Below, one piece after another: positions 1-64,000 of a DNA stretch of 64,000 bases (positions within the stretch are counted from its first letter, which is position 1; the number at the start of each line of letters is the position of its first letter). The notes under the pieces are model-generated. The model searched no databases. It was not told the DNA's origin and worked only from the letters and a program-made list of their open reading frames with translations. Source of the DNA: Thermodesulfobacteriota bacterium. Its GTDB lineage: Bacteria > Desulfobacterota_D > UBA1144 > Nemesobacterales > Nemesobacteraceae. The translations under genes and the position numbers were made by a program. The DNA lies in the NCBI GenBank assembly GCA_965197885.1, contig OZ240231.1, forward strand, positions 1,166,369 through 1,230,368, in the 5' to 3' direction.

Positions 1-1
1 G

Positions 2-583
2 ATGAGAGGGTTTTTTACGAGTGTTGACGATAATGGTGACACGGTCTGTAGCTTTGAAGACACTAACGTGTTTCTGGAAGGAGATGAGTCTACCGGAAAA
101 CTTGACGTCACGATGGTTGGTGGGAGTGGCCAGTTCGGTGCGGAATTCGGACATGTGGGAATAAAGCTCATTGATGATATGGGTGATAAGACTATTGTAA
201 CCGCTTACGCATCTCAATCTGATGACGACCAGGGAAACTATGTTCATCCTGGGTCATATTATCTCGCTTCAACAACCGATAGTGACATTGCCGGAGGAGA
301 AACAATATTCGCCGGTTACTGGGTCGGCCACCTTTATCGCTACGACAACCACGTGGTTTTATGTCCGTACGTGCTGGTACCAAGGAGCATGTCAGATAAA
401 GAAGACTGTGGCGGAATGACGACGACGGTAGATGGTGAAGAATCGACGACGAATGGAGAGGATCCAGCCATGGTCCACGCGGGGCTGCAAAAATATCTTA
501 CACAGGATGGCGGCAACGAACTGAGAGCATGTTACTCCGTTTTTGATAATGATGGCTTCGTCTCGCCCACGCAAGACGACTAA
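2..583 (+). CDS. hypothetical protein, C-terminal part (5' end lies outside the window)
   Basis: The frame is open from the window edge to TAA at 581-583. The sequence is Asp/Gly/Thr-rich with no recognisable family motif. A hairpin terminator follows. Confidence 0.4.
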   Translation: MRGFFTSVDDNGDTVCSFEDTNVFLEGDESTGKLDVTMVGGSGQFGAEFGHVGIKLIDDMGDKTIVTAYASQSDDDQGNYVHPGSYYLASTTDSDIAGGETIFAGYWVGHLYRYDNHVVLCPYVLVPRSMSDKEDCGGMTTTVDGEESTTNGEDPAMVHAGLQKYLTQDGGNELRACYSVFDNDGFVSPTQDD

Positions 584-627
584 GCAATCTGCTATGGTCG
601 AAATACCACGAAACGACTAGGTACAAA

Positions 628-680
628 AGAAGCGGGCATGAGGTTCAAACCAAAACCTTCATGCCCGCTTCTTTGTCTGC
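628..680 (+). terminator. rho-independent terminator hairpin, possibly bidirectional
   Basis: The stem AGAAGCGGGCATGAGG (628-643) pairs with CCTTCATGCCCGCTTCT (656-672) and is followed by a T-rich CTTTGTCT. The reverse complement is also followed by TTCTTTTGT. Confidence 0.5.
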
Positions 681-920
681 TGAACGATTTAAGCGAAAAT
701 CATTCGGGAGTTTAATGTACCGCGGATGTCTCGGGCAAAAACTCCGCGCAAGCGAATCCCGAAACCTTCCCGCTTTAAAGTCTTGGAAAGCGGCAAGGTC
801 ACGTGAGAAGGTAAGAGTTTAAATCTTCGTGTTTCCCCGAAAAGGTTTGGTTTAATCTTATCGGTCGCAAGAACCGGCAAAGGAAACTTTGAACGCAACA
901 TATTTGCGTGCCCCCGTTCT

Positions 921-949
921 TTGACAAAATCCTAGAAGAAACCTATTAT
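921..949 (+). promoter_or_regulatory. sigma-70-type promoter candidate for the epimerase gene
   Basis: TTGACA (921-926), a 17-nt spacer and TATTAT (944-949) lie about 25 nt upstream of GTG 975. An AAGGAGAA RBS sits at 963-970. Confidence 0.45.
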
Positions 950-974
950 TTCACCGCATCCAGAAGGAGAAAAA

Positions 975-1901
975 GTGAGAATAATAGTCACAGGCGGAGC
1001 GGGATTCATAGGCTCCTGGGTATGCGAAGCGTATATTTCCGAGGGGCATGAGGTTCTCGTGATAGACAACCTCTCTACGGGGTCTGAGGACAATATCCCG
1101 TCCGAAGCTGAATTCATTGAGTGCGACGTAAGGGGTTCAGCCGCACTCGAAAAGGCGTTTCGCCAGTTCCGCCCCGAAATCGTAAATCACCACGCGGCGC
1201 AGATAAACGTAAGAGATTCTGTTGAAGATCCTTCTCTTGACGCTGAAATAAACATAGGCGGTTCCCTTAACGTTCTAAGACTCTGCGCGGAACACAAAAC
1301 CGAGAAGTTTATCTTCTCATCCACCGGAGGAGCCCTTTACGGAGAACCGGAAAAACTTCCCGCAGACGAGTCAACCCCTGCCCTTCCCCTCTCCCCCTAC
1401 GGCATCTCGAAACTCGCCACGGAAAATTACGTAAGGTACCATTCGAAAAACCACGGTTTCGGACACGTGATCCTAAGATACGCAAACGTGTACGGAGAAA
1501 GGCAGAACCCCGAGGGAGAAGCCGGAGTGATAGGGATTTTCTGCGAGAACATACTCAGCGGAAAACCCTGCCTCATATTCGGAGACGGAGAACAGACAAG
1601 GGACTACGTACATGTCTCTGACGTCTCCCGGGCAAACCTGCTCGCCGCCAATCTAAAAGAAGAGGGAACATTCAACATAGGAACTTCGGTTGAAAGTTCC
1701 GTAAATGAAATAGCCAGCATACTCACTGAGGTAACAAAAACCGAATTCAGAATTGTCCATGAAAAACAGCGCCCGGGGGAGGTAAGAAGAATAAGTCTTG
1801 ACTGCTCACTGGCGGCGGAGAAGCTCGGATGGAGTGCGCAGGTAGCCTTGCGTGAGGGACTTCTTAGGACATGGAACTGGTTTTCGCAAGGAAAGAGTTA
1901 A
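975..1901 (+). CDS. NAD-dependent epimerase/dehydratase (UDP-glucose 4-epimerase family)
   Basis: The N-terminus carries the Rossmann motif TGGAGFIGS. The catalytic YxxxK motif appears as YGISK. Length is 308 aa, with a GTG start behind a GGAGAA RBS. Confidence 0.9.
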   Translation: MRIIVTGGAGFIGSWVCEAYISEGHEVLVIDNLSTGSEDNIPSEAEFIECDVRGSAALEKAFRQFRPEIVNHHAAQINVRDSVEDPSLDAEINIGGSLNVLRLCAEHKTEKFIFSSTGGALYGEPEKLPADESTPALPLSPYGISKLATENYVRYHSKNHGFGHVILRYANVYGERQNPEGEAGVIGIFCENILSGKPCLIFGDGEQTRDYVHVSDVSRANLLAANLKEEGTFNIGTSVESSVNEIASILTEVTKTEFRIVHEKQRPGEVRRISLDCSLAAEKLGWSAQVALREGLLRTWNWFSQGKS

Positions 1902-1975
1902 GAGCCGACGAAAGCTTTTTGTCTTTGAAAAAACCTCGCCCGTGGTTACAATCTTCCCTTCACGGAGGCTGGAAA

Positions 1976-2146
1976 ATGAAGGATAATGAAAAATTCTTTG
2001 ATGTGCGAATTTATAAAAGATATGTAAAGGAAGGGGAAATCACCCTTAAGGATTATGAAAAACACGTAAAATCCCTGCCTGACGTAAGTGACAAGGCAAC
2101 GTTCCTTATAATAGACGAAGAAGAAACAGGAGAGCAAGAAGAATAA
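1976..2146 (+). CDS. small hypothetical protein (56 aa, acidic C-terminus)
   Basis: ATG 1976 is preceded by GGAGG (1964-1968). The stop overlaps the next start (TAATG), which suggests translational coupling. No known domain was recognised. Confidence 0.5.
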   Translation: MKDNEKFFDVRIYKRYVKEGEITLKDYEKHVKSLPDVSDKATFLIIDEEETGEQEE

Positions 2147-2358
2147 TGGAACGCTGGCAATACAAGGTAGTCTCGACCGACGTGCTTGTTAAAAGGCCTC
2201 AGGACCATGATATAGCCGTCTACAAGGAAGAAGCTGATTCGAGAAGGGAGGGTGCCAGGGGAAGTCTTGAAGATTCCCTCGTTTCGCTTGGCACGGAAGG
2301 CTGGGAACTTGCCACCATTACGGGTGAATTCGCCATATTTAAAAAAAGAGTCGGCTGA
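2146..2358 (+). CDS. DUF4177-like small protein
   Basis: This 70-aa protein has an N-terminal W-x-YKVV and a C-terminal LG-x-EGWEL pattern, both typical of DUF4177. The assignment is by remembered pattern only. Confidence 0.55.
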   Translation: MERWQYKVVSTDVLVKRPQDHDIAVYKEEADSRREGARGSLEDSLVSLGTEGWELATITGEFAIFKKRVG

Positions 2359-2361
2359 ACG

Positions 2362-3894
2362 TCACTGCCACTCTATGGTGCCGGGAGGCTTTGTGGATAT
2401 ATCGTACACTACCCGGTTTATCCCCTTTACCTCGTTTATGATCCTCACCGAAATTCTCCCTAACAGATCATAGGACATCTTCGACCAGTCGGCGGTCATT
2501 CCGTCCGTACTGCTCACGGCTCTCAGCGCGCAGACGTTTTCATAGGTGCGCTCATCGCCCATTACCCCCACCGTCTTTACGGGGATAAAAACACAAAAAG
2601 CCTGCCATATCTCATCATAGGCGCCGGATTTTTTAAGCTCATCGATAAAAATACTGTCGGCGTGTCTAAGTATGGAAAGTCTCTCGCGCGTGACCTCTCC
2701 CATTATCCTGATAGCAAGACCGGGACCGGGAAAAGGGTGACGTCCTATGAGGAATGAAGGAAGCCCGAGTTTCTCGCCAACGCTTCTAACCTCGTCTTTG
2801 AAAAGTTCCCGGAGAGGTTCGACTATCTCAAGATTCATTTTTTCCGGAAGTCCTCCAACGTTGTGGTGGGACTTTATCACGGCCGATGGGCCCTTGACGC
2901 TCACGCTCTCAATCACGTCGGGATAGAGGGTTCCCTGGGCAAGGAAACGGACGCCGGATATCTTCTCAGCCTCTTCCTCAAAAACCCTTACGAACTGCTC
3001 GCCCATAATCTTTCTTTTCGTTTCGGGGTCCTCAACGCCCTCAAGACAAGAGAGAAACCTCTCAGAGGCATCCACGTGAATGAAGTTCATCTCAAACTCG
3101 GAAAAAGCGTCTCGGACCTCCTGCGCCTCATCAAGCCTCATGCACCCCGTATCGACGAAAATACAGTAGAGCCTGCGGCCCACCGCTTCGTTGATAAGAG
3201 CCGCTGTGACCGAGGAATCCACTCCTCCCGAGAGCCCGCATATGATTTTGCCGTCCCCGACTATTTCTCTTATTCTGTGTATCGAGTGCTCTATGAAAGA
3301 GCCCGCCGTCCAGTTTCCACCGAGACCCGCCACTTGGAAAAGGAAATTGGAAAGTATCTTGGCTCCAAATTCCGTATGCGCAACTTCGGGGTGAAACTGT
3401 ACCCCGTAGATGTTTCCGTCCGCGTTTCTTACTGCCGCGCACTCCGTGTTCTCGGTATCGGCTATCGCCGCAAACCCCTCGGGCACTCTCAAAACCCTGT
3501 CGCCGTGAGACATCCAGACGCCTGAGGTCTGCGCTACACCGGAGAAAAACGGGTCTTCTGCTCTCACGTTCAAAACGGCCGGGCCGTACTCCCTTTTCTC
3601 GGAACGTTCGACTTCCCCTCCGAGCTGGAAAACCAGCACCTGAAGCCCGTAACATATGCCCAGAACGGGAATTCCCAAAGACAGTATTTCTCCATCTAAT
3701 CTGGGAGAAGTTTCCTCCCAGACGCTTGAGGGCCCTCCGGAAAGTATTATCGCCCCCGGTGGGTCTTTCCTTATTTCGTCCGCGGTAGTGTTGTAGGGTT
3801 TTATCTCGGAATAGACCCCGAGTTCCCTCGTACGCCTGGCGATCAGCTGCGTATATTGGGAACCGAAATCAAGAACCAGAACTTTTTCCCGCAT
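2362..3894 (-). CDS. guaA: GMP synthase (glutamine-hydrolysing)
   Basis: An N-terminal class-I amidotransferase domain (GICYGLQ, HPEV) is followed by the ATP-pyrophosphatase P-loop SGGVDSS. The C-terminus ends PPGTIEWQ. I chose ATG at 3894 ([14 protein letters not shown]) rather than the upstream TTG at 3930. Confidence 0.97.
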
Positions 3895-3990
3895 CTTACG
3901 GTTGCCTCCCTCGTTGCGGTAAAGTCCCAAAGATACAGAATGGTAAACCGCTCTTTCCGAGGCTGACTTTACGAGATAAGAAAACCGTTA

Positions 3991-5861
<1,871 letters not shown>

Positions 5862-5975
5862 TACTTAGCCACCGGATTATTTCTATAAAGGAGACATAGT
5901 TTACTAAAAACGGCTTAATAAAGCAATTTCAGTCCTTGAACCTCCCACCGAAGCAGCAACCGTGGGAGATTTACG

Positions 5976-6548
5976 CTAGCCCTCGGACATCACTTCGAAA
6001 TCTGTAATCTCGATTTCGTACTTAAGGCCCAAGATCTTGTTCACGGAAAGATAAAAAGTGTTGAAGAAAACGGTGTTGCCGGGCTTTATGTTGAAATTGG
6101 CCGATGCCTCCGTGCCGGTAAGCACCGAGAGGTCATCCCCGCCTTTTCTGCTCAGTTTTTGAAGAGGATCATCCGTATCGGCGTTTCTAAGGTCCCGCAG
6201 GGAAAGGGTGTTGCCGGAATAAAAGTCCTGAACGTAAACGGTCCGCCCCGATACTTGGAAACTGCTTCTGAGCTTTATGTAGCTGACGGGCACGTCGCTT
6301 TCGTTCATGATTTCCCCGCGAACGAAGAAAAGATAGCCTTTCTTGGTTGTTATCCAACGGGAGTCGGTGTTTCTCACAATCAGTTTACGGGAAATATCAT
6401 CGCTTTGCCAAAACCATCGCTCGGGATAAAGCCCGAGCTTAAAAGCCCCCAGGCCGAGCGCGAGAACAACCCCTATCAGGATAAATATCCGCGGGTGGTT
6501 TCTCTTTTTTACCTCGTCTATTCCGTAAAATATCTTTTCCGTATCCAT
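5976..6548 (-). CDS. membrane-anchored protein, DUF3426-like
   Basis: A single N-terminal TM segment (IFILIGVVLALGLGAF) is followed by a beta-rich domain with a VRGEIMNESDVPVSYIKL pattern reminiscent of DUF3426. The usual N-terminal zinc ribbon is absent. Confidence 0.5.
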   Translation of the reverse strand: MDTEKIFYGIDEVKKRNHPRIFILIGVVLALGLGAFKLGLYPERWFWQSDDISRKLIVRNTDSRWITTKKGYLFFVRGEIMNESDVPVSYIKLRSSFQVSGRTVYVQDFYSGNTLSLRDLRNADTDDPLQKLSRKGGDDLSVLTGTEASANFNIKPGNTVFFNTFYLSVNKILGLKYEIEITDFEVMSEG

Positions 6549-6806
6549 AAGTTAGGTCCCGGAAATAAAAAGCCTGCGAAAGGGCAAAGTGCCGCCTTCG
6601 GAGGCAGATTATAACCGTAATATCCGCTTTTCCCACAAACGGAACTGGCCTCGCGGAGCGCAAGCCGGAAAGTGCCCGTGGCCATTAACCGATTCATTTT
6701 ACAACACACATCCTTCAAGCTATAAATATTAAGGACAAAGAGCTTCAGGCTCTGCCCTGCGTACGGATTTAACCTCAGAAATAAGAACTTATCGGGAGAA
6801 AAAATC

Positions 6807-7634
6807 ATGAGCAGAACGCTTAAGAATCGAAAGACGAGTTTTTGGGTTTTTGTGTTTGCTTTAGGGATGATTTTCGGTGTTTCCGGCAATGCGGTTGCCC
6901 AAAGCGGCGGTTTTTACGTCGGCGCTTCGGCCGGGGTTGAGCGAGCGAGCATAGAACACGCGAAGACCGTTGACAGCACCGATGTTCCAGGCGATTTTCT
7001 GCAGAGCGGAAACGTTTACAATACAAGTGATTCCGCAAGCGAAACGGGTTTTGGAGGCGGACTGTTTGTCGGCTACCGCTTTAACCTAGATCCAAGCGGC
7101 ACCCTATATCTAGGCGCCGAGATTGACGGGCGGTTCCACGGCGGCACGACAAGCGGAATGCTTCCCGGAGACGGGCAGTCCGAGGGCAGAAACCAGTACG
7201 GAGAAGCTTGGCCCGATGAGTGGAGCGTTGAGAGGAAAAACAGCTACGGGGTAACGTTGATGCTCGGTGCAAGCCCCCCTTTTCTTGTTTCGCTTGTGGG
7301 TCCGGGAGTGAGCGTCTACGTGCTTGGCGGTCTTCGCCGCATGGACGCGGAGTTAACGGTTGATTCCAACGGCTGCTCAACTGGTCGCGAGCTTTGCGGT
7401 CCCGGAGATCTAACTTCAGGCACCAACTCCTACGACGAGACTTTCTACGGATGGACAGTCGGGGGAGGCCTTGAGAAGACGATCGGAGACAAGATAGGAA
7501 TCCGGGGCGAGATACGTCACACGCAGTACGGAAAAGAGGACCGGGAAGCTTTTCCGGATGACCCTGTCAAGGTTCCCATATCGCTTGACGGGAACGAAAC
7601 CAGCTTCTCGCTCGGCGCCGTTTTATACTTCTGA
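6807..7634 (+). CDS. outer-membrane beta-barrel protein (OmpA-like/porin family)
   Basis: The signal peptide ends AVAQ. The body has alternating Gly/aromatic beta-strand patterns. The C-terminus ends LGAVLYF, with the terminal Phe typical of OMPs. Confidence 0.8.
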   Translation: MSRTLKNRKTSFWVFVFALGMIFGVSGNAVAQSGGFYVGASAGVERASIEHAKTVDSTDVPGDFLQSGNVYNTSDSASETGFGGGLFVGYRFNLDPSGTLYLGAEIDGRFHGGTTSGMLPGDGQSEGRNQYGEAWPDEWSVERKNSYGVTLMLGASPPFLVSLVGPGVSVYVLGGLRRMDAELTVDSNGCSTGRELCGPGDLTSGTNSYDETFYGWTVGGGLEKTIGDKIGIRGEIRHTQYGKEDREAFPDDPVKVPISLDGNETSFSLGAVLYF

Positions 7635-7647
7635 GCCGTTTTTGGCC

Positions 7648-8505
7648 CTACCAGAACTTGCTGTAAAGAGTCTCGGCGTTATTCCAGAAGATATTCTCTT
7701 TTAATTCCTCGGAAATGTCCGCGCCCTCTATTTTCCAGTATTCAGAAGCGAAATCGCTCCACGGAATATCCGACCCGAACAGGAAACGGTCGGCTCCTAT
7801 GCCTCTTTCCTCGATCTCCTTGAGTATCCACGAGGACCCGAAGCCCACGGCCCATGAGGAATCGGTGTATACCTGATATCCGTCCTCAATCAGTTCGAAA
7901 AAGCGGGGGACGAACTTGATATGACCACTGACTCCGCCTCCCATGTGAACAACATGAATCTTGTTGCGCTTCCCGTACTCTTTTATCAGGGCAAGCGCGT
8001 TATCGATATCGGAACCTCCCCCGGGACTCGTATGAATATGAAGGGGCATATCGTGCTCGGCTCCGGCGTCAAGAATCATGTTCCAAAGTTCCGCGGACTC
8101 TTCGTCCCATTGCCCTGGGTCAAAAGTGCCGCCCAGAAGACACGTGGTTTTAAGGGCTATCAATCCTTTCTCACCGATGAGCTTAAGCGCTTCCTGGGTC
8201 CGTTCCTTGTCCTTTGGCAGGGCGGAAACCCATATCGCGCCCAGCAGCCGGTCATGAGACGTTTCCGCGCTTTCCGCCACAAGCGGGTTAAGTTCAAAGG
8301 GCTGGGCGGAATCGGGATACCCGTAATTTGACATCACAAGCGCCCTGTCAACCTTGTGCTTGTCCATCCCCTTTATATATTCCTCCGCGGTCTGGTAATC
8401 GGTTGTAGGCTTGACCGCTTCGGGCAAACCGTAATAGGCAAATCCCGGCACGGGACCGATATGACTGTGGTTATCAAATAACCGCTTTCTCCTGGTTATA
8501 TTCAT
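7648..8505 (-). CDS. amidohydrolase-family metal-dependent hydrolase (TIM barrel)
   Basis: An N-terminal HxH metal motif (DNHSHIG) is present, followed by later His (LHIHTS, HVVHMGG) and Asp (GSDIPW) ligand patterns typical of amidohydrolase_2. Confidence 0.8.
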   Translation of the reverse strand: MNITRRKRLFDNHSHIGPVPGFAYYGLPEAVKPTTDYQTAEEYIKGMDKHKVDRALVMSNYGYPDSAQPFELNPLVAESAETSHDRLLGAIWVSALPKDKERTQEALKLIGEKGLIALKTTCLLGGTFDPGQWDEESAELWNMILDAGAEHDMPLHIHTSPGGGSDIDNALALIKEYGKRNKIHVVHMGGGVSGHIKFVPRFFELIEDGYQVYTDSSWAVGFGSSWILKEIEERGIGADRFLFGSDIPWSDFASEYWKIEGADISEELKENIFWNNAETLYSKFW

Positions 8506-8589
8506 GAACGACCTCCTTGATCTTGAAAATTCTTATAAAAACACCCATAAAACATTGAGTTTTTACGGCATCCCGAAAGATCGTAAAAT

Positions 8590-8958
8590 TCAATGCGCCT
8601 GCATCTTTTCACCGACGCGCGCACGAAGGGATTTCTCGATGGAATCAGGTTTTTCCCCTTTTTCAAGCCTGTGGGCCACTTCACTGAAATCATCTCCGTA
8701 ATCCCGCCCGGAGCGGCGGCTTTCTTTTCTCATCGTTTTAGCCAGCGATTTGCTGTCGTTTTCAGGAACTTTCGCTGAATCTGTCTTCTTGGGTTCTGTG
8801 CGGGTTCTGATTAAGGAAGTCGAGGAGAGGACGCGCTTAAGGTCGCTTTGCCCGCATTCAGGACAGACCGCCTGCTCGTTTTCGGCTTCAGAAATAGTCA
8901 GAAAAAGTATCGAGACGATCTTTTTACAATCCCGACAATCGTATTCATAGATAGGCAT
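8590..8958 (-). CDS. FmdB-family zinc-ribbon protein
   Basis: The N-terminus reads MPIYEYDCRDCKK...CPECG. This is the CxxC-CxxC signature of the FmdB regulatory zinc-ribbon family. Confidence 0.8.
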   Translation of the reverse strand: MPIYEYDCRDCKKIVSILFLTISEAENEQAVCPECGQSDLKRVLSSTSLIRTRTEPKKTDSAKVPENDSKSLAKTMRKESRRSGRDYGDDFSEVAHRLEKGEKPDSIEKSLRARVGEKMQAH

Positions 8959-9081
8959 TCAAATATCCCTATAATGACCAAGTATAAAGGAAACGCGACA
9001 TTTCAGTCAAGCTAATCTTTAGCGGTTCCAAGGAACCGTCACGGCCGCTTTTTCCTTTTGCCGCAAGTCTCTTAAAAGCGG

Positions 9082-9110
9082 TTGACCTTGTCCACTAAAA
9101 TTGATAATGT
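9082..9110 (+). promoter_or_regulatory. sigma-70 promoter candidate (extended -10) upstream of the cluster
   Basis: TTGACC (9082-9087) and a 17-nt spacer are followed by TG-A-TAATGT (9102-9110). The element lies about 37 nt upstream of ATG 9147. Confidence 0.3.
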
Positions 9111-9146
9111 ATTAAATATAGTGGATATGATACCAGATTAAACCTT

Positions 9147-9605
9147 ATGGCGAAATTTGAGTTTAAAATCATTACAAGTGAAAAAGATCTCGAAACTTAT
9201 TACAAACTTCGTGAAGATATTTTCGTAAGGGAGCAGAAGATATTCTCCGGAACCGATATTGACGAATATGACAGGGCCGCGATACACATAGCGGCCATCG
9301 AAAAAACAGGCGCGAAAATGGTCGGGGGCGTGAGGTGCTACAACCTCGAGGGAAACACCTGGGTAGGAGGCCGTCTGAGCGCAGCGCCCGGTTACCGAAA
9401 CGGCACAGTCGGTCGCCATCTCGTCAAATTCGCGGTAGAAACCGTAAAAACAAGGGGATGTGAGCGGTTCATCGCGTACGTTCAGCCGCAGAACGTGAGG
9501 TTTTTTGAAAGACTCAACTGGAAACGCTCGGGGGAGCCGATCATCTACCAGGGAAGCCCCCATCAGTTGATGGAAGCCGAGCTCGGAGCAGGGGGGAAGG
9601 CGTGA
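9147..9605 (+). CDS. GNAT N-acetyltransferase, MSMEG_0567/Sll0786-type (nitrogen-starvation cluster)
   Basis: The 152-aa protein shows the pattern FVREQKIF..D.DEYD...GGVR...W.GGRL...FIAYVQPQNV.FFERLNW...G.PH..M. This matches my recollection of that GNAT family. Its stop overlaps the AIR-synthase-like gene start (GTGA). Confidence 0.7.
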   Translation: MAKFEFKIITSEKDLETYYKLREDIFVREQKIFSGTDIDEYDRAAIHIAAIEKTGAKMVGGVRCYNLEGNTWVGGRLSAAPGYRNGTVGRHLVKFAVETVKTRGCERFIAYVQPQNVRFFERLNWKRSGEPIIYQGSPHQLMEAELGAGGKA

Positions 9606-10609
9606 GTCGCAAAGTCACGGCAGGATTCATGAAAGAACTGGCCAAGTCCCTGCGCGGTTCTGCGAGACTCAGTGAAAAAACCAACATAAGGGACATCTGG
9701 AATTTCTTCCCCCAGTTCGCAAAGGTTGAAGGAAAACAGGTGCGCCTCGGCGATGACGCGGCGGCTATTGAACATGAAAGAGGCTACTTGCTAGCCGCGG
9801 CAGAAGGGGTATATCAGCCCCTTTTGAAATCAAACCCCTATCTTGCCGGAAAAACCTCGGTCTTAACGAACGTAAACGACATCTATTCAATGGGCGGAAG
9901 GCCTCTGGCGATTCTGGATGTGCTTTGCTCCGCAGACGCTGGCAAAACGGACGAGATACTCTCGGGCATATACGATAACGCCGAAAGATACAACGTCCCG
10001 GTAATCGGAGGCCACCTAAGCGGCGAAGCGAGCGAGTTGACCCTCGCCGTATTCATCCTAGGCAAAGCCAGGAAGCTTCTTTCGAGTTTTAATGCCAGAG
10101 AGGGCGATGACCTGGTTATGGTGGTCGGCGGCGAAGGCAGATTTTATTCCGGCTTTAATTTCTGGGATTCCTCAAGCGGCTTAACCAAAACGGATGCGCT
10201 CCGGCATCTAGAGATCCTGCCCGAACTGGCGGAAGAAGAACTTGCCGACGCAGCCAAGGACATCAGCATGGCTGGCACTATCGGTTCTGTTCTGATGCTC
10301 CTTGAGTGTTCACAAAAAGGCGCTGAGATTCACATTGACGACATTCCGGTGCCACGGGGCGTCGGGTTGACCGAGTGGCTAGTTACTTTTCCGAGTTACG
10401 GTTTCGTTCTTTCCCTGAGGACGGAGAGAACTTCGGCAGTCCGCAGGAAATGCAGGGATCACGGCCTTTTATGCGAGAAAATCGGAGAGATTCGCGTGGA
10501 GCGGAAAGTCTATTTCAAGAACAAAGACAATCACAAGGAGCTTTTCTGGGATCTTGGGCGGGGATATTACATGGAACCCCCCGAATCGAAGGAGGCGGCC
10601 AATGAATGA
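9602..10609 (+). CDS. AIR synthase-related (PurM/ThiL-fold) protein, sll0787-type
   Basis: A GDDAAAI motif is followed by TNVNDIYSMGG and GGHL, hallmarks of the PurM-like ATP-grasping superfamily. Length is 335 aa. It lies immediately downstream of the GNAT, as in Nit1C clusters. Confidence 0.75.
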   Translation: MSRKVTAGFMKELAKSLRGSARLSEKTNIRDIWNFFPQFAKVEGKQVRLGDDAAAIEHERGYLLAAAEGVYQPLLKSNPYLAGKTSVLTNVNDIYSMGGRPLAILDVLCSADAGKTDEILSGIYDNAERYNVPVIGGHLSGEASELTLAVFILGKARKLLSSFNAREGDDLVMVVGGEGRFYSGFNFWDSSSGLTKTDALRHLEILPELAEEELADAAKDISMAGTIGSVLMLLECSQKGAEIHIDDIPVPRGVGLTEWLVTFPSYGFVLSLRTERTSAVRRKCRDHGLLCEKIGEIRVERKVYFKNKDNHKELFWDLGRGYYMEPPESKEAANE

Positions 10610-11189
10610 GCAGAACAAGGAGATTGAACGTATAGTCGCGAGAGTTGGAGAAAAGATAAAAACTATCCGGATGGAAAAAGGGTGGTCCCTTAAAAACCTC
10701 TCGGACAGATCGGGTATATCCGCGGCCGCCATCCACAAGATTGAATCAAACGGAATTACTCCAACCATAACCACCATGATGAAAATTTCCGACGCGCTCG
10801 GGAAAAAAGTAAGCAATTTCGTCGAAGAGGAACCGGGAGACAAAGATGTTTGCCTGATAAATTCAAACGAGCGCAAACCCGTATTCACTTTTAAAAAAGG
10901 TCTGGACCTGCAGGGAATATCCGCCAAGCAGTACGGAGAGTTCATCATGACCGCCGCGTACGCCACGGTGGAAGTGGGCGCCTCAAGCGGCAAAAAAAGC
11001 ATGAGTCACCGAGGGGAAGAACTGGTTTACTGTCTGCAGGGAAAAATGAGATTCGAAGTAAACAAGAAAACTTATGATCTGCGGGCCGGAGACAGTATGC
11101 ATTTCAGAACCCATCTGGACCACAAATGGAAAAATATCGGAAAAGTTCCCGCGAAATTGCTATGGGTGCTTTCTATCGAGGCTTCCTAA
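10602..11189 (+). CDS. XRE-family HTH transcriptional regulator with C-terminal cupin domain
   Basis: ATG 10602 follows an AAGGAGG RBS. The N-terminal HTH_3 region reads IRMEKGWSLKNLSDRSGISAAAIHKIESN. The C-terminal cupin carries the GDSMHF...HKW pattern. It overlaps the upstream stop by 8 nt. Confidence 0.85.
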   Translation: MNEQNKEIERIVARVGEKIKTIRMEKGWSLKNLSDRSGISAAAIHKIESNGITPTITTMMKISDALGKKVSNFVEEEPGDKDVCLINSNERKPVFTFKKGLDLQGISAKQYGEFIMTAAYATVEVGASSGKKSMSHRGEELVYCLQGKMRFEVNKKTYDLRAGDSMHFRTHLDHKWKNIGKVPAKLLWVLSIEAS

Positions 11190-11200
11190 GGAGTTGTTCC

Positions 11201-12490
11201 GTGAGCGCTGAGAGAAAAACAAAAGAACCTGATTTGCCAGAGCGCATTGACGCCGCAAACGCCTACGCGCTTGAGATGCTGCTTTCCGTTGAGCCTGCCC
11301 TCGCGGGAGTGGAAAGGGCCCTTGACGTCGTTCCCGGAATGACTTCCACAACCGTTTTGCACGCGGGTCCGCCGATCGGCTGGCGCAGGATGTGCGATCC
11401 GATGAAAAGAGCCGTGCGGGGTGCGCTTATATTCGAGGGGCTGGCAAAGGACTCTTCGGAAGCTGAAAAAATAATACTGAAAGACAAAATAACCCTTTCC
11501 CCGAATCACCACCATGGCTGCGTCGGACCTATGACGGGGATAATCTCCGCTTCAATGCCGGTGGTCGTCACGAAGGACCTGAGGACCGGAAAAAAAGCTT
11601 ATTCCACGTTTAACGAAGGCGGCGGGCAGGTGCTTTGGTTCGGATCGTTCGGAGAGGAGACACTACAGCGCCTCAGGTGGATAAGAGACAAATTCGCCCC
11701 CGTTATGAAAAAAGTATTTGCAAGCGCCGAGGCAATTTCAGTGTGGAACATACTGTCTCAGGGAATACAGATGGGAGACGAATGCCATAACCGCCACGGT
11801 GCTTGCACCAACATTTTTCTGAAAAATATCGCCGAGCCTCTTTTCTCTCTGGGCATCCCGCGCGCAAACGCCATGTCCGCTTACAGGTTCATGTCCGCAA
11901 ACAGCCACTTTTTTCTTAACTTTACCATGACCGCATGCAAGCTTGCCACAGATGCCGCCCACGATGTCGCCGGCAGCACATTGGTTACCGCCATGTCAAG
12001 AAACGGAACCGACTTCGGCATAAGGGTAAGCGGGCTCGGAAACAGGTGGTTCGTGGTGAAGTCACCCTATCTCCAAGACGCTCTTTACAACCTCGGTTAC
12101 GGACCGAAAGACGCCGCCCCAGACATAGGCGACAGCTCCATCATCGAAACAATGGGGCTTGGGGGGTTCGCAATGGCCGCCGCCCCTTCCATGGCGTCAT
12201 TTGCCGGAGGAGGGTTCAGCGACGCAGTGGATATTACAAGCAGTATGAATCTCATTACGACGGTGAAAAATCCCAAGTTCGCGATACCTTCCCTGGATTT
12301 TCAGGGAACGCCGACCGGGATTGACATAAGAAAGGTGGTCGACACGGCGATACTGCCAAGCATAAACAGCGCGATTGTGCATAAAAGCTCGGGAGCGGGG
12401 CAGATAGGAGCCGGAATAGCCAAAGCGCCTTACGGGTGCTTCGAAAAAGCGCTTCGGGCGTTTGGAAAACGACATGATTTAGCGGCATAG
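11201..12490 (+). CDS. DUF1116 protein (E. coli YlbE/AllG-like)
   Basis: GTG 11201 follows a TAAGGAG RBS. The motifs LHAGPPIGW..M..PMK.A..GA.IFEG.A and HH..VGPMTGI.SASMP match my recollection of YlbE. Confidence 0.7.
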   Translation: MSAERKTKEPDLPERIDAANAYALEMLLSVEPALAGVERALDVVPGMTSTTVLHAGPPIGWRRMCDPMKRAVRGALIFEGLAKDSSEAEKIILKDKITLSPNHHHGCVGPMTGIISASMPVVVTKDLRTGKKAYSTFNEGGGQVLWFGSFGEETLQRLRWIRDKFAPVMKKVFASAEAISVWNILSQGIQMGDECHNRHGACTNIFLKNIAEPLFSLGIPRANAMSAYRFMSANSHFFLNFTMTACKLATDAAHDVAGSTLVTAMSRNGTDFGIRVSGLGNRWFVVKSPYLQDALYNLGYGPKDAAPDIGDSSIIETMGLGGFAMAAAPSMASFAGGGFSDAVDITSSMNLITTVKNPKFAIPSLDFQGTPTGIDIRKVVDTAILPSINSAIVHKSSGAGQIGAGIAKAPYGCFEKALRAFGKRHDLAA

Positions 12491-12512
12491 GTTATAAAGC
12501 GAGAGGTACGTA

Positions 12513-14075
12513 TTGGTAACGCTCAATACCGTAAAACAGAACCATTACCAGGATTCGATGAAGCTTATGCAGATAAGCAGAGAGCTTGCTAATTCTCCCG
12601 GTATCAAAAAGGCTTCGGCCATAATGGCCACTGAAGCGAATTTAAAAACGCTTCGGGACGCGGGATTAATAAAAACCGCGTCGCGCTCACTCGGCGCGAA
12701 CGATCTTATAATAGCGGTTGAGGCAGAATCGGAGACGGCAGGCCACGACGCCTTGGGAAAAATCGATTCCTTTCTGACCGCGCCGCCAGATGGAGTTGGC
12801 CATACAGCCGGATACCGAAGCTTTGAAGAGGCCCTAAGAGCCCCGGGCAACCCGAACATCGCCGTTATCTCCGTTCCGGGGGAGTTTGCGAAACTTGAAG
12901 TCGCAAGAGCCATAAAAAACAACATTCACACCTTTCTTTTCAGCGACAACCTGAGTGTCGGCGAAGAGGTTGAACTAAAGCGAAGAGCCGCGCGCAAGGG
13001 ATTACTTATGATGGGGCCGGGATGCGGTACTGCGATAATAAACGGCGCGGGCTTTGGGTTTGCCAACATCGTAAGACGGGGACCGGTAGGGATTGTCGCC
13101 GCCGCAGGTACGGGCATGCAGGAAGTAGCAAGCCTGATTCATAACTGGGGAGTCGGCGTTTCTCACGGAATCGGGGTCGGCGGAAGGGATCTTTCCGAGA
13201 AAGTGGGCGGGCTGATGGCAATCAAGGCCATGGAACTGCTCGAGAAAGATGAAAACACGGAGATCATTCTGCTGGTCTCAAAGCCGGCTCCGATAAAGGT
13301 AATAGAAAAAATAATCGAAACGGTGCGGCGAGGAAAAAAACCTTTCGCGATGTGCCTGCTCGGGGAAAACGGAATTGAAGCGGAGAAAAACGTGTTTTCT
13401 ACCGATACGCTCGAAGAGTTGTCTTTGCTTGCAGTAAATCTCGCGGGCGGGCAAGGAGGCAAGCGGATCAGAGTTTCCGATGCCGGCCTGAAAAGATACG
13501 GAAGGAATTTCGTCAACTCGCTTCGCCCTTCGCAGAAATACGTAAGGGGGTTGTTTTCAGGTGGCACCCTGTGTTACGAGGCCCAGAAAATACTCACCTT
13601 GTCTCTCGGAAAGATTTATTCAAACGCACCTTTGTCAAAAGACTGCCTGCTTGGCGATTCACGCAAAAGCCGCGGGCACTGCTGCGTAGATCTCGGCGAA
13701 GAAGAGTTTACCGTCGGACGCCCCCATCCGATGATCGACTCCACGCTTAGAAGCGAAAGGATAATCGAGGAAGCAAAAGATCCCCAGACAGCGGTAATTC
13801 TCCTCGATATCGTACTGGGCTACGGCTCAAACGCCGACCCCGCCGGGGAACTTCTCCCGGCCATTGGGCAAGCAAGACAAATAGCTAAAAACAAAAACAG
13901 ATCGCTCGCCTTCATCGCGCACGTGTGCGGTACGGATGACGATCCTCAGAATCTTGACTTGCAGGAGAAAAAGTTAAGGAGAAACGGCATAAAAATTGCA
14001 ACAACTAACGCTCAGGGAGCCAGGGCCGCGGCCTTGATCGCGCGGCTTGCGTCAGAGAGGAGAGCAAGGCGATGA
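12513..14075 (+). CDS. fdrA: FdrA-family protein (succinyl-CoA-synthetase-alpha-like; E. coli FdrA/AllF-like)
   Basis: The start is TTG behind GAGAGG. The N-terminal YQDSMKLMQIS...MATEAN domain is followed by CoA-ligase-like Rossmann segments (ISVPGEFA, MGPGCGTA, AAAGTGMQE). Length is 520 aa. Confidence 0.8.
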   Translation: MVTLNTVKQNHYQDSMKLMQISRELANSPGIKKASAIMATEANLKTLRDAGLIKTASRSLGANDLIIAVEAESETAGHDALGKIDSFLTAPPDGVGHTAGYRSFEEALRAPGNPNIAVISVPGEFAKLEVARAIKNNIHTFLFSDNLSVGEEVELKRRAARKGLLMMGPGCGTAIINGAGFGFANIVRRGPVGIVAAAGTGMQEVASLIHNWGVGVSHGIGVGGRDLSEKVGGLMAIKAMELLEKDENTEIILLVSKPAPIKVIEKIIETVRRGKKPFAMCLLGENGIEAEKNVFSTDTLEELSLLAVNLAGGQGGKRIRVSDAGLKRYGRNFVNSLRPSQKYVRGLFSGGTLCYEAQKILTLSLGKIYSNAPLSKDCLLGDSRKSRGHCCVDLGEEEFTVGRPHPMIDSTLRSERIIEEAKDPQTAVILLDIVLGYGSNADPAGELLPAIGQARQIAKNKNRSLAFIAHVCGTDDDPQNLDLQEKKLRRNGIKIATTNAQGARAAALIARLASERRARR

Positions 14076-15019
14076 AACTGGCCGTCGTTGCTTTCGGAGG
14101 TAACGCGTTTTCAGGTGATAAGAATCATGGAACACACCGAGATCAATTCGCTTTCGCGGAAGATATATCAGGGGAATTGGTGAAACTTGTGGAATCGGGT
14201 TACGGAATCGTCATAACTCACGGAAACGGACCCCAGGTGGGAAACCTTCTGCTCCAGCAGGAATATGCTTCTTGCGCGGCCCCACCCATGCCCGCCGACG
14301 TATGCGGCGCGATGACACAAGGCCAGATCGGATACTTAATCGTTCAAACGCTGAGAAATCACCTCAGAAAAAACAATGTAGATAAACCCGTTGCGGCCAT
14401 CATTACCCAAGTAGTGGTAGACGAAAATGACGAAGCTTTTTCAAACCCGACGAAATTCATAGGACCGTTTTTTGACAAGAAAACCGCCGACTCTCTTAAG
14501 AGAGAGAAAGACTGGAAGATAGAAGAAGACTCTGACAGGGGATATAGAAGGGTCGTGCCTTCGCCAAAGCCGGTGGACATAGTGGAGAAAAAAGAGATCG
14601 CAGACATGATAGGAAGAGGTTTTATCGTCGTTGCGTGCGGAGGGGGCGGAGTGCCGGTTGTCCGCGGGAAAACCGGTGAACTCAGGGGAGTAAGCGGCGT
14701 GATCGACAAAGATCTGGTTTCAGAAAAACTTGCGACTCTCATTGGGGCCGAGACCCTTGCCATAATTACGCCCGTGGACAAGATATCGCTGTTTTTCGGA
14801 ACTAAACGGCAGGTGGACTTAGAGAAAATAACTACAGACGAAGCGGAAAAATACCTTGAGGAAGGACATTTTCCGCCCGGAAGCATGGGTCCCAAGATAG
14901 AAGCGGCGATAAGGTTCTTACGAAAAGGCGGCAAACGCGTGGTGATAACGTCGGCGAAATCGACAACTAAAGCTCTTGAGGGGAAAAAAGGTACTGAAAT
15001 AGTTAATGGGATGAATTAA
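14072..15019 (+). CDS. arcC: carbamate kinase
   Basis: The motifs VVAFGGNAF, ITHGNGPQVGNLLLQ and ACGGGGVPV are present. Length is 315 aa. The ATGA overlap with fdrA suggests translational coupling. Confidence 0.9.
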   Translation: MKLAVVAFGGNAFSGDKNHGTHRDQFAFAEDISGELVKLVESGYGIVITHGNGPQVGNLLLQQEYASCAAPPMPADVCGAMTQGQIGYLIVQTLRNHLRKNNVDKPVAAIITQVVVDENDEAFSNPTKFIGPFFDKKTADSLKREKDWKIEEDSDRGYRRVVPSPKPVDIVEKKEIADMIGRGFIVVACGGGGVPVVRGKTGELRGVSGVIDKDLVSEKLATLIGAETLAIITPVDKISLFFGTKRQVDLEKITTDEAEKYLEEGHFPPGSMGPKIEAAIRFLRKGGKRVVITSAKSTTKALEGKKGTEIVNGMN

Positions 15020-15133
15020 AATGAAATCAATGAGTGGTGACAAGCCTCATAACATAAACGGGTTAAAGGACAGAAATTCCGGGAGGTCCCGGAGAGTAAA
15101 ACATAATAAATATCTTTTTTAGGAGGTGCAGTA

Positions 15134-15625
15134 ATGGCAGTAGACAGAATAAAAAGCGAGAGGCCCCAGGAGGGGAAAGCTCTTGTGGATTACGAAGAAA
15201 AGCTTTTTCCTGACCATATGGCAAAGGAAGGAGAAAAAGCTTTGTTTCTCATACATTCGGTTCCGTATGAAGGTTCTGTAGCAGGTATAAACATGCTTAC
15301 CGCTATCAGGGCGAAAAAGAAAGGATATGGAGTGACGGTTCTTTTCTACGGACCCGCTTCCGGCATACCGGTATACAGAGGCTGGCCGAATGTGGGAGAT
15401 GACGGTTACGGCGCTGGTATTCAGCTCTATCCGAATCTTGTCAAGAGGCTGCTTTCGGAAGGAATAACGGTATACGCGTGCCGTTTTTCCGCTGCCGCGC
15501 TTCTCGGACAGAATGAATCGAGCTTTATCGAGGGAGTTGTCCCGATTCATCCGACGGACATACTGGACATAGTTATCGAGCATCACAGGGAAGGCGCCAT
15601 GATGTTCAGCACGTGGACTGTTTAA
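15134..15625 (+). CDS. MSMEG_0572/Sll0783-type nitrogen-starvation protein (DsrE-like fold)
   Basis: The 163-aa protein has a DsrE-like alternation (ALFLIHSVPY...GYGVTVLFYGPASG...GITVYACRFSA). Its size and its position next to the radical SAM gene match Nit1C 'Hyp1'. Confidence 0.6.
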   Translation: MAVDRIKSERPQEGKALVDYEEKLFPDHMAKEGEKALFLIHSVPYEGSVAGINMLTAIRAKKKGYGVTVLFYGPASGIPVYRGWPNVGDDGYGAGIQLYPNLVKRLLSEGITVYACRFSAAALLGQNESSFIEGVVPIHPTDILDIVIEHHREGAMMFSTWTV

Positions 15626-15689
15626 GGTTTTAAACTCCACGTTGTTGTCCAGGTAATACCGCTTCTTCTTGAAGTTGCGGACAGTTTTA

Positions 15690-15716
15690 ATCCGCTTGCC
15701 AGCGGGGCAAGCGGAT
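15690..15716 (+). other. perfect 11-bp intra-operon hairpin without a T-tract
   Basis: ATCCGCTTGCC, an AGCGG loop and GGCAAGCGGAT lie in the 128-nt gap between the Sll0783-like and radical SAM genes. Confidence 0.5.
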
Positions 15717-15753
15717 AGGGTGTTGTGTGAAATAAAAACGCTGGGGGTGAAAA

Positions 15754-16884
15754 ATGGATTCCAGAACCCTTAAGGTAGAGTTGCAAAGTTACGGTTTGAG
15801 AATTCCTGATTCCAAAAATATCAGGCGAGGGGGCGCCGGTCCCACGGGAGGAATTCATCTGAGGATTCTTCCCGATACCGACGCGAATGTACCGGTTGTT
15901 GGCGATTTCGTAGAATCTTCGCCGTATCATCTTGACAAGATAAACGGCGAAGACTGGATTTTCCGAGATGAAGTGGCTTTAGTACAGGTCGAGCTTATGG
16001 GTAATGGAAGGTTTTACGACCACAAAACCTCAAGCGGAATACCGATGCAGAGAATCGGACTTCTGCACTGCCCGACCACTTTTGCCACGACTCTGCTTCA
16101 GACCTGTGATTTCTGGAAGGACGAGAGAAGGTGTCAGTTCTGCGGAATAGAACTTACTCTCAAGGACAGAAGTACCGTCGGATTCAAAAACGCAAAAGCG
16201 CTTGTTGAAACAATTCAACTCGCAAAGGAACTCGACGGCATTTCCAACATTGTCTTTACTTCCGGCGTTGCACCTGACGAGGAAAAAGCGCTTGAAAAAT
16301 ACGCCGAGATATGTTCCGAGGTTAAAAATCATACAGGGCTTCCGATTCAGCTGCAGATTGTTCCCCCCGAAGACCTGGGCTGGCTGGAGAGGCTGAAATC
16401 TTCGGGGGTGGACGCTCTCGGAGTCCATATTGAAACATTCGACCCGGAGGTATTCGAAAAAATAACCCCGGGCAAGGCTATGATAGGACTTGACAGGTAC
16501 ATAGAGACTTGGAAAGAGGGCGTAAGGGTTTTCGGTAGGTGGGCGGTAAGCACCTATATTCTGGTCGGGCTCGGCGAAAGGCTGGAAACGGTTATCGAGG
16601 GCGCGGAGATTTGCGCAGAGATAGGGGTTTATCCCTTCATCGTGCCTTTCAGGCCTATCGCAGGCACCCCGATGGAAAACGTAATGCCGCCGAGGGCCGA
16701 AGTTATGGAATACGTGTATTCCGAAGCCGCCAAGATTCTGTCCAGATACGACGGAGGGTCCAAAAGCGGCGTGGCCGGCTGCGTAAGTTGCGGGGAATGT
16801 TCCGTGCTTCCCGATTTTGAGAGGCTGCACGAGTCAAAAACAGTAGAGTTTAAAAAATTCATAAAGTCGGTCCCGGTAAATTGA
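15754..16884 (+). CDS. radical SAM protein, MSMEG_0568-type
   Basis: A Cys cluster C118-x8-C127-x2-C130 (TCDFWKDERRCQFCG) is followed by a TIM-barrel-like core. A C-terminal CVSCGEC motif is also present. Length is 376 aa, and the context is the Nit1C-type cluster. Confidence 0.7.
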   Translation: MDSRTLKVELQSYGLRIPDSKNIRRGGAGPTGGIHLRILPDTDANVPVVGDFVESSPYHLDKINGEDWIFRDEVALVQVELMGNGRFYDHKTSSGIPMQRIGLLHCPTTFATTLLQTCDFWKDERRCQFCGIELTLKDRSTVGFKNAKALVETIQLAKELDGISNIVFTSGVAPDEEKALEKYAEICSEVKNHTGLPIQLQIVPPEDLGWLERLKSSGVDALGVHIETFDPEVFEKITPGKAMIGLDRYIETWKEGVRVFGRWAVSTYILVGLGERLETVIEGAEICAEIGVYPFIVPFRPIAGTPMENVMPPRAEVMEYVYSEAAKILSRYDGGSKSGVAGCVSCGECSVLPDFERLHESKTVEFKKFIKSVPVN

Positions 16885-16949
16885 GACGGGGAAAATCATG
16901 ATCCGAAGCCTCGTCACTCTGGATTGCGGATTAAATCAAGGAGACGCAG

Positions 16950-18299
16950 ATGAGTCAAGAGAAACTGAAGTTTATCATAATAGGCGGAGGTGCTGGCGGC
17001 ATTTCCGCGGCTTCCACCGCAAGGGGTCTCGCCGATCCCGATTCATCCGTTACGCTCTTCACCGAGTTTGAAGATGTCGCCTACAGTCCCTGCGGCATCC
17101 CCTTTGTCCACGGCAGGGAGATACCGGATTTCAAAAACCTTTTTCTTCAAACCGCCGAGCACTACACCGGTATCGGAATCGATATCAGATACAACTCCAA
17201 AGTAACGGGAATAGATCTTGATAAAAAGGTCGTGGCTGTGGGCTCCGAGGAGTTTCCGTGGGATCGGCTCATAATCGCAACCGGATTCGAATACGGAAAT
17301 CCGGACATTCCCGGCATCGATCTTGACGGCATTCATTACGTGAAGAACATCCGAAGGGCCATGGAATTTGACAAGGAGCTTGACCGGATAAAGAAGATCG
17401 CCGTGCTATCCGCCTCTCCTCTGGGTGTCGAGATGGCGGGCAACTTGGCGCAAAGAGGAATCGAGACCCATCTTGTGGACGAAGGCGGCTGGCTTATGTC
17501 CGAGGTCGCAGACCCGGATATCATGGAGCCGGTACAGGATTCCTTCGAAGAACTGGGCGTTAACATGCATTTCGGAACCAAGGCCCATGAGATAAAAGGG
17601 CAGGACGGCAAGGTAAAATCCCTGATTACCTCGAAGGGTGAAATAGAGTGTGAAGTCGTTATAGTCGCCACTCACAAGGTGCCGAACAATACTCTTTCCC
17701 GGGAAGCCGGAATAAAACTCGGCTCTACCGGCGGGGTCCTGGTTGATGACCACATGAGAACCAGTGTCCCCGGCGTCTACGCCGCCGGCGACTGCGCGGA
17801 AGTGGTGCACGGGGTCACGGAAATCCCCATTCAGGGACTCTCGGGAAGCCATGCGTACTCCCAGGGAAGAACAGCCGGGGCGAATGCGGCGGGCGATGAC
17901 CGCGCGTACGATCCCGTGTACGTGCCGTGGGGCATGGTTGGCGGAAAAATCCAGATCGGCGGAGTGTCTCTCGGCGAAACCCTTCACAAGGCTCTAGGCA
18001 TACCTCACGTCGTCGCGTTCTCGCAGGGAATATCCAGAGCCAGGTATTACCCCGGAGTCACGAGAATGAGGGTAAAACTCATTGCCGACCCAGAGACTCA
18101 CAGAGTGTTGGGCGCCCAGATGGCCGGCGGGGAAGGGATAAAGGAAAGAGCCGATTTTCTCGCTTTTTCAATCAAGCGCAAGGCTACGCTTGAAGATTTC
18201 GCGTGGATGGAAAACGTGTATTCACCCCCGATAGGCGCCCTGATGGAACCCATCGCCCTAGCGGCGCAGGCGGGGTTGGCCAAATTGGCCGGCAGGTAG
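16950..18299 (+). CDS. FAD-dependent pyridine nucleotide-disulfide oxidoreductase (NADH oxidase/CoA-disulfide reductase-like; MSMEG_0569 position)
   Basis: The dinucleotide motif IIGGGAGG is followed by a single redox Cys in YSPCGIPF. A second Rossmann (AVLSASPLGVEMAG) and GDCAE are also present. Length is 449 aa. Confidence 0.8.
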   Translation: MSQEKLKFIIIGGGAGGISAASTARGLADPDSSVTLFTEFEDVAYSPCGIPFVHGREIPDFKNLFLQTAEHYTGIGIDIRYNSKVTGIDLDKKVVAVGSEEFPWDRLIIATGFEYGNPDIPGIDLDGIHYVKNIRRAMEFDKELDRIKKIAVLSASPLGVEMAGNLAQRGIETHLVDEGGWLMSEVADPDIMEPVQDSFEELGVNMHFGTKAHEIKGQDGKVKSLITSKGEIECEVVIVATHKVPNNTLSREAGIKLGSTGGVLVDDHMRTSVPGVYAAGDCAEVVHGVTEIPIQGLSGSHAYSQGRTAGANAAGDDRAYDPVYVPWGMVGGKIQIGGVSLGETLHKALGIPHVVAFSQGISRARYYPGVTRMRVKLIADPETHRVLGAQMAGGEGIKERADFLAFSIKRKATLEDFAWMENVYSPPIGALMEPIALAAQAGLAKLAGR

Positions 18300-18321
18300 T
18301 TTTTTAAGGAGGTTAAGCAAA

Positions 18322-18582
18322 TTGTCAGAAAATAAACCCCCGGGCGGCTGGTTAAGAAAAAACGCGGAAAAATACCTGCTTGAGGCCGCGGCGGATGATA
18401 TGGCGAATCGTTACCGGGACTGTACTTCCAACGCTTACCGCGAAAAAGGAGTGCTGCCTTTTTTCTGGAGAAACATATTCGTCCCCGTTTACCTTGCCAT
18501 CCCCTGGAAAATTCGCAGAAGAATAATCCTTATGAGTTCTTACCCGGGGGGTGATCGTCCCAAGTGGAAAAAATTCGATTAA
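18322..18582 (+). CDS. small MSMEG_0570-type nitrogen-starvation cluster protein
   Basis: This 86-aa ORF starts 22 nt after the flavoprotein gene. It has a hydrophobic segment (FFWRNIFVPVYLAIPW). Size and position match Nit1C 'Hyp2', and the assignment rests on context. Confidence 0.5.
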   Translation: MSENKPPGGWLRKNAEKYLLEAAADDMANRYRDCTSNAYREKGVLPFFWRNIFVPVYLAIPWKIRRRIILMSSYPGGDRPKWKKFD

Positions 18583-18616
18583 CCCGTCCCCCGGTTCTGT
18601 AAACCTCTCCGTTAAA

Positions 18617-19615
18617 ATGTCGAAAGTAAGCGCCAGAGAGCAGTTGAACGTAAAAACGATCGGAGTTAACGCCTACGAGACTCTCGTAAACCTCAAAAGC
18701 CCCGCGAACATCGAGGGTGTGTTCGAAAATTCCTTCTACGTAAAGGTCGGCGAGTATGAGCTGATCAGGGTTACCCGACACGAACAATACGTTTCAGCAA
18801 GTTCGATAATCGTAGAGGAAAAAGACCGGGATTCGGGCTTCAAATCCATGGGAATCGAACAAGGCATGAGGGTTCTCTGCGGGAAAAAAGATATCTTAAT
18901 AGGAAAAAGATTCGCAGTTGCCAATATCCACGGCGTCGCAAAATGGCAACCGCCGCGCGTCCCGGACAGCGCGTCCATACGCCCGCTTGAGATAATAAAG
19001 CTTAATCTTAGGGTGCTCCGGGACGTGATATACACCTGTCCCAGCAGGGAAGGACTCGTACCGCTGCTTGAAAACGTGGAACTTGTCGGCTCCATTGATC
19101 TTTTCCTAAAACCCCGCACCGACAGCTTTGCCGAGAGAGCAAGACCCGGCATCGAAAGAGTGATGTGGGGGATTTTCTCACTTGATAAGGCCGCGGTCAT
19201 GGAAAGTGCGAGGACAATAATAGGTCTCGGACCGGGACTCACGCCGTCATGCGACGATTTTCTCTGCGGGCTTGTAGTCAGTCTTAAGACCGGAGCGGCA
19301 GTGTTAAGCATGAGTGACGACACTGGGTTTTTCGATGAAATCGCCGGAGCTATTTACGAGGAAGCGCGCCAAAGAACCACGGTTTTCGGCTCAAACATGC
19401 TGAGGGAAGCCCGCGAGGGAGTGTGCCCTCTCGCGGTAGTCAATCTCATCCATTGCCTTCTTACCGAAGATGTGGCGGAGACAGTTGAGGTTTCGAAAAC
19501 GCTGATCAGAATGGGCGAGACCTCCGGGGCGGACATCGCTATCGGGGTATTTTACGGAATCAGGTTTCTGGTCTCGAGGCTTGAGAACCTGGAGGTTTTG
19601 CATGAAACGGCTTAA
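18617..19615 (+). CDS. DUF2877 protein (E. coli YlbF/AllH-like)
   Basis: The GLGPGLTPSCDDFLCG motif is characteristic of DUF2877. I chose ATG 18617 (MSKVSAREQ...). A longer start at 18551 is also possible. Confidence 0.6.
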   Translation: MSKVSAREQLNVKTIGVNAYETLVNLKSPANIEGVFENSFYVKVGEYELIRVTRHEQYVSASSIIVEEKDRDSGFKSMGIEQGMRVLCGKKDILIGKRFAVANIHGVAKWQPPRVPDSASIRPLEIIKLNLRVLRDVIYTCPSREGLVPLLENVELVGSIDLFLKPRTDSFAERARPGIERVMWGIFSLDKAAVMESARTIIGLGPGLTPSCDDFLCGLVVSLKTGAAVLSMSDDTGFFDEIAGAIYEEARQRTTVFGSNMLREAREGVCPLAVVNLIHCLLTEDVAETVEVSKTLIRMGETSGADIAIGVFYGIRFLVSRLENLEVLHETA

Positions 19616-20798
19616 CATAGCGCTTTTCACCTATTCCACAAAACCCAGAGGAGGAGTGGTGCACACGCTTAACCTGGCGGAAAAACTGGAAGAACTTGGC
19701 CAGAAGGTTCATGTTTACGCGCTCGGGACGGAAGGCGGATTTTTCAGAGAAGTTGACGTTCCACACACTCTGGTGCCGTGTCCGAAAAACGAATTCGCCG
19801 GTATGGACGAAAAAATCCACGCCTATATAAAAGCATATGTCGATTACCTGAGCGGCCTTGACGAAACCTACGACATCTATCACGCCGAGGACTGCATATC
19901 AGCAAACGCGCTTTTGGATATAAGGCAAAGAGGTCACATAGAATTTTTTCTGAGAACCGTTCATCACGTTGACGATTTCGTATCGGAATCTCTCGTGGAA
20001 TGTCAGATGAAAAGCATAACGAGACCCGACCACCTGCTGGTCGTAAGCAATTACTGGGAAAAGGAACTCGCCGACAAATACTCCCTCAGACCGCTGCGGG
20101 TAAGAAACGGCGTTGACCTATCCAAGTTTCACGGCACGGCCACCCGAAGCAAAACCCCCGAGGCCTCGAAGCTTGAATTTTCAGCCGGCGGATGCAAGAC
20201 GGTTCTCACGATCGGCGGTATTGAACCCCGGAAAAACACGATATCAACCCTAAGGGCGTTTGCCCGGGTAAAAGCGCGCTTCGCGGTAAAGGACAAGCGG
20301 GTAATCTGGCTGCTTGGAGGCGGGGAAACGCTTTTTGACTACAGGGATTACCGCAAGGAGTTTTTCTTCGAGATGGAAAAACTGGGAATAGAAGAGGGAA
20401 AAGATATTTTCATTCTGGGAAGGGTTCCCGAAGAACTGATTGCCGATCTTTATAACGCTGCTGACGTTTTCGTTTTTCCCTCGTTAAAAGAGGGCTGGGG
20501 ACTCGTGGTGCTCGAAGCCATGGCTTCCGGAGTGCCGGTTATAGCATCCGACATAGAGCCGCTTACTGAATTTATGGAAGACGGGAAAAACTCCCTGCTT
20601 GTCTCCCCTCTGGATTGCGGGGCTCTCGCGGAGGGAATTATCAGAATACTGGAAGACGGGGCGCTGCGTGAAAAACTCAAAACCGGCGGCACGGACACCG
20701 CGGGACAATACGGATGGGACCGTGTGGCGCTTGAACATTTGAACATATACAGGGATATACTGAATACGGGTGTTTCGCACGTAGCGGAAAAGAGGTGA
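19602..20798 (+). CDS. GT4-family glycosyltransferase, MSMEG_0565-type
   Basis: ATG 19602 follows GGAGG. The N-terminus reads FTYSTKPRGGVVHTL, and the C-terminal GT-B E-x7-E region reads FPSLKEGWGLVVLEAMASGVPV. It overlaps the DUF2877 stop by 14 nt. Confidence 0.8.
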   Translation: MKRLNIALFTYSTKPRGGVVHTLNLAEKLEELGQKVHVYALGTEGGFFREVDVPHTLVPCPKNEFAGMDEKIHAYIKAYVDYLSGLDETYDIYHAEDCISANALLDIRQRGHIEFFLRTVHHVDDFVSESLVECQMKSITRPDHLLVVSNYWEKELADKYSLRPLRVRNGVDLSKFHGTATRSKTPEASKLEFSAGGCKTVLTIGGIEPRKNTISTLRAFARVKARFAVKDKRVIWLLGGGETLFDYRDYRKEFFFEMEKLGIEEGKDIFILGRVPEELIADLYNAADVFVFPSLKEGWGLVVLEAMASGVPVIASDIEPLTEFMEDGKNSLLVSPLDCGALAEGIIRILEDGALREKLKTGGTDTAGQYGWDRVALEHLNIYRDILNTGVSHVAEKR

Positions 20799-20803
20799 AA
20801 ACA

Positions 20804-21196
20804 ATGAAAGTCGAGGCAACCTGGAAAAAAAACTATCAGGTGACCGTAAACGCAAGGCAGTTCGATATACCGGTTGACGAGGCGCCCGAATTCAGCGGGG
20901 ACGATACGGGGATGATGCCCACGGAGCTTTTTTTGTGTTCCCTGGCTTCATGCTTCTGTCTTGCCATCGTCTACGCGGCGAGCAGAAGGAAAATCGCGCT
21001 AAAAGACCTAAAAGTTGACGTTACGGGCGAGAAGGATAGGAGAAAATTTTTGTTTTCCAAGTGTATCATCAATGTTAAAAGCTCCATTGCCCGAACCAGC
21101 CTTGAAGACCTTATGGATTCGGCGAAGCGCTACTGTTTCATTACAAACACGATCAAGGGAGGCTGTCCGATCGAATACAGCGTAAACCCGGAGTGA
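20804..21196 (+). CDS. OsmC/Ohr-family protein
   Basis: The two conserved Cys contexts are present (LCSLASCF and RYCFITN). The protein is about 130 aa. An alternative GTG at 20795 overlaps the GT stop. Confidence 0.75.
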   Translation: MKVEATWKKNYQVTVNARQFDIPVDEAPEFSGDDTGMMPTELFLCSLASCFCLAIVYAASRRKIALKDLKVDVTGEKDRRKFLFSKCIINVKSSIARTSLEDLMDSAKRYCFITNTIKGGCPIEYSVNPE

Positions 21197-21208
21197 CGGA
21201 GCATATAA

Positions 21209-21664
21209 TTGGTCGTTGAATTCAAAATCAGAAAAAACGTCTACTATGATTCCCTGCGTCTTATGCGTATTTCGAAAACCGCGAGCGGGGCCGCAGGGGT
21301 AAAAAACGCCTTTGCGGTGATGGCGACCGATAAGGCCAAGTACGCTCTTAATTCCGCCGGGCTCCTGGCGCACGAGATCAAAAAAGCCAAAGGAAGTGAT
21401 CTGGTCATCATCGTTGAAGCGGAATCAAAGGAGCTTGCCAAACAAACGATTAATAGAATAGAAACGCTGATTTCATCAGATGATTCGCAATCGGCTTCGG
21501 CAGCGCCGAACATCCTCAATGAACAGTTACGGGTTGTTAACGTGGGCCTTGAGATATTCGGCGAGTCCTTGGCAGTCCAGGGAGTTGAGGTAAGGCACGT
21601 GGAATGGAAAGTTCCGGCGAAGGGAAACATGAAACTTGTAAATCTGTTAAAGAAAATGATGTAA
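21209..21664 (+). CDS. stand-alone FdrA N-terminal-domain paralogue
   Basis: The start is TTG behind GGAG. Residues 1-90 align by eye with FdrA 12513 (YYDSLRLMRIS / YQDSMKLMQIS; AFAVMATD / ASAIMATE; DLVIIVEAES / DLIIAVEAES). Confidence 0.7.
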   Translation: MVVEFKIRKNVYYDSLRLMRISKTASGAAGVKNAFAVMATDKAKYALNSAGLLAHEIKKAKGSDLVIIVEAESKELAKQTINRIETLISSDDSQSASAAPNILNEQLRVVNVGLEIFGESLAVQGVEVRHVEWKVPAKGNMKLVNLLKKMM

Positions 21665-21690
21665 TTTTCCCCGCGTGGAGGAGAAATTCA

Positions 21691-22275
21691 ATGAGTATAC
21701 GAAACCCCAAGGAATTAAAGGAAGTTCTCTCAAAACCCGAGAATCTGGGCAAGGCGCTCAGCAGGCACACCTACGGTATGCTATCATGGGTTGATCTGTT
21801 CGGTGCCAAGCTTCCCTCGGTTAACGGTATCGAAACCAAGATTATTGTCTCAAGAATAGTTGCCGATAATGCTAGGCATTCGAAACTTTTTTCCGACAGA
21901 GCAAAAGAGCTTGGCCAAAACCCCCAATCATACAGACCCCCTGAAATTGGACAGGAAATCTACGATCTTCTCGATACCTACAACGATACGTTTGACTGTC
22001 TCGCGTACGCCTGGGGATCGCTTGTGCATTTCAAGGAACTGCTGGAACTGTACATAAGCGTTGCCGACTCTCGAAGCCGGGAAATGCTACTTGAGGTGAA
22101 AAAAGACGTCGAGGGTCATTTATTGATGCTGCTGGGGTATTTCCAATCGCAAGCCGACAGCAATTCAAAAAAAGACCGCGCGGAAACCATAAAGACCGTT
22201 GCCGAAGATAAGTACGCCGAAAGAGAGGAACAAGAAATAAACTGGTACTCGCTTCCCGATGTCCCAAACGTTTGA
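21691..22275 (+). CDS. hypothetical all-alpha protein (possibly ferritin-like helical bundle)
   Basis: ATG 21691 follows GGAGGAG. The 194-aa sequence is helix-rich, and no clear di-iron ExxH pairs were seen. Confidence 0.5.
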   Translation: MSIRNPKELKEVLSKPENLGKALSRHTYGMLSWVDLFGAKLPSVNGIETKIIVSRIVADNARHSKLFSDRAKELGQNPQSYRPPEIGQEIYDLLDTYNDTFDCLAYAWGSLVHFKELLELYISVADSRSREMLLEVKKDVEGHLLMLLGYFQSQADSNSKKDRAETIKTVAEDKYAEREEQEINWYSLPDVPNV

Positions 22276-23098
22276 ACAGCTTCGAAAACCTCTGCCTCCC
22301 TACTCGGCGAAGAACATGTATTACAAGCTTCTCGCCGCTTTTCTCAGGACGTTCGGGAGACTGTCATACGGAATTGACACGGGGTTTACCTACGGGTTCG
22401 ACTCGGGAATTATCATGAACTACATCTACGATAACAAGGCGCGGGGAAGATTCGGCGTCGGGCGGGTTCTTGACAGGATGTTTCTGGATCAGGTTACGTG
22501 CAGAGCTTTCAGATCGATAAAGCAGATACAGATTGACATGATTGGTCAATATCTGCGGGAAAGGGATGAAAAGCCAACTTTCATAGTCGATCTCGCCTCG
22601 GGCAAAGCGGACTACATCTACGAAATCCTCAAATCATCCAACCGCAAACTTAAAGTCCTGCTCTGCGACATAGCGGAATCCTCTCTTCGCGAAAGCAGGA
22701 AAATCACAGATGAACTGGGTTTTGGCGATAAAGTGAGGTTCCGCCAAGGCGATGCGCTTGATACAGAAAATCTCAGATGTATAGAACCGAGGCCCGATCT
22801 TTTGATCGAGGTCGGCCTTTACGGGATCATACACGACGACGCCCTCCTGCGCGCCCACCTGCTTGATGTCGGAGAGATTCTTTGTCCCGAGGCTATCCTT
22901 TTTAACGTCCAGACGCAAAACCCGCAAATAGAGTCAATCGCGAGGGTTCTTCAGAACCAGCACGGAGAAAGATGCGTCTGGCATCTTCGGTCGGTGGAGA
23001 AAATCGTCAGCTGGGCGAGAGAAGCAGGATTCAGGGACCCTGAAATCGTAATGGACCCTTATAATATATACGCCGTTGTAATGATGAGGGGAAAGTAA
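22259..23098 (+). CDS. class I SAM-dependent methyltransferase
   Basis: Motif I-like segment FIVDLASGKADYI is followed by an acidic motif II (LLCDIAESS) and GDALD. Length is 279 aa. Confidence 0.7.
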   Translation: MSQTFEQLRKPLPPYSAKNMYYKLLAAFLRTFGRLSYGIDTGFTYGFDSGIIMNYIYDNKARGRFGVGRVLDRMFLDQVTCRAFRSIKQIQIDMIGQYLRERDEKPTFIVDLASGKADYIYEILKSSNRKLKVLLCDIAESSLRESRKITDELGFGDKVRFRQGDALDTENLRCIEPRPDLLIEVGLYGIIHDDALLRAHLLDVGEILCPEAILFNVQTQNPQIESIARVLQNQHGERCVWHLRSVEKIVSWAREAGFRDPEIVMDPYNIYAVVMMRGK

Positions 23099-23149
23099 TA
23101 AGATAGTGTTTTCCGGGATGAGTGATAACACAAATTCGGAGTTGCGCAA

Positions 23150-24559
23150 TTGAGCCAAAAACGGTTCGTACTAGGCTGGCAGTCGCAATCGGAAACATTG
23201 CCGCTGCTTGAGAGAACAAAATCCGGAAAACTGGATTCCGTCACGCAAAGCCCGCATGGAATGTGGAACTACATGACCTACAGGGACGCAATAAATATCC
23301 TGGGCATGGATCCGGCACGGATATATACTGACGGCAGAATTGACCTTGATCCGGAGCAGTGGGCCGACTTCGGCTGGATGCTCTGTCACTGTGGTCCTCC
23401 CGAAAGCGCGGTTCGGGAAATGAAAAAACGGACATTGCGCTCCAATATAAACCCCTACTCTCCCGATCTCATAAATCCTCTCAGGGATTTATGCGCCGAA
23501 TCTGTGTTCAAACGCAAAAGAGGTGGGGATTTCGAAGTGATAGGCACAGAGGGTGCGCAGGCGGGCATCTCCTATGTCCTTAACTCGTTTACGAATCCCG
23601 GCGATGAGGTAATAATCACCGACCCCGGTTACTTTCATTTCGAATCGGCAATCCTGATGGCGGGAGGAATCCCGGTAAAAACAACGCTTGACGCCGGTAA
23701 TGGGTTCAGGCTCGACCCGCTTGAAATTAAAAAGCTAATTTCCGAAAAAACGAAGATCATAATAGTCTGCGATCCGATAAACCCTTTCGGCACGATACAG
23801 AAAAAAGAGGAGCTAATGTCACTAATCGAGATCGCTAGGGATAACGACATCATAATAATAAACGACATAACCCATAACACGCACCGGATCAATCCCCGTA
23901 GCGAGCATTTTCCCATGAGTTCGCTTTGCAAAGAAACGAACACCGACAACGTGGTTTCGATCTACAGCGTCTCGCACGGGTACGGAATGGCCGCCGTTCG
24001 CATCGGTTTTCTCGCGGGACATCCGGATATCATGAAGGCGTGTCTCATGACGAAAATCTCCATGACGCGCCTCAACACCAACCTGATCGCCCAGTATGGA
24101 GCTCTGGCCGCTCTTAAGGACGCCGACTACATAACTGAAACAGAGGAGATTATCAGAACAAATTACCGTTTCATAAAAGACGTCGTGGCTCGCACTCCGG
24201 GAATAGAAATACCCGTCGAACCGAGTTACGGATTTTCCATGGTGATAGACGTAAGCGGCACAGGAGTAACGGCACAGGAACTGACAGTCTCTCTGTTTAA
24301 AAGAAAGATAGCCGTGTACCCCGGCGACGGTCTCGGGGACAGCGGCGCCACTGACTACGTCAGACTGAATTTTTCGCATTCCGACCAGCGGGCACTAAAA
24401 AGATTCGAAGATTCGGTCGATGAATCTATAAAAGAAGCCCAGACGGGTATTTACACGGAAGGCGTAATAAGGTTTTTCGAACAAAAACAAAACGAGAGGG
24501 CAGGATGGATCCTTCGGAAATTGAAAAACAGGTCAAAGGGCCGTCAAGCGGCATACTAG
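23150..24559 (+). CDS. fold-type I (class I/II) aminotransferase homologue lacking the Schiff-base lysine
   Basis: The protein has the motifs CDPINPFGT and VRLNFSH. The PLP-Lys motif reads SVSHGYGMAAVRIGF, with His (CAC 23975-23977) where S-x-S-K is expected. The start is uncertain (TTG 23150 or ATG 23261). Confidence 0.75.
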   Translation: MSQKRFVLGWQSQSETLPLLERTKSGKLDSVTQSPHGMWNYMTYRDAINILGMDPARIYTDGRIDLDPEQWADFGWMLCHCGPPESAVREMKKRTLRSNINPYSPDLINPLRDLCAESVFKRKRGGDFEVIGTEGAQAGISYVLNSFTNPGDEVIITDPGYFHFESAILMAGGIPVKTTLDAGNGFRLDPLEIKKLISEKTKIIIVCDPINPFGTIQKKEELMSLIEIARDNDIIIINDITHNTHRINPRSEHFPMSSLCKETNTDNVVSIYSVSHGYGMAAVRIGFLAGHPDIMKACLMTKISMTRLNTNLIAQYGALAALKDADYITETEEIIRTNYRFIKDVVARTPGIEIPVEPSYGFSMVIDVSGTGVTAQELTVSLFKRKIAVYPGDGLGDSGATDYVRLNFSHSDQRALKRFEDSVDESIKEAQTGIYTEGVIRFFEQKQNERAGWILRKLKNRSKGRQAAY

Positions 24560-25473
24560 ATCAAATAGGCAACACACCGCTTGTAAAGTTAAGCAACATT
24601 AGTTCCGGCCGTATCCCGAATTTTTACGCTAAACTCGAGTTCTTTAATCCTTCCGGAAGCATAAAAGACAGGGTGGCGCGATACATACTGGAGATTTCCG
24701 AAAAGAACAATCTATTAGAACCCGGAGGTCTGATAGTTGAATCCACCTCGGGTAATATGGGACTTTCCTTCGCGCTGATCGGTACGCTTAAGGGTTACAG
24801 GTGCCTGTTCGCCATTCCGGAAACCATAAGCGAAGAAAAAATAAAAACCCTCAGGCTGTTCGGTGCCGAGGTAGTTCTCACGCCGAGGGGACTGCCTCCG
24901 AGCGATGAGAGAAGCTGTTACAAGGTCGCTCAGAAAATCGCAAAGGAAAGGGGTGCCCTGTACATTAATCAGTACTTCAACGAGTTAAATCCCGAGTCGC
25001 ACTACCACTCGACGGGCCCCGAGATATGGAAACAGACCGCAGGGATGGTGGACGAAGTGTTTTGCGGTATAGGAACCGGAGGCACCATAAGCGGAGTCGG
25101 GAAATATCTTAAGGAAAAAAACCCCGGCATGAGAATGATAGGGGTGGAACCCGTGGGTTCGGTATTCAGTGAATATTACAGGGAAGGCACCGTCCCGCAG
25201 GCCGGCAATTTTGAAGTGGAGGGCATTGGAAAAAACTTTATTCCAGGGACACTTGATTTTGACTTCGTTGACGACGTGGTTCAAGTAAGCGACAAGCGCT
25301 CTTATGAGGCCGTAAACGACTTGATAAGCAGCGAAGGGATCCTTGCCGGAGGATCCGGCGGCGCCGTCATCGCGGCGGCGCTCGATTATTCCGGGTCGCT
25401 TGAAAAAAACCGGTGCGTCGTAGTAATACTGCCCGACACTGGACTTAAATACTTGTCGAAATTCGCCGTTTAA
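24505..25473 (+). CDS. cysteine synthase/cystathionine beta-synthase-family PLP enzyme (fold type II)
   Basis: The motifs NPSGSIKDR (PLP Lys), STSGNMG and GIGTGGTISG are present. Length is 322 aa. Confidence 0.85.
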   Translation: MDPSEIEKQVKGPSSGILDQIGNTPLVKLSNISSGRIPNFYAKLEFFNPSGSIKDRVARYILEISEKNNLLEPGGLIVESTSGNMGLSFALIGTLKGYRCLFAIPETISEEKIKTLRLFGAEVVLTPRGLPPSDERSCYKVAQKIAKERGALYINQYFNELNPESHYHSTGPEIWKQTAGMVDEVFCGIGTGGTISGVGKYLKEKNPGMRMIGVEPVGSVFSEYYREGTVPQAGNFEVEGIGKNFIPGTLDFDFVDDVVQVSDKRSYEAVNDLISSEGILAGGSGGAVIAAALDYSGSLEKNRCVVVILPDTGLKYLSKFAV

Positions 25474-25489
25474 CGCAATCCGTCATGTC

Positions 25490-26746
25490 ATGAAAAATAT
25501 TGAGCCCGCATACGTTGACAACCTTGTCAAGAGATACGGAAGCCCTTTATTCCTGGTATCCGCTGAAACACTTGAAAACAACGTCAGAGCATTTAAAAAG
25601 ATGTTCCGCGAAAAATACCCGAAGACCGAAGTCGCCTACGCTTACAAAGCAAATTATCTATCTCAGATTCTAAAGATAATCCACGAAGAAGGTGCTTGGG
25701 CCGAGGTCGCCTCCGGATTTGAATACGATATAGCAAGAAAACTGCAGGTTCCGGGCAGTGAAATAGTTTTTAACGGCCCCGGCAAAACCAAAGAAGATCT
25801 ACGCACCGCGGTTTCGCAGGGGGCGTTGGTAAACGTTGACAATGAAGATGAAATCAGCCTGCTTGGCGAGATTGCCAGCGAACTCAAAAGTTCCCTAGAC
25901 ATTGGAATCAGAATCAATGCGGATGTTGGAATAAATCAGAAAATTGACAGATTCGGCTTTAATCTTGAAACCGGAGAGGCATTCAGAATAGTGGGACTAT
26001 GCAAGGCGACAGGGGTTCTTAACGTCATCTGCCTCCACTTGCACCTAACAAGCTATATAGTTGAGACGGATGGGGAGGAAAAATATACGCCCGCGCAAAA
26101 CATAAAGCTTATCTGGCCCAAAAACGCCGACATGTATGAGATCGCCGCCAAAAAGATTTCAAGGCTGGTAAAAAGAATAGAAAAAGAACTTGGCGCCGAA
26201 ATAAAATATATAGACCTTGGCGGAGGGTTTCCCTCAATAAAAGACCTGAGCATCTATGTAAGCAAGGTGACGGAACCTTTAATCCACGAATTCGGAGAAG
26301 ACGGGCCGATTTTGCTTCTGGAGCCAGGAAGAGCTATCGTAAAGGACGCGATTTCCCTTATAACGACCGTGCTTGGTTCAAGGGAACTTGAAAACGGGCA
26401 GAGGGCTGTAACGACCGATGCCGGAATAAACAGCCTTCCCACTTCGTACTGGAGTTCCCAGGAGGTAAGACCGCTTAGACCTTCCAGAGAAAAGTTAAGA
26501 AACACAATAATATACGGTCCTTTATGTCTTCAAACGGATATCATTGCCAAAACACTCATAAACGAATTTGAGCGTGGGGATAAAATCGTCGTGGAAAACG
26601 TGGGAGCATACAACATTCCCCAGGGAAGCCCTTTTATTTACCCAAGACCCTGCGTCGTTATGCTCCAAGGCGCCGCGGCACGGGTGATCAGAAGAACTGA
26701 AACGGTTAATGACTTTTGGGAACTTGAAGAAGTAACGGATACCTGA
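25490..26746 (+). CDS. fold-type III PLP-dependent decarboxylase (ornithine/diaminopimelate decarboxylase family)
   Basis: The motifs YAYKAN (PLP Lys), DLGGGFP, EPGRAIV and GPLCLQTD are present. Length is 418 aa. Confidence 0.85.
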   Translation: MKNIEPAYVDNLVKRYGSPLFLVSAETLENNVRAFKKMFREKYPKTEVAYAYKANYLSQILKIIHEEGAWAEVASGFEYDIARKLQVPGSEIVFNGPGKTKEDLRTAVSQGALVNVDNEDEISLLGEIASELKSSLDIGIRINADVGINQKIDRFGFNLETGEAFRIVGLCKATGVLNVICLHLHLTSYIVETDGEEKYTPAQNIKLIWPKNADMYEIAAKKISRLVKRIEKELGAEIKYIDLGGGFPSIKDLSIYVSKVTEPLIHEFGEDGPILLLEPGRAIVKDAISLITTVLGSRELENGQRAVTTDAGINSLPTSYWSSQEVRPLRPSREKLRNTIIYGPLCLQTDIIAKTLINEFERGDKIVVENVGAYNIPQGSPFIYPRPCVVMLQGAAARVIRRTETVNDFWELEEVTDT

Positions 26747-26869
26747 AACCGCCGGTAGAACGTGGCCTAGACCTTTCCAGATATACAAAACCGGTTTACG
26801 CAGAAACAAATTGAAAAAAGTATCTCTTTATGTAATAATAACGCTCATTGCCTTTTTCAGGAGTGGATA

Positions 26870-27826
26870 ATGAACCCCGCTAACCCTTTTGCGTCCCTTC
26901 GGGAAGAAATGGATAAGCACGTAGTCGGACACGACGATGTAAAAACTGCTCTTCTTCTCGGAATAATCTCAAGAGAGCACATTTATATCGAAGGTCCTCC
27001 AGGTACGGCAAAGACCATGCTTTCGGAAATCGTTTCCAAGGCTGCCCAGCTTAATTTCTTTTTCTACCAGCTTCACAGAGACACAAGGCTCTCAGAACTT
27101 GTCGGAGACCTGACTATAGTGAAGGAAGAAACCGAACTAGGAGAAAGAATAAAGCAGGATATCATAAAGGGCGGAATACTGACGTCGGAGATTTGTCTTT
27201 TAGACGACATATCGCGCGCACCCGGGGAATCGCTCAATATCCTCCTGCGAATACTTAACGAAAGAAAATTCTTCACCGAACCCATTCCTCTTCTGACCGC
27301 GATAGCGACAAGCAACCCCACGGCGGACGAGTACTACAACGAACCCCTTGATCCGGCAAACCTTGACCGGTTCGTTCTTCAGGTAAAGGCCTTAGGAATT
27401 TCCTACGGAAGAAAATGGGATGAAGCCAGGAAGGTTATCGAGCTTTACGCCGAAAAGCCGTTTGAAGAAAAAATACCGAAAAGGGTAAGCAAAAAACTTT
27501 TCGACAGGAGCTACAAGAAACTTGAGAAGATGCAGATTCCGCCCGATGTACAGGAAGGTCTTGCGAAGTTTACGACCATAATGATTGAAGACTTCGGGCT
27601 TAACGAAACCAACTCCCTTATTTCCGACAGGACGTTTTTTGTAAAAGCGCTAAAGCTTATCCGCTCCCACGCGCTTCTAAACGAAAGGGAAGTATGCTCG
27701 AGGGAAGACCTTGAAGTTCTCAAATACATGACCGCATTTCGAGTTCCTCCCGACATCTACGAACAGATGGACAATATTCTTCGGAATATCGTTCAGGATA
27801 AAAAAAAAAGTCAGATGACCAGCTGA
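26870..27826 (+). CDS. MoxR-family AAA+ ATPase
   Basis: VVGHDDV is followed by the Walker A motif GPPGTAKT and the Walker B motif LLDDISRA. Length is 318 aa. Confidence 0.85.
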   Translation: MNPANPFASLREEMDKHVVGHDDVKTALLLGIISREHIYIEGPPGTAKTMLSEIVSKAAQLNFFFYQLHRDTRLSELVGDLTIVKEETELGERIKQDIIKGGILTSEICLLDDISRAPGESLNILLRILNERKFFTEPIPLLTAIATSNPTADEYYNEPLDPANLDRFVLQVKALGISYGRKWDEARKVIELYAEKPFEEKIPKRVSKKLFDRSYKKLEKMQIPPDVQEGLAKFTTIMIEDFGLNETNSLISDRTFFVKALKLIRSHALLNEREVCSREDLEVLKYMTAFRVPPDIYEQMDNILRNIVQDKKKSQMTS

Positions 27827-27843
27827 CGCCTGACCCGGATCAG

Positions 27844-28998
27844 ATGCCTGATTCGGAGTTTGATCAGGATTTTTCCCAGGAACCCAAAGGGGAGATTCCT
27901 GACGAGGAAGCGGACAAGGAAACCGAGAATCCGCTCGCCGAGGCCCAGAAAACCTTCTTTGACGCGCTTCGGGACCTCAAGCAGAACCTTGATAACAACC
28001 AGAGCGAAATGGCTCCTCCAGAAGGCCAGGACGTGCCGAGCGATCCTACCGGAAACCCCCAGGACAGCGGAAACACGGAAAGAGAGGATAAATCCGCACG
28101 CGCCTACATGAGCAGCAAGTCTTCCAAGGCCGGAGAGGACGATGAAACGGTCATCCCGGGAAGGGGAAATTCGGAAACCGCCGAGAACATAAAACGCATC
28201 ATGAGAGTCCTCGAGGGCAACTTCCATAAAAGCATGGCCAAAAAAACCCCCCACCCGGGAGGTTCTCCGAGGAAATGGAAACGCATGTCCTCTTTTGACG
28301 AAATCGAGGACATAGATCCCGTCGAGGCGTTCATATGGTCCCAGCATACTTCCCCCAAGCTGCCGCGGGTTCATCTCCGCGAAAAAGAGACGCTCGGAGG
28401 AGAAATAGCCATACTCAGGGATATAAGCACTTCGATGATGGGAGTGTACAGCGAGTGGTCTTCATCCGTTGTAAAGGGAGTAATAGAGCTTGCGAGAAAA
28501 AAGAGAATGAGAATCGGCTATCTGGAATTTAACCACCGTTCCAGAAAACACGTGAAAAACTCGCGTTTTTTCACCAGGGATTACAGGTGGATAGAAAACC
28601 TCGCGGAAAAAACGGACTGCTCGGGCAATACCAACTACGAAGAAGCGCTGGGAGAAGCGCTCAAGGAGTTTCGCGGCAGAGGGCTTAGAAACAAGCATAT
28701 ACTCTTTATAACCGACGGGATTCCAACTTCCGGCGATGCGGAGGTGAAAAATGAAAGAAAACGCGCGAAAAGTATCGGCGTCTGCATACACTCCATATTC
28801 ATCGGGTCGAAAAACTACCCCGCAATACTTGAGAAAATCTCAAAGGAAACGATCGGAACACAGTTCATGGCCTCCAAGGGGCGGGACGACATAATACGCA
28901 TAGAGAGAAAAGACAGGGCTTACCTGCAGGCCGAGCAGGAAAAGATTGCCAAGTCGCAGCTTGATGGCTTCGCAAAAGCGTTCAGAGGAGAATTCTAA
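27844..28998 (+). CDS. von Willebrand factor A (VWA) domain protein with long acidic N-terminal region
   Basis: The MIDAS-type DxSxS motif appears as RDISTSM, followed by FITDGIPT. About 170 N-terminal residues are low-complexity and acidic. It is paired with MoxR upstream. Confidence 0.8.
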   Translation: MPDSEFDQDFSQEPKGEIPDEEADKETENPLAEAQKTFFDALRDLKQNLDNNQSEMAPPEGQDVPSDPTGNPQDSGNTEREDKSARAYMSSKSSKAGEDDETVIPGRGNSETAENIKRIMRVLEGNFHKSMAKKTPHPGGSPRKWKRMSSFDEIEDIDPVEAFIWSQHTSPKLPRVHLREKETLGGEIAILRDISTSMMGVYSEWSSSVVKGVIELARKKRMRIGYLEFNHRSRKHVKNSRFFTRDYRWIENLAEKTDCSGNTNYEEALGEALKEFRGRGLRNKHILFITDGIPTSGDAEVKNERKRAKSIGVCIHSIFIGSKNYPAILEKISKETIGTQFMASKGRDDIIRIERKDRAYLQAEQEKIAKSQLDGFAKAFRGEF

Positions 28999-29031
28999 CG
29001 CGCCCCTCAAAGACGCCTCTAACGTATAAGA

Positions 29032-30033
29032 TCACTGTTTTGCCTTCTTTAAAATCTTGTTCACGGCATTTATATGATCCCCGTATGTGCTTGAGAAAAT
29101 ATGGACCCCGTCCCCGTTTGAGACGAAGTAAAAATAGTCCACATCCGCCGGTTCAAGCGCCGCGCGGATTGAATCAAGACCGGGAGCCGCTATCGGACCC
29201 GGAGGGAGTCCCGAAACCACGTAGGTATTATAGGGGGAAGGGAAACTCAGGTCTTTTTTTCTAATATTGCCGTCAAACCTCTCTCCAAGGGCGTAAATCA
29301 CCGTAGGGTCGAATTCAAGCTTCATACCTGTTTTGAGCCGGTTGCGTATTACGGCGGAAACAAGGGACCTTTCCGGGGGAAAAGCTGTTTCTTTCTCTAT
29401 TAGTGAGGCGATTGTTACAATCTCCTTGATATCGGGTTCCGTATTTGCGATACCAAGCGTCGCGCAAGCCTCCCGAAACCTATTGAGCATCGTTTCAATT
29501 ACCTTTTCCGTGGCGCTGCTTTTTGCAAAAAAATAGGTGTCGGGAAAAAGAAATCCCTCAAGGCTCAAAACGTCTACACCAAGTTTTTCCGTGGAATACT
29601 CACTGCTTTTCGCAAGCGCGAGGAACTCTTTGCCGGAAACTATTTGTGAAGCCTCGAGAATCCCGGCCATCTTAGCGAGGGTAATTCCCTCAGGAAAAGT
29701 GACTTTCCTCAAGAACACTTCGCCACGGCGCAGCTTTCTGTGAACGGAATAAGGAGCCTCACCCGCCGAAAACACATATTCGCCGTGCTTAAGCTTCCCC
29801 TGAGTTCTGCTGAGAAAGGCCGGGAGAGAAAGAATCTCCGCCTTTCTTATCACTCCTTCTGCCTCAAGCTTCTTCGCTATGGATGATAGGCCGAAGCCTT
29901 GCGGTATCTCGACAATTTTTGTTTCCGCGGGGAAGCCGTCTAGGAAATAAAACCAGGCAGACAAGGTCAACAGAACAAAAACAAAAACCGCAAGCCCCGC
30001 TGAGAACCGGTTGAACCCACGAGTCCCGCTCAT
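29032..30033 (-). CDS. mltG: endolytic murein transglycosylase MltG (YceG-like)
   Basis: An N-terminal TM anchor is followed by a YceG-like core (LIEKET, SPYNTY, GLPPGPI). ATG 30033 overlaps the proB stop (ATGA). Confidence 0.85.
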   Translation of the reverse strand: MSGTRGFNRFSAGLAVFVFVLLTLSAWFYFLDGFPAETKIVEIPQGFGLSSIAKKLEAEGVIRKAEILSLPAFLSRTQGKLKHGEYVFSAGEAPYSVHRKLRRGEVFLRKVTFPEGITLAKMAGILEASQIVSGKEFLALAKSSEYSTEKLGVDVLSLEGFLFPDTYFFAKSSATEKVIETMLNRFREACATLGIANTEPDIKEIVTIASLIEKETAFPPERSLVSAVIRNRLKTGMKLEFDPTVIYALGERFDGNIRKKDLSFPSPYNTYVVSGLPPGPIAAPGLDSIRAALEPADVDYFYFVSNGDGVHIFSSTYGDHINAVNKILKKAKQ

Positions 30034-31199
30034 CTGGAGAGTATCACCATCTCGTTTCGGTGTATTATCTCGTCGCTGTACCTGTACCCAAGCACATCCT
30101 CTATTTCCGATGATTTCTTTCCGAGAATCTTCCTTACCTCTGAAGAACCGTAGGAACAAAGCCCCCTGGATATCTCAACTGCGGAGGAATTAAAGCAGCT
30201 GACAAGATCCCCTATTCCAAACTCCCCTTCAACTTCCTTTATGCCGGAAGGAAGAAGACTCCTGCCTTTTTTGGTAATCGCCTCGGCCGCACCCTCGTCC
30301 AGTATAAGTTTCCCTTGGGGCTTAAGAGTGTAGGCAATCCAGTGCTTTTTGCCTGTGAGCCTCTCCCTTGTCGGAAGTATTACGGTTCCGTACTCCTGGC
30401 CGTTAAAAATGTTAAGCAGGGAATCTTTTCTTTTTCCGTTTCCGATGATGGTGGGCACACCGAAGGCGGCGGCGGATCTTGCCGCCTGGATCTTGGTTCT
30501 CATCCCCCCGGAAGTGGTCTTGCCGAAAGTGTCCCCAGCAAAAGACTCTATTCTCGAATCTATCTCGGCAATCGTGGAAAGCAGCTTCGCGGTTTCGTCT
30601 TTGGCCGGGTCCTTGTCGAAAAAACCCTCCACGTCGCTTAGCAGCACTAAAAGGTCCGCCTCGGTAAGGGAAATCACAAGCGCCGCAAGGTTGTCATTAT
30701 CACCGAACATGATCTCCTCGAAGGAAACCGTGTCGTTTTCGTTTATGACGGGAATTATTTCCATCTCAAGCAGCCGCCTTATTGTCTTTCTCGAATTAAG
30801 GAACCTTTTCCTGTCGGAGAACCCGTCACGGGTGAGGAGAAGCTGCGCGACGTTCAGTCCGAATTTCGAAAAAGCCTCCTCGTAATTCCTGATAAGCTCG
30901 GTCTGGCCGCAGGCGGAGATCGCCTGTTTTACGTCTATTTCTCTTGGTTTGCTCGAAAGACCCAGTTTCTTCATGCCCGATGCTATGGCTCCCGAAGAAA
31001 CTATGATGGTCCTCACTCCCCTCTGCTTAAGGTCAAAAACCTGTCTTGCTATTTCCTTAAAAACGGACTCGTTAAGAGATCCGTCGCCGTGCGTAAGAAC
31101 GCTGCTTCCTATCTTGACGACGGCGGTTTTTACTTTTTTAATGAGATTTTTTCTTTCCTGCTCGTTCATGGCGGTCTCTATTCTACCCAAAAAATCCAT
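30030..31199 (-). CDS. proB: glutamate 5-kinase
   Basis: An amino-acid-kinase fold (VVKIGSSVLT, VSSGAI, NDTV) is followed by a C-terminal PUA domain. The start is ATG 31199 or 31169. The longer ORF-track N-terminus is antisense to tRNA-Gly and is rejected. Confidence 0.9.
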   Translation of the reverse strand: MDFLGRIETAMNEQERKNLIKKVKTAVVKIGSSVLTHGDGSLNESVFKEIARQVFDLKQRGVRTIIVSSGAIASGMKKLGLSSKPREIDVKQAISACGQTELIRNYEEAFSKFGLNVAQLLLTRDGFSDRKRFLNSRKTIRRLLEMEIIPVINENDTVSFEEIMFGDNDNLAALVISLTEADLLVLLSDVEGFFDKDPAKDETAKLLSTIAEIDSRIESFAGDTFGKTTSGGMRTKIQAARSAAAFGVPTIIGNGKRKDSLLNIFNGQEYGTVILPTRERLTGKKHWIAYTLKPQGKLILDEGAAEAITKKGRSLLPSGIKEVEGEFGIGDLVSCFNSSAVEISRGLCSYGSSEVRKILGKKSSEIEDVLGYRYSDEIIHRNEMVILSR

Positions 31200-31250
31200 C
31201 CTATTTGACAATAACAGTGCCCCTTGATATCTTTTCAGTTCGCTTTTATT

Positions 31251-31327
31251 GCGGGAATAGCTCAGTTGGCTAGAGCGTCTCCTTGCCAAGGAGAAGGTCG
31301 CGGGTTCGAATCCCGTTTCCCGCTCCA
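31251..31327 (+). tRNA. tRNA-Gly (GCC)
   Basis: The cloverleaf was folded by eye. The acceptor is GCGGGAA/TTCCCGC, the anticodon loop is CTTGCCAA, the T-loop is GGTTCGAATCC and the discriminator is U. CCA is encoded. Confidence 0.9.
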
Positions 31328-31346
31328 CTCCCGCAGATTGTCTCGC

Positions 31347-32084
31347 TCAGATCCCGGTTGCTTCGAAAAATTCGCCGATCTTCTCGCGGATCACTATATC
31401 AGCCTCGTCATCAAAAGGAGTCTCCATCAGGTTTATGATCACAAGCGCGGCCCCCCTGGAGAGAGCCAGACGGGGAAGTCCGCTTGCCGGAGCAACCAGA
31501 AGGGAAGAACCCATAACGATAAGAGCCTCGGAACTTGAGACTAGGTCAACCGATTTCTCCCACGGTTCCTCGGGAAGAGCTTCTCCGAAAAAAACGGCGT
31601 CGGGTTTCAAAATTCCCCCGCATTGGGAACAGAGCGGAGGGTTTTCTCCCTCAGCGACGCTGCTCATCGCATCTTCCATCGGATAATACTCCCGGCACTG
31701 GAGGCAGACGACACGTCTTAGGGAACCGTGGAGTTCAAACACGTTCTCGGAACCCGCCTTTGTGTGCAGGCCGTCCACGTTCTGCGTTATAACGCCCTTA
31801 AGCCAGCCCTTTTTCTCAAGACGCACAAGCGCGTAGTGAGCCGCGTTGGGTTCGGCGGCCGCCCTCACCGGATAGGATTCCATAGCGTATGAGTAGTAGT
31901 TCTCGGGATTTCTCAAAAACCCGGGGAGTGAGACCACCGACTGATCCATTTTTTCCCAGAGACCGGTTCCGGGAGAACGGTAGTCGGGTATTCCGGATTC
32001 GGTGCTTATTCCGGCTCCCGTGAAGGCAACGGCCCCCTGGGTCTCCTCAAGCAGTTCCAGAAAAAGCTCGACTTCTCTTTCCAT
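31347..32084 (-). CDS. cobB: NAD-dependent protein deacylase (Sir2 family)
   Basis: The motifs GAGISTESGIPDYRS, QNVDGLH and HG are present, along with the zinc ribbon CxxC...CxxC (CLQC...CSQC). Confidence 0.9.
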   Translation of the reverse strand: MEREVELFLELLEETQGAVAFTGAGISTESGIPDYRSPGTGLWEKMDQSVVSLPGFLRNPENYYSYAMESYPVRAAAEPNAAHYALVRLEKKGWLKGVITQNVDGLHTKAGSENVFELHGSLRRVVCLQCREYYPMEDAMSSVAEGENPPLCSQCGGILKPDAVFFGEALPEEPWEKSVDLVSSSEALIVMGSSLLVAPASGLPRLALSRGAALVIINLMETPFDDEADIVIREKIGEFFEATGI

Positions 32085-32099
32085 AAAATACGCCCGGCA

Positions 32100-32705
32100 C
32101 TACCCGGCAAAAGCAATAAAGTTCCGAGTTCCCTCGACGCTTCCGCACCATCTTCTAACCGACGGATACGCTTCCAGATCAAAACCCCCTTCCCCGCAAA
32201 GCATCGTGTAGGGATAACACGCGATGTCGGCTATGGAGTAATCACCGCAGAGAAACTCGGTTCGGGAAAGGTGATCTTCAAGAATCCCAAGCGCGACGTT
32301 TCCCTGCGCGTGAAGCTTCTCCATAGTTCCCGGCGGCACCTGATCAGGGGGCAGGAACTTCACGAAATACCTGGCAAGCGCCAAATTCGGATCTATAGTC
32401 GTCTTTCCGAAAAAAGTCCACTGCGCGATAAGACCGTAGGTCTCCGGATCATCGGACAGGTAGGGGTTCGGAGAAAACTTCTTTGCCAGATAGAAAAGTA
32501 TGGCGTTTGATTCCCACATGACAAAATCCCCGTCCGAAAGAACCGGAATCTTGCAGTTGGGATTAAGCGCGGAGAATTTCTCTTTTTTATGTTCCCCCGC
32601 GAATATGTCAACCGTTACTCCCTCGTATTCGACCGAAAGCTGGTGCAAGAGAAGCTTCGCCTTGTAGGCGTTTCCAGAAAGCGGATGTTCATACAGTTTC
32701 ATCAT
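32100..32705 (-). CDS. glutathione S-transferase
   Basis: A thioredoxin-like N-domain (KLYEHPLSGNAYK...IPVL...ESNAILFYL) is followed by a helical C-domain. Length is 201 aa. Confidence 0.85.
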   Translation of the reverse strand: MMKLYEHPLSGNAYKAKLLLHQLSVEYEGVTVDIFAGEHKKEKFSALNPNCKIPVLSDGDFVMWESNAILFYLAKKFSPNPYLSDDPETYGLIAQWTFFGKTTIDPNLALARYFVKFLPPDQVPPGTMEKLHAQGNVALGILEDHLSRTEFLCGDYSIADIACYPYTMLCGEGGFDLEAYPSVRRWCGSVEGTRNFIAFAG

Positions 32706-32706
32706 A

Positions 32707-33201
32707 TTAGTCTCTCACATATTGTAAAAATTCTTCACCTAGGCACTCTGGACCCAGTATTTCACGCAGAGTTTCTTTTCGGGGAAACACATAGGTTATA
32801 GCAGCGCTTGCCAGCTCGGTTCCATCCTCATCCCTTATGACCGAATCAACCTCGACCCGCCTTCCCCTGATTTCCCTTATCTTTGCTCTCACGTCAAGGG
32901 TTCTGCCACTCGGAACCTTTTTCATGTAAACCATGTCTATCTTTGCCGTTAGGGCAATCTTGCGGGTTTCATTGAACATGGCCCAGAAAGAAACCTCGTC
33001 GACAAGCGTACACTGCACTCCCCCGTGCACTATCCCCGGCCATCCGGAAAAATGCTCCTCGGTACAGACGGTAGTGAATACCTCGTCGGTTTCCTGGTCA
33101 TGAAAAAACTTGAGGCGAAGTCCGTGCTCGTTGTGCGGGCCGCAGGCAAAGCAATTATAGCCAGGAAAACTGGAGAGCACGTTTTCAATTTCCTTTACCA
33201 T
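32707..33201 (-). CDS. PaaI-family hotdog-fold thioesterase
   Basis: The motifs CFACGP.N..GL and HGG....L.DE are typical of PaaI-type thioesterases. Length is 164 aa. Confidence 0.75.
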   Translation of the reverse strand: MVKEIENVLSSFPGYNCFACGPHNEHGLRLKFFHDQETDEVFTTVCTEEHFSGWPGIVHGGVQCTLVDEVSFWAMFNETRKIALTAKIDMVYMKKVPSGRTLDVRAKIREIRGRRVEVDSVIRDEDGTELASAAITYVFPRKETLREILGPECLGEEFLQYVRD

Positions 33202-35633
33202 CAGTTCCCCTCGGCAACTCTCGCAACCGCAGCCACAAGCTCGTCGGGCTCAAGGTTTATGACCTTTACCCCCTGGGTGCTGCGCCCCGTGTTGCGTATC
33301 TCGGAAACGCTCGTTCTTATAATCTTGCCGCCTTGGTTGCTTATAAGCATTATCTCCGTGTCGTCATCCACCTGAAACGCTCCCACCACCCTTCCGTTTC
33401 GCTCGGTTATGTTGACGGTCTTGACCCCAAAACCTCCCCTCTTGGTAAGCCTGTACTCGGAGATTCTGGTACGCTTGCCGTAACCCATCTCCGTTATGGT
33501 AAGTATCTGCGCGTTCTGGTTCCCTATGACCTCAAGGCTCACCACCTCGTCGCCTTCTCTGAGATTTATACCCTTAACGCCGATTGACACTCTGCCCACA
33601 TTCCTTACGTCAGTTCCCTTGAACCTGATCGCCTGACCCTTCCTTGAAGTGAGCAGTACCTCGTCATCCTCGGAAGCAAGCGCCGCACCCTCGAGCTCGT
33701 CCCCCTCGCGTATGCTAAGAGCGATTATTCCCCCAACGCGCGGGTGGGAATAGGCCTTAAGCTTCGTTTTCTTAACGATTCCGTTTCGAGTCGCCATGAG
33801 TATGGAAACATCGTCGCCGAAATCCTTAACCGGCAGCACGGCCGCCACCTTCTCCCCCTTGTCAAGGTTAAGGAGGTTCACCATGGCTCTTCCGCGCGCC
33901 GTCGGGGAAGACTCCGGAACCTGATAAACCTTAAGCCAGTAGCATTTCCCGAAGCTTGAGAAAAACAGAATGCTGTTGTGTCTTGACGCCGTGAACAGGT
34001 CGTTAACGAAATCGGTGTCCCTGGTGCTCATTCCGGTTCTTCCCCTGCCGCCCCTTCTCTGGTTCCGGTAAACGCTAAGCGGTATGCTCTTTATGTAACC
34101 ACCGTAAGTGGTGGTAACCACCATCTCCTCGTCTGTTATAAGATCCTCGATGGATATCTCCCTGACATCCTCGACGATCTCAGTTCTCCTCGCATCCCCG
34201 AACTTCTCCCTGAGCTCTGTAAGTTCCTCGACCGCAAGATCGAGTATCAGCTTTTCGCTTCCTAGTATTTCTCTGAGTTTTGCCACGGTCTCGATAAGCT
34301 CGCGCCTCTCTTCAAGTATCTTATCCCTCTCAAGGGCCGTAAGTCTCTGAAGACGCATCTCCAAAATGGCCTGGGCCTGCCGTTCCGAAAGCGAAAACGT
34401 CCGCACGAGACCCGCTCTCGCGACCGCCGGACTCTCAGAACCTTTTATGAGTTCGACGATTTCATCTAAGTTATCAAGAGCGATCTTGAACCCCTCGAGA
34501 AGGTGAAGTCGTTCCTCCGCCTTTCTAAGCTCGTACTGGGTTCTTCGGGTAATTACTTCCTTTCTGTGCTCTATAAAGTGGGCAAGGAGTTCCTTTAAGT
34601 TAAGAACCTTCGGCTGGTTTCTCACAAGCGCGAGCATTATGATGCCAAAAGAGGTGTACATCTGCGTATGCTTGTAAAGCTGGTTGAGAACCACCTGGGC
34701 GTGTTCTCCTAACTTCACATCGATAACGAGCCTTATTCCTTCCCTGTCGGATTCATCCCTTATGTCGGATATGCCCTTTATTTTTTCCTCCCTTACGAGC
34801 TCGGCGATTTTCTGGGCCAGCCGCGCCTTGTTAACCTGGTAGGGAAGCTCGGTGACAATTATCACATCCCTGTCCCCTCTTTTCTGCTTCTCTATAAGAA
34901 CCTTGGCCCTCATCCTGACTATTCCGCGGCCGGTGGTGTAGGCGGAGCGGATGTCATCGCGACCGCTCACAAAACCCCCCGTGGGGAAATCCGGCCCCGG
35001 CATGATCTCAATAAGTCTGTCAATGGTGATGTCGGGGTTACGTATCTGGGCAACTACGGCGTCAAGAAGCTCCCCGAGGTTATGAGGAGGAATGTTGGTT
35101 GACATGCCCACCGCGATTCCCGAAGAACCGTTTAGAAGCAGGTTCGGCACTTTGGTCGGCAGTACGCTCGGCTCAAGTTCTCCCCCGTCGTAGTTCGGAT
35201 AGAATTCAACCGTCTCCTTATCCAGATCTTCAAGGATCTCAGAAGAGATTCTTGAAAGCCTTACTTCCGTGTAGCGCATGGCCGCCGGACTGTCCCCGTC
35301 AACGGAACCGAAATTGCCTTGTCCGTCGACAAGCGGAATCCTCATGGAGAAATCCTGCGCCATCCTGACAAGAGAATCGTAGATTGCCGAGTCTCCGTGA
35401 GGATGATATTTACCCATTACGTCCCCCACAACCCTCGCGGATTTCTTGTAGGGACGGTTCCAAACGTTTCCGACCTCGTTCATTCCGTAGAGAATTCTCC
35501 TGTGAACGGGCTTGAGTCCGTCGCGCACGTCGGGAAGAGCCCTTCCGACTATCACGCTCATGGAGTAGCTGAGATAGGACTCCTTCATCTCATCTTCAAT
35601 GTTTACAGTCTGCACTCTGGATAAAGTGTCCAT
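33201..35633 (-). CDS. gyrA: DNA gyrase subunit A
   Basis: The N-terminus carries [24 protein letters not shown] and the QRDR-type segment [10 protein letters not shown], followed by C-terminal beta-pinwheel repeats. Length is 810 aa. Confidence 0.98.
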
Positions 35634-36119
35634 TACTGAAAAAAAACCTCCGGAGGAAAGAAAAAGGATGCTTGTGAGATAAACCGGTTGATGAGATATT
35701 TTACACGAATAAATCAGGGGCTTCTAGAGTAAAACACGGACTTTGTCGGCAAGCCATCCGGGTTGTAAAGTTCGTTTTAAAAAGATATAACAGGCTCAGC
35801 CCGAATCAACTTAGCTCACCCCGAGAGCAGAAGATACCGGTCAACTGCATTATCATGTTTCCAACGCAGTACTAGGCTTGTCCATCGTTCTACACCCAGA
35901 CGGGGACGTCACACTAGATCCACCCCACAATCAATACTTTCCACAGACAGTTGCAGCACGGAATGGTCTTAGGAACGGTGCCACAATTCATATCCGGCAA
36001 GAAGTCCTTGACTTTAGAATGCTGATTGCCATACCATTTTAAATTTAAAATTTTTACTACTTAATGGTTATTGCAACTTTTGACAAGTTTATTTCTAACA
36101 CATTATCTCAAGTGTTCAA

Positions 36120-39100
36120 TTGAACAGAAAAAAGAGAATACCAAAAAAAGATTATGGATTTCCCCTGATCAGCAACCGTTCCGAGTGGGACAATCATAAG
36201 GCTTTGCGCCTTCTATTTCTGCTTGTCTTCTTGGTGGTTGCCTGCGGCGGTGGCGAGGAGAAACCGAATCTGAACGAATCCGAAAGGCCCCCTGCTGAAC
36301 CAACTTTACCGGAAGTTCTCCCTGAACCAACACCACAACCCCCTCCTCAGTCAACACCAACACCACAACCCCCTCCTCAGTCAACACCAACACCACAACC
36401 CCCTCCTCAGTCAACACCAACACCACAACCCCCTCCTCAGTCAACACCAACACCACAACCCCCTCCTCGAAAAAGCGCAAACGCGAATTTATCGAGCTTG
36501 GTTCTTTCAGACATAAGCATCAGTTTCTCCGTAGCCAATACTTCCTACACCGCAGATGTGCCAAACACGGTGACCGGTACAACGGTTACCGCGGTTGCGG
36601 AGGATACAAACGCGAATGTGAGTATAAGCCCCTCTCCCGTAGTAAACCTGAATGTAGGAGCAAACGTGATAACAGTTACGGTCACAGCTGAAAACGGCAC
36701 CGTGAAGGTCTACACCGTCACTGTAAACCGCGAGAAAAGCGCAAACGCGAATTTATCGAGCTTGGTTCTTTCAGACGTAAGCATCAGTTTCTCCGTAGCT
36801 AATACTTCCTACACCGTGGACGTGCCAAACACGGTGACCAGTACAACGGTTACCGCGGTTGCGGAGGATACTAACGCGAACGTGAGTATAAGCCCCTCTC
36901 CCGTAGTAAACCTGAATGTAGGAGCAAACGTGATAACAGTTACGGTCACGGCTGAAAACGGCACCGTGAAGGTCTACACCGTCACTGTAAACCGCGAGAA
37001 AAGCGCAAACGCGAATTTATCGAGCTTGGTTCTTTCAGACGTAAGCATCAGTTTCTCCGCAGCTAATACTTCCTACACCGTGGACGTGCCAAACACGGTG
37101 ACCAGTACAACGGTTACCGCGGTTGCGGAGGATACAAACGCGAATGTGAGTATAAGCCCCTCTCCCGTAGTAAACCTGAATGTAGGAGCAAACGTGATAA
37201 CAGTTACGGTCACGGCTGAAAACGGCACCGTGAAGGTCTACACCGTCACTGTAAACCGCGAGAAAAGCGCAAACGCGAATTTATCGAGCTTGGTTCTTTC
37301 AGACGTAAGCATCAGTTTCTCCGCAGCTAATACTTCCTACACCGTGGACGTGCCAAACACGGTGACCAGTACAACGGTTACCGCGGTTGCGGAGGATACA
37401 AACGCGAATGTGAGTATAAGCCCCTCTCCCGTAGTAAACCTGAATGTAGGAGCAAACGTGATAACAGTTACGGTCACGGCTGAAAACGGCACCGTGAAGG
37501 TCTACACCGTCACTGTAAACCGCGAGAAAAGCGCAAACGCGAATTTATCGAGCTTGGTTCTTTCAGACGTAAGCATCAGTTTCTCCGCAGCTAATACTTC
37601 CTACACCGCGGACGTGCCAAACACGGTGACCAGTACAACGGTTACCGCGGTTGCGGAGGATACTAACGCGAACGTGAGTATAAGCCCCTCTCCCGTAGTA
37701 AACCTGAATGTAGGAGCAAACGTGATAACAGTTACGGTCACGGCTGAAAACGGCACCGTGAAGGTCTACACCGTCACTGTAAACCGTGAGAGGAACAAAA
37801 AGGCGGATTTATCGAGTTTGGTTCTTCGGCCCGTAGATATCACCAACTTTTCCGCAGATGAGATTTCTTACACCGTAGACGTGAAAATTACAGTGACCCA
37901 AATAACTGTTACCGCAGCTGCCGAGGATCCAAATGCAAGCGTGGAAATCTCCCCGCCTTCCCCAGTGGAAGATCTCGAAGTGGGAGAAAACGAGATAACC
38001 ATTACGGTTACGGTTGAAAACCTTTCGAGGACCTACACGGTTATTGTGAATGTTAAACCTACGGATTCTCTGCTCTCGGACATCTCTCTTCCCAGTGGCT
38101 TTTCCATTTCGTATTATTCAAATAAGGTGCCGAAGGCACGTTCGCTCGCTTTAGGGAGTGAAGGTACTTTGTTCGTCGGCACTAGAGACGACAACAACAT
38201 CTATGCTCTTGTCGATGAAAACGACGATAATTATGCTGAAGTGGTCTATGAAGTGGCGAATAATATTTCCGGTCCAAACGGGGTGGCGTTTAAAGACGGA
38301 GATCTTTACGTCGCCCAACGCGACAGGATTATCCGCTATGTGGATATAGAGGACTATCTTTCATCCCCACCAACCCCCCAAGTCGTAATCAGCATGCTCC
38401 CGGCGGGTTCAGGGCACTGGTGGAAATTTCTGGGGTTCGGACCTGATGGAAAGCTCTATGTTTCCTCCGGAGCACCGTGTAATGTCTGCGAAAGTGAAAA
38501 CGAGCAGTACGCCACAATTCTAAGAATGGATTCGGACGGGACAGATCTTGAGGTCTTCGCGCACGGAGTAAGAAACACCGTGGGTTTTGACTGGCATCCG
38601 GACTCGGATGACCTCTGGTTTACCGATAACGGAAGAGATAATATCAGTACCAATACGGAAATTAATGACAACAGTCCCCCGGACGAACTTAACCGTGCTG
38701 ACAGTGCGGGACTTGATTTCGGTTTTCCGTACTGCCACGGAGAAGATGTCATGGATCCGGACTTCGGTTCGGAGGATAATCCCTGCGATGGATTCACCGC
38801 TCCCCAGTGGGAACTGCCTGCGCATGTCGCACCACTGGGAATGCGGTTCTATACGGGTTCCATGTTTCCCGCGTCCTGGGAAAACGTGATCTTCATTGCG
38901 GAGCACGGCTCGTGGAACAGAAGCACACCTGTAGGATACAGGGTAACCTCGGTAAAACTCGATGAAGACGGGGAAGCGTCTTCATATGAGGTTTTCGCGG
39001 AAGGATGGCTCGAAAACGACGGAACCGCCTGGGGAAGGCCCGTTGATGTGCTTGTCGCCTCTGACGGGGCGTTGCTCGTATCCGACGACCGCAAGGGTGC

Positions 39101-39128
39101 TGTATACAGGATTTTCCACTCCCCCTGA
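36120..39128 (+). CDS. repeat-rich lipoprotein: Pro-rich linker, six cadherin-like beta-sandwich domains and a PQQ-dependent sugar dehydrogenase (SGDH) beta-propeller
   Basis: The start is TTG and the lipobox is VVAC. A PQPPPQSTPT x5 linker is followed by 88-aa repeats (NLSSLVLS...YT.DVPN...VTA.AEDTNA...VTVTAENG...YTVTVNR). The C-terminal motifs are FGPDGKLYVSSG, GVRNTVGFDWHP, DELNR and GFPYCHG. Confidence 0.85.
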   Translation: MNRKKRIPKKDYGFPLISNRSEWDNHKALRLLFLLVFLVVACGGGEEKPNLNESERPPAEPTLPEVLPEPTPQPPPQSTPTPQPPPQSTPTPQPPPQSTPTPQPPPQSTPTPQPPPRKSANANLSSLVLSDISISFSVANTSYTADVPNTVTGTTVTAVAEDTNANVSISPSPVVNLNVGANVITVTVTAENGTVKVYTVTVNREKSANANLSSLVLSDVSISFSVANTSYTVDVPNTVTSTTVTAVAEDTNANVSISPSPVVNLNVGANVITVTVTAENGTVKVYTVTVNREKSANANLSSLVLSDVSISFSAANTSYTVDVPNTVTSTTVTAVAEDTNANVSISPSPVVNLNVGANVITVTVTAENGTVKVYTVTVNREKSANANLSSLVLSDVSISFSAANTSYTVDVPNTVTSTTVTAVAEDTNANVSISPSPVVNLNVGANVITVTVTAENGTVKVYTVTVNREKSANANLSSLVLSDVSISFSAANTSYTADVPNTVTSTTVTAVAEDTNANVSISPSPVVNLNVGANVITVTVTAENGTVKVYTVTVNRERNKKADLSSLVLRPVDITNFSADEISYTVDVKITVTQITVTAAAEDPNASVEISPPSPVEDLEVGENEITITVTVENLSRTYTVIVNVKPTDSLLSDISLPSGFSISYYSNKVPKARSLALGSEGTLFVGTRDDNNIYALVDENDDNYAEVVYEVANNISGPNGVAFKDGDLYVAQRDRIIRYVDIEDYLSSPPTPQVVISMLPAGSGHWWKFLGFGPDGKLYVSSGAPCNVCESENEQYATILRMDSDGTDLEVFAHGVRNTVGFDWHPDSDDLWFTDNGRDNISTNTEINDNSPPDELNRADSAGLDFGFPYCHGEDVMDPDFGSEDNPCDGFTAPQWELPAHVAPLGMRFYTGSMFPASWENVIFIAEHGSWNRSTPVGYRVTSVKLDEDGEASSYEVFAEGWLENDGTAWGRPVDVLVASDGALLVSDDRKGAVYRIFHSP
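36331..36468 (+). repeat. 30-bp in-frame tandem repeat (about 4.6 copies) encoding a Pro/Gln/Thr-rich linker
   Basis: The unit CACCACAACCCCCTCCTCAGTCAACACCAA starts at 36331, 36361, 36391 and 36421. A partial copy starts at 36451. Confidence 0.95.
36471..38054 (+). repeat. 264-bp in-frame tandem repeat: five near-identical copies plus one diverged copy
   Basis: Unit starts are at 36471, 36735, 36999, 37263 and 37527, each beginning AAAAGCGCAAACGCGAATTTATCGAGC. Copies 3 and 4 look identical by eye. A diverged sixth unit spans 37791-38054. Confidence 0.95.
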
Positions 39129-39229
39129 CAACACCACGGCACCGCCCAAACCCAGCCTAAGCACCTGCTAACTTTAACAAATGGAATTCATGCTATAATT
39201 AGAGAAAAAAGGGGCGGAGGGAATTAAGA

Positions 39230-39967
39230 ATGCATAGATATTGCAGGCTGATTATCATTTCAGTTGCTTTGCTAATCGCCTGTTCAGATCAGACCTCGAA
39301 CCAAGTCGTTGAATGCGAAAGTTCGCTGGCTTCCTGCACTTTTCAAGAGATAATACATAGCATACTGCGCAGACAACCTTCCACCCCACTAGAGACTGAG
39401 CCATTCATAATTGACTTTATAAAGGAAAGATACGGAGTCGAAGAAATCGATTGCTCCCATACGCTTTTAAGCGATCATTCAGAATTCGTCAGGATGGCAG
39501 AGCTTTCTCTTGAAGAATCTGGCACCGAAACCGACTGGGAGTGCAAGAGCGGCGAGAGTTTTACCGAATACAAGAAGGGGACTCCCAAACGGACATCGGA
39601 GTTCGAGGTTATAGATCAGACCGCAAAATACGGAATAGTTGAGGGTACGGTAATCGATCCTGAAATGCTTAAGCAGTTGGAGGTCTTGTGGGAGAGTTGC
39701 GAAGTCGGAACCGAACCACCTAACTTTACGGGCGTTTTTAGAAGCTCTATAGGCTTTCTCCCCCTGGAAGATCAAAAGTTTTGCGTAACGCTCGACGTAC
39801 TGCCCGGAGCGAAGCAGTGTTTCGCTAAGACTACTCCCCCAGATGCTATCGAATATTCAAGCCATAACGGAGAAATTAGCCGAGAGTCGATACAAGTTTC
39901 TGAATCAGATTACTGTCGTCTTAAGGAGAACACGGATAGCCAAGCGCAAAGGGTGAAAATATTCTGA
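39230..39967 (+). CDS. hypothetical lipoprotein
   Basis: The signal peptide has the lipobox LIAC (MHRYCRLIIISVALLIACSDQ). A GGGGCGGAGGG RBS region lies upstream. No domain was recognised. Confidence 0.6.
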   Translation: MHRYCRLIIISVALLIACSDQTSNQVVECESSLASCTFQEIIHSILRRQPSTPLETEPFIIDFIKERYGVEEIDCSHTLLSDHSEFVRMAELSLEESGTETDWECKSGESFTEYKKGTPKRTSEFEVIDQTAKYGIVEGTVIDPEMLKQLEVLWESCEVGTEPPNFTGVFRSSIGFLPLEDQKFCVTLDVLPGAKQCFAKTTPPDAIEYSSHNGEISRESIQVSESDYCRLKENTDSQAQRVKIF

Positions 39968-40052
39968 TATCCATGCTGACGTTGGAAAATTGCGAATATG
40001 AATTGCAAATGCGGAGCGAATCCAATTTTGCCGACGGAGCGGCGTAATCGAC

Positions 40053-40601
40053 ATGCGCGTACTTACAGGACAATCCAAGGGAAAAAGACTGAAGGTTCCG
40101 CGGGGGAAATCGCTTAGACCTACTGCGGCCAGAATAAAAAAGTCCATTTTCGACATACTGGGTCCCGAAGTACAGCAGACAAAGGTGCTTGACCTGTTCT
40201 CGGGCTCGGGAAATCTGGGAATCGAGGCTTTAAGCCTGGGCGCCGAGTCCTGCGTGTTTGTTGAGAAAAACCCCGCCACGGCTGGGATAATTACCCAGAA
40301 CCTGCGTTCCTGCGGGTACACTGAACAATCAAGGGTACTCAATTTTGATTTCAGAAAAGCATTGAGTATGTTAAGTGCGGAAAATCGTGGGTTCGATCTT
40401 GTCTTCATTGATCCCCCATATGAGTTTTACGAAAAAACCGAACCGCACGCGCTTGCACGCGAGATACGAAGCGTCGTCGGGGAGAAAGGAATCATGATCA
40501 TTGAACATCCGTCCGGAGACGTCATGAAATCTGAAGGATTTGACGTGAGGACCAGAAAATACGGAGGCACCTCCGTAAGTTTTCTAAGGAGGCTAGATTG
40601 A
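40053..40601 (+). CDS. rsmD: 16S rRNA (guanine966-N2)-methyltransferase
   Basis: The N-terminus reads G..KG..L......RPT....K...F. The SAM motif is LDLFSGSGNLGIEALS and the catalytic motif is DPPY. Length is 182 aa. Confidence 0.9.
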   Translation: MRVLTGQSKGKRLKVPRGKSLRPTAARIKKSIFDILGPEVQQTKVLDLFSGSGNLGIEALSLGAESCVFVEKNPATAGIITQNLRSCGYTEQSRVLNFDFRKALSMLSAENRGFDLVFIDPPYEFYEKTEPHALAREIRSVVGEKGIMIIEHPSGDVMKSEGFDVRTRKYGGTSVSFLRRLD

Positions 40602-41101
40602 ACGGCAAAACGGTAATCTATCCGGGTTCCTTTGACCCTTTCACGAACGGGCACCTGAACATAATCGCCCGGGCTGCGGGCATCTTCGAGAAAATCATAA
40701 TCTCGGTTGGACACAACACTTCTAAGGAAACAACGCTTTCAACCGAAGAAAGAGTGTCTCTGATCGCCGAGGTGACCAAGGATTATCCCAACGTTGAGGT
40801 TGAAAGCTTCGAAGGACTCCTGGTCGACTACATAAAAAAGAAGGAAACCAATACCATATTGCGCGGAATGAGATGCCATTCCGACTTTGAATACGAACTT
40901 CAGATGGCCACCGCGAACAAGCTTATGAACAAAGAGGTGGAGACGCTGTTTATGGTGACCGAAAGCCAGTTCTCTCACATAAGCTCATCTCTCATAAAGG
41001 AAATAATTTCCCTGGGAGGTTCAGCAGAGGGCTTCGTGCCAGCGGTGATTGAGGAAAAACTAATCGAGAAACTTCGCCCGGCAGAAAAGCGGAGGAAATG
41101 A
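40598..41101 (+). CDS. coaD: pantetheine-phosphate adenylyltransferase
   Basis: YPGSFDPFTNGH (HxGH-type nucleotidyltransferase motif) and ISSSLIKE are present. The TTG start lies behind AAGGAGG and overlaps the rsmD stop. Confidence 0.92.
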   Translation: MNGKTVIYPGSFDPFTNGHLNIIARAAGIFEKIIISVGHNTSKETTLSTEERVSLIAEVTKDYPNVEVESFEGLLVDYIKKKETNTILRGMRCHSDFEYELQMATANKLMNKEVETLFMVTESQFSHISSSLIKEIISLGGSAEGFVPAVIEEKLIEKLRPAEKRRK

Positions 41102-41105
41102 TAGG

Positions 41106-42299
41106 ATGAGACTCTCAGAAAGGGTCAGCAACCTAAAACCGTCAGCCACGCTTACGATAACGGCAAAAGCGAAGTCTCTTCGCGCTCAGGGAGTCGATAT
41201 CATAGGGTTCGGAGCCGGAGAACCCGACTTCGACACTCCCGAGCACGTGAAAAAAGAGGGTGTAGCCGCGATTAAAAGCGGCTTTACGAAATATACCGCC
41301 GTGGGCGGAATCGATGAACTCAAAGACGCGATAGCGGCATCTTTGAAAAAAGATCACGGCATTGAGTACTCAAGGGATGAAATACTGGTTTCCTGCGGAG
41401 CGAAACACTCGATATACAATATCACCCAGGCGCTTTTCGAACCCGGAGACGAAGTCATAATTCCCGCCCCCTACTGGGTTTCCTATCCCGAACAAGTGGC
41501 ACTAACAGGCGCAACCCCGGTAATCATAGACACAGACGAGCAAGGACTTTTCAAGATCACCCCGAAGCAGCTTGAAGCGGAAATAAATGAACGGACACGC
41601 GCCCTTATTCTCAACTATCCTTCAAATCCCACGGGAACCACGTATTCGCGGGGGGAGCTTGAGGAAATAGTCAAAGTCGCCCTTGATGCCGGCCTGAGCA
41701 TAATCTCAGATGAGATATACGAAAAAATAATCTATGGAGAAACTGAGCACGTATCAGTTTGCTCTCTTGGCGACAAAGCGAAAAAATCTACCATCCTCGT
41801 AAACGGAGTATCTAAATCCTACTCAATGACCGGGTGGCGTATAGGATACGCGGCGGGAGATAAAAGAGTGATAAGCGCGATGGCGAAGCTTCAGGGCCAG
41901 TCAACCTCAAACCCTTCGTCGATCTCGCAGATGGCCGCCCTTGAGGCGCTTTGCGGACCGCAGGATCTGCTTAACAAAAGGGCAGGGGAATTTGAGAGAA
42001 GGAAAAATTTCATAGTAAGAAGGCTAAATGAAATCCCGGGATTTACGTGCTTTGACCCCATGGGAGCGTTCTACGTGTTTCCGAGCATAAGTGGTTTCGT
42101 TGGAAAAATATACGGAGACAAGAAGATTGACGGATCTGTTTCGTTTACCGAATTCTTGCTTGAAGAAGCGAAAGTGGCCGTCGTGCCGGGTATAGCCTTT
42201 GGAAAGGAAAACCATCTCAGGATATCTTACGCGACATCCATGGAGAACATAGAAGAGGGCCTAAACAGAGTCGAAGAGGCGGTAAAAACCCTGCTCTGA
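41106..42299 (+). CDS. aspC: aspartate/aromatic aminotransferase (class I, PLP-dependent)
   Basis: The motifs GEPDFDTP, NPSNPTG and the canonical PLP motif GVSKSYSMTGWRIGY are present. The C-terminus carries LRISYA. Confidence 0.9.
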   Translation: MRLSERVSNLKPSATLTITAKAKSLRAQGVDIIGFGAGEPDFDTPEHVKKEGVAAIKSGFTKYTAVGGIDELKDAIAASLKKDHGIEYSRDEILVSCGAKHSIYNITQALFEPGDEVIIPAPYWVSYPEQVALTGATPVIIDTDEQGLFKITPKQLEAEINERTRALILNYPSNPTGTTYSRGELEEIVKVALDAGLSIISDEIYEKIIYGETEHVSVCSLGDKAKKSTILVNGVSKSYSMTGWRIGYAAGDKRVISAMAKLQGQSTSNPSSISQMAALEALCGPQDLLNKRAGEFERRKNFIVRRLNEIPGFTCFDPMGAFYVFPSISGFVGKIYGDKKIDGSVSFTEFLLEEAKVAVVPGIAFGKENHLRISYATSMENIEEGLNRVEEAVKTLL

Positions 42300-42407
42300 T
42301 TCCAAACAGAAGGAACCCTTAAAAAAAAGTCGGCAGAATTTCTTAACCTTCAGCTTGGGTGATCCCAGCTCCCCCCCCCCCGTCCGCTTTAAAGGCGAAA
42401 CGTTTGT

Positions 42408-42767
42408 TCATCGACTGCCCTTCCCCATCCTGCCATTCACCACGCCACCCCAGTAACATGTCCGAACGTATCCCTTTCCGATACACCTCTCGCCGGTGCC
42501 AAAGTTATAATAATATCCCGTTGCGCTATCGTAAGACCAAGGACTGTAATCGGTATTGTAACCTCTCATATCTCCGTCCGGTTCAATAGTTGCATTCCAG
42601 TACTTTCCTGTCCTCGTATCAAAGCCATGAAAGTTCGTATTACCTTTAGAATCGGTATTCCAATAGTAGCTGTTTCCAGAAAACCAGTCGTGGCCTGTCC
42701 CGCTTTGGGCATAAGCAGGAAAAGAAAATGCGGTCAGCGACATCAGTAATAACAGCAAGAACTTCAT
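42408..42767 (-). CDS. small secreted Tyr/Trp/Gly-rich hypothetical protein
   Basis: I chose ATG 42767 (MKFLLLLLMSLTAFSFPAYAQ signal peptide). The mature part is rich in aromatic residues, Gly and Asn, with recurring G..YWN / TGYYYN motifs. Confidence 0.55.
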   Translation of the reverse strand: MKFLLLLLMSLTAFSFPAYAQSGTGHDWFSGNSYYWNTDSKGNTNFHGFDTRTGKYWNATIEPDGDMRGYNTDYSPWSYDSATGYYYNFGTGERCIGKGYVRTCYWGGVVNGRMGKGSR

Positions 42768-43045
42768 TCTGCTAAAATAACAGGTTTTGAGCATGCCCGC
42801 AAAAATCCACCCGACAATGAAAAACCAGCACCTATAAATAAACCCCAAAACTACTTCCAGCGGCTTTCCAGAGCATTGTTTAGTGGAAACTAGGATTTAT
42901 GGCCAGTTGTTTCTGAAACTCTTGCCGCATAGACGTTGTGATTACCCCTAAGCTTGTCTTTGTGGGGGATAATCTGTATCATTTCCGTATTGAGGTGAAG
43001 GGGTATGGGCAGGGAATTCTGCTAACTTTCCTTTATAATTCCCCA

Positions 43046-44164
43046 ATGAAATCTTTTAAGATCGGATTTTCCGCAACGCTTTCCGGACGCCACGCTGTTC
43101 AGGGCAAAGAAAGCCTTAAAGGAATAAAGCTTTTTACCGAGCACCTGCGTGAACGGGGCGGAATAAAAACGCCGGACGGAAAGCTCTTACTGCCGGAACT
43201 TGTCTTCTACGACGACGCGAGTGTTTCGGAGAAAACAAGGGAAAACACCCTTCGCTTAATAGAAAAAGACAGGGTAGACATACTGCTGGGACCATACTCA
43301 AGCAGCCTCACGCTTGGGTGCGTTGAGATCGCCGAAAAAGCTCAAAGAGTAGTGTGGAACTACGGCGGATCGCTTGACGACATTCCCGTCCGCGCCCGAG
43401 GGAAGACGGTAAGCGCCATAACCGAGGCATCTTCCTACTTCCAGGCGGTGGTAGACATGATCCACGGCCGCTACGCCGAGGTGGCCGAAATTGCCGTTTT
43501 GCGCCTCGCAGGAAGTCGGTTTTCTCAGACTGTGAGCGAAGGAGCAGTGCTTCGCGCCGAAGAATTGGGGATGTCGGCGGCCGTTTATGACTTTCCCTCC
43601 GGCACAGAAGATTTCTCCGCTATACTAGCCCGCGCAAAAAACCGGGGCGCTTGCTGCGTACTTTGCTGCGGGGGAATGGAAGATGATATAAATCTCGCCA
43701 TATGGATATCGAAAAACTCCGCTCACGGATTCGGGGTAGTGGCAACGCTTGCGGCCGCTGTAAACGAGTTTGTAAAACGTCTCGGGCGGGAGGCCGACGG
43801 TTTTGTCTCGACAAGCCAATGGGAACCGACGCTTTCTGTATCCGTGGATTTCGGTCCGAGTCCGAAAGAATTTTCAGACAAGTTCGCCAGCGCCTACGGA
43901 TACGTTCCCGACTACACCGCCGCACAATCATACAACATGGGGCTTATAATCGAAAAGCTGATCGAGAAGACAGGTGGAATAGACGAACAGGTGCTTTTGC
44001 GCGAAGCCCTGCGCTCTGAGTTTACGACTTTTTACGGAGGTTTCCGTATCGATCCCGGCACCCTCCGCCAGACAGGACACCGGATGTTGGTAACCCAGTG
44101 GCAAGGCGGGGAGAAAAAAATAGTTTTTCCGCAAGAGTATTCGAATTCCCGACTGATAGCCTGA
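43046..44164 (+). CDS. LivK-type (Peripla_BP_6) substrate-binding protein homologue without an obvious signal peptide
   Basis: The motifs IGFSATLSG..A..G, FYDD.S and LLGPYSS are typical of branched-chain amino-acid binding proteins. I chose ATG 43046. No adjacent permease or ATPase genes are present. Confidence 0.65.
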   Translation: MKSFKIGFSATLSGRHAVQGKESLKGIKLFTEHLRERGGIKTPDGKLLLPELVFYDDASVSEKTRENTLRLIEKDRVDILLGPYSSSLTLGCVEIAEKAQRVVWNYGGSLDDIPVRARGKTVSAITEASSYFQAVVDMIHGRYAEVAEIAVLRLAGSRFSQTVSEGAVLRAEELGMSAAVYDFPSGTEDFSAILARAKNRGACCVLCCGGMEDDINLAIWISKNSAHGFGVVATLAAAVNEFVKRLGREADGFVSTSQWEPTLSVSVDFGPSPKEFSDKFASAYGYVPDYTAAQSYNMGLIIEKLIEKTGGIDEQVLLREALRSEFTTFYGGFRIDPGTLRQTGHRMLVTQWQGGEKKIVFPQEYSNSRLIA

Positions 44165-44168
44165 GGGG

Positions 44169-44244
<76 letters not shown>

Positions 44245-44307
44245 GCGCAAAACAGGAGTATAAATCTAGTTTCAAGGCAAGTGTATGTCAAACCCGAAAG
44301 AATTCGG

Positions 44308-44384
<77 letters not shown>

Positions 44385-44522
44385 ACAAAAAACAAGAGTA
44401 ATTAGTCTATTTCAGGAAACATGACTGTCAAACCCTCCGCGCCGAAACAGCGCTTCCACTGTATTGTGAAACGGATTATGTATAATTTTCTCTTTATGCG
44501 TTAAGGGAAAGGAGATCGCCGG

Positions 44523-45824
44523 ATGAATGCCGTAAATATAGGCCTTATAGGCGCTGGAACCATAGGTTGCGGCGTTTATAAAACGATAAGCGAAAACACA
44601 GACATAATAGAAAAAAGAACCGGGATAAAGCTCAACATTAAAAAAGTAGCCGACCTCGACATAAAGAGAAAACGCCCGGTCAAAATCCCGAAAAAGCTTT
44701 TTACCACCGATGCACGGGAACTCATAAACGACGAGAGCATCTCGATAATAATCGAGCTTATAGGCGGAACCACAGCGGCGCGTGAACTGGTTTTGGGTGC
44801 GATACGGAGCGGAAAAAACGTCGTAACCGCGAACAAGGCCCTTTTGGCTCACCACGGGGATGAAATTTTCAGGGAGGCAACCGCAAACGGGGTTCACGTG
44901 GCTTTTGAAGCGAGCGTGGGAGGAGGAATACCGGTAATCAAGGCGACTCATGAGAGCTACGTGGCGAACAACATTCTCTCCATACACGGAATAATGAACG
45001 GGACGTGTAACTACATACTTCACAACATGTCGGAGCAGAAAAAAGGATTCGACGAAATGCTTGAGCGCGCCCAGAAGGAGGGATACGCCGAAGCCGATCC
45101 TTCATTTGACATAGACGGCATCGACGCCGCCCACAAACTATCGATCCTGATAATGCTTTCCTATGGATTCTTTCCGAAATTCGATGACATATACGTTGAG
45201 GGAATAAGAAATGTCTCCTCGATCGACATAAACTTCACCGAGCAACTCGGCTACAGAATCAAGCTGCTTGCCATCGCCAAGCTCACCGATGCGGGCATAC
45301 AGGCGGGAGTTTATCCGGCCCTTATAAGAAAAAATACTCAGCTTGCTGACGTAAAAGACGCGTTTAACGCAATTCATATAGTGGGAGACAAGGTAGGTCC
45401 GACAATGCTCTATGGAATGGGAGCCGGAATGCTCCCGACCGCAAGCGCCGTCGTGGGCGACCTGGTTTCAATCGCAAAAACTGTCCAAAACGGCTCGCAA
45501 CCGGCTCCGCCCATGCTTTATTCCGAGGACGCCGGGCACAGAACTATTATTGGCACAGACCGTCTTACGGGGCGCTACTACCTGAGATTTCAGGTTGAAG
45601 ACAAACCTGGCACTCTCGGAAAAATAACCACGGTTCTCGGGAAGTGCGGAATAAGCATAGAGTCCATAATACAGCGGACAAGAGAAACAAACGGCGGGGA
45701 GGTTCCCATCATAATAATGACCCATGAATCGAGTGAAAAAAACCTCCGAGAAGCGCTTGAGAGCATAAAAAAATCCATGACATCCGTCGCCGATGCGATT
45801 TTCCTGAGGATTGAAGAGATATGA
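44523..45824 (+). CDS. hom: homoserine dehydrogenase
   Basis: An N-terminal GLIGAGTIGCG NAD-binding site is followed by a catalytic domain (EASVGGGIPVI, NGTCNYIL, AEADPSFD) and a C-terminal ACT domain. Length is 433 aa. Confidence 0.93.
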   Translation: MNAVNIGLIGAGTIGCGVYKTISENTDIIEKRTGIKLNIKKVADLDIKRKRPVKIPKKLFTTDARELINDESISIIIELIGGTTAARELVLGAIRSGKNVVTANKALLAHHGDEIFREATANGVHVAFEASVGGGIPVIKATHESYVANNILSIHGIMNGTCNYILHNMSEQKKGFDEMLERAQKEGYAEADPSFDIDGIDAAHKLSILIMLSYGFFPKFDDIYVEGIRNVSSIDINFTEQLGYRIKLLAIAKLTDAGIQAGVYPALIRKNTQLADVKDAFNAIHIVGDKVGPTMLYGMGAGMLPTASAVVGDLVSIAKTVQNGSQPAPPMLYSEDAGHRTIIGTDRLTGRYYLRFQVEDKPGTLGKITTVLGKCGISIESIIQRTRETNGGEVPIIIMTHESSEKNLREALESIKKSMTSVADAIFLRIEEI

Positions 45825-46921
45825 GAGAAGGAGCGGCGGCAACCGTGAGAAAAATGGCTGCGGATATAGAATTGCAGGAACATCCGATGTTCTACAAGAA
45901 TCTTCTGGATTCGCTTCCCGAGGGAGTAATAGTAGCTGACAGGGACCTCAACATAATCTCCGTGAACGAGCCGTCTGAAACCATACTCAATATCTCAAGA
46001 CGCAAGACCGTGGGAAACCATATCTCCAGATTTCTGCCGGAAGAAATAACCAACCTCTGCACCAGGGCTGTGAAGGAAGAAAGAGTCGTGCAGGAAAACG
46101 ACCTGCTCTTCAGCATATCCAAAGACTCGTCAATCAATGTGGAATGCACGGCATCTCCAATACACGGGAACGACGGCGGAATGAACGGACTCGTAATCCA
46201 GATAAGAAACACGGAAAAGATGAACATGATGTCCATCATTAGCAGAAACTGCAGCCTTGAAGAAAATTACGAAACCCTGGTAAGAGGGCTTGCGCACGAA
46301 ATCAGAAATCCTCTGAGCGGCATAAGGGGAGCGGCGCAGCTTCTGAACGGAACACTGTCGAAAACGGAGAAAAGCCGGTGTTCGAAGATAATAATAAAGG
46401 AAGTGGAAAGACTGAAAGATCTGGTCGATAGACTCGTGAAACCGTCATCGGTATCAACGCAGCATCTAATGTCGGTGGATGTAAATGAAATTCTAATTGA
46501 CATAATATTCCTCGAATCGAATCTTAATAAAAACATCAAATTCAACCACAAGCTCGACATTACTATTCCTCCCGTACCAGGCGACTACAACTCCCTGAAA
46601 CAGGTGTTCATAAACATCATCCAAAATGCGGTGAGCTCGATCAGGGGCAACGGGCAGATAACGGTCAGCACCAAGTGGGTCACGGATTACAAGATACGCA
46701 ATAAACACACGGTCTTGATCTCCGTAAAGGACAACGGAACCGGCATACAGAAAAAAGACCTGAAAAAAATATTCACCCCGTTTTTTTCGGGCAAAAAGAA
46801 AGGAACAGGGCTTGGTCTTTTCATATCAAGCCAGGTAGTAGCTAAATACGGAGGAATAATTACCGCGGAGAGTGCGGAGGGAAAGGGCTCCGAATTCAAG
46901 ATACAACTCCCGGCAAGCTAA
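45821..46921 (+). CDS. ntrB: PAS-domain sensor histidine kinase (NtrB-like)
   Basis: A PAS domain is followed by the H-box LAHEIRNPLSGI, the N-box IIQNAV and the G-boxes DNGTGI and GTGLGL. The ATGA overlap with the hom stop suggests coupling, and ntrC lies downstream. The gene symbol is tentative. Confidence 0.8.
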   Translation: MREGAAATVRKMAADIELQEHPMFYKNLLDSLPEGVIVADRDLNIISVNEPSETILNISRRKTVGNHISRFLPEEITNLCTRAVKEERVVQENDLLFSISKDSSINVECTASPIHGNDGGMNGLVIQIRNTEKMNMMSIISRNCSLEENYETLVRGLAHEIRNPLSGIRGAAQLLNGTLSKTEKSRCSKIIIKEVERLKDLVDRLVKPSSVSTQHLMSVDVNEILIDIIFLESNLNKNIKFNHKLDITIPPVPGDYNSLKQVFINIIQNAVSSIRGNGQITVSTKWVTDYKIRNKHTVLISVKDNGTGIQKKDLKKIFTPFFSGKKKGTGLGLFISSQVVAKYGGIITAESAEGKGSEFKIQLPAS

Positions 46922-46992
46922 TAATTATCCGCCCCTTGCCAGCCTGGGAAAAACAACGTGACGCGTGACGCGCTGTCTAGAGAAATCAGATC

Positions 46993-48408
46993 ATGAAGAA
47001 CCGTATTCTGATAGCCGACGACGAAGAAGACATCAGGTGGATACTCGAGACATCCCTTAAGAAGTCGGGATTTGAAGTTGAGTGTGCCGAAAATGGAGAG
47101 GATGCCGTGCGAAAAGCCTGCGAGGAAGCGTACTCCCTGATTCTTCTTGACATAAACATGCCGGATATGAACGGGTTTGAGGTTCTCACCCAGCTTAGAA
47201 ACAGGAAAATTGACTCACCCATAATATTCATTACCGCGCAGAACACTGTCAGTAACGCCATAGGTTCAATGCAGCTCGGCGCCTATGATTACCTGACCAA
47301 GCCGTTTGACCTCGAAGAGGTAAAACTCTTTGCCGAGCGGGCAATAAAAAACTACGATGCCGGAAGAAAAATAAGACTGTCTGAAGATTCCGAGGAGAAT
47401 ATCTCGTTTGAAGAAATAGTCGGCAGTTCGCCCGACATGCTGAACGTATACAAGCTTATCGGTCGTACCGCCTCCAAGAACATCACCGTTCTGATAACAG
47501 GAGAAAGCGGTACAGGAAAAGAACTTATCGCAAGAGCTATCCATTATAACAGTCCGAGAAGAAAAAAAAGCCTGGTATCTGTAAACATATCCGCGATTCC
47601 CAAGGAACTTATCGAAAGCGAACTGTTCGGATACGAAAAAGGGGCGTTTACAGGCGCCGCCGCATTGAAGAAGGGAAGATTCGAGGAAGCTGACGGCGGA
47701 ACCCTTCACATAGACGAAATAGGCGACCTTTCAACAGACCTGCAGTCAAAGCTCCTAAGAGCTATCGAGGAGAAGCAGATCTACCGACTCGGCAGCGAAA
47801 AACCGGTCTCTGTTGACCCGAGAATAATCGCGAGCACGAATAAAAACTTAAAAGATGCCGTCAGGGAAGGTTCTTTCAGAGAGGATCTGTTCTACAGACT
47901 TAACGTCATAAGCGTAAACCTCCCCCCTCTCAGGAAGAGAAAAGAGGACATAAGCGAACTGTTGAGACATTTTCTGAAGAAACATTCTGCGGAATTTGGC
48001 ACTGAGAAGAAGGTCTTCTCTCGTGAAGCGGAGCAATTGCTGATTACCCACAACTGGCCCGGAAACGTAAGAGAACTTGAAAACACCGTAAAACGTCTTC
48101 TGGTTTTAAGTCCCGACAGTATAATAAGCGCGAAGGAGACGAAAGAAGCCATCGATTCGCAAACCGGTTACGGGGAAACAGAAGTGACGGAGAGGAAGAC
48201 TGAAGAACTTGTACGCATGATGGTAGAAAATTCGGACTTCTCCATGCAGAAAGTTCACGAGCAGGTAATCGGCAAAGTTGAAAAACAGTTAATCGAAACC
48301 ATTCTCGCAAAAACTGACGGAAACATGAAACAGGCGGCAACGATACTGGGAATAAACAGAAACACCCTGTCAAAAAAGATAAATGACCTAGGGATAGAAA
48401 AGAGTTGA
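46993..48408 (+). CDS. ntrC: sigma-54-dependent response regulator (NtrC family)
   Basis: A REC domain (ILIADDE...[11 protein letters not shown]) is followed by an AAA+ activator domain with GESGTGKE and GAFTGA. A C-terminal Fis-type HTH reads [15 protein letters not shown]. Confidence 0.92.
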
Positions 48409-48411
48409 AGC

Positions 48412-49068
48412 TTAATAACCAAGCTTTCTGAGCGCATCACGGGCCGCAGACTGCTCAGACTGCCTTTTACTCCTGCCCTTGCCCATGCCCTTCAGATCGG
48501 AATGAACTCTGACCTCTACGGTGAAAGTCGTTTCATGCGGAGGGCCTTCTTCGCTTAGAACCCTGTACTCCGGCATCCGTCCGAAGATGCTCTGGGAAAC
48601 TTCCTGAAGTTCCGTTTTGCTGTCGCGGGGGAAATTATTTTCTTCGATAGCGTCTTGAAACAGTCGAGAGATCACCTCGAAAGTCTTCTCGTAGCCCGCA
48701 TCAAGATACAACGCCCCTATAAGCGCCTCAAAAGCGTTTGCGTTGTTTGACTCCCTTTTCCTTCCCCCGGTACTTTCCTCGCCTTTTCCAAGCCTCATCT
48801 GTTTTCCCAGACCAAGCGCATCGGCATATTTTGCAAAATTCGCACCGCTTACCACGCGACTTCTGATCTTGGAGAGATCGCCCTCGGTGCATGAAGGGTA
48901 CTTTTCGTAAAGCAGCACGCTTACCACGCATCCCAGCAGCGCGTCTCCGAGAAACTCGAGTCTCTCGTTGCTAGGGCATGAGAACTCGTTTGAGTATGAA
49001 CTGTGGGTAAGCGCCGTCTCAAGAAGAGAAAGATCTTTGAACTTGTAACCAAGTTTCCGGTGAGTCAT
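48412..49068 (-). CDS. rnc: ribonuclease III
   Basis: The RNase III signature NERLEFLGDALL is followed by a C-terminal dsRNA-binding domain. Length is 218 aa. Confidence 0.93.
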   Translation of the reverse strand: MTHRKLGYKFKDLSLLETALTHSSYSNEFSCPSNERLEFLGDALLGCVVSVLLYEKYPSCTEGDLSKIRSRVVSGANFAKYADALGLGKQMRLGKGEESTGGRKRESNNANAFEALIGALYLDAGYEKTFEVISRLFQDAIEENNFPRDSKTELQEVSQSIFGRMPEYRVLSEEGPPHETTFTVEVRVHSDLKGMGKGRSKRQSEQSAARDALRKLGY

Positions 49069-49138
49069 TGGGAAAAAATATCATTAACAACATTCAAAAT
49101 CAATTTTGCCGCCCGAGTGTTCAAATTTTAAGATTTTA

Positions 49139-49155
49139 TGCACAATAAACGTGCA
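49139..49155 (+). promoter_or_regulatory. candidate NtrC (enhancer) binding site
   Basis: TGCAC-AATAAAC-GTGCA is a 17-bp inverted repeat. It has the same outer half-sites and spacing as the enteric NtrC consensus TGCACC-N5-GGTGCA. It lies about 200 bp upstream of the sigma-54-like element. Confidence 0.35.
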
Positions 49156-49353
49156 CCCTCGGAAAAATACAAAATGCCACTTGAGGAAAAAAGAGATTTT
49201 TTTGCAAACAAGAATATAAATCGCGTCGCTTCTGAATCCTAGGAATATTCAATGATAGAAGTTAATTGCAAAACAAAAAACTTCCCCTTCGCAAAAGAAA
49301 CAGTTATTTTATACGCCGGTTTAAAAAACCAGTTCACTTCAAAACGAAACAAA

Positions 49354-49368
49354 TGGTATATTTCTTGA
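49354..49368 (+). promoter_or_regulatory. weak sigma-54 (-24/-12) promoter candidate for glnB-glnA
   Basis: TGGTAT-ATTTC-TTGA is compared with the consensus TGGCAC-N5-TTGC. The GG at -24 is present, but the -12 element reads GA instead of GC. The site lies about 47 nt upstream of the glnB ATG. Confidence 0.3.
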
Positions 49369-49399
49369 TACTTTAATGTAGCTGAATAAATATGCTTAG

Positions 49400-49753
<354 letters not shown>

Positions 49754-49814
49754 TTAGCGCCCGTACCAAAGAACTTCTCTCTGGGAACAACAGCATTAAG
49801 GAGGATAATTGATC

Positions 49815-51266
49815 ATGCCTACTGACAACAAGTCGGGCCAGCTTGCTCTTCCGAAAAAGCCGGCTGAAGTAATAAAGTTCATAAAAGATTACGAGATTGA
49901 GTTTGTCGATCTCAGGTTTCTTGATTTTATAGGGATGTGGCAGCACTTCACCATACCAGCGGATGAAGTGGACAAGTCGTTTTTTGAAAACGGCTTGGGT
50001 TTTGACGGTTCAAGCATCAGGGGCTGGCAGGCGATTAACGCAAGCGACATGCTACTGATTCCGGATGCCACCACCTGCAAGCGCGATCCCTTTATGCAGG
50101 CCGAGACCCTTGCCGTAATATGTAATATCGAAGATCCTATAACGAGGGAACCTTATACTAGAGACCCAAGAAACATAGCGAGAAAAGCTATTTCTTTCAT
50201 GCAGGGCACAAAGATTGCGGACACGGCCTTCTTTGGTCCTGAACTGGAATTCTTCATTTTTGACGATGTCAGATATGATCAGAGTCCCAGCGCCGGATAC
50301 TACTTCATAGATTCGGAGGAAGGCATCTGGAATTCCGGGGCTGATGAACAGCCGAACCTCGGTCATAAACTCAGGCACAAAGAAGGCTATTTTCCCACGC
50401 CTCCTTCAGACAGCATGCACGACATACGTTCCGAAATGGTGAGCGTGCTTTTAAGCCTGGGTATTTCCATTGAAGCCCACCACCATGAGGTTGCGACAGC
50501 GGGACAGGCGGAGATTGACATGCGCTTTGCGCCCATGGTCCAGATGGGAGACAACATGAAATGGTACAAGTACGTGGTAAAGAACGTTGCCCGGGAACAC
50601 GGGAAAACGGCCACTTTCATGCCAAAGCCCGTTTTTGACGACAACGGTTCCGGAATGCATGTTCACCAGTCCTTGTGGAAGAACGGAAAGCCTCTTTTCG
50701 CAGGAAAAGGGTATGCGGGACTAAGCAACTTGGCTATGCACTACGTGGGCGGGATACTGAAACACGCAAGGGCCATATGCGCGTTCAGCAATCCTATAAC
50801 GAATTCTTACAGGAGACTTGTTCCCGGGTTCGAAGCTCCCGTGAACCTTGCCTATTCGGCGAGAAACAGAAGCGCCGCGGTAAGAATTCCCATGTATTCG
50901 CCGAACCCCAAGTCAAAAAGAATTGAAGTCCGGTTCCCCGATCCCTCGTGTAACGGTTATCTGACGTTTTCCGCTATGCTGATGGCCGGACTCGACGGAA
51001 TCGAAAACAAGATCAAGCCGGGAGACCCGCTGGATAAGGATATCTACGCGTTGGGACTCGAAGAACTCAAAAACATTCCTTCCGTACCCGGTTCGCTTGA
51101 AGAGGCCGTCAAGGCTCTTGAAGACGATCATGAGTTTCTGCTCAAAGGAGGCGTGTTCACAGAAGATGTGATCGAGACATGGATTGACTACAAAACGGAA
51201 AACGAAATCAACCCGATCAGGCTGAGACCCGTACCGTACGAGTTCATGCTTTATTACGACGTATAA
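49815..51266 (+). CDS. glnA: glutamine synthetase, type I
   Basis: ATG 49815 follows AAGGAGGA. The motifs [18 protein letters not shown] and [12 protein letters not shown] are present, together with the adenylylation-loop-like segment DKDIY. Confidence 0.96.
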
Positions 51267-51281
51267 AGAAACAGAATCTGA

Positions 51282-53155
51282 ATCGGGATAGGGGGGAATC
51301 TCTCGATTCCACCCCTCCCACACCACCACGCGTACGGGTCCGTACGTGGCGGTTCGACGGATTTAAGCTGCTGAATCAGGCAGCACGGAGATGAGCCCTA
51401 GCTTCTCCAGAGAGGTTTTGGGAAGGGCGTAATGCAGTGCGGGAATCTTGCTGAGCCGCCATGGGCCATGAGGATTGCCGGCAGCTCGTGCCGCCAGGTC
51501 CTTGTTAACCCCCAGACGACGCAACGCCGCAAACCGCGTTCGTCCCCGCTTCCACTGCCGCCACATAATGGCCCGTATGCGCCGCCTGATCCACTTGTCC
51601 ATCCCGCTCAACACCGACGGGGTCTCGCAGTATCCGAAGTACCCGCGCCATCCGACGAGGTAGCTACACAACTCTTTTATAAGTTGGTCGAGCCTTACGC
51701 TCTTCACACAGCGCGTAAGCTCCCGTACTCGCCGCTTGAAACGGACCAATGCCTTCGGCGCAATCCGCCGCTTGGGTGAGCGACCCGCCGTAAAGCTGAA
51801 CCCCAGAAACGACCGCCTCGCAGGACGGTCTACCGCGCTCTTGGACCTATTGACCCCTAGCTTAAGCCTCCCGGCCAGAAACCGGGTTACCCCTGCCATC
51901 ACCCGCTCCCCCGCTCGCCATGACCGCACATAGATGTTGCAGTCATCAGCGTAGCGCACGAAACGGTGTCCCCGCCTCTCAAGCTCCTTGTCCAACACGT
52001 CAAGCATGAGGTTCGACAGCAACGGCGACAGCGGACCGCCTTGCGGCGTTCCCATAACACTCGGGCTGACAAGCCCGCCCTCGAGCACCCCCGCGTTAAG
52101 AAATCCCCGTATCAGCTTGAGGATACGCTTGTCTGCCACTCTCTTGGATACTAACCCCATCAGTATGTCGTGGTTCACCCTGTCAAAGAACTTCTCAAGA
52201 TCAAGATCTACCGCGACCCTGTACCCCGCACGGATGTGCTCCTGCGCGCGTCCCACCGCTTGGTGGGCACTGCGCCCGGGCCGAAACCCGTAGCTTGAAT
52301 CAGAGAAACCACCGTCCCACCTCGCCCCCAGCACTTGCAGTAACGCCTGCTGTATGAACCGGTCAAGAACCGTCGGCACCCCAAGGGGCCTCATGCCCCC
52401 ACTTGCCTTCGGTATCTCAACGCGCCTCACCGCCTGCGGTCTGTAGCTGCCGTCGAGCAGATGGGCCTTTATCTCCGACCAGTGTTCCTTTAGATGGTCG
52501 CCCAGTTCTCCCACCCTCATACCGTCTACCCCGGGCGCCCCCTTGTTGCGCCGCACTCTCCCCAGCGCCTTCTTCAGATTGCCGGGCTCTACAACCTCTT
52601 CCATCGTAGGCCCCCACCCGGCCGCCAGGCCTTCAGTGCCGGCTCGCGCCACGCAGACTTCGGTCCCTTCACCAAGGCACCTCGGGGCTTCACCCCTGCT
52701 GTCCTTGACAAAGGCCAGCTCCAGCTGGTTGTTCTGCCGCTTTGTACGCATGAGCTCACCGCCTGACTTGCCCTTCCGTCGTTCGGGCCTTCGCCACACT
52801 CTGCGGCTACTATGCCCTCTGCTGACTTCTGCGCCGCGATCACGACCCTTGCGAACCGCTCAGTCCCTCTCCGGGACACGACGCAGACCTCCCGAGGTAA
52901 GACCAGCCGCCTTCGCCGCACACCCGCCGAATTTACCACCCCGACCCTTGATGACTATGGACTTCGCGATCATTTGCTCGCTTGTCCAGTCGGGCAGGCC
53001 TCGTATCCGGTTCTTGTCCATCGGGTCGCGGCTTTGCTTCACGCTTCCTTCAGACCATGCCTCGCGACATCGCCCTTGCGCTTCGCTTATCCTTCACCGC
53101 CATCAGGTTGGATAGGGGACTCCCACCCCCAAGCTGCCGGTCATGCTCGGCACAC
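51282..53155 (-). mobile_element. group II intron, class C (IIC)-like, with intron-encoded RT/maturase
   Basis: The 5' end reads GUGUGCCGAGCAUGACC on the minus strand from 53155. Domain V is GAACCGCCACGUACG-GACC-CGUACG(CG)UGGUGGU at about 51318-51352. Domain VI has a bulged A and the intron ends ..UAUCCCGAU near 51282. Only about 480 nt of non-ORF ribozyme RNA is present. It is inserted just after a terminator hairpin. Confidence 0.8.
51363..52751 (-). CDS. group II intron reverse transcriptase/maturase (no endonuclease domain)
   Basis: RT blocks are present (RVEIPKASGGMRPLGVPTVLDR, the catalytic YADD in RYADDCNIYV and FLGFSF in the X/maturase region). No HNH or En domain is present. I chose ATG 52751, although a GTG at 52799 is possible. 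Confidence 0.9.
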   Translation of the reverse strand: MRTKRQNNQLELAFVKDSRGEAPRCLGEGTEVCVARAGTEGLAAGWGPTMEEVVEPGNLKKALGRVRRNKGAPGVDGMRVGELGDHLKEHWSEIKAHLLDGSYRPQAVRRVEIPKASGGMRPLGVPTVLDRFIQQALLQVLGARWDGGFSDSSYGFRPGRSAHQAVGRAQEHIRAGYRVAVDLDLEKFFDRVNHDILMGLVSKRVADKRILKLIRGFLNAGVLEGGLVSPSVMGTPQGGPLSPLLSNLMLDVLDKELERRGHRFVRYADDCNIYVRSWRAGERVMAGVTRFLAGRLKLGVNRSKSAVDRPARRSFLGFSFTAGRSPKRRIAPKALVRFKRRVRELTRCVKSVRLDQLIKELCSYLVGWRGYFGYCETPSVLSGMDKWIRRRIRAIMWRQWKRGRTRFAALRRLGVNKDLAARAAGNPHGPWRLSKIPALHYALPKTSLEKLGLISVLPDSAA

Positions 53156-53161
53156 AAACAG

Positions 53162-53195
53162 AAAAGGGCGCCTTTTTTAAGGCGCCCTTTTTTTT
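53162..53195. terminator. bidirectional rho-independent terminator (original glnA terminator; group IIC intron target hairpin)
   Basis: The sequence is AAAAGGGCGCC-TTTTTTAA-GGCGCCCTTTTTTTT. The GC-rich 7-bp stem is flanked by an A-tract and a T-tract. Confidence 0.7.
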
Positions 53196-53231
53196 GCTTT
53201 TGACAAACCATATCATTTACGGAGTCGCGAC

Positions 53232-53633
53232 ATGAAACCGAAACTGGCAATTATCACCCTGGGAGTCACCGACATTGCGGTGGCAAAAAAGTTTTATGAG
53301 CAGGGAATGGGCTTGATACCCGAGAAAGAGTCATCTGATACAATCACCTTCTACGATATGAACGGCGTATTGCTGTCCCTTTATCCGAAAGACAAGCTGG
53401 CCGAAGATGTAACTGTCTCGGCGGAAGGAGGTGGATTTTCCGGTGTGACAATCGCGCATAACGAGCCGAGCAAAGAAGAAGTGCACAAGGTGATAGAGGA
53501 GGCACGCAACGCAGGTGCTAGAGTTATAAAGGAACCGCAGGGCGCGTTCTGGGGCGGTTACTCAGGGTATTTCGAGGATCCCGACGGCCATCTCTGGGAA
53601 ATTGCCTACAACCCGTTTACCGATTTGACATAA
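53232..53633 (+). CDS. VOC (glyoxalase/bleomycin-resistance/dioxygenase) family protein
   Basis: The 133-aa protein starts LAIITLGVTD and ends DPDGHLWEIAYNP. Both segments are typical of VOC-fold proteins. Confidence 0.8.
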   Translation: MKPKLAIITLGVTDIAVAKKFYEQGMGLIPEKESSDTITFYDMNGVLLSLYPKDKLAEDVTVSAEGGGFSGVTIAHNEPSKEEVHKVIEEARNAGARVIKEPQGAFWGGYSGYFEDPDGHLWEIAYNPFTDLT

Positions 53634-53760
53634 AGAAGTCACCCTTCTAGAAGAGGAGAACCAAAGAATATATTATTGCTCCAGTGCTGGCGCGTAGTGA
53701 AGCAACTCTGTCCGGTTCTCTGTTTTTCAAGCACTTCGCCGGTTAAAGCGCTAAAACGTT

Positions 53761-53848
53761 TGGTGCCGAAGGGGGGAGTCGAACCCCCACGGGCGCAATG
53801 CCCACAGGATTCTGAATCCTGCGCGTCTACCAATTCCGCCACTTCGGC
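53761..53848 (-). tRNA. tRNA-Leu (CAG)
   Basis: The minus strand reads GCCGAAGTGGCGGAATTGGTAGACGC...CAGGATTCAGAATCCTG...long variable arm...GGTTCGACTCCCCCTTCGGCACCA. Length is 88 nt. It starts 3 nt after the gspK stop. Confidence 0.92.
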
Positions 53849-53850
53849 TC

Positions 53851-54942
53851 TTATCTTTCTCTCCAAGACACCATGGTCGGATACGAATTCTTCTTTTTCA
53901 GGTTTTTACGTATAACGGCCCGAATCTCTCTTGACACGGGGATTCCATCCCCCACTATGCCGGTGGAAACAGCAGTATAGACATCGCTTTTCCCGCCCTT
54001 AAGAACCACCCCCGAGATACCGGAACCTATCTTCAGACTGGAATCCACTCTCTTTAAAATCTTCTTGGTTTCACTGGCAGATATAATCCTCTTGGTGCTC
54101 CTGCGCGTTATTACCTCGTCGGCCATTCTCCTAACAAGGCTGTCTTTTAGTTCCTGGGAATTGCTCTCCCTCTCGGTGACTGAGACTCCGGCAGCTTTAA
54201 TGGTAGCCATTATCACCGTTTTTGAAGCGGTGCTGAAATTCACCTTCTTGTCGTTAGGATACGCGGTCAGATAGTCCCTGACCTTGAAAAAGAAGTCCTT
54301 ATCCATCCCCTGAATCATCCTAATTTCCTCGACGCTGTCAAGCGGTCCGTCCTTGATATAATAAGGGTTTTCAAGCTTCGCGTAATAGGCTGCAGCGGCA
54401 CCATCTGGGTCCTGATCGTTTCCGGCCCCCCGCGCCGCCCCGTCAAGCCAGTTTACAAGGCTCGCCACGAAGAGATCGGCCTTCTCCGTCTCCACTCCGA
54501 GGAAGCGGAAAAGTTCATTTAGCTGCGTGCGGACCTGAAAATCCACTCGGTTTGATTTCTGATCCACAAGCGCGTTAAGGTTGGCTTTTGATCTCTCGTC
54601 TATGACCTCAAGGGATATGTTTCCGGATCCGATGGGAAAAGAACTGACGGAAAGTCTCCAGCCACCGGCGCCGTTCTGCGATTTTATTGCCTGCGCGAGC
54701 ACTCCTTTGGGCACCGGAATTCCCTCAAGGGTTTTTTTTCTCAGGATTCCTCGCACGACTCTGACTCCTGATTTTGCGATATGCCTTGCCTGCACATCGC
54801 TTGAACTGTTGACGGAAATCTCGTAACTCACGCGGGTCGAGTATATGAAATCAATCACAATCGTGGACAGTATCGCAATCGTTATGACGACGATAACAAG
54901 GACTATTCCTCTCTGCGCTCCTTTTGAATCTGCTCTTTGCAT
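53851..54942 (-). CDS. gspK: type II secretion system minor pseudopilin GspK
   Basis: The N-terminal segment QRGIVLVIVVITIAIL is hydrophobic. Size (363 aa) and position after gspJ match GspK. Confidence 0.75.
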   Translation of the reverse strand: MQRADSKGAQRGIVLVIVVITIAILSTIVIDFIYSTRVSYEISVNSSSDVQARHIAKSGVRVVRGILRKKTLEGIPVPKGVLAQAIKSQNGAGGWRLSVSSFPIGSGNISLEVIDERSKANLNALVDQKSNRVDFQVRTQLNELFRFLGVETEKADLFVASLVNWLDGAARGAGNDQDPDGAAAAYYAKLENPYYIKDGPLDSVEEIRMIQGMDKDFFFKVRDYLTAYPNDKKVNFSTASKTVIMATIKAAGVSVTERESNSQELKDSLVRRMADEVITRRSTKRIISASETKKILKRVDSSLKIGSGISGVVLKGGKSDVYTAVSTGIVGDGIPVSREIRAVIRKNLKKKNSYPTMVSWRER

Positions 54943-55617
54943 TCAGTCAGCCACCGGTATAGCAACAATCATGGAATGGGTTTCCTCCTGACCCCCGTCT
55001 CCAACAAGAATAATCTGGACCTGAACGGCTGCGGGAAATCCTCGCATAACGGACGAATCCCACTCCCACACTTTTTGCCCGTTAGCCAAGCCTGGCGATC
55101 GTTCGGCAAGAAAATTCACCCGGAAACTAAGAACCCTCTCCGAAATCGGGTACGCGGCTCCGGCTTCATCGTTTCCGATCCAGTAATTATCCTTCTTCAT
55201 AAGAGCAAACATATCCTCGTGCTCGCCTCTAAGTGGAACCACGTAGTAGGATATCTCGCTCTGGCCGGATTGAGTGGAATAATGCGTGGGGTCCTTCGCA
55301 AAAGAGGTAAAAACAATCCTGCTGTTCTCCCCCTCGAGCCTCCCTGTAAAATAGCGGTACGCGGACGGAGAAGAAGTTTCGGAGTTGATACTACCTCTGG
55401 GAAATACATTCACCAGGTCATGGCGCATCTTAAGCAGGATAGTGTTTGCCTCCTGGATCAGCTCGTTTTCCGTTTCTACCCTGCGTTTGGCGGTTATTAG
55501 CTGGGAAAAAGAACTATAGAGCATCGTAAGCACGATGACCGTTATACTAACGGAGATAAGAACCTCTATAAGTGTAAAACCGCTTTCATTACCCCGAATC
55601 GACGAAGTTGATTTCAT
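54943..55617 (-). CDS. gspJ: type II secretion system minor pseudopilin GspJ
   Basis: The prepilin-type N-terminus reads GFTLIEVLISV. Length is 224 aa, and the gene lies between gspI and gspK. Confidence 0.75.
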   Translation of the reverse strand: MKSTSSIRGNESGFTLIEVLISVSITVIVLTMLYSSFSQLITAKRRVETENELIQEANTILLKMRHDLVNVFPRGSINSETSSPSAYRYFTGRLEGENSRIVFTSFAKDPTHYSTQSGQSEISYYVVPLRGEHEDMFALMKKDNYWIGNDEAGAAYPISERVLSFRVNFLAERSPGLANGQKVWEWDSSVMRGFPAAVQVQIILVGDGGQEETHSMIVAIPVAD

Positions 55618-55963
55618 AGCTCTCCTCCCCGTCGTCCCAAGTTATAAGAACACTGACTATGTTCATTTTCGCTTCGAATTGCGGCAAATTGTAGGGAGCG
55701 ACCACGATATGCCACTCAAAACCCGGATGATTATCAAACTTTCCGCTTCTTTCAGAATCCAAGGGGAGCCCCTCGGCGTCAATCCGGGAAGCTATCTCGT
55801 CAGCGAGGCTCGTGGCAATCAGATAGCTTGTGGACTTTGTGGCAAGATTGATATTATGGCCTACGATGCCGAGGATTGAGACCATCGCGAAGGAAAGCAA
55901 CGCCACGGCGACCATGACTTCAAGCAACGTGAATCCGCAAACGCTTTTTTTCGAGACCTTCAT
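55589..55963 (-). CDS. gspI: type II secretion system minor pseudopilin GspI
   Basis: The prepilin-type N-terminus reads GFTLLEVMVAV. Length is 124 aa. Confidence 0.75.
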   Translation of the reverse strand: MKVSKKSVCGFTLLEVMVAVALLSFAMVSILGIVGHNINLATKSTSYLIATSLADEIASRIDAEGLPLDSERSGKFDNHPGFEWHIVVAPYNLPQFEAKMNIVSVLITWDDGEESYEINFVDSG

Positions 55964-55975
55964 CCCGTTTTTTCC

Positions 55976-56509
55976 CTACTGCTCCGCTATACTCTGAAGC
56001 CGGTTGTTAAATTCGACGTACTTGTCAAAAACTTTCGTGGCCCCGGTGTAGGGATTGGTGGAAAGCGTGAAAAAATTATCCTTACCAGTTCTCAGGTGAA
56101 TAACCGCCGAGTCAACAATCCCCGTTGGCAGAAAAAGTATAAACGCGTCTCTTCCAGAACCGACTTTACCCTGAGTTCTCTCAGTCTGTATATCGCTGAA
56201 AGAAACTCCGCTTGGAAGCTTTTTGCGCCCGTGCCCGGAACCCTCTTCCGAGGTAAACTGGTTTCCCTGAAGAACCTCCACCCAGTATTCCCCGGCATCA
56301 ATATCGAAAGAAAGCTTGTATATCCGTTTTTCAAAAACGGACTTGCTGTACAGGTATCTTATCGTCGTGACAAGTCCTCTTGAAGCGCTGCGCAGGCTCA
56401 TGTCACCCGTTTTGAAAACCCGCGGCATCGCCACGGAGAAAAAAGCTCCGAGCAGAAAAACTACCACCATGATTTCAATTAAGGTAAAACCCGCGGATTT
56501 TCTTCTCAT
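55976..56509 (-). CDS. gspH: type II secretion system minor pseudopilin GspH
   Basis: The prepilin-type N-terminus reads GFTLIEIMVVV. Length is 177 aa. The start overlaps the gspG stop (ATGA). Confidence 0.75.
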   Translation of the reverse strand: MRRKSAGFTLIEIMVVVFLLGAFFSVAMPRVFKTGDMSLRSASRGLVTTIRYLYSKSVFEKRIYKLSFDIDAGEYWVEVLQGNQFTSEEGSGHGRKKLPSGVSFSDIQTERTQGKVGSGRDAFILFLPTGIVDSAVIHLRTGKDNFFTLSTNPYTGATKVFDKYVEFNNRLQSIAEQ

Positions 56510-56925
56510 CTGTCTCTGCTGGACAGATCGTCATCTGAATTCCCTACACCGTCCGGGCCATTAGATCTTATATAGTACAATCCGTCCTCGGTCTGGTCAG
56601 CTCCGAAATATACAAACTCGTTTCCCCAAGGATCAAACGGCACGCTTGAAGACTCCAGATAGCGCCTCCATCTTCTGGCTTCCCTGCCCACCGCTACCGG
56701 CTCAATCAGAGCACGCAGCCCCTGCTGGGTTTCGGGATAAAAACCGTTATCAAACTTAAACAGCTGGAGCGCCTGCTCAAACTGCTTGATCTGAATCATA
56801 GCCTGTTTTTCCTTTGCTCTCTCCCCCTGACCTATCACATTCGTGCCCACTATGTAGGCAAGCCCCGCGATGATAAGCACGACCACCATGATTTCAATCA
56901 GAGTAAATCCCATCTGGGATCTCAT
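56506..56925 (-). CDS. gspG: type II secretion system major pseudopilin GspG
   Basis: MGFTLIEIMVVV is followed by a conserved GspG core (...A...I..F..AL..F..DNG.YP....GL.AL...P.DPWGN.Y.Y). Length is 139 aa. Confidence 0.9.
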   Translation of the reverse strand: MRSQMGFTLIEIMVVVLIIAGLAYIVGTNVIGQGERAKEKQAMIQIKQFEQALQLFKFDNGFYPETQQGLRALIEPVAVGREARRWRRYLESSSVPFDPWGNEFVYFGADQTEDGLYYIRSNGPDGVGNSDDDLSSRDR

Positions 56926-56942
56926 TTTTGTTACCTCCCTGT

Positions 56943-58151
56943 TCAGCTTATTACCGAAGTTAAATTCAATACGGGTAAAAGTATAGCGAAAACTATAAAA
57001 CCCATCACGACGCCCATAATCAGTATCATTACCGGTTCAAGAAGAGAAGTCAGCGTGGAAAGCATGCCGTCAACTTCAGTGTCGTACATATCGGCCACTT
57101 TCGAGAGCATGTCTTCAATTTTGCCGACTTCCTCACCCACAGATACCATTCTTACCACAAGAGGCGGGAAAATCCCGGTCTGTCCAAGACAGTCTCCAAA
57201 CGCCGAGCCTTCCGCCACCTTGACCTGGACATCCCTGATATTTTCAACGTAAAGACTGTTTCCAAGAACCGATTCGCTCACCTTAATCGAGTCAAGAAGA
57301 GGAATACCGCTTGAAAGCAGCGTGGCAAGCGTCCTTGTAAAACGGGAGATCATCACTTTTGAAGACATTTTCCCGAACACAGGAATCCGAAGGGATAATC
57401 TGTCGTAGATCTTTCTTCCAGAAGGGGTTTTTACGTACCTGTGCGCGAAAAAGAATACAACGGCCATAAAAACCAGCAACAGGGCGAAATTCTCCCTGAG
57501 AAAATCGCTTGCGCCTATAAGCACTACCGTAACAAATGGCAAAGCCTTATTGCTGGCCTCGAATATATCGGCGACTTTGGGAATTACGAAAGTCATCATG
57601 AAGACAAGCACCCCCATCCCGACGACAAACATTATCGCCGGATATATCATGGCACCCCTGATCTTCGAAGTGAGTTCAAGCTGTTTTTCAAGAAAATCCG
57701 CGAGACGGTCGAGTACAACATCAAGAGTGCCGCTTGCCTCGCCCGCGCGGACCATGCTCACGTAAAGGTCGGAAAAAACGCTTTTGTGCTCCTCAAGTGC
57801 GGCGTGAAGAGAACTGCCTTCACTCAGTCGGTTTCTGACCTCGGAGAGAATCTCTTTCAGCTTCTGGTCATCGGTCTGCTCGTAGAGAGCCACAAGCGAC
57901 GTCTCAAGAGGAAGACCGGCAGAAATCAACGTGGAGAACTGCCTTGTCATAACGGCAAGTTCCGAGATGCTCACCCCGCTCCACGGAAGGCTTCTCGACG
58001 AGCGACGAGCCCCGGTAGCCTCCTTTATGGAAGAAAGATAGACACCGCCTTTTCTGAGCTTGTCGCCTGCGGTCTTGACCGATTCTGCGCTGATAACCCC
58101 ACTTACCGATTCGCCCTTGTCGTTAATGGCTTTGTAGTTGTAAACAGGCAT
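56943..58151 (-). CDS. gspF: type II secretion system inner-membrane platform protein GspF
   Basis: The 402-aa protein has the duplicated T2SF domain architecture with three TM segments. The N-terminus reads MPVYNYKAI..G and the C-terminal region has the LLEP..I pattern. Confidence 0.9.
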   Translation of the reverse strand: MPVYNYKAINDKGESVSGVISAESVKTAGDKLRKGGVYLSSIKEATGARRSSRSLPWSGVSISELAVMTRQFSTLISAGLPLETSLVALYEQTDDQKLKEILSEVRNRLSEGSSLHAALEEHKSVFSDLYVSMVRAGEASGTLDVVLDRLADFLEKQLELTSKIRGAMIYPAIMFVVGMGVLVFMMTFVIPKVADIFEASNKALPFVTVVLIGASDFLRENFALLLVFMAVVFFFAHRYVKTPSGRKIYDRLSLRIPVFGKMSSKVMISRFTRTLATLLSSGIPLLDSIKVSESVLGNSLYVENIRDVQVKVAEGSAFGDCLGQTGIFPPLVVRMVSVGEEVGKIEDMLSKVADMYDTEVDGMLSTLTSLLEPVMILIMGVVMGFIVFAILLPVLNLTSVIS

Positions 58152-58183
58152 TTTGAAATACCGAGGCTAAAGATAAGCCCGGG

Positions 58184-59866
58184 CTAGCTCTCCGCCAGTA
58201 CCTCTTCCGTAACCCTGAGAACCTCGTCAATTGACGTTATACCTTTCGCGACTTTGTCAGCACCGTCCATTCTCAGGCTGACAAGTCCGTTTCTCAGAGC
58301 CTTTTCCTTAAGGGTGGCCGAATCCGGATTTATGAGAACAGCGTTTTTAAGCTCGTCATCAATCAGCAGAATCTCAAAAATTGCTATTCTTCCAGAAAAC
58401 CCCGTCTCCATGCACTCATGGCACCCTCTAGCCCTGTAGATCTTTCCTTCGGGACAAAACTCGCGCGCAAGTCCGATACGGGTAAGTTCTTCGCCAAGCG
58501 GCACGTACTGTTCTTTGCACTGCGTGCATAGAATCCTGACAAGTCTCTGGGCTACTACCGCCGAGAGGGTCGAAGCTATAAGAAAAGACTCCACTCCCAT
58601 ATCGGCAAGCCTGGTCACGGCACTTACCGAATCATTGGTATGCAATGTGGAAAATACGAGGTGTCCCGTGAGCGAAGCGTTCATGGAAATATCGGCGGTT
58701 TCCCTGTCCCTTATTTCCCCCACAAGTATAACGTCAGGGTCCTGTCTCAGTATTGAGCGAAGTCCGTTTGCAAACGTAAGACCCACCTTGGTGTTAACCT
58801 GGATCTGGTTGATTCCCTGTATCTGGTATTCAACCGGATCTTCTATGGTAATTATCTTCTTGTCGGGAAGATTGATCCTCTGCAGGGCGGCATAAAGACT
58901 CGTCGTCTTGCCGCTTCCCGTGGGTCCCGTAACGAGTATTATTCCGTGGGGACGCCTGGCAAGGGATTCCAGCAACTCAAGCTTTTTTCCTTCAAGACCA
59001 AGCTGTTCAAAGCTCATTAGCACCGAAGACCTGTAAAGCAGCCGCATTACCACGCTCTCTCCCCATGAAGTGGGAACGGTCGAAACCCTTACGTCAATAT
59101 CCCTTCCTCCAATCTTCAGCCTTATGCTTCCGTCCTGGGGCTTCCTTCTCTCCGCTATGTCAAGTTCAGACATGATCTTCACACGCGAGATCACCGAAGA
59201 CTGCACTGTTTTCGGAACTTTAGTCACGTCGTGCAGAATGCCGTCCTTTCTGAATCGGACCAGCACTTCTTTTTCAAAGCACTCTATATGAATATCGCTG
59301 GCGTGCTCCCTTACAGCCTGAAAAAGAAGCGTGTTTATGAATTTTATGATCGGGGCTTCATCTTCGGCCTCAATCAGATCCTGGGGTTCGGTAAACTCCA
59401 TGTCGGAGAGTCCCGAACCGTCGTTCATATCTCCTGAGACAACGTCTTTGCCCTGTTCGTAAACCCTGTTAATGCTGTCGTTCAGTATGCGCTCAAGAGT
59501 AATATAAGTTTCAAGTGAGCAGTTAAAGCGGGATCGCACCTCGTCAAGGGCATAGAGCTCCTGGGGCGGGGCGAACACAACTTTGAGCGTTCCGTTGTCT
59601 TTGTTTATGGGGAGTATTCTGAATTTTTTAGCGAAACTGATCGGAAACTGCTTTATCAGTTCATAATCTATGTCGTCTTCGGGAATTGATTCGATTTTCT
59701 CGATTCCGTAGAATTCGGAAAGGACGTCAAGGGCCGGGGAATCTTTGAGTATGTCCGTTTTGAGCAGTATGTCTTCGGTGTTCCGACCGTTTTTCCCTTT
59801 TAGCTCTTCAATTCTCCCCATCACTTCGGGGTAACGCCTGCTTATTATTTCATCCAGGGCCTTCAT
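58184..59866 (-). CDS. gspE: type II secretion system ATPase GspE
   Basis: The Walker A motif is GPTGSGKTT. Asp and His boxes are present, together with the tetracysteine zinc motif (CTQC...CHEC). Length is 560 aa. Confidence 0.93.
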   Translation of the reverse strand: MKALDEIISRRYPEVMGRIEELKGKNGRNTEDILLKTDILKDSPALDVLSEFYGIEKIESIPEDDIDYELIKQFPISFAKKFRILPINKDNGTLKVVFAPPQELYALDEVRSRFNCSLETYITLERILNDSINRVYEQGKDVVSGDMNDGSGLSDMEFTEPQDLIEAEDEAPIIKFINTLLFQAVREHASDIHIECFEKEVLVRFRKDGILHDVTKVPKTVQSSVISRVKIMSELDIAERRKPQDGSIRLKIGGRDIDVRVSTVPTSWGESVVMRLLYRSSVLMSFEQLGLEGKKLELLESLARRPHGIILVTGPTGSGKTTSLYAALQRINLPDKKIITIEDPVEYQIQGINQIQVNTKVGLTFANGLRSILRQDPDVILVGEIRDRETADISMNASLTGHLVFSTLHTNDSVSAVTRLADMGVESFLIASTLSAVVAQRLVRILCTQCKEQYVPLGEELTRIGLAREFCPEGKIYRARGCHECMETGFSGRIAIFEILLIDDELKNAVLINPDSATLKEKALRNGLVSLRMDGADKVAKGITSIDEVLRVTEEVLAES

Positions 59867-59881
59867 TTTCTTAGAACTTCC

Positions 59882-62446
59882 CTACTCAAGCGTATTCAGA
59901 TCCCTTTTGTGAAGCAAGGTCTTCCTTCTCTGGTAATCCAGAAGCAGCTGCTTCATATCGCTTTCCGTCTCAACTATCCGCGGGGTAAGAAGTATCATCA
60001 GGTTAAGCTTCCTGTTCTGGGTACGTTTGAACCTGAACAGGTTTCCAAGAATCGGAATATCTCCAAGTAAAGGGGTCTTGTTGTGAAGCACCTCTTCTCT
60101 GTCCTGAACCAGCCCGCCTATAACAAGGGTCTGTCCGTTTTTGACTATAACCGACGAGTCGGCGCTTCTCGTCGTGGTCGCGATACCGAACTGGGCGGTA
60201 TTAAGTCCCGAGGGCGCCTCCCGTGTGGAGGAAACTTCGGTAACTATGTCAAGGTTAAGGTATTCGCCTTCGCTTATCTGGGGTGTGATGCTGAGCCTTA
60301 TTCCCACCGGCAGCCTCTCGATCGTCTGAACCGTCACGCCGCTTGTGCCCACGGTGCTGCCCATCGGAAACGGTATTATGTCAGCAACCACTATCTCAGC
60401 CGGCTCGTTGTCGGTAGTGATAATGCTCGGGGTTGAGAGAACGTTGACGTCGGTCACGGAATTTAGTGCCTGGAACACCGCGGAGAACGAAGGAAGAGCC
60501 GGAAGGGGACCCGAACCGTCGGCATCTATTTCCTCTCCCACAACGCCGAGAAAAAGCCCCGAGAGACTGCCTATGGCTGTCGCTGCGGTCGCGGGGTTGG
60601 CCGCGACTCCGAGAAGGCTCGGGATGCCCGGCAGCTGCTGTCCCACAAAACCGAGGTTGTCGCCCTCGATTCTGAGACCGAGGCCGAAGTTGGCTCCCAG
60701 CGCACGCAGGTTGTCAAGACCCACCTCAAGTATGGCGGCCTCAACGAATACCTGTCTTCTTCTTACGTCAAGTTTGTCCACTATCTGCTTAACCATTCTG
60801 TACTGCGTGAGGGAACCGACCACTATAATGGAGTTTGTCGCGGGATCAGAAGTTATCTTCAATCCATCGGAGGAAGATACGACTACGGAACCGCCGGTCT
60901 GTTGGCTCCCTCCTCTTTTTATGTTCCCGCCTCCTGAGCCGAGACCGCCGGCATCTCCGCGATTACTCAGGTTGCCTTCCCCAAGACGGTTTGAAGACTG
61001 GCTTGTTCTGCCGGATTGTCGCGTATTGTCACGGTAGGAAGCAGAAGAAACGGCATTGCCCCCTCCCTCCGTGAACAGATTCCCGAGAACCTCGATTATC
61101 TGCTCGGCGTCGGCGTTTTTAACCGGTATAACGTAGACGTCTTGTTCAGCATACTCGCTTTCGATGTCCAAAACAGCGATCGTCTCCTTTATCAGGGTAA
61201 TGTCCCTCGGGTCGGCAATCACTATTATGGAGTTCGTCCTTTCGTCGTTTATCACTTTAAAGCCCAAAAGCTCCGAGCTTCCGGATACGAATCCGTCGTC
61301 TTTGCCTTTTGACGGCTTCCTCTTGGCGCTTTTGGGGCTGAAGATCTCAAGCAGCTTGAAAATCACGTTGGCCGAGCTTGTGTTATTCACCTTTACGAAC
61401 TCTATTTTCTTATCATAATCAAGACTCGCCACCACTTCCGCTATCCTGTTCACGTTATCTTCATTGTCAATCACAACTAGGGTGTTTGCCGGTTCGTAAG
61501 CCTTCATAAACCCTTCCTTGCTCACCAAGCTTCGAAGGATGTTGGAGACTCCCTTGGCTTTTACGCTTTTAAGCTTTATCAGCTTCATCACGTATTTCTG
61601 GGAAGACTCTCCAAGGTCAAAATCCGACCTCAGCGGTATGCTCTCTGACTTTATCCCCTTTTTCGGAACGATCTTGTTGACTCCGTTTGCGCTTACAACC
61701 GAATAACCGTTCATATCAAGCAGTATTTCAAAAATCCTAAACGCGTTCTCCCTCTCGAAACCACCCTGGGGAGTGATGATCGTCACGTTCTTGTCCCTGA
61801 TCTTGTCACTTAGGAGATAAACCTCGGAGGTTATCTCACTTATGGTCTTCACCATTTCCTTAAGCGTCATGTTGGCGCGAAGGTTGACCATTCCCTCGTC
61901 CTCGAGAATTTCATCGCCCTCTTCCCCAACGGTTTCATCGCCGGAACCCGAGGCGATCTCCTCAGGTTTGGCTTCAGCAGCCTTCTCACTTGGAGCCTCA
62001 GCAACCGCGGGCGACACCTCTTCAGGCTCCGGGGCCTCCTGCGGTTCGAGCTCCGGCTCGGCTACAACTCCCGGCTGAGCCAAATCAAGCGGGAGGCCGG
62101 GGTCTTCGACGAAATCCTCAGCGACCTCGTTGCCGGAGACTTTAACCGCATCTTTGCCGAAGGGTCTTGTAACTTTTCTACCAGGATTCTTCGCCGCTTC
62201 CTCGGCTAACGCCTTCGCGGCTTCTCTGACAATATCAGCGGGCTTCGGAGGCAGATCTTTTATGGACCCATTCTGCCCTTGCGCTTCCTGCTGTCCGGAA
62301 CTCGGAGCGACAACAGCCTTTAACGTCCTAGGATCCGGCGGCTCGGGGCTCTCGCCGGAAGCCGGCTGCGTACAGACGATCGAAGCGGAAAAAACGAGAA
62401 CCGCCGCCAGAACCAAAAAAAGATTTTTATCAAGAAAATATCTCAT
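59882..62446 (-). CDS. gspD: type II secretion system secretin GspD with acidic low-complexity N-terminal extension
   Basis: N0-N3 domains are followed by a C-terminal secretin domain (...GGLVQD....K.PLLGDIPILGNLFR). The 854-aa length includes an acidic Pro/Glu/Ala-rich leader of about 160 aa and an internal Gly/Ser-rich insert. Confidence 0.9.
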   Translation of the reverse strand: MRYFLDKNLFLVLAAVLVFSASIVCTQPASGESPEPPDPRTLKAVVAPSSGQQEAQGQNGSIKDLPPKPADIVREAAKALAEEAAKNPGRKVTRPFGKDAVKVSGNEVAEDFVEDPGLPLDLAQPGVVAEPELEPQEAPEPEEVSPAVAEAPSEKAAEAKPEEIASGSGDETVGEEGDEILEDEGMVNLRANMTLKEMVKTISEITSEVYLLSDKIRDKNVTIITPQGGFERENAFRIFEILLDMNGYSVVSANGVNKIVPKKGIKSESIPLRSDFDLGESSQKYVMKLIKLKSVKAKGVSNILRSLVSKEGFMKAYEPANTLVVIDNEDNVNRIAEVVASLDYDKKIEFVKVNNTSSANVIFKLLEIFSPKSAKRKPSKGKDDGFVSGSSELLGFKVINDERTNSIIVIADPRDITLIKETIAVLDIESEYAEQDVYVIPVKNADAEQIIEVLGNLFTEGGGNAVSSASYRDNTRQSGRTSQSSNRLGEGNLSNRGDAGGLGSGGGNIKRGGSQQTGGSVVVSSSDGLKITSDPATNSIIVVGSLTQYRMVKQIVDKLDVRRRQVFVEAAILEVGLDNLRALGANFGLGLRIEGDNLGFVGQQLPGIPSLLGVAANPATAATAIGSLSGLFLGVVGEEIDADGSGPLPALPSFSAVFQALNSVTDVNVLSTPSIITTDNEPAEIVVADIIPFPMGSTVGTSGVTVQTIERLPVGIRLSITPQISEGEYLNLDIVTEVSSTREAPSGLNTAQFGIATTTRSADSSVIVKNGQTLVIGGLVQDREEVLHNKTPLLGDIPILGNLFRFKRTQNRKLNLMILLTPRIVETESDMKQLLLDYQRRKTLLHKRDLNTLE

Positions 62447-62488
62447 AACCTGTTTTAACCTTGAGAAACTGAATTTTCCACCGTGGGC

Positions 62489-63439
62489 CTAGTAAACCGT
62501 GTACCGATTGCTTTTTCTTTTACCTCTCCTCGTGAAATCAACGGTGAATTCGCTCTGACCCCTTAAATCGGTGAAAAGCGAAAGAGCGTTTTGCATGTCG
62601 TTTAAAGCGACTTCATTTATCTGGTGAACTACATCCCCGTTTCTAAGACCCATCTTATAAAACACGCTCCTGCTTTTCACTCCGAAGATCTTGATGCCGT
62701 CATCGCGCGGCACAATTTTAGCCTCTGTTATTAAACTTCCGGGCTCAGCGAGCAGCTCGTCAAACATCCTTCTCTCTATCTGGTACACGCCGTCGCTGAC
62801 TTTGCTTACCCCCGAAGCCGACGACTTCTTTGACTTCACAGATGTTTTGTTTCTTCTCGAAGATGGGCTTGGGGGGCTTTTTGAAAAAACGGATTCGAGT
62901 TCATTTCCGCATGTAATCAGTTCCGGACCCTCGGCGCGACGTATAGTCACCTCGCAGTCGTCTATTTTCACTACCTCCACTTTCTCGGATGTTACAAGGT
63001 CAACCCACTGCCCTTCAGAATAACCCTTTATTTTAAGATTTTCCATATTCTTTATTACAGCGACGCTCCTGTTCGCCGAAGGATGAGTGCGGCTTTTGAA
63101 TATGAAAGTTCCCAGAAGTTCAAGCTTGAGGGAAGTTTTCGGGGTGATTTCCCCCTCCAAAACAGCGGGGAAATCACTGGTTTCCATTTGCCCCGCGTAC
63201 CCGCTCGCTCCAAACAGGTTCGTTTTCAGTATCGAGTCGTAGTAGCTCCTTGAACGATAAGGAATCTTAACCCGCCCATACTTCTCCTTATAGAGGTGTT
63301 CGCTTGTCACACCGCCCTTGTCAGATTCTATCTTGTCGCGCAGGCCGTTGTTGATCATGGCCGCGACCGAGTACGCAATGGCGACTATCAGCAAGACATT
63401 TACGACCCAGACGTACTTTCTTAAAAGAAGCAAAAGCAT
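62489..63439 (-). CDS. gspC: type II secretion system protein GspC (PDZ-containing)
   Basis: An N-terminal TM anchor is followed by an HR-like middle region and a C-terminal PDZ (GLRNGDVVHQINEVAL). It is the first gene of the operon. Confidence 0.75.
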   Translation of the reverse strand: MLLLLLRKYVWVVNVLLIVAIAYSVAAMINNGLRDKIESDKGGVTSEHLYKEKYGRVKIPYRSRSYYDSILKTNLFGASGYAGQMETSDFPAVLEGEITPKTSLKLELLGTFIFKSRTHPSANRSVAVIKNMENLKIKGYSEGQWVDLVTSEKVEVVKIDDCEVTIRRAEGPELITCGNELESVFSKSPPSPSSRRNKTSVKSKKSSASGVSKVSDGVYQIERRMFDELLAEPGSLITEAKIVPRDDGIKIFGVKSRSVFYKMGLRNGDVVHQINEVALNDMQNALSLFTDLRGQSEFTVDFTRRGKRKSNRYTVY

Positions 63440-63531
63440 AGTAATTTCCTAAATTAATTTCACGTAACTTAATAGAATACCTTATTTTTTGGTAATATCC
63501 CCATCATCACGCAACCTCCGGAAACGCAAAG

Positions 63532-64000
63532 TTATGAAAACTCAGAATTCTTAAGCGATGCCGCACCGACGACAGGGGAGTTTTCAAGCACACCACAAAA
63601 GTACCGCTTTTCAAGATTATATATATCAAAAGCAAGCTCCGAGGCCCGCTCAAATCCCCGTTCGCACAAAGCACTTTCGCTTATCTCTTTGAAAAGCACT
63701 CCAATATCGTACCACTTCTGACCGATCCTGTTCATCTCCTCCGGCAGATCGGATCCGTAAGAAGGCGAAAGCACAGCGGAGACTTCTTCCAGGAAATCCC
63801 TGTAAAACCACCTGAAAGCGGCTCCGCAAACCCCCCTTCTGCATATGACCTGATAAGTGAACCTCGATGTCCACTTCCAGTCAGCAATATCCTTCCATCC
63901 CGGAAGATCCTCGGCCCATTTCTTTATGACCTCAACGCTTGAGGTTCCTCTGAGAGTGGTTCGGCCTTCAAGCATCATCTCGGCGTTTTTTCTGACAGCA
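63532..64000 (-). CDS. hypothetical protein, C-terminal part (possibly DUF4872/BtrH-like); frame stays open to the window edge
   Basis: There is no stop between 63978 and the window end. The FRWFYRDFLEE pattern is reminiscent of DUF4872. This is a weak recollection only. Confidence 0.4.
   Translation of the reverse strand, partial: AVRKNAEMMLEGRTTLRGTSSVEVIKKWAEDLPGWKDIADWKWTSRFTYQVICRRGVCGAAFRWFYRDFLEEVSAVLSPSYGSDLPEEMNRIGQKWYDIGVLFKEISESALCERGFERASELAFDIYNLEKRYFCGVLENSPVVGAASLKNSEFS

Follow-up and report, generated by a model that had tools for sequence, protein, structure and literature searches.

The locus described here raises the question of whether a cluster of the Nit1C / sll0783-0787 / MSMEG_0565-0572 (gpr) type can do without its nitrilase, and what it carries in the nitrilase's place. 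An earlier note on the 64-kb window (the whole stretch of DNA analysed) had proposed an enlarged, nitrilase-free cluster of this type, and family scores and tblastn bear this out. The conserved functional unit, from a Dadabacteria-like bacterium, comprises 21 genes, 19 of them co-directional (9147-26746, + strand) and two forming a divergent pair (7648-8958, - strand) (Table 1). In all probability, it is one functional unit of a nitrilase-free sister class (class B) of the established clusters (class A). This class identity is largely established, nitrilase-free being meant in the sense of the radical SAM (rSAM) loci compared and of the 64-kb window. No description of the architecture was found in the searchable literature, in keeping with the note's view of it as new. 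A nitrilase swap recurring in several phyla opens a new comparative approach to a pathway that has resisted chemical explanation for 20 years.

Organization of the locus

The ORF listing shows 19 consecutive, tightly packed + strand ORFs between 9147 and 26746, with junction spacings of -64 to +128 nt. The earlier note was right about the shared direction, the packing and all seven junctions that it quoted, as re-reading of the sequence confirmed (GTGA at 9602 and 20795, ATGA at 14072 and overlaps of 8 nt at 10602, 14 nt at 19602, 17 nt at 22259 and 55 nt at 24505), but it counted 20 ORFs. A twentieth was sought in this interval and none was found; the only two intergenic gaps >100 nt, 15020-15133 (114 nt) and 15626-15753 (128 nt), contain nothing >34 aa. 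Several long overlaps vanish if translation is taken to begin at internal start codons preceded by better Shine-Dalgarno sequences (g4, g11 and g15).

The limits drawn previously also proved too narrow, as the locus continues upstream with an Amidohydro_2 gene, divergent and previously overlooked, and with a Zn-ribbon gene predicted to be co-transcribed with it. The Zn-ribbon gene is syntenic in loci L001, L003, L004, L007 and L009 and is also found in the Chloroflexota locus L087. The putative control region between it and g1 contains an inverted repeat (GGTTCC-AA-GGAACC, 9024-9037) and a predicted sigma-70-like promoter (TTGACC, 9082-9087; 17 nt; TAATGT, 9105-9110). Alignment with L001, L003, L007 and L009 revealed a conserved TTGAC..ACTAAA.TTGATA block and an inverted repeat in the same place. 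A sigma-54 promoter, a riboswitch and other nitrogen-control signals were looked for and none was found. The conserved block ends at its 3' side with g19, the next gene being MoxR/VWA in this window and OprB in L001.

Table 1. Features of the locus, in window positions, with profile scores and, where given, curated cut-offs (the start of the longest ORF is in brackets)
Feature	Position	Strand	Assignment	Profile match
Amidohydro_2	7648-8505	-	285 aa, metal-dependent hydrolase/decarboxylase-type	PF04909, 59.7 bits
Zn-ribbon	8590-8958	-	122 aa, FmdB family	TIGR02605, 48.2 bits; PF09723
Control region	9024-9110		putative divergent control region	
g1	9147-9605	+	MSMEG_0567/Sll0786-family GNAT	TIGR04045, 145 bits (cut-off 68.45)
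g2	9602-10609	+	sll0787-family AIR-synthase-like	TIGR04049, 330.1 bits (cut-off 321.3)
g3	10602-11189	+	HTH_3 + cupin regulator, PuuR-like architecture	PF01381 + PF07883
g4	11201-12490 (11126)	+	AllG/DUF1116	PF06545, 263.5 bits
g5	12513-14075	+	AllF/FdrA	NF004760, 454.6 bits (cut-off 433)
g6	14072-15019	+	carbamate kinase	TIGR00746, 377 bits (cut-off 358.25)
g7	15134-15625	+	MSMEG_0572/Sll0783 (NitB) family	TIGR04044, 171 bits (cut-off 109.85)
g8	15754-16884	+	MSMEG_0568-family radical SAM	TIGR04043, 334.2 bits (cut-off 303.7)
g9	16950-18299	+	single-cysteine pyridine-nucleotide-disulfide oxidoreductase, Nox/CoADR/Npx group	
g10	18322-18582	+	86-aa protein	no NCBIfam or Pfam family
g11	18617-19615 (18551)	+	AllH/DUF2877	PF11392, 76.8 bits
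g12	19602-20798	+	MSMEG_0565-family GT4 glycosyltransferase	TIGR04047, 392.9 bits (cut-off 259.85)
g13	20795-21196	+	OsmC-like	PF02566, 75 bits
g14	21209-21664	+	stand-alone copy of AllF N-terminal domain, 151 aa	
g15	21691-22275 (21604)	+	helical protein, heme-oxygenase-like/ferritin-like fold	no Pfam or NCBIfam match
g16	22259-23098	+	Methyltransf_20 SAM-dependent methyltransferase	PF12147, 182.9 bits
g17	23150-24559	+	class I/II PLP aminotransferase-fold enzyme	PF00155, 112.7 bits
g18	24505-25473	+	PALP beta-replacement enzyme (CysK/CBS/cysteate synthase/SbnA-like)	PF00291, 264.7 bits
g19	25490-26746	+	Orn/DAP/Arg-decarboxylase-fold PLP enzyme	PF02784 + PF00278

Core proteins and missing class A members

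Family membership was accepted for scores above the curated NCBIfam cut-off, and the remaining families were assigned by Pfam. The GNAT, AIR-synthase-like, Sll0783-like, radical SAM and GT4 proteins, put forward earlier as Nit1C members, all exceed their cut-offs. Protein g2 matches AIRS and AIRS_C in Pfam, as an ATP-using enzyme of the PurM/ThiL/SelD/HypE superfamily. The Sll0783-like g7 is probably DsrE/YchN-like, judging from its sequence: the family profile has a single weak PDB match, to the DsrE/DsrF-like 3mc3 (E 0.012), and at least 95 % of 48 homologues retain Cys116, which is invariant in a 24-sequence alignment (A4). The radical SAM protein g8 carries Cx8Cx2C (C118, C127, C130) and C-terminal CxxCxxC (C343, C346, C349) motifs, the cysteines of which are invariant in alignment A1.

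The set is less complete than had been claimed (every accessory member), as MSMEG_0569 and MSMEG_0570 are missing along with the nitrilase. A tblastn search of the whole 64-kb window with 21 Nit6803 nitrilases as queries found none (best E 0.036), either in the ORF block or just outside it. Flavoprotein g9, proposed as a Nit1C member, is of the CoA-disulfide reductase (CoADR)/NADH oxidase type; its best NCBIfam match is CoA-disulfide reductase (272.5 bits, under cut-off), its PDB matches are NADH oxidase 6ruz (5.6e-56), CoADR 4fx9 and CoA-persulfide reductase 8a56, and its Cys48, within SPCG, is shared by at least 95 % of 19 homologues. It is not a member of MSMEG_0569 (TIGR04046) by profile, and BLASTP against an MSMEG_0569 member gave E 0.09. 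Likewise, g10 had been called MSMEG_0570-like, an assignment we rejected (TIGR04042; no match at E≤1, hhalign probability 0.3 %). Its gene adjoins the g9-type flavoprotein gene wherever detected, and is conserved there in Dadabacteria and Actinomycetota. Where class A has MSMEG_0569 and MSMEG_0570, the window has a non-homologous flavoprotein and small-protein pair instead.

Proteins specific to the nitrilase-free class

The Amidohydro_2 protein is specific to class B and better conserved than any other protein of the system (53-87 % identity across phyla). An HxH motif (H13, H15), H156/H158, H187, H195 and D246 are invariant in 28 homologues. Foldseek searches with its AF2 model (pLDDT 91.4) returned LigI-like proteins, ACMSD, DHBA-decarboxylase, IDCase and LigJ at TM about 0.65. 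As these structural relatives are decarboxylases, lactonases and hydratases, not C-N hydrolases, the protein is not a like-for-like substitute for the nitrilase. The class A nitrilase gene lies between the Sll0783-like and rSAM genes, and in-line Amidohydro_2 genes of class B lie in or beside that slot, adjoining the Sll0783/MSMEG_0572-like gene on the upstream side of rSAM. The Actinomycetota have Amidohydro_2 between these two genes, frequently accompanied by the c15 gene; in the Dadabacteria loci L006, L008, L011 and L012, and in L029, L087 and L088, it is directly upstream of the Sll0783-like gene. In the window, it is shifted to a divergent position yet retained.

The carbamoyl-phosphate/FdrA module noted previously is present, with AllF/FdrA and carbamate kinase above their NCBIfam cut-offs and AllG and AllH found by Pfam. 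Protein g4, an OXTCase subunit homologue, is 42 % identical to E. coli YlbE/AllG across 413 aa, g5 36 % to FdrA/AllF across 515 aa, g6 36 % to YbcF/AllK and g11 29 % to YlbF/AllH across its C-terminal 128 aa. The g14 protein matches NF004760 partially (residues 7-91 to profile positions 6-92), and its orthologues in L001 and L003 match PF27530 (HMA_AllF_N). Recognisable AllH was confined to Dadabacteria and the marine clusters; Actinomycetota loci carry the unrelated 209-aa protein c15 instead. Regulator g3 scores 66 bits against NF007408 (PuuR), under cut-off, and is conserved in class B Actinomycetota (33-48 % identity).

Pfam also recovered the regulator, OsmC protein, methyltransferase and three PLP enzymes listed in the earlier note. 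The best NCBIfam matches of g17 (PRK06225, 181 bits; GntC, 164 bits) and g19 (LysA, 218 bits; FslC, 199 bits) are under cut-offs, as is every NCBIfam match of g18, which is present only in the Dadabacteria version. Protein g15 (AF2 pLDDT 88.8) resembles CADD/CT610 and TenA in Foldseek (TM 0.73-0.75), BesC and ADO also being matched, all at weak E-values; its homologues carry the source names rubrerythrin, bacterioferritin and ferritin-like. H26, H63, H113 and H143 are invariant, and it is possibly a di-metal protein.

Distribution

Our comparison set comprised 84 loci carrying an MSMEG_0568-family rSAM gene. Nitrilase (21 loci) and Amidohydro_2 and/or AllF/AllG/carbamate kinase (40 loci) were mutually exclusive, no locus having both, and MSMEG_0569 and MSMEG_0570 occurred only with nitrilase. 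Both classes share the Sll0783 protein, the variant radical SAM, GNAT, the AIR-synthase-like enzyme and GT4 (the last in some class A clusters only); class A adds nitrilase, MSMEG_0569 and MSMEG_0570, whereas class B adds Amidohydro_2, the oxamic-transcarbamylase-like AllF/AllG/AllH and carbamate kinase.

Class B was found in Dadabacteria/Thermodesulfobacteriota, Actinomycetota, Bacillota, Neomarinimicrobiota, Chloroflexota and marine metagenome contigs; rather than a one-off expansion, the locus is one lineage's version of a nitrilase-free class present in at least five phyla. The complete gene order is kept in five Dadabacteria-type loci, and since their proteins are only 40-88 % identical, the arrangement is more than chance. 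Compact class B clusters keep Amidohydro_2, rSAM, GNAT, AllFGH and carbamate kinase and are missing GT4, AIRS, the methyltransferase and all PLP enzymes. The marine ones have AllG-CK-AllF-AllH alongside a GlcD/GlcF-like 2-hydroxy-acid dehydrogenase, mirroring the E. coli order of AllD, then AllFGH, then AllK. In a third class (C), the rSAM, GNAT and AIRS genes are linked to an NMT1-type ABC importer and FMN reductase, a setting of nutrient scavenging.

Proposed pathway and alternatives

Where carbamate kinase genes cluster with those of transcarbamylases (for example, in the arginine deiminase, agmatine and allantoin/oxalurate pathways), the kinase runs catabolically and yields ATP. Purified AllFGH converts oxalurate plus Pi to carbamoyl phosphate plus oxamate and back, and its genes form an operon with a catabolic carbamate kinase (PMC11326118). 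Class A is induced >500-fold by nitrogen starvation in M. smegmatis, in a GlnR-dependent manner (PMC6039565), and is required for assimilation of cyanide nitrogen in Pseudomonas (PMC7815647, PMC11049912).

The locus is best read as a nitrilase-independent version of the Nit1C pathway. The core enzymes would convert a substrate to an intermediate bearing an N-carbamoyl (ureido) group, with Amidohydro_2 performing a hydrolytic or decarboxylative step at the point held by the nitrilase slot in class A. Phosphorolysis by AllFGH, of the kind that the E. coli enzyme carries out on oxalurate, would then release the ureido group as carbamoyl phosphate, from which carbamate kinase would yield NH3, CO2 and ATP. 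Both classes would thus mobilise nitrogen and differ in its exit, by nitrile hydrolysis in A and by carbamoyl-phosphate release with energy conservation in B. The CoADR/Nox-type flavoprotein and its 86-aa partner, OsmC, the heme-oxygenase-like protein, the methyltransferase and the three PLP enzymes may be lineage-specific tailoring or protection. The HTH-cupin protein probably senses a ligand and regulates the locus through the conserved promoter and inverted repeat that precede g1. We put forward the exit of ureido nitrogen via carbamoyl phosphate tentatively, and the explanation as a whole, class B unit and mechanism together, at a little under an even chance. Of the two small-molecule roles suggested previously, making or scavenging, we favour scavenging or catabolism.

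The reversibility of both carbamate kinase and AllFGH counts against this catabolic reading, as do the structural relatives of Amidohydro_2, the narrow occurrence of AllH and the lack of nitrogen-control signals, and AllFGH was assayed in the synthetic direction, with carbamoyl phosphate and oxamate as substrates (PMC11326118). A biosynthetic cluster, which we consider unlikely, would use carbamate kinase to make carbamoyl phosphate and AllFGH to carbamoylate an acceptor (amide or amine), the ureido group then being activated, cyclised or passed on by the AIRS-like enzyme; an XcbD-like, adenylosuccinate-lyase-type enzyme would lend some Actinomycetota an arginine-biosynthesis-like logic, with GT4, GNAT, the methyltransferase, the heme-oxygenase-like protein and the PLP enzymes building and decorating a nitrogen-rich (ureido/guanidino) small molecule. 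GT4, GNAT, Methyltransf_20 and the three PLP enzyme types, typical of non-proteinogenic amino-acid or natural-product assembly, do look more like biosynthesis than catabolism; the top NCBIfam matches of g17 include the cyclic-guanidine-forming GntC and VioD (under cut-offs), and eight Actinomycetota class B loci encode an XcbA-family protein and the XcbD-like lyase. However, the compact clusters manage without GT4, the methyltransferase, any PLP enzyme or AIRS and add the catabolic-type GlcD/GlcF dehydrogenase, and a nitrogen-rich product is hard to square with the fact that nitrogen starvation induces class A. To our knowledge, dedicated carbamate kinases adjoining transcarbamylases are catabolic in every characterised case.

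It is improbable that the cluster is a redox or peroxide-protection system that makes and recycles a low-molecular-weight thiol, persulfide or redox cofactor. In such a system, sulfur would be carried by the DsrE-like protein and inserted by the BioB/LipS2-like rSAM, GT4 and GNAT would have the roles known from mycothiol/bacillithiol synthesis, and the disulfide reductase and the peroxidase would be the CoADR-type flavoprotein and OsmC, respectively. The cluster of M. smegmatis gives resistance to peroxide and a raised NADPH/NADP ratio (PMC6039565), and the Synechocystis sll0783 mutant phenotype is tied to NADPH and PHB (PMC3901256); the conserved single cysteines of g7 and g9, the presence of OsmC, MshA and BshA among the next-best matches of GT4 and the partial rSAM match to LipS2 are consistent with such a role. 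Yet the MshA, BshA and LipS2 similarities are far under family cut-offs, a cysteine ligase is absent, and AllFGH, carbamate kinase and Amidohydro_2, which define class B and are its best-conserved parts, are left without a role. Furthermore, the PNDR-type flavoprotein, its g10 partner and OsmC were detected in only 8, 5 and 8, respectively, of 29 non-Dadabacteria class B loci.

Chance juxtaposition of a degenerate Nit1C remnant with independent oxalurate/carbamoyl-phosphate and amino-acid-metabolism operons is disfavoured and hardly credible: the two larger gaps could contain internal promoters and four core genes separate AllH from AllG, AllF and carbamate kinase, but no other allantoin-pathway gene occurs among the annotated window ORFs, the modules are interleaved, not adjacent (GNAT-AIRS-regulator-AllG-AllF-CK-0572-rSAM-PNDR-g10-AllH-GT4), this order is retained in the Dadabacteria relatives, and the same families occur together, in other orders, in four further phyla.

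Organisation of the locus

The forward-strand block at 9147–26746 comprises 19 consecutive ORFs (g1–g19; see table), one fewer than had been counted in the earlier note; the twentieth was not found, and the only gaps longer than 100 nt (15020–15133 and 15626–15753) hold no ORF above 34 aa. The junctions reported for the block are all correct (GTGA at 9602 and 20795, ATGA at 14072, and overlaps of 8, 14, 17 and 55 nt at 10602, 19602, 22259 and 24505, respectively). Moving the starts of g4, g11 and g15 to the internal codons at 11201, 18617 and 21691, which have better Shine–Dalgarno sequences ahead of them, removes three long overlaps; the last of these starts is also consistent with the length of g15 homologues (188–204 aa). 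The locus extends beyond the boundary first drawn: two further upstream genes, encoding an Amidohydro_2 protein and an FmdB-type Zn-ribbon protein, run divergently and are syntenic with the 19-gene block in five compared loci (L001, L003, L004, L007 and L009).

The divergent intergenic region spans 188 nt and contains a sigma-70-like promoter candidate with an inverted repeat upstream of it, both of which keep their positions in relatives, and this region may thus represent the promoter and operator of the locus. The conserved promoter-like block emerged solely from the comparative alignment, generic promoter and terminator scans not rising above shuffled expectation. No sigma-54 promoter match was detected ahead of g1 or within the internal gaps, the window-wide count being that expected by chance, and no riboswitch or other known RNA was returned at E≤1 between positions 6000 and 30000. 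Downstream, synteny ends after g19, where L001 carries OprB. The genes immediately 3′ of the locus, for a MoxR-type AAA ATPase and a VWA-domain protein, were considered for membership and excluded, as they do not accompany the cluster in any of the other loci.

Features of the locus and the rest of the window, with family assignments and bit scores (curated cut-offs in brackets)
Feature	Coordinates	Strand	Assignment	Score, bits
Amidohydro_2 gene	7648–8505	−	PF04909	
FmdB-type Zn-ribbon gene	8590–8958	−	HMM annotation	
Inverted repeat (candidate operator)	9024–9037			
Sigma-70-like promoter (candidate)	9082–9087, 9105–9110		TTGACC, 17 nt, TAATGT	
g1		+	MSMEG_0567/Sll0786 GNAT, TIGR04045	145 (68.45)
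g2		+	sll0787 AIR-synthase-like, TIGR04049	330.1 (321.3; narrow margin)
g3		+	HTH_3 plus cupin, Pfam	
g4		+	AllG/DUF1116, PF06545	263.5
g5		+	FdrA/AllF, NF004760	454.6 (433)
g6		+	Carbamate kinase, TIGR00746	377 (358.25)
g7 (163 aa)		+	MSMEG_0572/Sll0783, TIGR04044	171 (109.85)
g8	15754–16884	+	MSMEG_0568 radical SAM, TIGR04043	334.2 (303.7)
g9		+	Flavoprotein	
g10		+	86-aa protein	
g11		+	AllH/DUF2877, PF11392	76.8 (25)
g12		+	MSMEG_0565 GT4, TIGR04047	392.9 (259.85)
g13		+	OsmC, Pfam	
g14		+	Free-standing N-terminal domain copy of AllF	
g15		+	Helical protein	
g16		+	Methyltransf_20, Pfam	
g17		+	Class I/II aminotransferase fold, Pfam	
g18		+	PALP, Pfam	
g19		+	Orn/DAP/Arg-decarboxylase fold, Pfam	
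MoxR-type ATPase and VWA-domain genes	26870–28998	+		
Cadherin-like/GSDH protein gene	36120–39128	+		
PAS histidine kinase gene	45821–46921			
Sigma-54-dependent response regulator gene	46993–48408			
ORF	48412–49068	−		
Glutamine synthetase gene	49809–51266			
Group II intron	51363–53071	−		
Reverse transcriptase/maturase ORF	51363–52799	−	RVT_1 plus GIIM	
Group II intron RNA domain	52786–52861		RF01998	
Group II intron RNA domain	52902–53071		RF02001	144
tRNA gene	53764–53848			

Relationship to the Nit1C cluster

The Nit1C cluster (Podar et al. 2005, PMC1199592) was defined around a nitrilase and consists of seven genes, ORF1–ORF7, which correspond to Pseudomonas nitBCDEFGH, Synechocystis sll0783–0787 and M. 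smegmatis MSMEG_0565–0572 (gpr, PMC6039565). Since 2005, it has been linked to nitrogen starvation, PHB and NADPH balance, peroxide resistance and cyanide assimilation. Taking the curated NCBIfam cut-offs as the criterion of membership for g1, g2, g5, g6, g7, g8 and g12, we recovered ORF1 (the 160–163-aa YchN-like NitB/Sll0783/MSMEG_0572) as g7, ORF3 (NitD) as g8, ORF4 (NitE) as g1 and ORF5 (NitF) as g2, together with the optional MSMEG_0565 GT4 as g12. The GNAT, AIR-synthase-like (AIRS-like), Sll0783-like, radical SAM (rSAM) and GT4 calls made earlier from the sequence thus all exceed their curated cut-offs.

Three members of the Nit1C set are missing from the window: the eponymous ORF2 (subfamily-1 nitrilase, NitC/Sll0784, TIGR04048), ORF6 (~100 aa, NitG/MSMEG_0570, TIGR04042) and ORF7 (COG2072-type flavoprotein, NitH/MSMEG_0569, TIGR04046). 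The absence of the nitrilase had been recognised previously, and a tblastn search of all 64 kb with 21 TIGR04048-type nitrilases (reference validated at 583 bits) returned a best E value of only 0.036. The other two had been thought present, as g9 and g10, and neither assignment survived. Flavoprotein g9 is of the CoA-disulfide reductase (CoADR)/Nox type; BLASTP against a validated TIGR04046 member (664.7 bits) gave an E value of 0.09, and tblastn with 15 members found no match in the window. The 86-aa g10 has no family match at E≤1, its hhalign probability against 13 validated MSMEG_0570 proteins is 0.3 %, and tblastn with those 13 members found nothing in the window. Since both assignments fail and none of the three query sets returned anything better than E 0.03 across the whole 64 kb, we consider the nitrilase, MSMEG_0569 and MSMEG_0570 all to be absent from the locus.

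The locus therefore shares with Nit1C its operon-like packing and a core of rSAM, GNAT and AIRS-like genes, along with the Sll0783/NitB gene and GT4, but carries Amidohydro_2, AllF/AllG/AllH and carbamate kinase genes in place of the missing three. It further adds a CoADR-type flavoprotein with its 86-aa partner, an HTH-cupin regulator, OsmC, a heme-oxygenase-like protein, a methyltransferase and three PLP enzymes. Its rSAM protein is only 36–47 % identical to nitrilase-associated and other non-Dadabacteria members. To our knowledge, none of the non-nitrilase enzymes of Nit1C has an assigned reaction.

Nitrilase-free clusters in other genomes

A profile scan for the rSAM family in one genome per GTDB species gave at least 594 confirmed matches, of which the best 80 loci were kept with up to 10 kb on either side. 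These were searched by tblastn with the window proteins, their ORFs were clustered, antisense shadow ORFs were removed and cluster representatives were annotated with HMMs. This neighbourhood comparison, proposed in the earlier note, recovered loci both with and without the nitrilase, the core families being common to both.

Class A (21 loci, Cyanobacteria and Proteobacteria) is the published Nit1C, encoding the Sll0783-like protein, the Nit6803 nitrilase (TIGR04048, 583 bits), rSAM, GNAT and AIRS-like proteins, MSMEG_0570 and MSMEG_0569 and, optionally, GT4. Class B (40 loci) is found in Dadabacteria, many Actinomycetota, Bacillota and Neomarinimicrobiota, with a Chloroflexota genome and marine contigs added by further look-ups. 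It comprises the Sll0783-like, rSAM and GNAT genes, usually the AIRS-like and GT4 genes, and Amidohydro_2, AllG, AllF and carbamate kinase; an HTH-cupin regulator, OsmC, the g15/methyltransferase/aminotransferase triad and the g9/g10 pair are often present as well. In class C (Desulfobacterota and archaea; L013–L026, L052, L085 and L086), the rSAM gene, sometimes or often fused to GNAT, and the AIRS-like gene adjoin an NMT1/SsuA-type ABC importer and an FMN reductase, with no Sll0783-like gene, nitrilase or AllFGH; from its gene content, this class looks like an anaerobic nutrient-scavenging cassette.

The class-specific genes of A and B are mutually exclusive in the loci examined. No nitrilase, MSMEG_0569 or MSMEG_0570 gene lies within 10 kb on either side in any of the 40 class B loci, and none of the 21 class A loci encodes Amidohydro_2, AllF, AllG or carbamate kinase. 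Furthermore, the nitrilase gene of class A is positioned between the Sll0783-like and rSAM genes, and Amidohydro_2 in class B occupies, or lies beside, this same slot. In Actinomycetota, it sits between the Sll0783-like and rSAM genes, usually with a small gene (c15), while in L029, L087, L088 and the Dadabacteria loci L006, L008, L011 and L012 it is immediately upstream of the Sll0783-like gene, in the latter four within the operon, with the carbamate kinase gene on its other side. We regard it as very likely that the locus is a conserved unit of a widespread nitrilase-free class.

The nitrilase-free clusters among L017–L089 come from Actinomycetota (Solirubrobacterales, Conexibacter, Pseudonocardia, Nonomuraea, Leekyejoonella and Actinomycetospora), Bacillota, Chloroflexota, Neomarinimicrobiota and marine contigs. 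Like the locus, they combine Sll0783-like, Amidohydro_2, rSAM and GNAT genes with AllG, AllF and carbamate kinase, and often share the AIRS-like, GT4, HTH-cupin and OsmC genes, g15 with the methyltransferase and aminotransferase, or the g9-type flavoprotein with g10; however, they differ in gene order and strand layout. Actinomycetota clusters add c15, whereas marine clusters gain a GlcD/GlcF-like dehydrogenase and lack the AIRS-like and GT4 genes. Only the Dadabacteria version has the PALP enzyme and the free-standing AllF N-terminal domain, and just one locus outside it encodes the decarboxylase.

Some clusters also encode an XcbA-family (DUF7714) protein with an XcbD-like adenylosuccinate-lyase-type enzyme (L035 from Bacillota; L047, L057, L058, L064, L071, L073 and L080 from Actinomycetota), the latter scoring 552.6 bits, slightly below its cut-off of 600. 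These families are otherwise known from bacterial coenzyme M biosynthesis. The c15 gene (~209 aa) has no Pfam or NCBIfam match and occurs in L024–L081 (Actinomycetota), L029 (16380–16985) and L087 (18324–18968), adjoining Amidohydro_2 in Actinomycetota and lying between AllG and AllF in Neomarinimicrobiota and Chloroflexota.

In a neighbour-joining tree of the rSAM proteins, class A and the Actinomycetota members of class B form separate clades, and the Dadabacteria proteins lie on a long separate branch; as this tree is a sketch without support values, we draw no conclusion from it on the origin of class B.

Each of the families, taken singly, is known and has a name among NCBI's models, and the locus is thus not a categorically new system. 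The earlier suggestion of an undescribed variant stands to the extent that the searched literature defines Nit1C by its nitrilase and contains no nitrilase-free architecture and no link to DUF1116, DUF2877, FdrA or carbamate kinase. Because published surveys start from the nitrilase, nitrilase-free relatives are invisible to them.

Carbamoyl-phosphate module

In E. coli, AllF, AllG and AllH together constitute an oxamic transcarbamylase (OXTCase; oxalurate + Pi ↔ carbamoyl phosphate + oxamate), whose genes share an operon with that of the catabolic carbamate kinase, AllK (PMC11326118). By homology, all four components of this system are present here: g5, g4, g11 and g6 are 36, 42, 29 (C-terminal 128 aa only) and 36 % identical to E. 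coli AllF (FdrA), AllG (YlbE), AllH (YlbF) and AllK (YbcF), respectively. The locus thus encodes a complete set of OXTCase and carbamate kinase homologues. The AllG, AllF and carbamate kinase genes are contiguous, with the g6 start overlapping the g5 stop as ATGA; however, the AllH gene lies 3.5 kb distant, an extra stand-alone AllF N-terminal domain is encoded and the module has an rSAM/GNAT/AIRS cluster around it, not allB, allC, allD and allE. None of these allantoin-degradation families was detected among the annotated window ORFs (compare the E. coli locus, L090), and oxalurate derived from allantoin is unlikely to be the substrate of AllFGH here.

The module is also reminiscent of the arginine and agmatine deiminase pathways, in which a transcarbamylase and a carbamate kinase convert a ureido group via carbamoyl phosphate to NH3, CO2 and ATP, but the transcarbamylase here is, by homology, of the unrelated three-subunit AllFGH type. 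In the characterised arginine, agmatine and allantoin pathways, carbamate kinases that cluster with transcarbamylases work catabolically.

Loci encoding c15 lack a recognisable AllH. The 209-aa actinobacterial c15 protein was rejected as a divergent AllH on sequence (hhalign probability 0.03 %); its position between AllG and AllF in L029 makes it possible that it substitutes for AllH functionally.

Properties of individual proteins

Amidohydro_2 is the best-conserved class B protein (53–57 % identity between Dadabacteria and most Actinomycetota; 44–47 % in three loci), most other components being ~35–48 % identical. Its predicted structure (pLDDT 91.4) is a TIM-barrel carrying HxH on strand 1, additional His ligands and an Asp on strand 8, and H13, H15, H156, H158, H187, H195 and D246 are invariant among homologues. 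Sequence searches of the PDB returned one marginal match only, and the fold search was more informative, revealing resemblance to LigI lactonase, ACMSD, dihydroxybenzoate decarboxylases, IDCase and LigJ hydratase (TM ~0.65, 13–19 % identity). This comparison clearly places the model in its fold class and does not discriminate between reaction types. The window protein is 81–87 % identical to Chloroflexota and Neomarinimicrobiota proteins and only 60–63 % identical to the in-line copies of sister Dadabacteria (L006, L008, L011 and L012). As the adjoining Sll0783-like protein displays the opposite pattern (74–82 % to the same four loci, 45 % to L029), these identities suggest that Amidohydro_2 was acquired, together with the Zn-ribbon gene, by xenologous replacement.

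The Sll0783-like family has a single cysteine, Cys116, conserved in at least 95 % of 48 members drawn from classes A and B, and weakly matches a DsrE/DsrF-like structure (E value 0.012), in agreement with earlier predictions that the family is YchN-like and DsrE-like (PMC1199592, PMC6039565). The rSAM protein g8 carries a Cx8Cx2C cluster motif (C118, C127 and C130) in place of the canonical Cx3Cx2C; this motif and a C-terminal CxxCxxC are both invariant across 13 diverse family members.

Flavoprotein g9 consists of a Pyr_redox_2 domain and a dimerisation domain, and its closest kin in NCBIfam and the PDB are CoA-disulfide reductase, NADH oxidase, NADH peroxidase and CoA-persulfide reductase. 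It has the hallmarks of the single-cysteine pyridine-nucleotide-disulfide flavoproteins, namely FAD, NAD and dimerisation domains and an N-terminal redox cysteine in the SxxC(G/A)(L/I)P motif (here YSPCGIP; Cys48 kept in at least 95 % of 19 homologues). Its score is below the CoADR equivalog cut-off (272.5 versus 578.8 bits), so that this placement does not extend to a substrate. The helical protein g15 is predicted to adopt a heme-oxygenase-like/ferritin-like fold with four invariant histidines (TM 0.73–0.75 to CADD and TenA); the fold-search E values are weak (at least 2e-3), such that the model speaks to fold class alone.

Possible function

The most likely reading, which we put forward tentatively, is that the core shared by classes A and B yields a product from which both mobilise nitrogen. 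The exit in class A would be nitrile hydrolysis; in class B, Amidohydro_2 would act first, a ureido group would then be phosphorolysed to carbamoyl phosphate, and this in turn would yield NH3, CO2 and ATP. This reading is based on the mutual exclusivity of the class-specific sets, the position of Amidohydro_2 in or next to the nitrilase slot and the catabolic role of clustered carbamate kinases elsewhere. It gains support from the compact marine clusters, in which AllG-CK-AllF-AllH (CK, carbamate kinase) is coupled to the GlcD/GlcF-like 2-hydroxy-acid dehydrogenase, an arrangement mirroring E. coli AllD followed by AllFGH and AllK. The importer context of class C, suggestive of nutrient scavenging, and the induction of class A by nitrogen starvation (PMC6039565) and its role in cyanide-nitrogen assimilation (PMC7815647, PMC11049912) lend further support.

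A biosynthetic cluster is a serious reading, albeit a doubtful one. The presence of GT4, GNAT, the methyltransferase and the three PLP enzymes is suggestive of anabolism, and the reactions of carbamate kinase and AllFGH can both run in either direction. In those Actinomycetota versions that encode them, the XcbA-family protein and XcbD-like enzyme, combined with carbamoylation and the ATP-using AIRS-like enzyme, would resemble an arginine-type construction of a guanidino group. A role in redox or thiol protection, which would fit the peroxide phenotype of M. smegmatis, the CoADR-type flavoprotein, OsmC and the DsrE-like cysteine, is improbable, as it leaves no role for the defining class B genes. 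That unrelated operons lie together here by chance is essentially excluded, as the modules are interleaved and their interleaved order is conserved.

Returning to nitrogen mobilisation, a bolder proposal, which we rate as unlikely, is that the nitrilase (with MSMEG_0569 and MSMEG_0570) and the Amidohydro_2/AllFGH/carbamate kinase set are interchangeable exit modules of one ancient radical-SAM-based pathway, the shared core of which would process an endogenous nitrogen-carrying metabolite whose nitrogen leaves as a nitrile or a ureido group. Were this so, the substrate specificity of the AllFGH homologues would directly reveal the Nit1C intermediate, and class B would add substrate-level ATP formation to nitrogen mobilisation.

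The comparison separates an invariant core from an exchangeable periphery and constrains the shared intermediate: the same core occurs in five phyla or more, where Amidohydro_2, an OXTCase-type carbamoyltransferase and carbamate kinase replace the nitrilase, MSMEG_0569 and MSMEG_0570 as a block, and the two sets exclude each other in the loci examined. It also extends the newly discovered AllFGH transcarbamylase family beyond allantoin degradation, and should interest those working on Nit1C/gpr and on these transcarbamylases; the cultured Actinomycetota carriers (Conexibacter, Pseudonocardia thermophila, Leekyejoonella and Actinomycetospora) are amenable to testing.

Genomic surroundings

For both the rSAM and the Amidohydro_2 protein, the nearest homologues (97–100 % identity) are from metagenomic contigs, the named ones being Candidatus Dadabacteria or Thermodesulfobacteriota. 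GC content is even across the locus, and the rest of the window encodes guaA, guaB, an outer-membrane protein, mltG, proB, gyrA, an NtrB/NtrC-like pair, glnA, a group II intron and type II secretion genes. This is ordinary chromosome, and nothing suggests a mobile island.

The NtrB/NtrC-like pair (a PAS histidine kinase and a sigma-54-dependent response regulator) is positioned ~1.4 kb upstream of the glutamine synthetase gene, with one reverse-strand ORF between them, and together they lie ~20 kb downstream of the locus. The group II intron appears complete, with a reverse transcriptase/maturase ORF and matches to two intron RNA families, and is located between glnA and a tRNA gene, where the sequence is GC-rich. 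Elsewhere in the window, a 1002-aa protein is built of six cadherin-like beta-sandwich repeats and, at its C terminus, a glucose/sorbosone-dehydrogenase (GSDH) beta-propeller.

Follow-up and report, generated by a model that had tools for sequence, protein, structure and literature searches.

An operon of about 14 kb (9147-23098), lying in the 64-kb stretch of DNA analyzed here (the window), contains an AllFGH-type carbamoyltransferase/carbamate kinase (CK) set as an integral and ancient component. It belongs to a sister version of Nit1C that is conserved, has no nitrilase and seems not to have been described before. A sister version equipped with a carbamoyl-transfer set provides a new handle on the role of the enigmatic "Nit1C" nitrogen-starvation cluster.

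The carbamoyltransferase genes and their operon

The original prediction was that YlbE-like, FdrA-like and carbamate kinase genes lie among Nit1C genes. All three are present on the + strand, and both profile searches and comparison with E. coli YlbE, FdrA and YbcF place them in the expected families (Table 1). The Nit1C context holds as well, since each of the five flanking core families passes its NCBIfam cut-off. The AllG gene begins with GTG, 7 nt downstream of AGGAG, and encodes 429 aa. A longer reading frame would begin at 11126; because homologues are 427-431 aa long, we favor the start at 11201. AllF (520 aa, TTG start) has an HMA-like N-domain followed by CoA_binding and Ligase_CoA domains, both matched by Pfam. 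Unlike E. coli FdrA, it has no C-terminal tail, and the alignment stops at FdrA residue 497. The AllF stop and the start of the 315-aa CK share an ATGA at 14072-14075, as had been predicted from the letters. Of 17 distinct related loci, only about 6 have precisely this overlap; in the others the gap ranges from -1 to 23 nt, apart from two loci in which it is larger.

Although the predicted three-gene module is real, its extent was underestimated: an AllH homologue and a truncated AllF, mini-AllF, are encoded downstream in the same operon. AllH is also matched by a local HMM, and its AF2 model (pLDDT 88.8) had no fold match in the PDB. In mini-AllF, residues 7-98 align with FdrA 6-99 and residues 100-150 with FdrA 505-554, so that the catalytic core is missing; Pfam records HMA_AllF_N in its relatives. 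The FdrA tail motif is found at, or fused to, the N-terminus of AllG in the sampled actinomycete and P-type loci and in many loci outside Nit1C. Judging by these similarities, AllG, AllF, CK, AllH and mini-AllF are predicted to form a complete three-subunit (OXTCase-like) carbamoyltransferase/carbamate kinase set.

Table 1. Features of the operon and its upstream flank, in window coordinates
Feature	Position	Strand	Evidence
Amidohydro_2 (PF04909) metal-dependent hydrolase/decarboxylase, divergently transcribed	7648-8505	-	Pfam
FmdB-family zinc-ribbon protein, divergently transcribed	8590-8958	-	Pfam Zn_ribbon_8; NCBIfam TIGR02605
35-bp imperfect palindrome TCCACTAAAATTGATA-N3-TATTAAATATAGTGGA	9091-9125		Inverted-repeat search
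MSMEG_0567/Sll0786-family GNAT N-acetyltransferase (NitE equivalent)	9147-9605	+	TIGR04045 145 bits, cut-off 68
sll0787-family AIR-synthase-like (AIRS-like; PurM superfamily) protein (NitF equivalent)	9602-10609	+	TIGR04049 330.1 bits, cut-off 321.3
HTH_3 + cupin regulator, PuuR-like	10602-11189	+	Pfam; NCBIfam PuuR below cut-off
AllG / DUF1116 subunit homologue	11201-12490	+	Pfam AllG/PF06545 263.5 bits; E. coli YlbE 42% identity, 413 aa, E 5e-116; PDB 3CLQ E 6e-106
AllF / FdrA subunit homologue	12513-14075	+	NCBIfam FdrA NF004760 454.6 bits, cut-off 433; E. coli FdrA 36% identity, 515 aa, E 1e-93; PDB 3DMY E 3e-75
Carbamate kinase (ArcC type)	14072-15019	+	NCBIfam arcC TIGR00746 377 bits, cut-off 358; E. 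coli YbcF 36% identity
MSMEG_0572/Sll0783-family protein (NitB equivalent)	15134-15625	+	TIGR04044 171 bits, cut-off 110
MSMEG_0568-family radical SAM protein (NitD equivalent)	15754-16884	+	TIGR04043 334.2 bits, cut-off 303.7
Nox/CoA-disulfide-reductase (CoADR)-type pyridine nucleotide-disulfide oxidoreductase	16950-18299	+	Pfam; PDB NADH oxidase/CoADR, E ~1e-55
Conserved 86-aa protein, W-L-R-x-N-x-E-x-Y-L ... P-W motif	18322-18582	+	Alignment of 25 sequences
AllH / DUF2877 subunit homologue, third OXTCase subunit, 332 aa	18617-19615	+	PF11392 76.8 bits; YlbF C-terminus 29% identity, E 8e-12
MSMEG_0565-family GT4 glycosyltransferase, exact start uncertain	19581-20798	+	TIGR04047 392.9 bits, cut-off 259.9
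OsmC/Ohr-like peroxiredoxin	20795-21196	+	Pfam; NCBIfam
Mini-AllF: HMA_AllF_N domain fused to FdrA C-terminal tail motif	21209-21664	+	FdrA alignment; NCBIfam FdrA in 2 stretches
Conserved protein without family match, D-type only	21604-22275	+	54-62% identity in D-type loci
Methyltransf_20 SAM-dependent methyltransferase, D-type only	22259-23098	+	PF12147 182.9 bits

The palindrome ahead of the operon stands immediately downstream of a TTGAC(C/T) hexamer. Its pattern is matched in 10 of 14 distinct D-type intergenic regions, and the block aligns in all 14, which marks the pair as candidate operator and promoter elements. The regulator gene, whose start overlaps the stop of the AIRS-like gene (ATGAATGA), is conserved in D-type and A-type loci. 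Among the core proteins, the AIRS-like protein has PurL, SelD and ThiL as its closest solved relatives, the radical SAM protein falls in the BioB/HmdB/PylB/LipS2 neighborhood, and the Sll0783 family, described in the literature as DsrE/YchN-like, has one nearly invariant Cys.

Distribution and phylogeny of the nitrilase-less clusters

Each scan contributed its best 80 loci to the sample. The same gene set occurs in the same order in many Dadabacteria/Thermodesulfobacteriota MAGs, and this order persists, with different genes outside the block, even where AllG identity falls to 67-75%. Order and strand are shuffled in Actinomycetota, for example in the cultured Pseudonocardia hydrocarbonoxydans NBRC 14498, and the set is also shuffled in a Pseudomonadota MAG; metagenomic loci L087-L097, likewise shuffled, constitute a third lineage. 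P-type loci contain a divergent sigma-54/GAF activator and an adjoining NMT1-type ABC uptake system, and have neither the Nox/CoADR-type reductase nor the GT4, methyltransferase and PLP enzymes. An adjacency confined to one genome would have pointed to chance, but the association is kept, both colinear and shuffled, in at least three deep lineages. The placement of the module is not a random insertion.

To relate the module to the nitrilase, we used tblastn to score genes as present or absent within 10 kb to each side in 73 Sll0783-anchored genomic clusters, each with at least two core genes. Nitrilase (Nit6803) was found in 56, and AllF/AllG/CK in none of these. Another 14 clusters were nitrilase-negative and AllF/AllG/CK-positive, and none of the 73 held both. 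The remaining three had neither: two are truncated by their contigs, and one is an A-type locus without AllF/AllG/CK in range. A sensitive local HMM detected no nitrilase-superfamily ORF in the entire window, and local HMMs detected neither nitrilase nor NitG in the window or the AllFGH-type loci examined. The proposal that the module takes the place of the nitrilase thus draws strong support from this anticorrelation, but pure substitution is unproven. The exchange extends to NitG/ORF6 and the FMO-like NitH, with the Nox/CoADR-type flavoprotein and the 86-aa protein present instead, and a metagenomic hybrid locus (L161) carries nitrilase, NitG and AllFGH-CK together. Exclusivity is therefore not absolute, and the hybrid argues against a simple one-for-one replacement.

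The trees separate the two kinds of cluster. Sll0783, GNAT, AIRS-like and GT4 proteins of AllFGH-type loci part from their nitrilase-type counterparts in 78-100% of NJ bootstraps, the window's Sll0783 protein falls in a subfamily apart from nitrilase-type clusters (30/30), and the radical SAM protein gave the same separation in the first data set. Nit1C-associated AllG, including that of the window, is distinct from 51 other AllG sequences and E. coli YlbE in 29 of 30 bootstraps; AllF and CK trees resolve no single Nit1C-associated clade. Taken together, these phylogenies indicate that the whole AllFGH-type cluster forms an ancient lineage of its own rather than being Nit1C with an acquired insert. 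The two share a core of Sll0783, radical SAM, GNAT and AIRS-like proteins, plus GT4, and differ in that the AllFGH type has no nitrilase, NitG or NitH.

Predicted function

In the reading that we favor, to which we give about an even chance, the operon is catabolic. The shared core would convert a nitrogen-containing substrate to an intermediate with an N-carbamoyl (acyl-urea or ureido) group. AllFGH would then split this intermediate with phosphate into carbamoyl phosphate and an amide or amine, and CK would use carbamoyl phosphate and ADP to yield ATP, NH3 and CO2. The net result would be ammonia freed with a gain of ATP, equivalent to the terminal C-N-cleaving role that the nitrilase fills hydrolytically in canonical Nit1C. 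The leftover amide might be hydrolyzed by the co-conserved Amidohydro_2 protein; most of its functionally characterized relatives are decarboxylases rather than amidases, and its gene was not found near several actinomycete clusters, both of which speak against this step.

We infer both the substrate class and the direction. For the direction, context is the only guide, because OXTCase can run both ways and its assay measured carbamoylation (PMC11326118). A scavenging direction is favored by the activator and uptake system of P-type loci, by the PuuR-like repressor and conserved operator-like palindrome of the window, by the induction of canonical Nit1C under nitrogen starvation and its requirement for cyanide-N assimilation (PMC6039565, PMC7815647, PMC10119275), and by the catabolic operation of E. 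coli AllFGH and AllK (PMC11326118, PMC9843812). The glycosyltransferase, methyltransferase, aminotransferase and PLP enzymes encoded in or beside the D-type operon look biosynthetic and count against the catabolic reading, as does the lack of a single Nit1C-associated clade for AllF and CK.

Those enzymes would find a place if the set ran the other way, which we consider less likely but a serious rival. CK would make carbamoyl phosphate from ATP, NH3 and CO2, and AllFGH would transfer the carbamoyl group to a small molecule, at an amide or amine nitrogen. The radical SAM, GNAT, AIRS-like, GT4 and methyltransferase enzymes would build that molecule, and its carbamoylated form would be a ureido or acyl-urea metabolite such as a stress or redox protectant. 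In vitro, OXTCase converts oxamate and carbamoyl phosphate to oxalurate with a Km for carbamoyl phosphate of 1.3 mM (PMC11326118), the Nit1C cluster of M. smegmatis (gpr) makes cells resistant to peroxide (PMC6039565), and a database description of the cluster gives a possible biosynthetic function, as reported in PMC7815647. Tailoring-type enzymes are indeed present (the MshA/BshA-related GT4, Methyltransf_20 and GNAT), and a protective metabolite would suit the OsmC and CoADR/Nox-like proteins. However, GT4, methyltransferase and PLP enzymes are not universal to AllFGH-type clusters and are missing from P-type clusters, which possess an uptake transporter and sigma-54 activator. Bacterial carbamate kinases usually work in the catabolic direction, and biosynthesis leaves the anticorrelation with an ammonia-releasing nitrilase unexplained.

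Cyano-group chemistry is a decidedly improbable alternative. HypE dehydrates an S-carbamoyl group originating from carbamoyl phosphate, and the AIRS-like protein belongs to the same PurM/HypE/SelD/ThiL superfamily. By analogy with HypF and HypE, carbamoyl phosphate from or to CK/AllFGH would carbamoylate a thiol or amine; the target may be the conserved Cys of DsrE-like Sll0783. ATP-dependent dehydration of the carboxamide by the AIRS-like protein would follow and give a (thio)cyanate or nitrile. In that case both cluster lineages would form or cleave one and the same C-N functional group, each in its own way. The near-invariant Cys, the affinities of the radical SAM protein and the genetic link of cyanide/nitrile metabolism to canonical Nit1C (PMC7815647, PMC11049912) fit this scheme, but all of this is analogy. 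The models that the AIRS-like protein matches with the highest scores are those of methanogenesis marker 2, ThiL and PurL rather than HypE, and a HypF-like domain is absent. Still less probable is the older annotation of the FdrA-like protein as an acyl-CoA synthetase/CoA ligase that partners the CoA-disulfide-reductase-like flavoprotein, with no carbamoyl transfer. AllF does carry CoA_binding and Ligase_CoA domains and resembles the alpha subunit of succinyl-CoA synthetase, and the reductase gene lies four genes downstream, after those for CK, Sll0783 and radical SAM proteins. Yet E. coli AllFGH acted as a carbamoyltransferase in an assay that contained no CoA (PMC11326118), allF is tightly coupled to CK in every lineage, and P-type clusters lack the reductase.

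An ordinary allantoin-branch oxalurate cassette (allFGH-allK), working independently beside Nit1C-like genes by chance, is already strongly disfavored and the least probable of these readings. AllFGH-CK sets are widespread outside Nit1C, with about 60 of the best 80 AllG-anchored metagenome loci lacking Nit1C core genes (many of these contigs are short), and some adjoin allC, allD or allE homologues. In the window, however, the genes are interleaved with the Nit1C core in one operon, four cluster genes separating AllH, and seven mini-AllF, from AllG and AllF. The association also persists through rearrangement in three lineages, and Nit1C-associated AllG is a distinct clade. Because no allC, allD or allE homologue occurs in the window or in the Nit1C-type loci examined, and because the AllG clade lies apart from E. 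coli YlbE, oxalurate from allantoin would be an unlikely substrate.

Other genes of the operon and its flank

The oxidoreductase has an S-x-C-G-I-P motif and shows 54-60% identity in actinomycete loci. It stands where the FMO-like flavoprotein NitH would be, but we rejected it as NitH, since the NitH HMM gave only marginal, Rossmann-level matches. The 86-aa protein, which invariably follows it, was likewise rejected as NitG/ORF6 (no homology; hhalign probability 7%). Relatives of the protein at 21604-22275 are about 188 aa long, and the true start of its gene is therefore probably near 21691. The OsmC/Ohr-like gene is found in most AllFGH-type loci. Upstream, the zinc-ribbon gene is conserved in D-type loci only. 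Amidohydro_2 is present in D-type, P-type and part of the A-type loci; its identity is 82-94% across most Dadabacteria-type loci and 53-58% where actinomycete and P-type loci have the gene.

The AllFGH-carbamate kinase genes and their operon

The original prediction described a YlbE-like, an FdrA-like and a carbamate kinase (CK) gene, and family models together with alignments to the E. coli proteins bear out all three assignments (see table). AllG shares 42% identity with E. coli YlbE across 413 residues (E 5e-116). Its GTG start at 11201 is as predicted, because an AGGAG lies 7 nt upstream and the 429-aa product has the length of its closest homologues, which argues against a longer ORF from 11126. 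G-D-S and G-Q-x-G-A-G are among many columns that are invariant in an alignment across AllG types. AllF shares 36% identity with E. coli FdrA across 515 aa (E 1e-93), keeps the GRPHPMID stretch of FdrA and matches PDB entry 3DMY in a sequence search (E 3e-75). The kinase is 36% identical to E. coli YbcF; it exceeds the cut-off of the arcC equivalog and scores 222.2 bits against the AllK/YbcF equivalog NF006926 (PRK09411), under the cut-off of 416. The predicted ATGA overlap, shared by the allF stop and the CK start, can be read directly in the window. About 6 of 17 distinct related loci keep this 4-nt overlap, the rest mostly having short gaps, and the two genes adjoin in every lineage examined.

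The three genes are real, but the module is larger than predicted. The same operon contains, beyond their coordinates, an AllH/DUF2877 gene and a gene for a 151-aa FdrA-related protein, here called mini-AllF. AllH (ORF start given as 18551 or 18617) is 29% identical (E 8e-12) to E. coli YlbF, the alignment covering the C-terminal half of the latter. Its AlphaFold (AF2) model (pLDDT 88.8, pTM 0.89) has a β domain at the N-terminus and an all-helical domain at the C-terminus, and the stretch G-x-G-P-G-L-T-P-S-x-D-D is invariant in 35 AllH homologues. When the model was compared by Foldseek with PDB structures, nothing significant emerged (best E 0.33, TM ~0.2), so the fold offers no functional clue. 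Sequence searches of the PDB with AllH and Sll0783 returned nothing significant.

Residues 7-98 of mini-AllF correspond to FdrA 6-99 (the HMA_AllF_N domain) and residues 100-150 to the C-terminal tail, FdrA 505-554. The AllF of the window has no such tail, its alignment ending at FdrA residue 497. The tail motif, V-x-N-V/I-G-L ... V-x-W-x-P-x-A-G-G, also occurs at the N-terminus of AllG, both in actinomycete loci and the P-type loci described below and in many sampled AllFGH loci outside Nit1C. The tail is thus carried by AllF in E. coli, by AllG in many loci and by mini-AllF in the window. This pattern of fusion and fission suggests that it serves as a link between the two subunits AllF and AllG, and mini-AllF probably belongs to an AllFGH complex.

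These genes lie in a packed plus-strand array that runs from a divergent intergenic region to at least position 23098. Genes for an FmdB-type zinc-ribbon protein and an Amidohydro_2 protein are transcribed divergently from it. The rest of the window is ordinary chromosome (guaA, guaB, gyrA, proB, glnA, an NtrC-type regulator and tRNAs). The window contains no allantoin genes, and tblastn with E. coli AllC, AllD and AllE found no match in it or in any Nit1C-type locus.

Features of the operon and its surroundings (window positions; scores in bits with model cut-offs)
Feature	Position	Strand	Family or basis
Divergent intergenic region	8959-9146		
Second palindrome-like block	8959-9000		degenerate
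Palindrome	9091-9125		alignment of D-type loci
GNAT	9147-9605	+	TIGR04045, 145 (cut-off 68.45)
AIR-synthase-like (AIRS-like)	9602-10609	+	TIGR04049, 330.1 (321.3)
HTH-cupin regulator	10602-11189	+	Pfam HTH_3, Cupin_2
AllG	11201-12490	+	PF06545 (Pfam search), 263.5 (27)
AllF	12513-14075	+	NCBIfam NF004760, 454.6 (433)
Carbamate kinase	14072-15019	+	TIGR00746 (arcC equivalog), 377 (358.25)
Sll0783 family	15134-15625	+	TIGR04044, 171 (109.85)
Radical SAM	15754-16884	+	TIGR04043, 334.2 (303.7)
Nox/CoA-disulfide-reductase (CoADR)-type flavoprotein	16950-18299	+	Pfam, PDB
Conserved 86-aa protein	18322-18582	+	no family
AllH/DUF2877	18617-19615	+	PF11392, 76.8 (25)
GT4 glycosyltransferase	19581-20798	+	TIGR04047
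OsmC	20795-21196	+	PF02566
Mini-AllF, FdrA-related	21209-21664	+	NF004760, two stretches
Protein without family match	21604-22275	+	no family
Methyltransf_20	22259-23098	+	PF12147
Aminotransferase, PALP enzyme, PLP decarboxylase	23150-26746	+	CysK/CBS/SbnA-like (PALP), LysA/FslC-like (decarboxylase)
MoxR-type AAA+ ATPase and VWA-domain protein	26870-28998	+	
1002-aa repeat protein	36120-39128	+	
glnA	49809-51266		
Group II intron	51363-53071	-	
Intron ORF	51363-52799		RVT_1, GIIM
Intron RNA	52786-52861, 52902-53071		Rfam group-II D1-D4 domains

In E. coli, allFGH-allK (fdrA-ylbE-ylbF-ybcF) encodes oxamic transcarbamylase and a catabolic carbamate kinase (PMC11326118, PMC9843812). The same four protein families are co-operonic in both organisms (identities: AllG 42%, AllF and CK 36%, C-terminal domain of AllH 29%). 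The order is allG-allF-CK ... allH in the window and allF-G-H-K in E. coli. Unlike FdrA, the AllF of the window leaves its tail to a separate mini-AllF. AllH has 332 aa compared with 271 aa, BLAST aligning the C-terminal domain only, and the kinase fits the generic ArcC model but not the YbcF equivalog of its E. coli counterpart. AllG falls in another clade than YlbE, and allantoin genes are absent nearby. In composition, three subunits and a kinase, the set equals allFGHK and would be expected to work like it; in its lack of allantoin context and in its AllG clade it departs from the E. coli enzyme. Given these differences, the substrate is probably not oxalurate.

Relation to the nitrilase-containing Nit1C clusters

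Known since 2005, Nit1C occurs widely among cyanobacteria, marine Synechococcus and Prochlorococcus included, and among proteobacteria and actinomycetes. Nitrogen starvation induces it strongly, and both cyanide assimilation and resistance to peroxide depend on it, yet its core enzymes have had no substrate or product assigned since then (PMC1199592, PMC7815647, PMC6039565, PMC10119275). Canonical clusters are those of Podar 2005 (PMC1199592), Synechocystis sll0783-0787, the Pseudomonas cyanide-assimilation cluster and the M. smegmatis gpr genes, MSMEG_0565-0572. The operon in the window shares Sll0783, radical SAM, GNAT, AIRS-like and MSMEG_0565 glycosyltransferase proteins with canonical Nit1C (nitBCDEFGH), the first four being the equivalents of NitB, NitD, NitE and NitF. 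The NCBIfam models for these five were built for Nit1C, and the window proteins score above all cut-offs.

We looked for the other defining genes with dedicated models. An HMM of 56 cluster nitrilases (NitC/Nit6803), run with --max, gave a spurious best match in the window (E 0.024), and tblastn found no nitrilase there. Neither this HMM nor one for NitG/ORF6 (47 sequences) gave anything significant in the window or any AllFGH-type locus; the sole NitG/ORF6 matches (E >2) fell in two orphan Sll0783 loci. A NitH HMM (48 sequences) gave weak, Rossmann-level matches to the Nox/CoADR-type oxidoreductase (best E 2e-6; window E 0.62). Two candidates for diverged members were rejected: the 86-aa protein as NitG (~100 aa, MSMEG_0570 family; hhalign probability 7%), and the oxidoreductase as NitH (MSMEG_0569 family), a flavoprotein of Nox/CoADR type that the NitH HMM matches at Rossmann level only. 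Because three of the seven defining genes are missing, the AllFGH-type cluster is not Nit1C in the strict sense, but its sequences mark it clearly as Nit1C's sister. Such clusters always have AllF, AllG, AllH and CK in place of nitrilase, NitG and NitH and, unlike canonical Nit1C, usually OsmC, Amidohydro_2, a Nox/CoADR-type reductase and the 86-aa protein. Their shared proteins are 33-50% identical to the nitrilase-type counterparts and form a separate clade.

The adjacency is not unique to this genome, which had been named as a sign of random insertion. AllG has relatives at ≥67% identity in more than 120 database clusters, the named ones being Thermodesulfobacteriota and Candidatus Dadabacteria MAGs (names as written in the MAG records). 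Loci with AllG at 75%, 69% and 67% identity have the same gene order from Amidohydro_2 to Methyltransf_20, and the genes outside this block differ. For a wider view, we searched one genome per species with a six-sequence Sll0783 alignment and profiled the best 80 of 573 relatives by tblastn, scoring presence or absence by tblastn or local HMMs within 10 kb either side. The window's closest locus among these 80 is Ca. Dadabacteria CAR2_bin_20 (Sll0783 95% identical), one of the colinear Dadabacteria/Thermodesulfobacteriota loci (D-type). Of the clusters holding two or more core genes, 56 carry a Nit6803-type nitrilase and lack AllG, AllF and CK; these span Proteobacteria, Cyanobacteria, Acidobacteriota, Bacteroidota and others. 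Another 14 show the reverse: no nitrilase, but AllG, AllF or CK. The module therefore does co-occur with nitrilase-less clusters, as the original prediction had proposed to check. None of these clusters has both modules, and three have neither: L013 and L015, which are contig-truncated D-type loci, and L054, a full-length actinomycete (A-type) locus in which the 10 kb on each side yielded no AllF, AllG or CK.

A-type carriers are Pseudonocardia hydrocarbonoxydans NBRC 14498, P. alaniniphila, several Pseudonocardiaceae MAGs and one Nocardioidaceae MAG; one Pseudomonadota MAG (L068) is also in the nitrilase-less group. In the P. hydrocarbonoxydans strain the cluster lies at about 31.9-52.5 kb of NZ_BJNG01000001.1. 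The A-type loci and L068 carry the same genes in other orders and on both strands, and this reshuffling argues for functional linkage rather than inherited synteny. Two Pseudonocardia genomes (Pseudonocardia sp. and P. sulfidoxydans; loci L018 and L021) have orphan Sll0783 genes at 10001-10486, with the other cluster genes absent within 10 kb either side.

We also scanned metagenomes with an AllG alignment and profiled 80 further loci; both scans cover the best 80 loci each, so that sampling is biased toward the query's relatives. Eleven of these 80 (L087-L097) belong to the L068 lineage, which we call P-type. Its layout begins with a divergent sigma-54/GAF activator, resembling NitA of canonical Nit1C, followed by Sll0783, Amidohydro_2, radical SAM, GNAT and OsmC; then come tail-bearing AllG, CK, AllF and genes for a GlcD-like FAD oxidase and a GlcF-like Fe-S/CCG protein; AllH, AIRS-like, a protein without assignment and an NMT1-type ABC transporter complete it. 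The GlcD-like and GlcF-like genes lie between AllF and AllH in L087 (13940-16577) and also in L090 and L095. P-type loci have no GT4, Nox-type flavoprotein or 86-aa protein. The D-, A- and P-types have only Sll0783, radical SAM, GNAT, AIRS-like, AllF, AllG, AllH and CK in common. Amidohydro_2 and OsmC were considered as universal members and rejected, being absent near several actinomycete or P-type clusters. About 60 of the 80 metagenome loci have AllG, AllF, CK and AllH without the Nit1C core, many on short contigs, and allC, allD or allE homologues adjoin few of them. The AllFGH-CK cassette is therefore widespread and occurs in several contexts.

One metagenomic locus, L161 (VFQN01000316.1, locus coordinates 2-15265), is the sole locus seen with both modules. 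Its nitrilase part comprises a Nit6803-like nitrilase (59% identical), NitG/ORF6, AIRS-like, GNAT, radical SAM and a MocR-type regulator, and its middle holds AllF, CK, tail-bearing AllG and an AllH-like gene. In neighbour-joining trees the nitrilase type takes in its GNAT and AIRS-like proteins, and the actinomycete type its AllG. The existence of this hybrid leads us to reject strict mutual exclusivity of nitrilase and AllFGH. The suggestion that the module replaces the nitrilase step thus keeps its basis in the anticorrelation (56 and 14 clusters) but not in a strict form. L161 also carries ComA (phosphosulfolactate synthase), DUF7714, two Lyase_1 proteins and a PALP enzyme.

The trees are rough and distance-based (neighbour-joining, Kimura distances, 30-50 bootstraps). 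Sll0783 of AllFGH-type loci, together with the two orphan Pseudonocardia copies, which group with its actinomycete clade, separates from the nitrilase type in 50/50 and 30/30 replicates. The same split appears for GNAT (35/40 and 29/30), the AIRS-like protein (32/40 and 26/30) and GT4 (31/40). For radical SAM it was found in 40/40 replicates of the first data set and was lost once divergent metagenomic sequences (such as those from L161 and L162) joined. AllG of the D, A, P and hybrid loci is split off from E. coli YlbE and 51 other AllG sequences in 29/30 replicates; a single Nit1C-associated clade was recovered for neither AllF nor CK (0/30). The simplest reading is two old whole-cluster lineages, one with nitrilase, NitG and NitH and one with AllFGH and CK, and occasional recombination between them.

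Candidate function of the AllFGH-type cluster

Nitrogen starvation or cyanide induces canonical Nit1C, whose nitrilase frees ammonia (PMC1199592, PMC7815647, PMC6039565, PMC10119275). E. coli AllFGH catalyzes oxalurate + Pi <-> oxamate + carbamoyl phosphate (PMC11326118), and AllK converts carbamoyl phosphate and ADP to ATP, NH3 and CO2 (PMC11326118, PMC9843812). We propose that the shared core of AllFGH-type clusters would deliver an intermediate with an N-carbamoyl (acyl-urea-like) group, which AllFGH would split with phosphate; CK would then harvest ATP and free NH3, and Amidohydro_2, where present, may handle the leftover amide. Catabolic routes that pair a transcarbamylase with CK, namely the ArcB/ArcC arginine deiminase route and those through agmatine or putrescine carbamoyltransferase, follow the same logic: phosphate splits a ureido group to give carbamoyl phosphate, from which CK makes ATP, NH3 and CO2. 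Their transferases have the ATCase/OTCase fold, whereas that of the window would be the unrelated, three-subunit AllFGH (PMC11326118).

We give this catabolic model, taken as a whole, about an even chance. The catabolic direction is favored by the anticorrelation of AllFGH-CK with an ammonia-releasing nitrilase, by the uptake transporter and sigma-54 activator of the P-type, by the predicted repressor and operator of the D-type and by the usually catabolic role of carbamate kinases. Against it stand the reversibility of the oxamate carbamoyltransferase (OXTCase), the biosynthetic-looking genes of D- and A-type clusters, such as GT4 and the methyltransferase, and the hybrid L161; the main rival, a biosynthetic direction of AllFGH-CK, is about half as likely in our view. 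Smaller weight goes to cyano chemistry like that of HypF/HypE, in which, too, carbamoyl-phosphate chemistry is paired with a PurM-superfamily ATP-dependent enzyme; the resemblance is by analogy, and the window, unlike that system, has no HypF homologue and no hydrogenase context, and its AIRS-like protein is not a HypE orthologue. CoA-ligase chemistry is also given little weight; the E. coli AllFGH assay, run in the carbamoylating direction, needs Mg2+ and no CoA (PMC11326118). The same holds for an unrelated allantoin cassette, and chance adjacency of such a cassette is rejected by the shuffled association across lineages, the distinct AllG clade and the absence of allC, allD and allE.

A more far-reaching reading is that AllFGH plus CK and the Nit6803-type nitrilase are alternative terminal modules, both C-N-cleaving and ammonia-releasing, acting on chemically related products of the shared four-enzyme core. 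We consider this possible but doubtful. If true, the Nit1C pathway would pass through compounds of nitrile, carboxamide or acyl-urea type, interconversion of these groups could fall to the HypE-like AIRS protein, and the AllFGH family, characterized only in 2024, would gain a second physiological substrate with no relation to allantoin. The P-type GlcD/GlcF-like pair recalls the ureidoglycolate dehydrogenase that feeds OXTCase in E. coli, and by this analogy a 2-hydroxy-acid oxidase beside an OXTCase-like enzyme may hint at the class of substrate.

Our literature search found no paper joining Nit1C or sll0783 with FdrA, allFGH or carbamate kinase, and the papers found on DUF1116 or DUF2877 do not concern Nit1C. 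A sister lineage that keeps the core and swaps the nitrilase module for a predicted carbamoyl-phosphate-forming transferase with its kinase is a natural experiment that narrows down what the shared intermediate can be chemically. Through it the old Nit1C problem acquires a second version that is informative about the chemistry, and the AllFGH enzyme family extends beyond allantoin catabolism. The hypothesis can be tested in cultured carriers such as P. hydrocarbonoxydans NBRC 14498 and P. alaniniphila.

The divergent intergenic region and genes beyond the operon

Rfam searches (E up to 1, window 5000-30000) found nothing relevant in or near the operon, and promoter and terminator scans gave counts not above those of shuffled sequence. 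The divergent intergenic region is the sole site informative for regulation, through comparative alignment. Aligning 14 distinct D-type intergenic regions, we found a conserved block consisting of a TTGAC(T/C) hexamer and then a ~35-bp palindrome with the consensus TTTACTAAAGTTGATA-N3-TgTCAAgTATAGTAAA, located in the window ~20 nt 5' of the GNAT start. Together these resemble a promoter with an overlapping operator that a dimeric HTH protein would bind, and the PuuR-like HTH-cupin protein encoded in the operon would be the obvious candidate for this role. A second palindrome-like block, TTTCCTATAGTTTATATT...TTCTAGGAAA, lies beside the zinc-ribbon gene start in most D-type loci and is degenerate in the window. 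It may be a control site for the divergent FmdB/Amidohydro_2 pair.

After the operon come genes for an aminotransferase, a PALP enzyme and a PLP decarboxylase. L009, L011 and L012 likewise have the aminotransferase and PALP genes 3' of the cluster, and L008 has the aminotransferase gene there (60-65% identity). These genes may extend the D-type pathway or form a separate amino-acid module. They are followed on the 3' side by a MoxR-type ATPase/VWA-domain pair. Farther along, a 1002-aa protein combines six cadherin-like β-sandwich repeats with a β-propeller of the glucose/sorbosone dehydrogenase type. Just downstream of glnA, a group II intron encoding a reverse transcriptase/maturase sits in a local GC-rich stretch (0.54-0.57).

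What the first reader, a model, noticed from the sequence alone, without database searches (positions are those of the whole stretch)
23150..24559. Aminotransferase-fold protein with the PLP Schiff-base lysine replaced by histidine
The canonical class I motif S-x-S-K-x-x-x-M-x-G-x-R-x-G-Y/F reads SVSHGYGMAAVRIGF here. The bona fide aspartate aminotransferase at 41106 has GVSKSYSMTGWRIGY.

The His codon CAC (23975-23977) differs from AAA or AAG at two positions, so a single sequencing error is unlikely.

The D-x-x-Y PLP-stacking region also deviates (NDITH). Other fold landmarks are retained (INPFGT and the C-terminal VRLNFSH).

This suggests a non-canonical catalyst, a binding or scaffold pseudoenzyme, or a non-covalently bound cofactor within the cluster.
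Basis: seen in the sequence. Interest (0 to 1): 0.6.

Follow-up and report, generated by a model that had tools for sequence, protein, structure and literature searches.

The report
Lysine-less, histidine-type class I aminotransferase homologue
This gene encodes a well-folded aminotransferase-type protein that carries histidine where the vitamin-B6-anchoring lysine should be; the change is conserved in a multi-phylum clade tied to one uncharacterised gene cluster, so it is probably a working but non-standard B6 enzyme.

Summary
ORF 23150-24559 (+, 469 aa) is a class I/II aminotransferase-fold protein. His276 (CAC 23975-23977) aligns with the Schiff-base Lys of solved AspATs and of the window's own AspAT at 41106.

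It is not an error or a decaying gene:
- All ~170 orthologues examined (Dadabacteria/Thermodesulfobacteriota, Actinomycetota, Chloroflexota MAGs; 42-98% identity) carry His, encoded by both CAC and CAT.
- dN/dS is about 0.1.
- The AlphaFold model is confident (pLDDT 93.5).

Every other cofactor- and carboxylate-binding landmark is kept, except that the Tyr225 equivalent is also an invariant His (H242).

Among 61 related genomes the gene co-occurs with the MSMEG_0568-type radical SAM gene of a nitrilase-less Nit1C-like cluster. Everywhere it sits near a DAP-decarboxylase-like gene.

A close sister clade (about 50% identity) keeps Lys, has Asn at the Asp222 position, and lies outside the cluster.

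The most likely reading (about 0.55) is an active PLP/PMP enzyme without an internal aldimine, with His276 as acid/base. This parallels ColD/E1/SpnQ and the AspAT K258H mutant. A pseudoenzyme role is not excluded, and the substrate is unknown.

This scan noted the same clade before on other DNA (e1-3919050, e1-3399519, e1-3981219, e1-2882269).

The parts
23150..24559 (+). His-type class I aminotransferase-fold gene (469 aa), TTG start
   Evidence: ORF. PF00155 at 3e-32. AF2 pLDDT 93.5. Foldseek top hits are class Ib AspAT and prephenate aminotransferases.
23138..23141 (+). GGAG Shine-Dalgarno-like motif 8 nt upstream of the TTG start
   Evidence: Read from the sequence. Orthologues start at the same codon with LSQKRFVLGW.
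23975..23977 (+). CAC, His276, at the Schiff-base Lys258 position
   Evidence: Aligned to the catalytic Lys. His in 120/120, in all 50 genome loci where the motif was read, and in 23/23 sampled rows. Codons are CAC 38 and CAT 17.
23873..23875 (+). CAT, His242, at the Tyr225 position (O3' hydrogen-bond partner in AspAT)
   Evidence: His in 23/23 H-type and 15/15 K-type rows; Tyr in 15/15 ordinary aminotransferases.
23864..23866 (+). GAC, Asp239, equivalent to Asp222 (pyridine-N1 partner), retained
   Evidence: D in 22/23 H-type rows; N in 15/15 K-type rows.
23780..23782 (+). AAC, Asn211, equivalent to Asn194, retained
   Evidence: Invariant in all groups.
23456..23458 (+). TAC, Tyr103, equivalent to Tyr70* (phosphate contact from the partner subunit), retained
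   Evidence: Aligned to Tyr64 of T. thermophilus AspAT. Invariant.
23999..24001 (+). CGC, Arg284, equivalent to Arg266 (phosphate), retained
   Evidence: Invariant.
24362..24364 (+). AGA, Arg405, equivalent to Arg386 (substrate alpha-carboxylate), retained
   Evidence: Invariant.
24053..24070 (+). K302...R307 segment: family-wide Lys302, and the clade-specific loop T-R-L-N-T (K-I-H in the Lys-type sister clade)
   Evidence: Placement at the partner-subunit substrate loop is inferred from spacing only.
22259..23098 (+). PF12147 methyltransferase-fold gene directly upstream
   Evidence: Syntenic in Dadabacteria and in actinobacterial type A loci.
24505..25473 (+). CysK/CBS-like fold-type II PLP enzyme with a canonical Lys (SGSIKDR); overlaps the aminotransferase gene by 55 nt
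   Evidence: Present in many but not all Dadabacteria loci and absent from actinobacterial loci.
25490..26746 (+). DAP/ornithine-decarboxylase-fold PLP enzyme with a canonical Lys (YAYKAN); the most constant neighbour
15754..16884 (+). MSMEG_0568-family radical SAM gene of the Nit1C-like core; phyletically coupled to the aminotransferase homologue
   Evidence: TIGR04043, 334 bits against a cutoff of 304. It occurs in the same genomes as the aminotransferase homologue: 18 genomes have both, 42 have neither, and one fragmentary genome has the homologue only.

Best explanation
The protein is an active vitamin-B6 enzyme of the class I (AspAT-like, subgroup Ib) fold that works without an internal aldimine.

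Proposed mechanism (all steps inferred):
- PLP/PMP is held non-covalently by the intact phosphate pocket (Tyr103*, Gly135-Ala136-Gln137, Ser275, Arg284), by ring stacking (Tyr161), by Asp239 at N1, and by Asn211 and His242 at O3'.
- The substrate carries an alpha-carboxylate, bound by Arg405. It probably also carries a second anionic group, bound by the invariant Arg307/Asn309/Thr310 loop.
- His276 stands in for Lys258 as the general acid/base for the C4'/C-alpha proton shift, as in the PMP-dependent dehydratases ColD, E1 and SpnQ and in the engineered AspAT K258H.
- The likely cycle is PMP-first: PMP condenses with a keto acid and His276 moves the proton. The outcome is either amination or elimination of a leaving group, and the product leaves by hydrolysis rather than transimination.
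- The product is then passed to the adjacent DAP-decarboxylase-like enzyme and a methyltransferase, inside a nitrilase-less Nit1C-type pathway.

Shown here: the fold, the substitution, its conservation, the purifying selection, the retained pocket residues, and the cluster linkage.

Inferred: cofactor binding, the role of His276, the PMP-first order, the substrate class, and the hand-off to the decarboxylase.
For: His276 aligns with the catalytic Lys.

Conservation:
- His is invariant in 120 homologues, in all 50 genome loci where the motif was read, across three phyla, and in further hits.
- Both His codons are used, CAC 38 and CAT 17.
- dN/dS is 0.10-0.13.
- Of 469 positions, 97 are at least 97% conserved. 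These include D239, N211, R284, R405, Y103, Y161, H242 and H276.

Group comparison shows the PLP and carboxylate landmarks kept and only Lys258 and Tyr225 replaced.

Structure: the AF2 model has pLDDT 93.5 and pTM 0.92. The nearest folds are AspAT and prephenate aminotransferases.

Genomic linkage:
- Synteny with the decarboxylase and methyltransferase holds across phyla.
- The gene is phyletically coupled with the radical SAM gene.

Precedent: a catalytic His replaces Lys in E1, ColD and SpnQ (PMC8987622). A structural study of catalytically active AspAT K258H is cited as ref 50 of PMC8405696.
Against: - No biochemical data exist for any member.
- From my own knowledge, the engineered K258H AspAT is a very poor catalyst, so His alone does not guarantee useful rates.
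- The known natural Lys-to-His enzymes belong to a different subfamily (DegT) and act on NDP-sugars, not amino or keto acids.
- Three invariant His residues (163, 242, 276) plus Asp, Glu and Cys near the site could serve something other than B6 chemistry.
- The substrate is unknown.
Confidence: 0.55

Rival explanations
1. The protein is a non-catalytic pseudoenzyme. It would act as a ligand-binding, chaperoning or scaffolding subunit that binds a B6-substrate adduct or a pathway intermediate and presents it to neighbouring enzymes such as the decarboxylase or the CysK-like enzyme.
For: - The residue that defines catalysis in this family is missing.
- The 55-nt overlap with the CysK-like gene suggests coupled expression.
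- A Lys-less aminotransferase-fold partner subunit has been described: Ser4 with Ser5 (PMC11726168, abstract).
Against: - The protein is full length, with conserved N- and C-terminal extensions, not truncated like Ser4.
- No canonical class I paralogue sits beside it in any of the loci surveyed.
- The substitute is always His, a competent acid/base, never Ala, Ser or Gln.
- Substrate-carboxylate and catalytic-shell residues are invariant. A scaffold would not need that.
Confidence: 0.22
2. The protein is a conventional PLP enzyme in which another lysine (for example the 99%-conserved Lys302, possibly from the partner subunit) forms the Schiff base.
For: Lys302 is nearly invariant and lies 26 residues after His276, just before the conserved TRLNT loop.
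Against: - Lys302 is equally conserved in the sister clade that still has Lys276, so it did not arise to compensate.
- From general knowledge of the superfamily, no fold-type I enzyme is known to use a Lys at that helix.
- P. horikoshii 1gd9 also has a Lys there as well as its normal catalytic Lys (alignment).
Confidence: 0.07
3. The pocket has been repurposed for another cofactor or a metal. His163, His242 and His276, together with Asp239, Glu134 and Cys298, would form a metal or other ligand site, and the chemistry would not depend on B6.
For: Three invariant His residues plus acidic residues and a Cys line the former cofactor site. Cys298 is specific to the His-type clade.
Against: - All phosphate-binding and ring-binding residues remain invariant (Arg284, Ser275, Tyr103, Gly135, Asn211, Tyr161). 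That is hard to explain without a pyridoxyl phosphate ligand.
- His163 and His242 are shared with the Lys-bearing sister clade.
Confidence: 0.08
4. The His is a sequencing or assembly error, or the gene is decaying.
For: None found.
Against: - His is present in about 170 independent assemblies, with both His codons used.
- dN/dS is about 0.1.
- The reading frame is intact in nearly all genomes.
Confidence: 0.01

Closest known systems
Class Ib aspartate/aromatic/prephenate aminotransferases (P. horikoshii 1gd9/1dju, T. thermophilus 1bkg/1bjw, A. thaliana PAT 5wmh/6f5v)
   Same: - Same fold (Foldseek E about 1e-26, TM about 0.83-0.87 on the target).
- Best sequence matches in the PDB (1gd9, 2.9e-32).
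- Same phosphate, ring and alpha-carboxylate residues.
   Different: - Lys258 is replaced by His and Tyr225 by His.
- There are extra conserved extensions of about 45 residues at the N-terminus and about 40 at the C-terminus.
- Identity is only 20-30%.
- Family-specific residues are E134, Q137, F162, H163, T241, K302 and N407.
- The gene is encoded in a specialised accessory cluster, not in core amino-acid metabolism.
ColD, E1 (AscC/DdhC) and SpnQ: PMP-dependent NDP-4-keto-6-deoxyhexose 3-dehydratases (DegT/DnrJ/EryC1 family)
   Same: These are natural fold-type I enzymes in which the catalytic Lys is replaced by a His that acts as base and acid on a PMP-substrate Schiff base (PMC8987622). They are the mechanistic template for the reading given here.
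   Different: - They belong to a different subfamily. The PF01041 hit here is partial (31 bits, residues 130-242) against 113 bits for PF00155.
- Their substrates are nucleotide sugars, whereas this protein keeps the alpha-carboxylate Arg of amino-acid aminotransferases.
- No four-Cys [2Fe-2S] motif is conserved.
Engineered AspAT K258H (Malashkevich et al. 1995, Biochemistry 34:405; cited in PMC8405696 ref 50)
   Same: It carries the same substitution at the same position in the same enzyme class. The paper's title states that catalytic activity persists without the PLP-binding Lys.
   Different: It is a laboratory point mutant of a normal transaminase. Here the His is natural and ancient, and it is accompanied by Tyr225-to-His and other shell changes.
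Lys-bearing sister clade of the same extended family (P0121, P0271, P0272; loci L055-L088)
   Same: - 42-58% identity over the full length, including both extensions.
- Shares H163, H242, K302, E134, Q137 and N407.
   Different: - Has Lys276, but Asn instead of Asp at the Asp222 position.
- Has a K-I-H loop instead of R-L-N.
- Its neighbours are ABC transporters, GntR/LysR regulators, a proline-racemase-like enzyme and flavoenzymes. None is a Nit1C-like gene.
- It is also uncharacterised.
GntC / VioD-type PLP cyclodehydratases and PRK06225 aminotransferases (best NCBIfam models)
   Same: They give the highest-scoring curated models: PRK06225 at 181 bits and GntC at 164 bits.
   Different: The scores are far below the family cutoffs (351 and 415 bits), and those enzymes keep the Lys.

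Membership tests
Class I/II aminotransferase superfamily (Pfam PF00155, fold type I) | Sequence match above the curated cutoff, and the fold-type I two-domain architecture | tested here: met
   PF00155 scores 112.7 bits against a cutoff of 19.7. The AF2 model has pLDDT 93.5. Foldseek top hits are all class I aminotransferases.
Class I/II aminotransferase superfamily (catalytically canonical member) | Schiff-base lysine (Lys258 in AspAT numbering) | tested here: not met
   His276 occupies the position.
Class I/II aminotransferase superfamily (catalytically canonical member) | Asp222, Asn194, Arg266, Arg386 and Tyr70* equivalents | tested here: met
   D239, N211, R284, R405 and Y103 are invariant or nearly so.
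Class I/II aminotransferase superfamily (catalytically canonical member) | Tyr225 equivalent hydrogen-bonding O3' | tested here: not met
   His242 in all H-type and K-type family members; Tyr in 15/15 ordinary aminotransferases.
PMP-dependent 3-dehydratases ColD/E1/SpnQ | His in place of the catalytic Lys | tested here: met
   The feature is described in PMC8987622.
PMP-dependent 3-dehydratases ColD/E1/SpnQ | Membership of the DegT/DnrJ/EryC1 subfamily (PF01041) over its full length | tested here: not met
   Only a partial 31-bit hit to profile positions 42-148 of 360. All the best PDB and NCBIfam matches are class I amino-acid aminotransferases.
PMP-dependent 3-dehydratases ColD/E1/SpnQ | [2Fe-2S] four-Cys motif (E1 and SpnQ only) | tested here: not met
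   Cys298 is the only Cys among the positions conserved in at least 97% of sequences.
PMP-dependent 3-dehydratases ColD/E1/SpnQ | Use of PMP and an NDP-4-keto-sugar substrate | not testable with these tools
   This needs biochemistry. The retained alpha-carboxylate Arg405 argues for an acid substrate instead.
Lys-less pseudo-subunit of a heteromeric aminotransferase (Ser4/Ser5 type) | Truncated termini and an adjacent catalytically competent paralogue | tested here: not met
   The protein is full length with extensions. No class I paralogue is adjacent in the loci surveyed. In actinobacterial type B loci the neighbour is a class V (PF00266) protein.
Nit1C / MSMEG_0567-0572-type cluster (as an accessory member) | Co-location and co-occurrence with the MSMEG_0568 radical SAM, MSMEG_0572 and sll0787 AIR-synthase-like genes | tested here: met
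   TIGR04043, TIGR04044 and TIGR04049 score above their cutoffs. Synteny holds in Dadabacteria and Actinomycetota. The phyletic patterns match in 60 of 61 genomes. No nitrilase ORF was found in the window.

The most novel reading that the evidence does not exclude
This would be the first natural amino-acid-class (class I, non-sugar) B6 enzyme lineage that has given up the internal aldimine. It would use His276 as the catalytic base in a PMP-first cycle on an alpha-keto acid intermediate of the still-unsolved Nit1C-type nitrogen-stress pathway.

The family also offers a natural experiment in how the Schiff-base lysine can be lost or regained. It contains three states:
- His276 with Asp239 (inside the cluster)
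- Lys276 with Asn239 (outside the cluster)
- rare His276 with Asn239 intermediates (P0294, P0122)
Probability: 0.4. Interest if true: 0.75.

Novelty: new variant of a known kind. Interest (0 to 1): 0.6.

Why it matters
The Schiff-base lysine is the textbook invariant of PLP enzymes. Natural replacement by histidine is documented only for a few nucleotide-sugar dehydratases.

A large, strongly conserved His-type clade inside the ordinary amino-acid aminotransferase class would have several consequences:
- It would extend lysine-free B6 catalysis to a new substrate class.
- It would flag hundreds of database entries now mislabelled as "aspartate/methionine/tyrosine aminotransferase" or "pyridoxal phosphate-dependent aminotransferase".
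- It would give a concrete, assayable enzyme inside the enigmatic Nit1C/MSMEG_0567-0572-type cluster, whose chemistry is unknown.
- The Lys/Asn sister clade and the His/Asn intermediates provide ready-made comparison proteins for dissecting what the internal aldimine is needed for.

Tried and rejected
- **The look-up of encoding contigs:** I obtained genomic contexts from the search for related loci and the genome search instead.
- **Model coordinates:** they are not exposed to the script machine. I could not measure the His276-to-C4' or Lys302 distances or dock PLP.
- **ESM Atlas:** the look-up only returned generic aminotransferase clusters.
- **Literature:** searches for PF12147, and for a natural class I Lys-to-His enzyme, found nothing specific. 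A search for Nit1C/MSMEG/sll078x papers gave physiology and cyanide-assimilation studies, with nothing in their titles or abstracts about the cluster's chemistry.
- **Tree topology:**
  - A quick tree placed the Lys-type clade inside the His-type clade, which would imply a His-to-Lys reversion.
  - I rejected that. The constrained tree with all His-types together had a log-likelihood 35 units higher (AU p = 0.92).
  - The careful ML tree recovers the Lys/Asn clade (99/98) as sister to P0294 plus the His/Asp clade. Deep support is weak, and P0122 sits on a long branch.
  - The direction of change is therefore unresolved.
- **Function of the sister clade:** I looked for a named function for the Lys-type sister clade and found only generic annotations.
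- **E1/SpnQ-like Fe-S site:** I considered and rejected it, because only one Cys is conserved.
- **Sequencing error or pseudogene:** considered and rejected.

Full report
**Observation**

The window has an ORF at 23150-24559 on the + strand. It has a TTG start, GGAG 8 nt upstream, and encodes 469 aa.

Pfam assigns the protein to Aminotran_1_2 (PF00155, 3e-32). phmmer alignments to solved class Ib aminotransferases (1gd9, 1dju, 1bkg) put His276 on the Schiff-base lysine in the S-K motif. A BLASTP alignment to the window's own canonical AspAT (41106-42299, GVSKSYSMTGWRIGY, SDEIY) does the same.

The Asp (D239, equivalent to Asp222) is present, and the Tyr225 equivalent is the residue replaced, by His242.

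**Real and selected**

- All 120 best homologues in the 5.8-billion-protein collection (61-91% identity) read S-x-S-H-G-Y-G-M.
- Fifty-four genome loci were recovered from Dadabacteria/Thermodesulfobacteriota, Actinomycetota (two subclades) and Chloroflexota MAGs. Identity falls as low as 42%. All 50 loci where the motif could be read carry His.
- The His is encoded by CAC 38 times and CAT 17 times.
- dN/dS against four orthologues is 0.10-0.13.
- Across 174 sequences, 97 positions are at least 97% conserved. These include H276, H242, D239, N211, R284, R405, Y103 and Y161.
- An AlphaFold2 model built on a 78-sequence alignment is confident (mean pLDDT 93.5, pTM 0.92). Its nearest solved folds are prephenate and aspartate aminotransferases.

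Sequencing error and gene decay are therefore excluded.

**What is kept and what is changed**

I mapped positions through the T. thermophilus and P. horikoshii alignments and compared three groups.

The cofactor phosphate pocket is intact:
- Tyr103, equivalent to Tyr70*
- Gly135-Ala136-Gln137, equivalent to positions 108/109
- Ser275
- Arg284, equivalent to Arg266

Also intact are the ring-stacking residue (Tyr161, equivalent to Trp140), Asn211 (Asn194), Asp239 (Asp222) and the alpha-carboxylate Arg405 (Arg386). Only Lys258 and Tyr225 are replaced, both by His.

The only conserved Lys nearby is K302. It is equally conserved in the Lys-bearing sister clade, and P. horikoshii 1gd9 also has a Lys there. 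It is therefore not a compensating Schiff-base lysine.

**A distinct family with a Lys-type sister**

An exhaustive phmmer search of 1.84 billion cluster representatives shows a sharp drop. Family members score at least about 380 bits, while ordinary aminotransferases score about 140 bits at about 30% identity.

Inside the family there are also Lys-type proteins, such as P0121, P0271 and P0272. They share 42-58% identity and the same N- and C-terminal extensions. These always pair Lys276 with Asn at the Asp222 position and with a K-I-H loop. The His-type pairs His276 with Asp239 and an R-L-N loop. Two sequences are His/Asn intermediates (P0122, P0294).

The Lys-type genes are never next to the window's cluster genes. 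Their neighbours are ABC transporters, GntR/LysR regulators, a proline-racemase-like enzyme and flavoenzymes.

On the phylogeny:
- A quick tree nested the Lys-type inside the His-type.
- That did not survive testing. The constrained tree was better by 35 log-likelihood units.
- The careful ML tree gives a robust Lys/Asn clade (99/98) as sister to P0294 plus the His/Asp clade, with weak deep support.

The direction of the Lys/His change is unresolved.

**Genomic setting**

The gene sits in a co-directional block running from 9147 to 26746:
- GNAT
- sll0787-type AIR-synthase-like protein
- HTH-cupin regulator
- AllG
- FdrA
- carbamate kinase
- MSMEG_0572 family protein
- MSMEG_0568 radical SAM
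- pyridine-nucleotide-disulfide oxidoreductase
- AllH-like protein
- GT4 glycosyltransferase
- FdrA-N-like protein
- an unknown ORF
- PF12147 methyltransferase
- this gene
- CysK/CBS-like PLP enzyme
- DAP-decarboxylase-like PLP enzyme

No nitrilase was found. The two neighbouring PLP enzymes keep their lysines (SGSIKDR and YAYKAN).

The arrangement is conserved across Dadabacteria and, rearranged, in Thermoleophilia-type Actinomycetota. In Chloroflexota and in actinobacterial type B loci the recurring partners are the decarboxylase, a methyltransferase or class V aminotransferase, and a luciferase-like monooxygenase.

Among 61 related genomes, 19 have the gene and 18 have the radical SAM gene. 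They are the same genomes, apart from one fragmentary assembly. Only 8 of 35 other species in the window's own genus have it. In one genome the two genes lie 50 kb apart yet still co-occur. The gene is thus a committed part of an accessory pathway that is gained and lost as a unit.

**Interpretation**

Four lines of evidence bear on function:
- an invariant His, which is a competent acid/base, and never an inert residue
- an intact pyridoxyl-phosphate pocket and carboxylate site
- strong purifying selection
- operon membership among enzymes

Together they point to a working B6 enzyme that holds its cofactor non-covalently and uses His276 where Lys258 normally shuttles the proton.

There are two precedents. 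E1, ColD and SpnQ have a catalytic His in place of Lys acting on a PMP-substrate Schiff base (PMC8987622). The engineered AspAT K258H has a published structure whose title states that catalytic activity is retained (ref 50 of PMC8405696).

I therefore favour a PMP-first cycle on an alpha-keto acid, with the product handed to the adjacent decarboxylase (confidence about 0.55). These mechanistic steps are inferred, not shown.

The rivals are:
- a non-catalytic ligand-binding subunit (about 0.22; compare Ser4/Ser5, PMC11726168)
- another lysine as the Schiff base (about 0.07)
- a repurposed His-rich site (about 0.08)

**Comparison and novelty**

The protein is a member of the class I/II aminotransferase fold family, but it fails two residue-level criteria of a canonical transaminase. 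It works like ColD or E1 in the one respect tested, His for Lys. It is not a DegT-family member, it has no Fe-S motif, and it keeps the amino-acid carboxylate site.

I found no paper describing a natural Lys-to-His class I aminotransferase. The library covers only open-access texts.

Earlier notes of this scan reached the same conclusion for the same clade on other genomes. I reached mine independently and add the following:
- the Lys/Asn sister clade and the His/Asn intermediates
- the codon and dN/dS evidence
- the phyletic coupling
- the negative result on the reversion hypothesis

My verdict is a new variant of a known kind, with interest 0.6.

Noticed in passing
L055-L088 (metagenome loci); proteins P0121, P0271, P0272, P0275-P0297: The Lys-bearing sister clade has Asn at the otherwise near-universal Asp222 (pyridine-N1) position in every sequence examined. 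That is unusual for a fold-type I PLP enzyme. Its contexts look catabolic or transport-related.
   Followed up: partly
P0294 and P0122 (no loci): Two family members combine His276 with Asn239, so they are possible evolutionary intermediates between the His/Asp and Lys/Asn states. P0122 sits on a long branch with odd composition.
   Followed up: partly
P0125 (759 aa, Logan assembly): A Lys-type family member carries a C-terminal extension of about 280 residues with unknown function. It may be a fusion.
   Followed up: no
window 24505-24559: The aminotransferase homologue and the CysK-like ORF overlap by 55 nt if the ATG at 24505 is the true start. This suggests translational coupling or a later start for the CysK-like gene.
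   Followed up: no
window 7648-8505 (-) and L037 5523-6596 (-): An Amidohydro_2 (PF04909) gene lies next to the cluster in the window and next to the radical SAM gene in an actinobacterial locus. It might be an unrecognised member of the nitrilase-less cluster.
   Followed up: no
G043:C9 (59534-60901 and 7788-8897), from the genome search: In one family of the order, the aminotransferase homologue and the radical SAM gene lie about 50 kb apart on the same contig. They still co-occur, so the cluster can be split without loss of either part.
   Followed up: no
L005 / G029:C90: One orthologue ends four codons earlier at a TAG stop (VRDR*AAY). This is a trivial length variant of the C-terminus, not a disruption.
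   Followed up: yes
L037 11356-12474 and 12968-14089; L035 11386-12471: In actinobacterial type B and Chloroflexota loci the His-type gene is followed by a class V aminotransferase-fold gene and/or a luciferase-like monooxygenase, instead of the CysK-like gene.
   Followed up: partly
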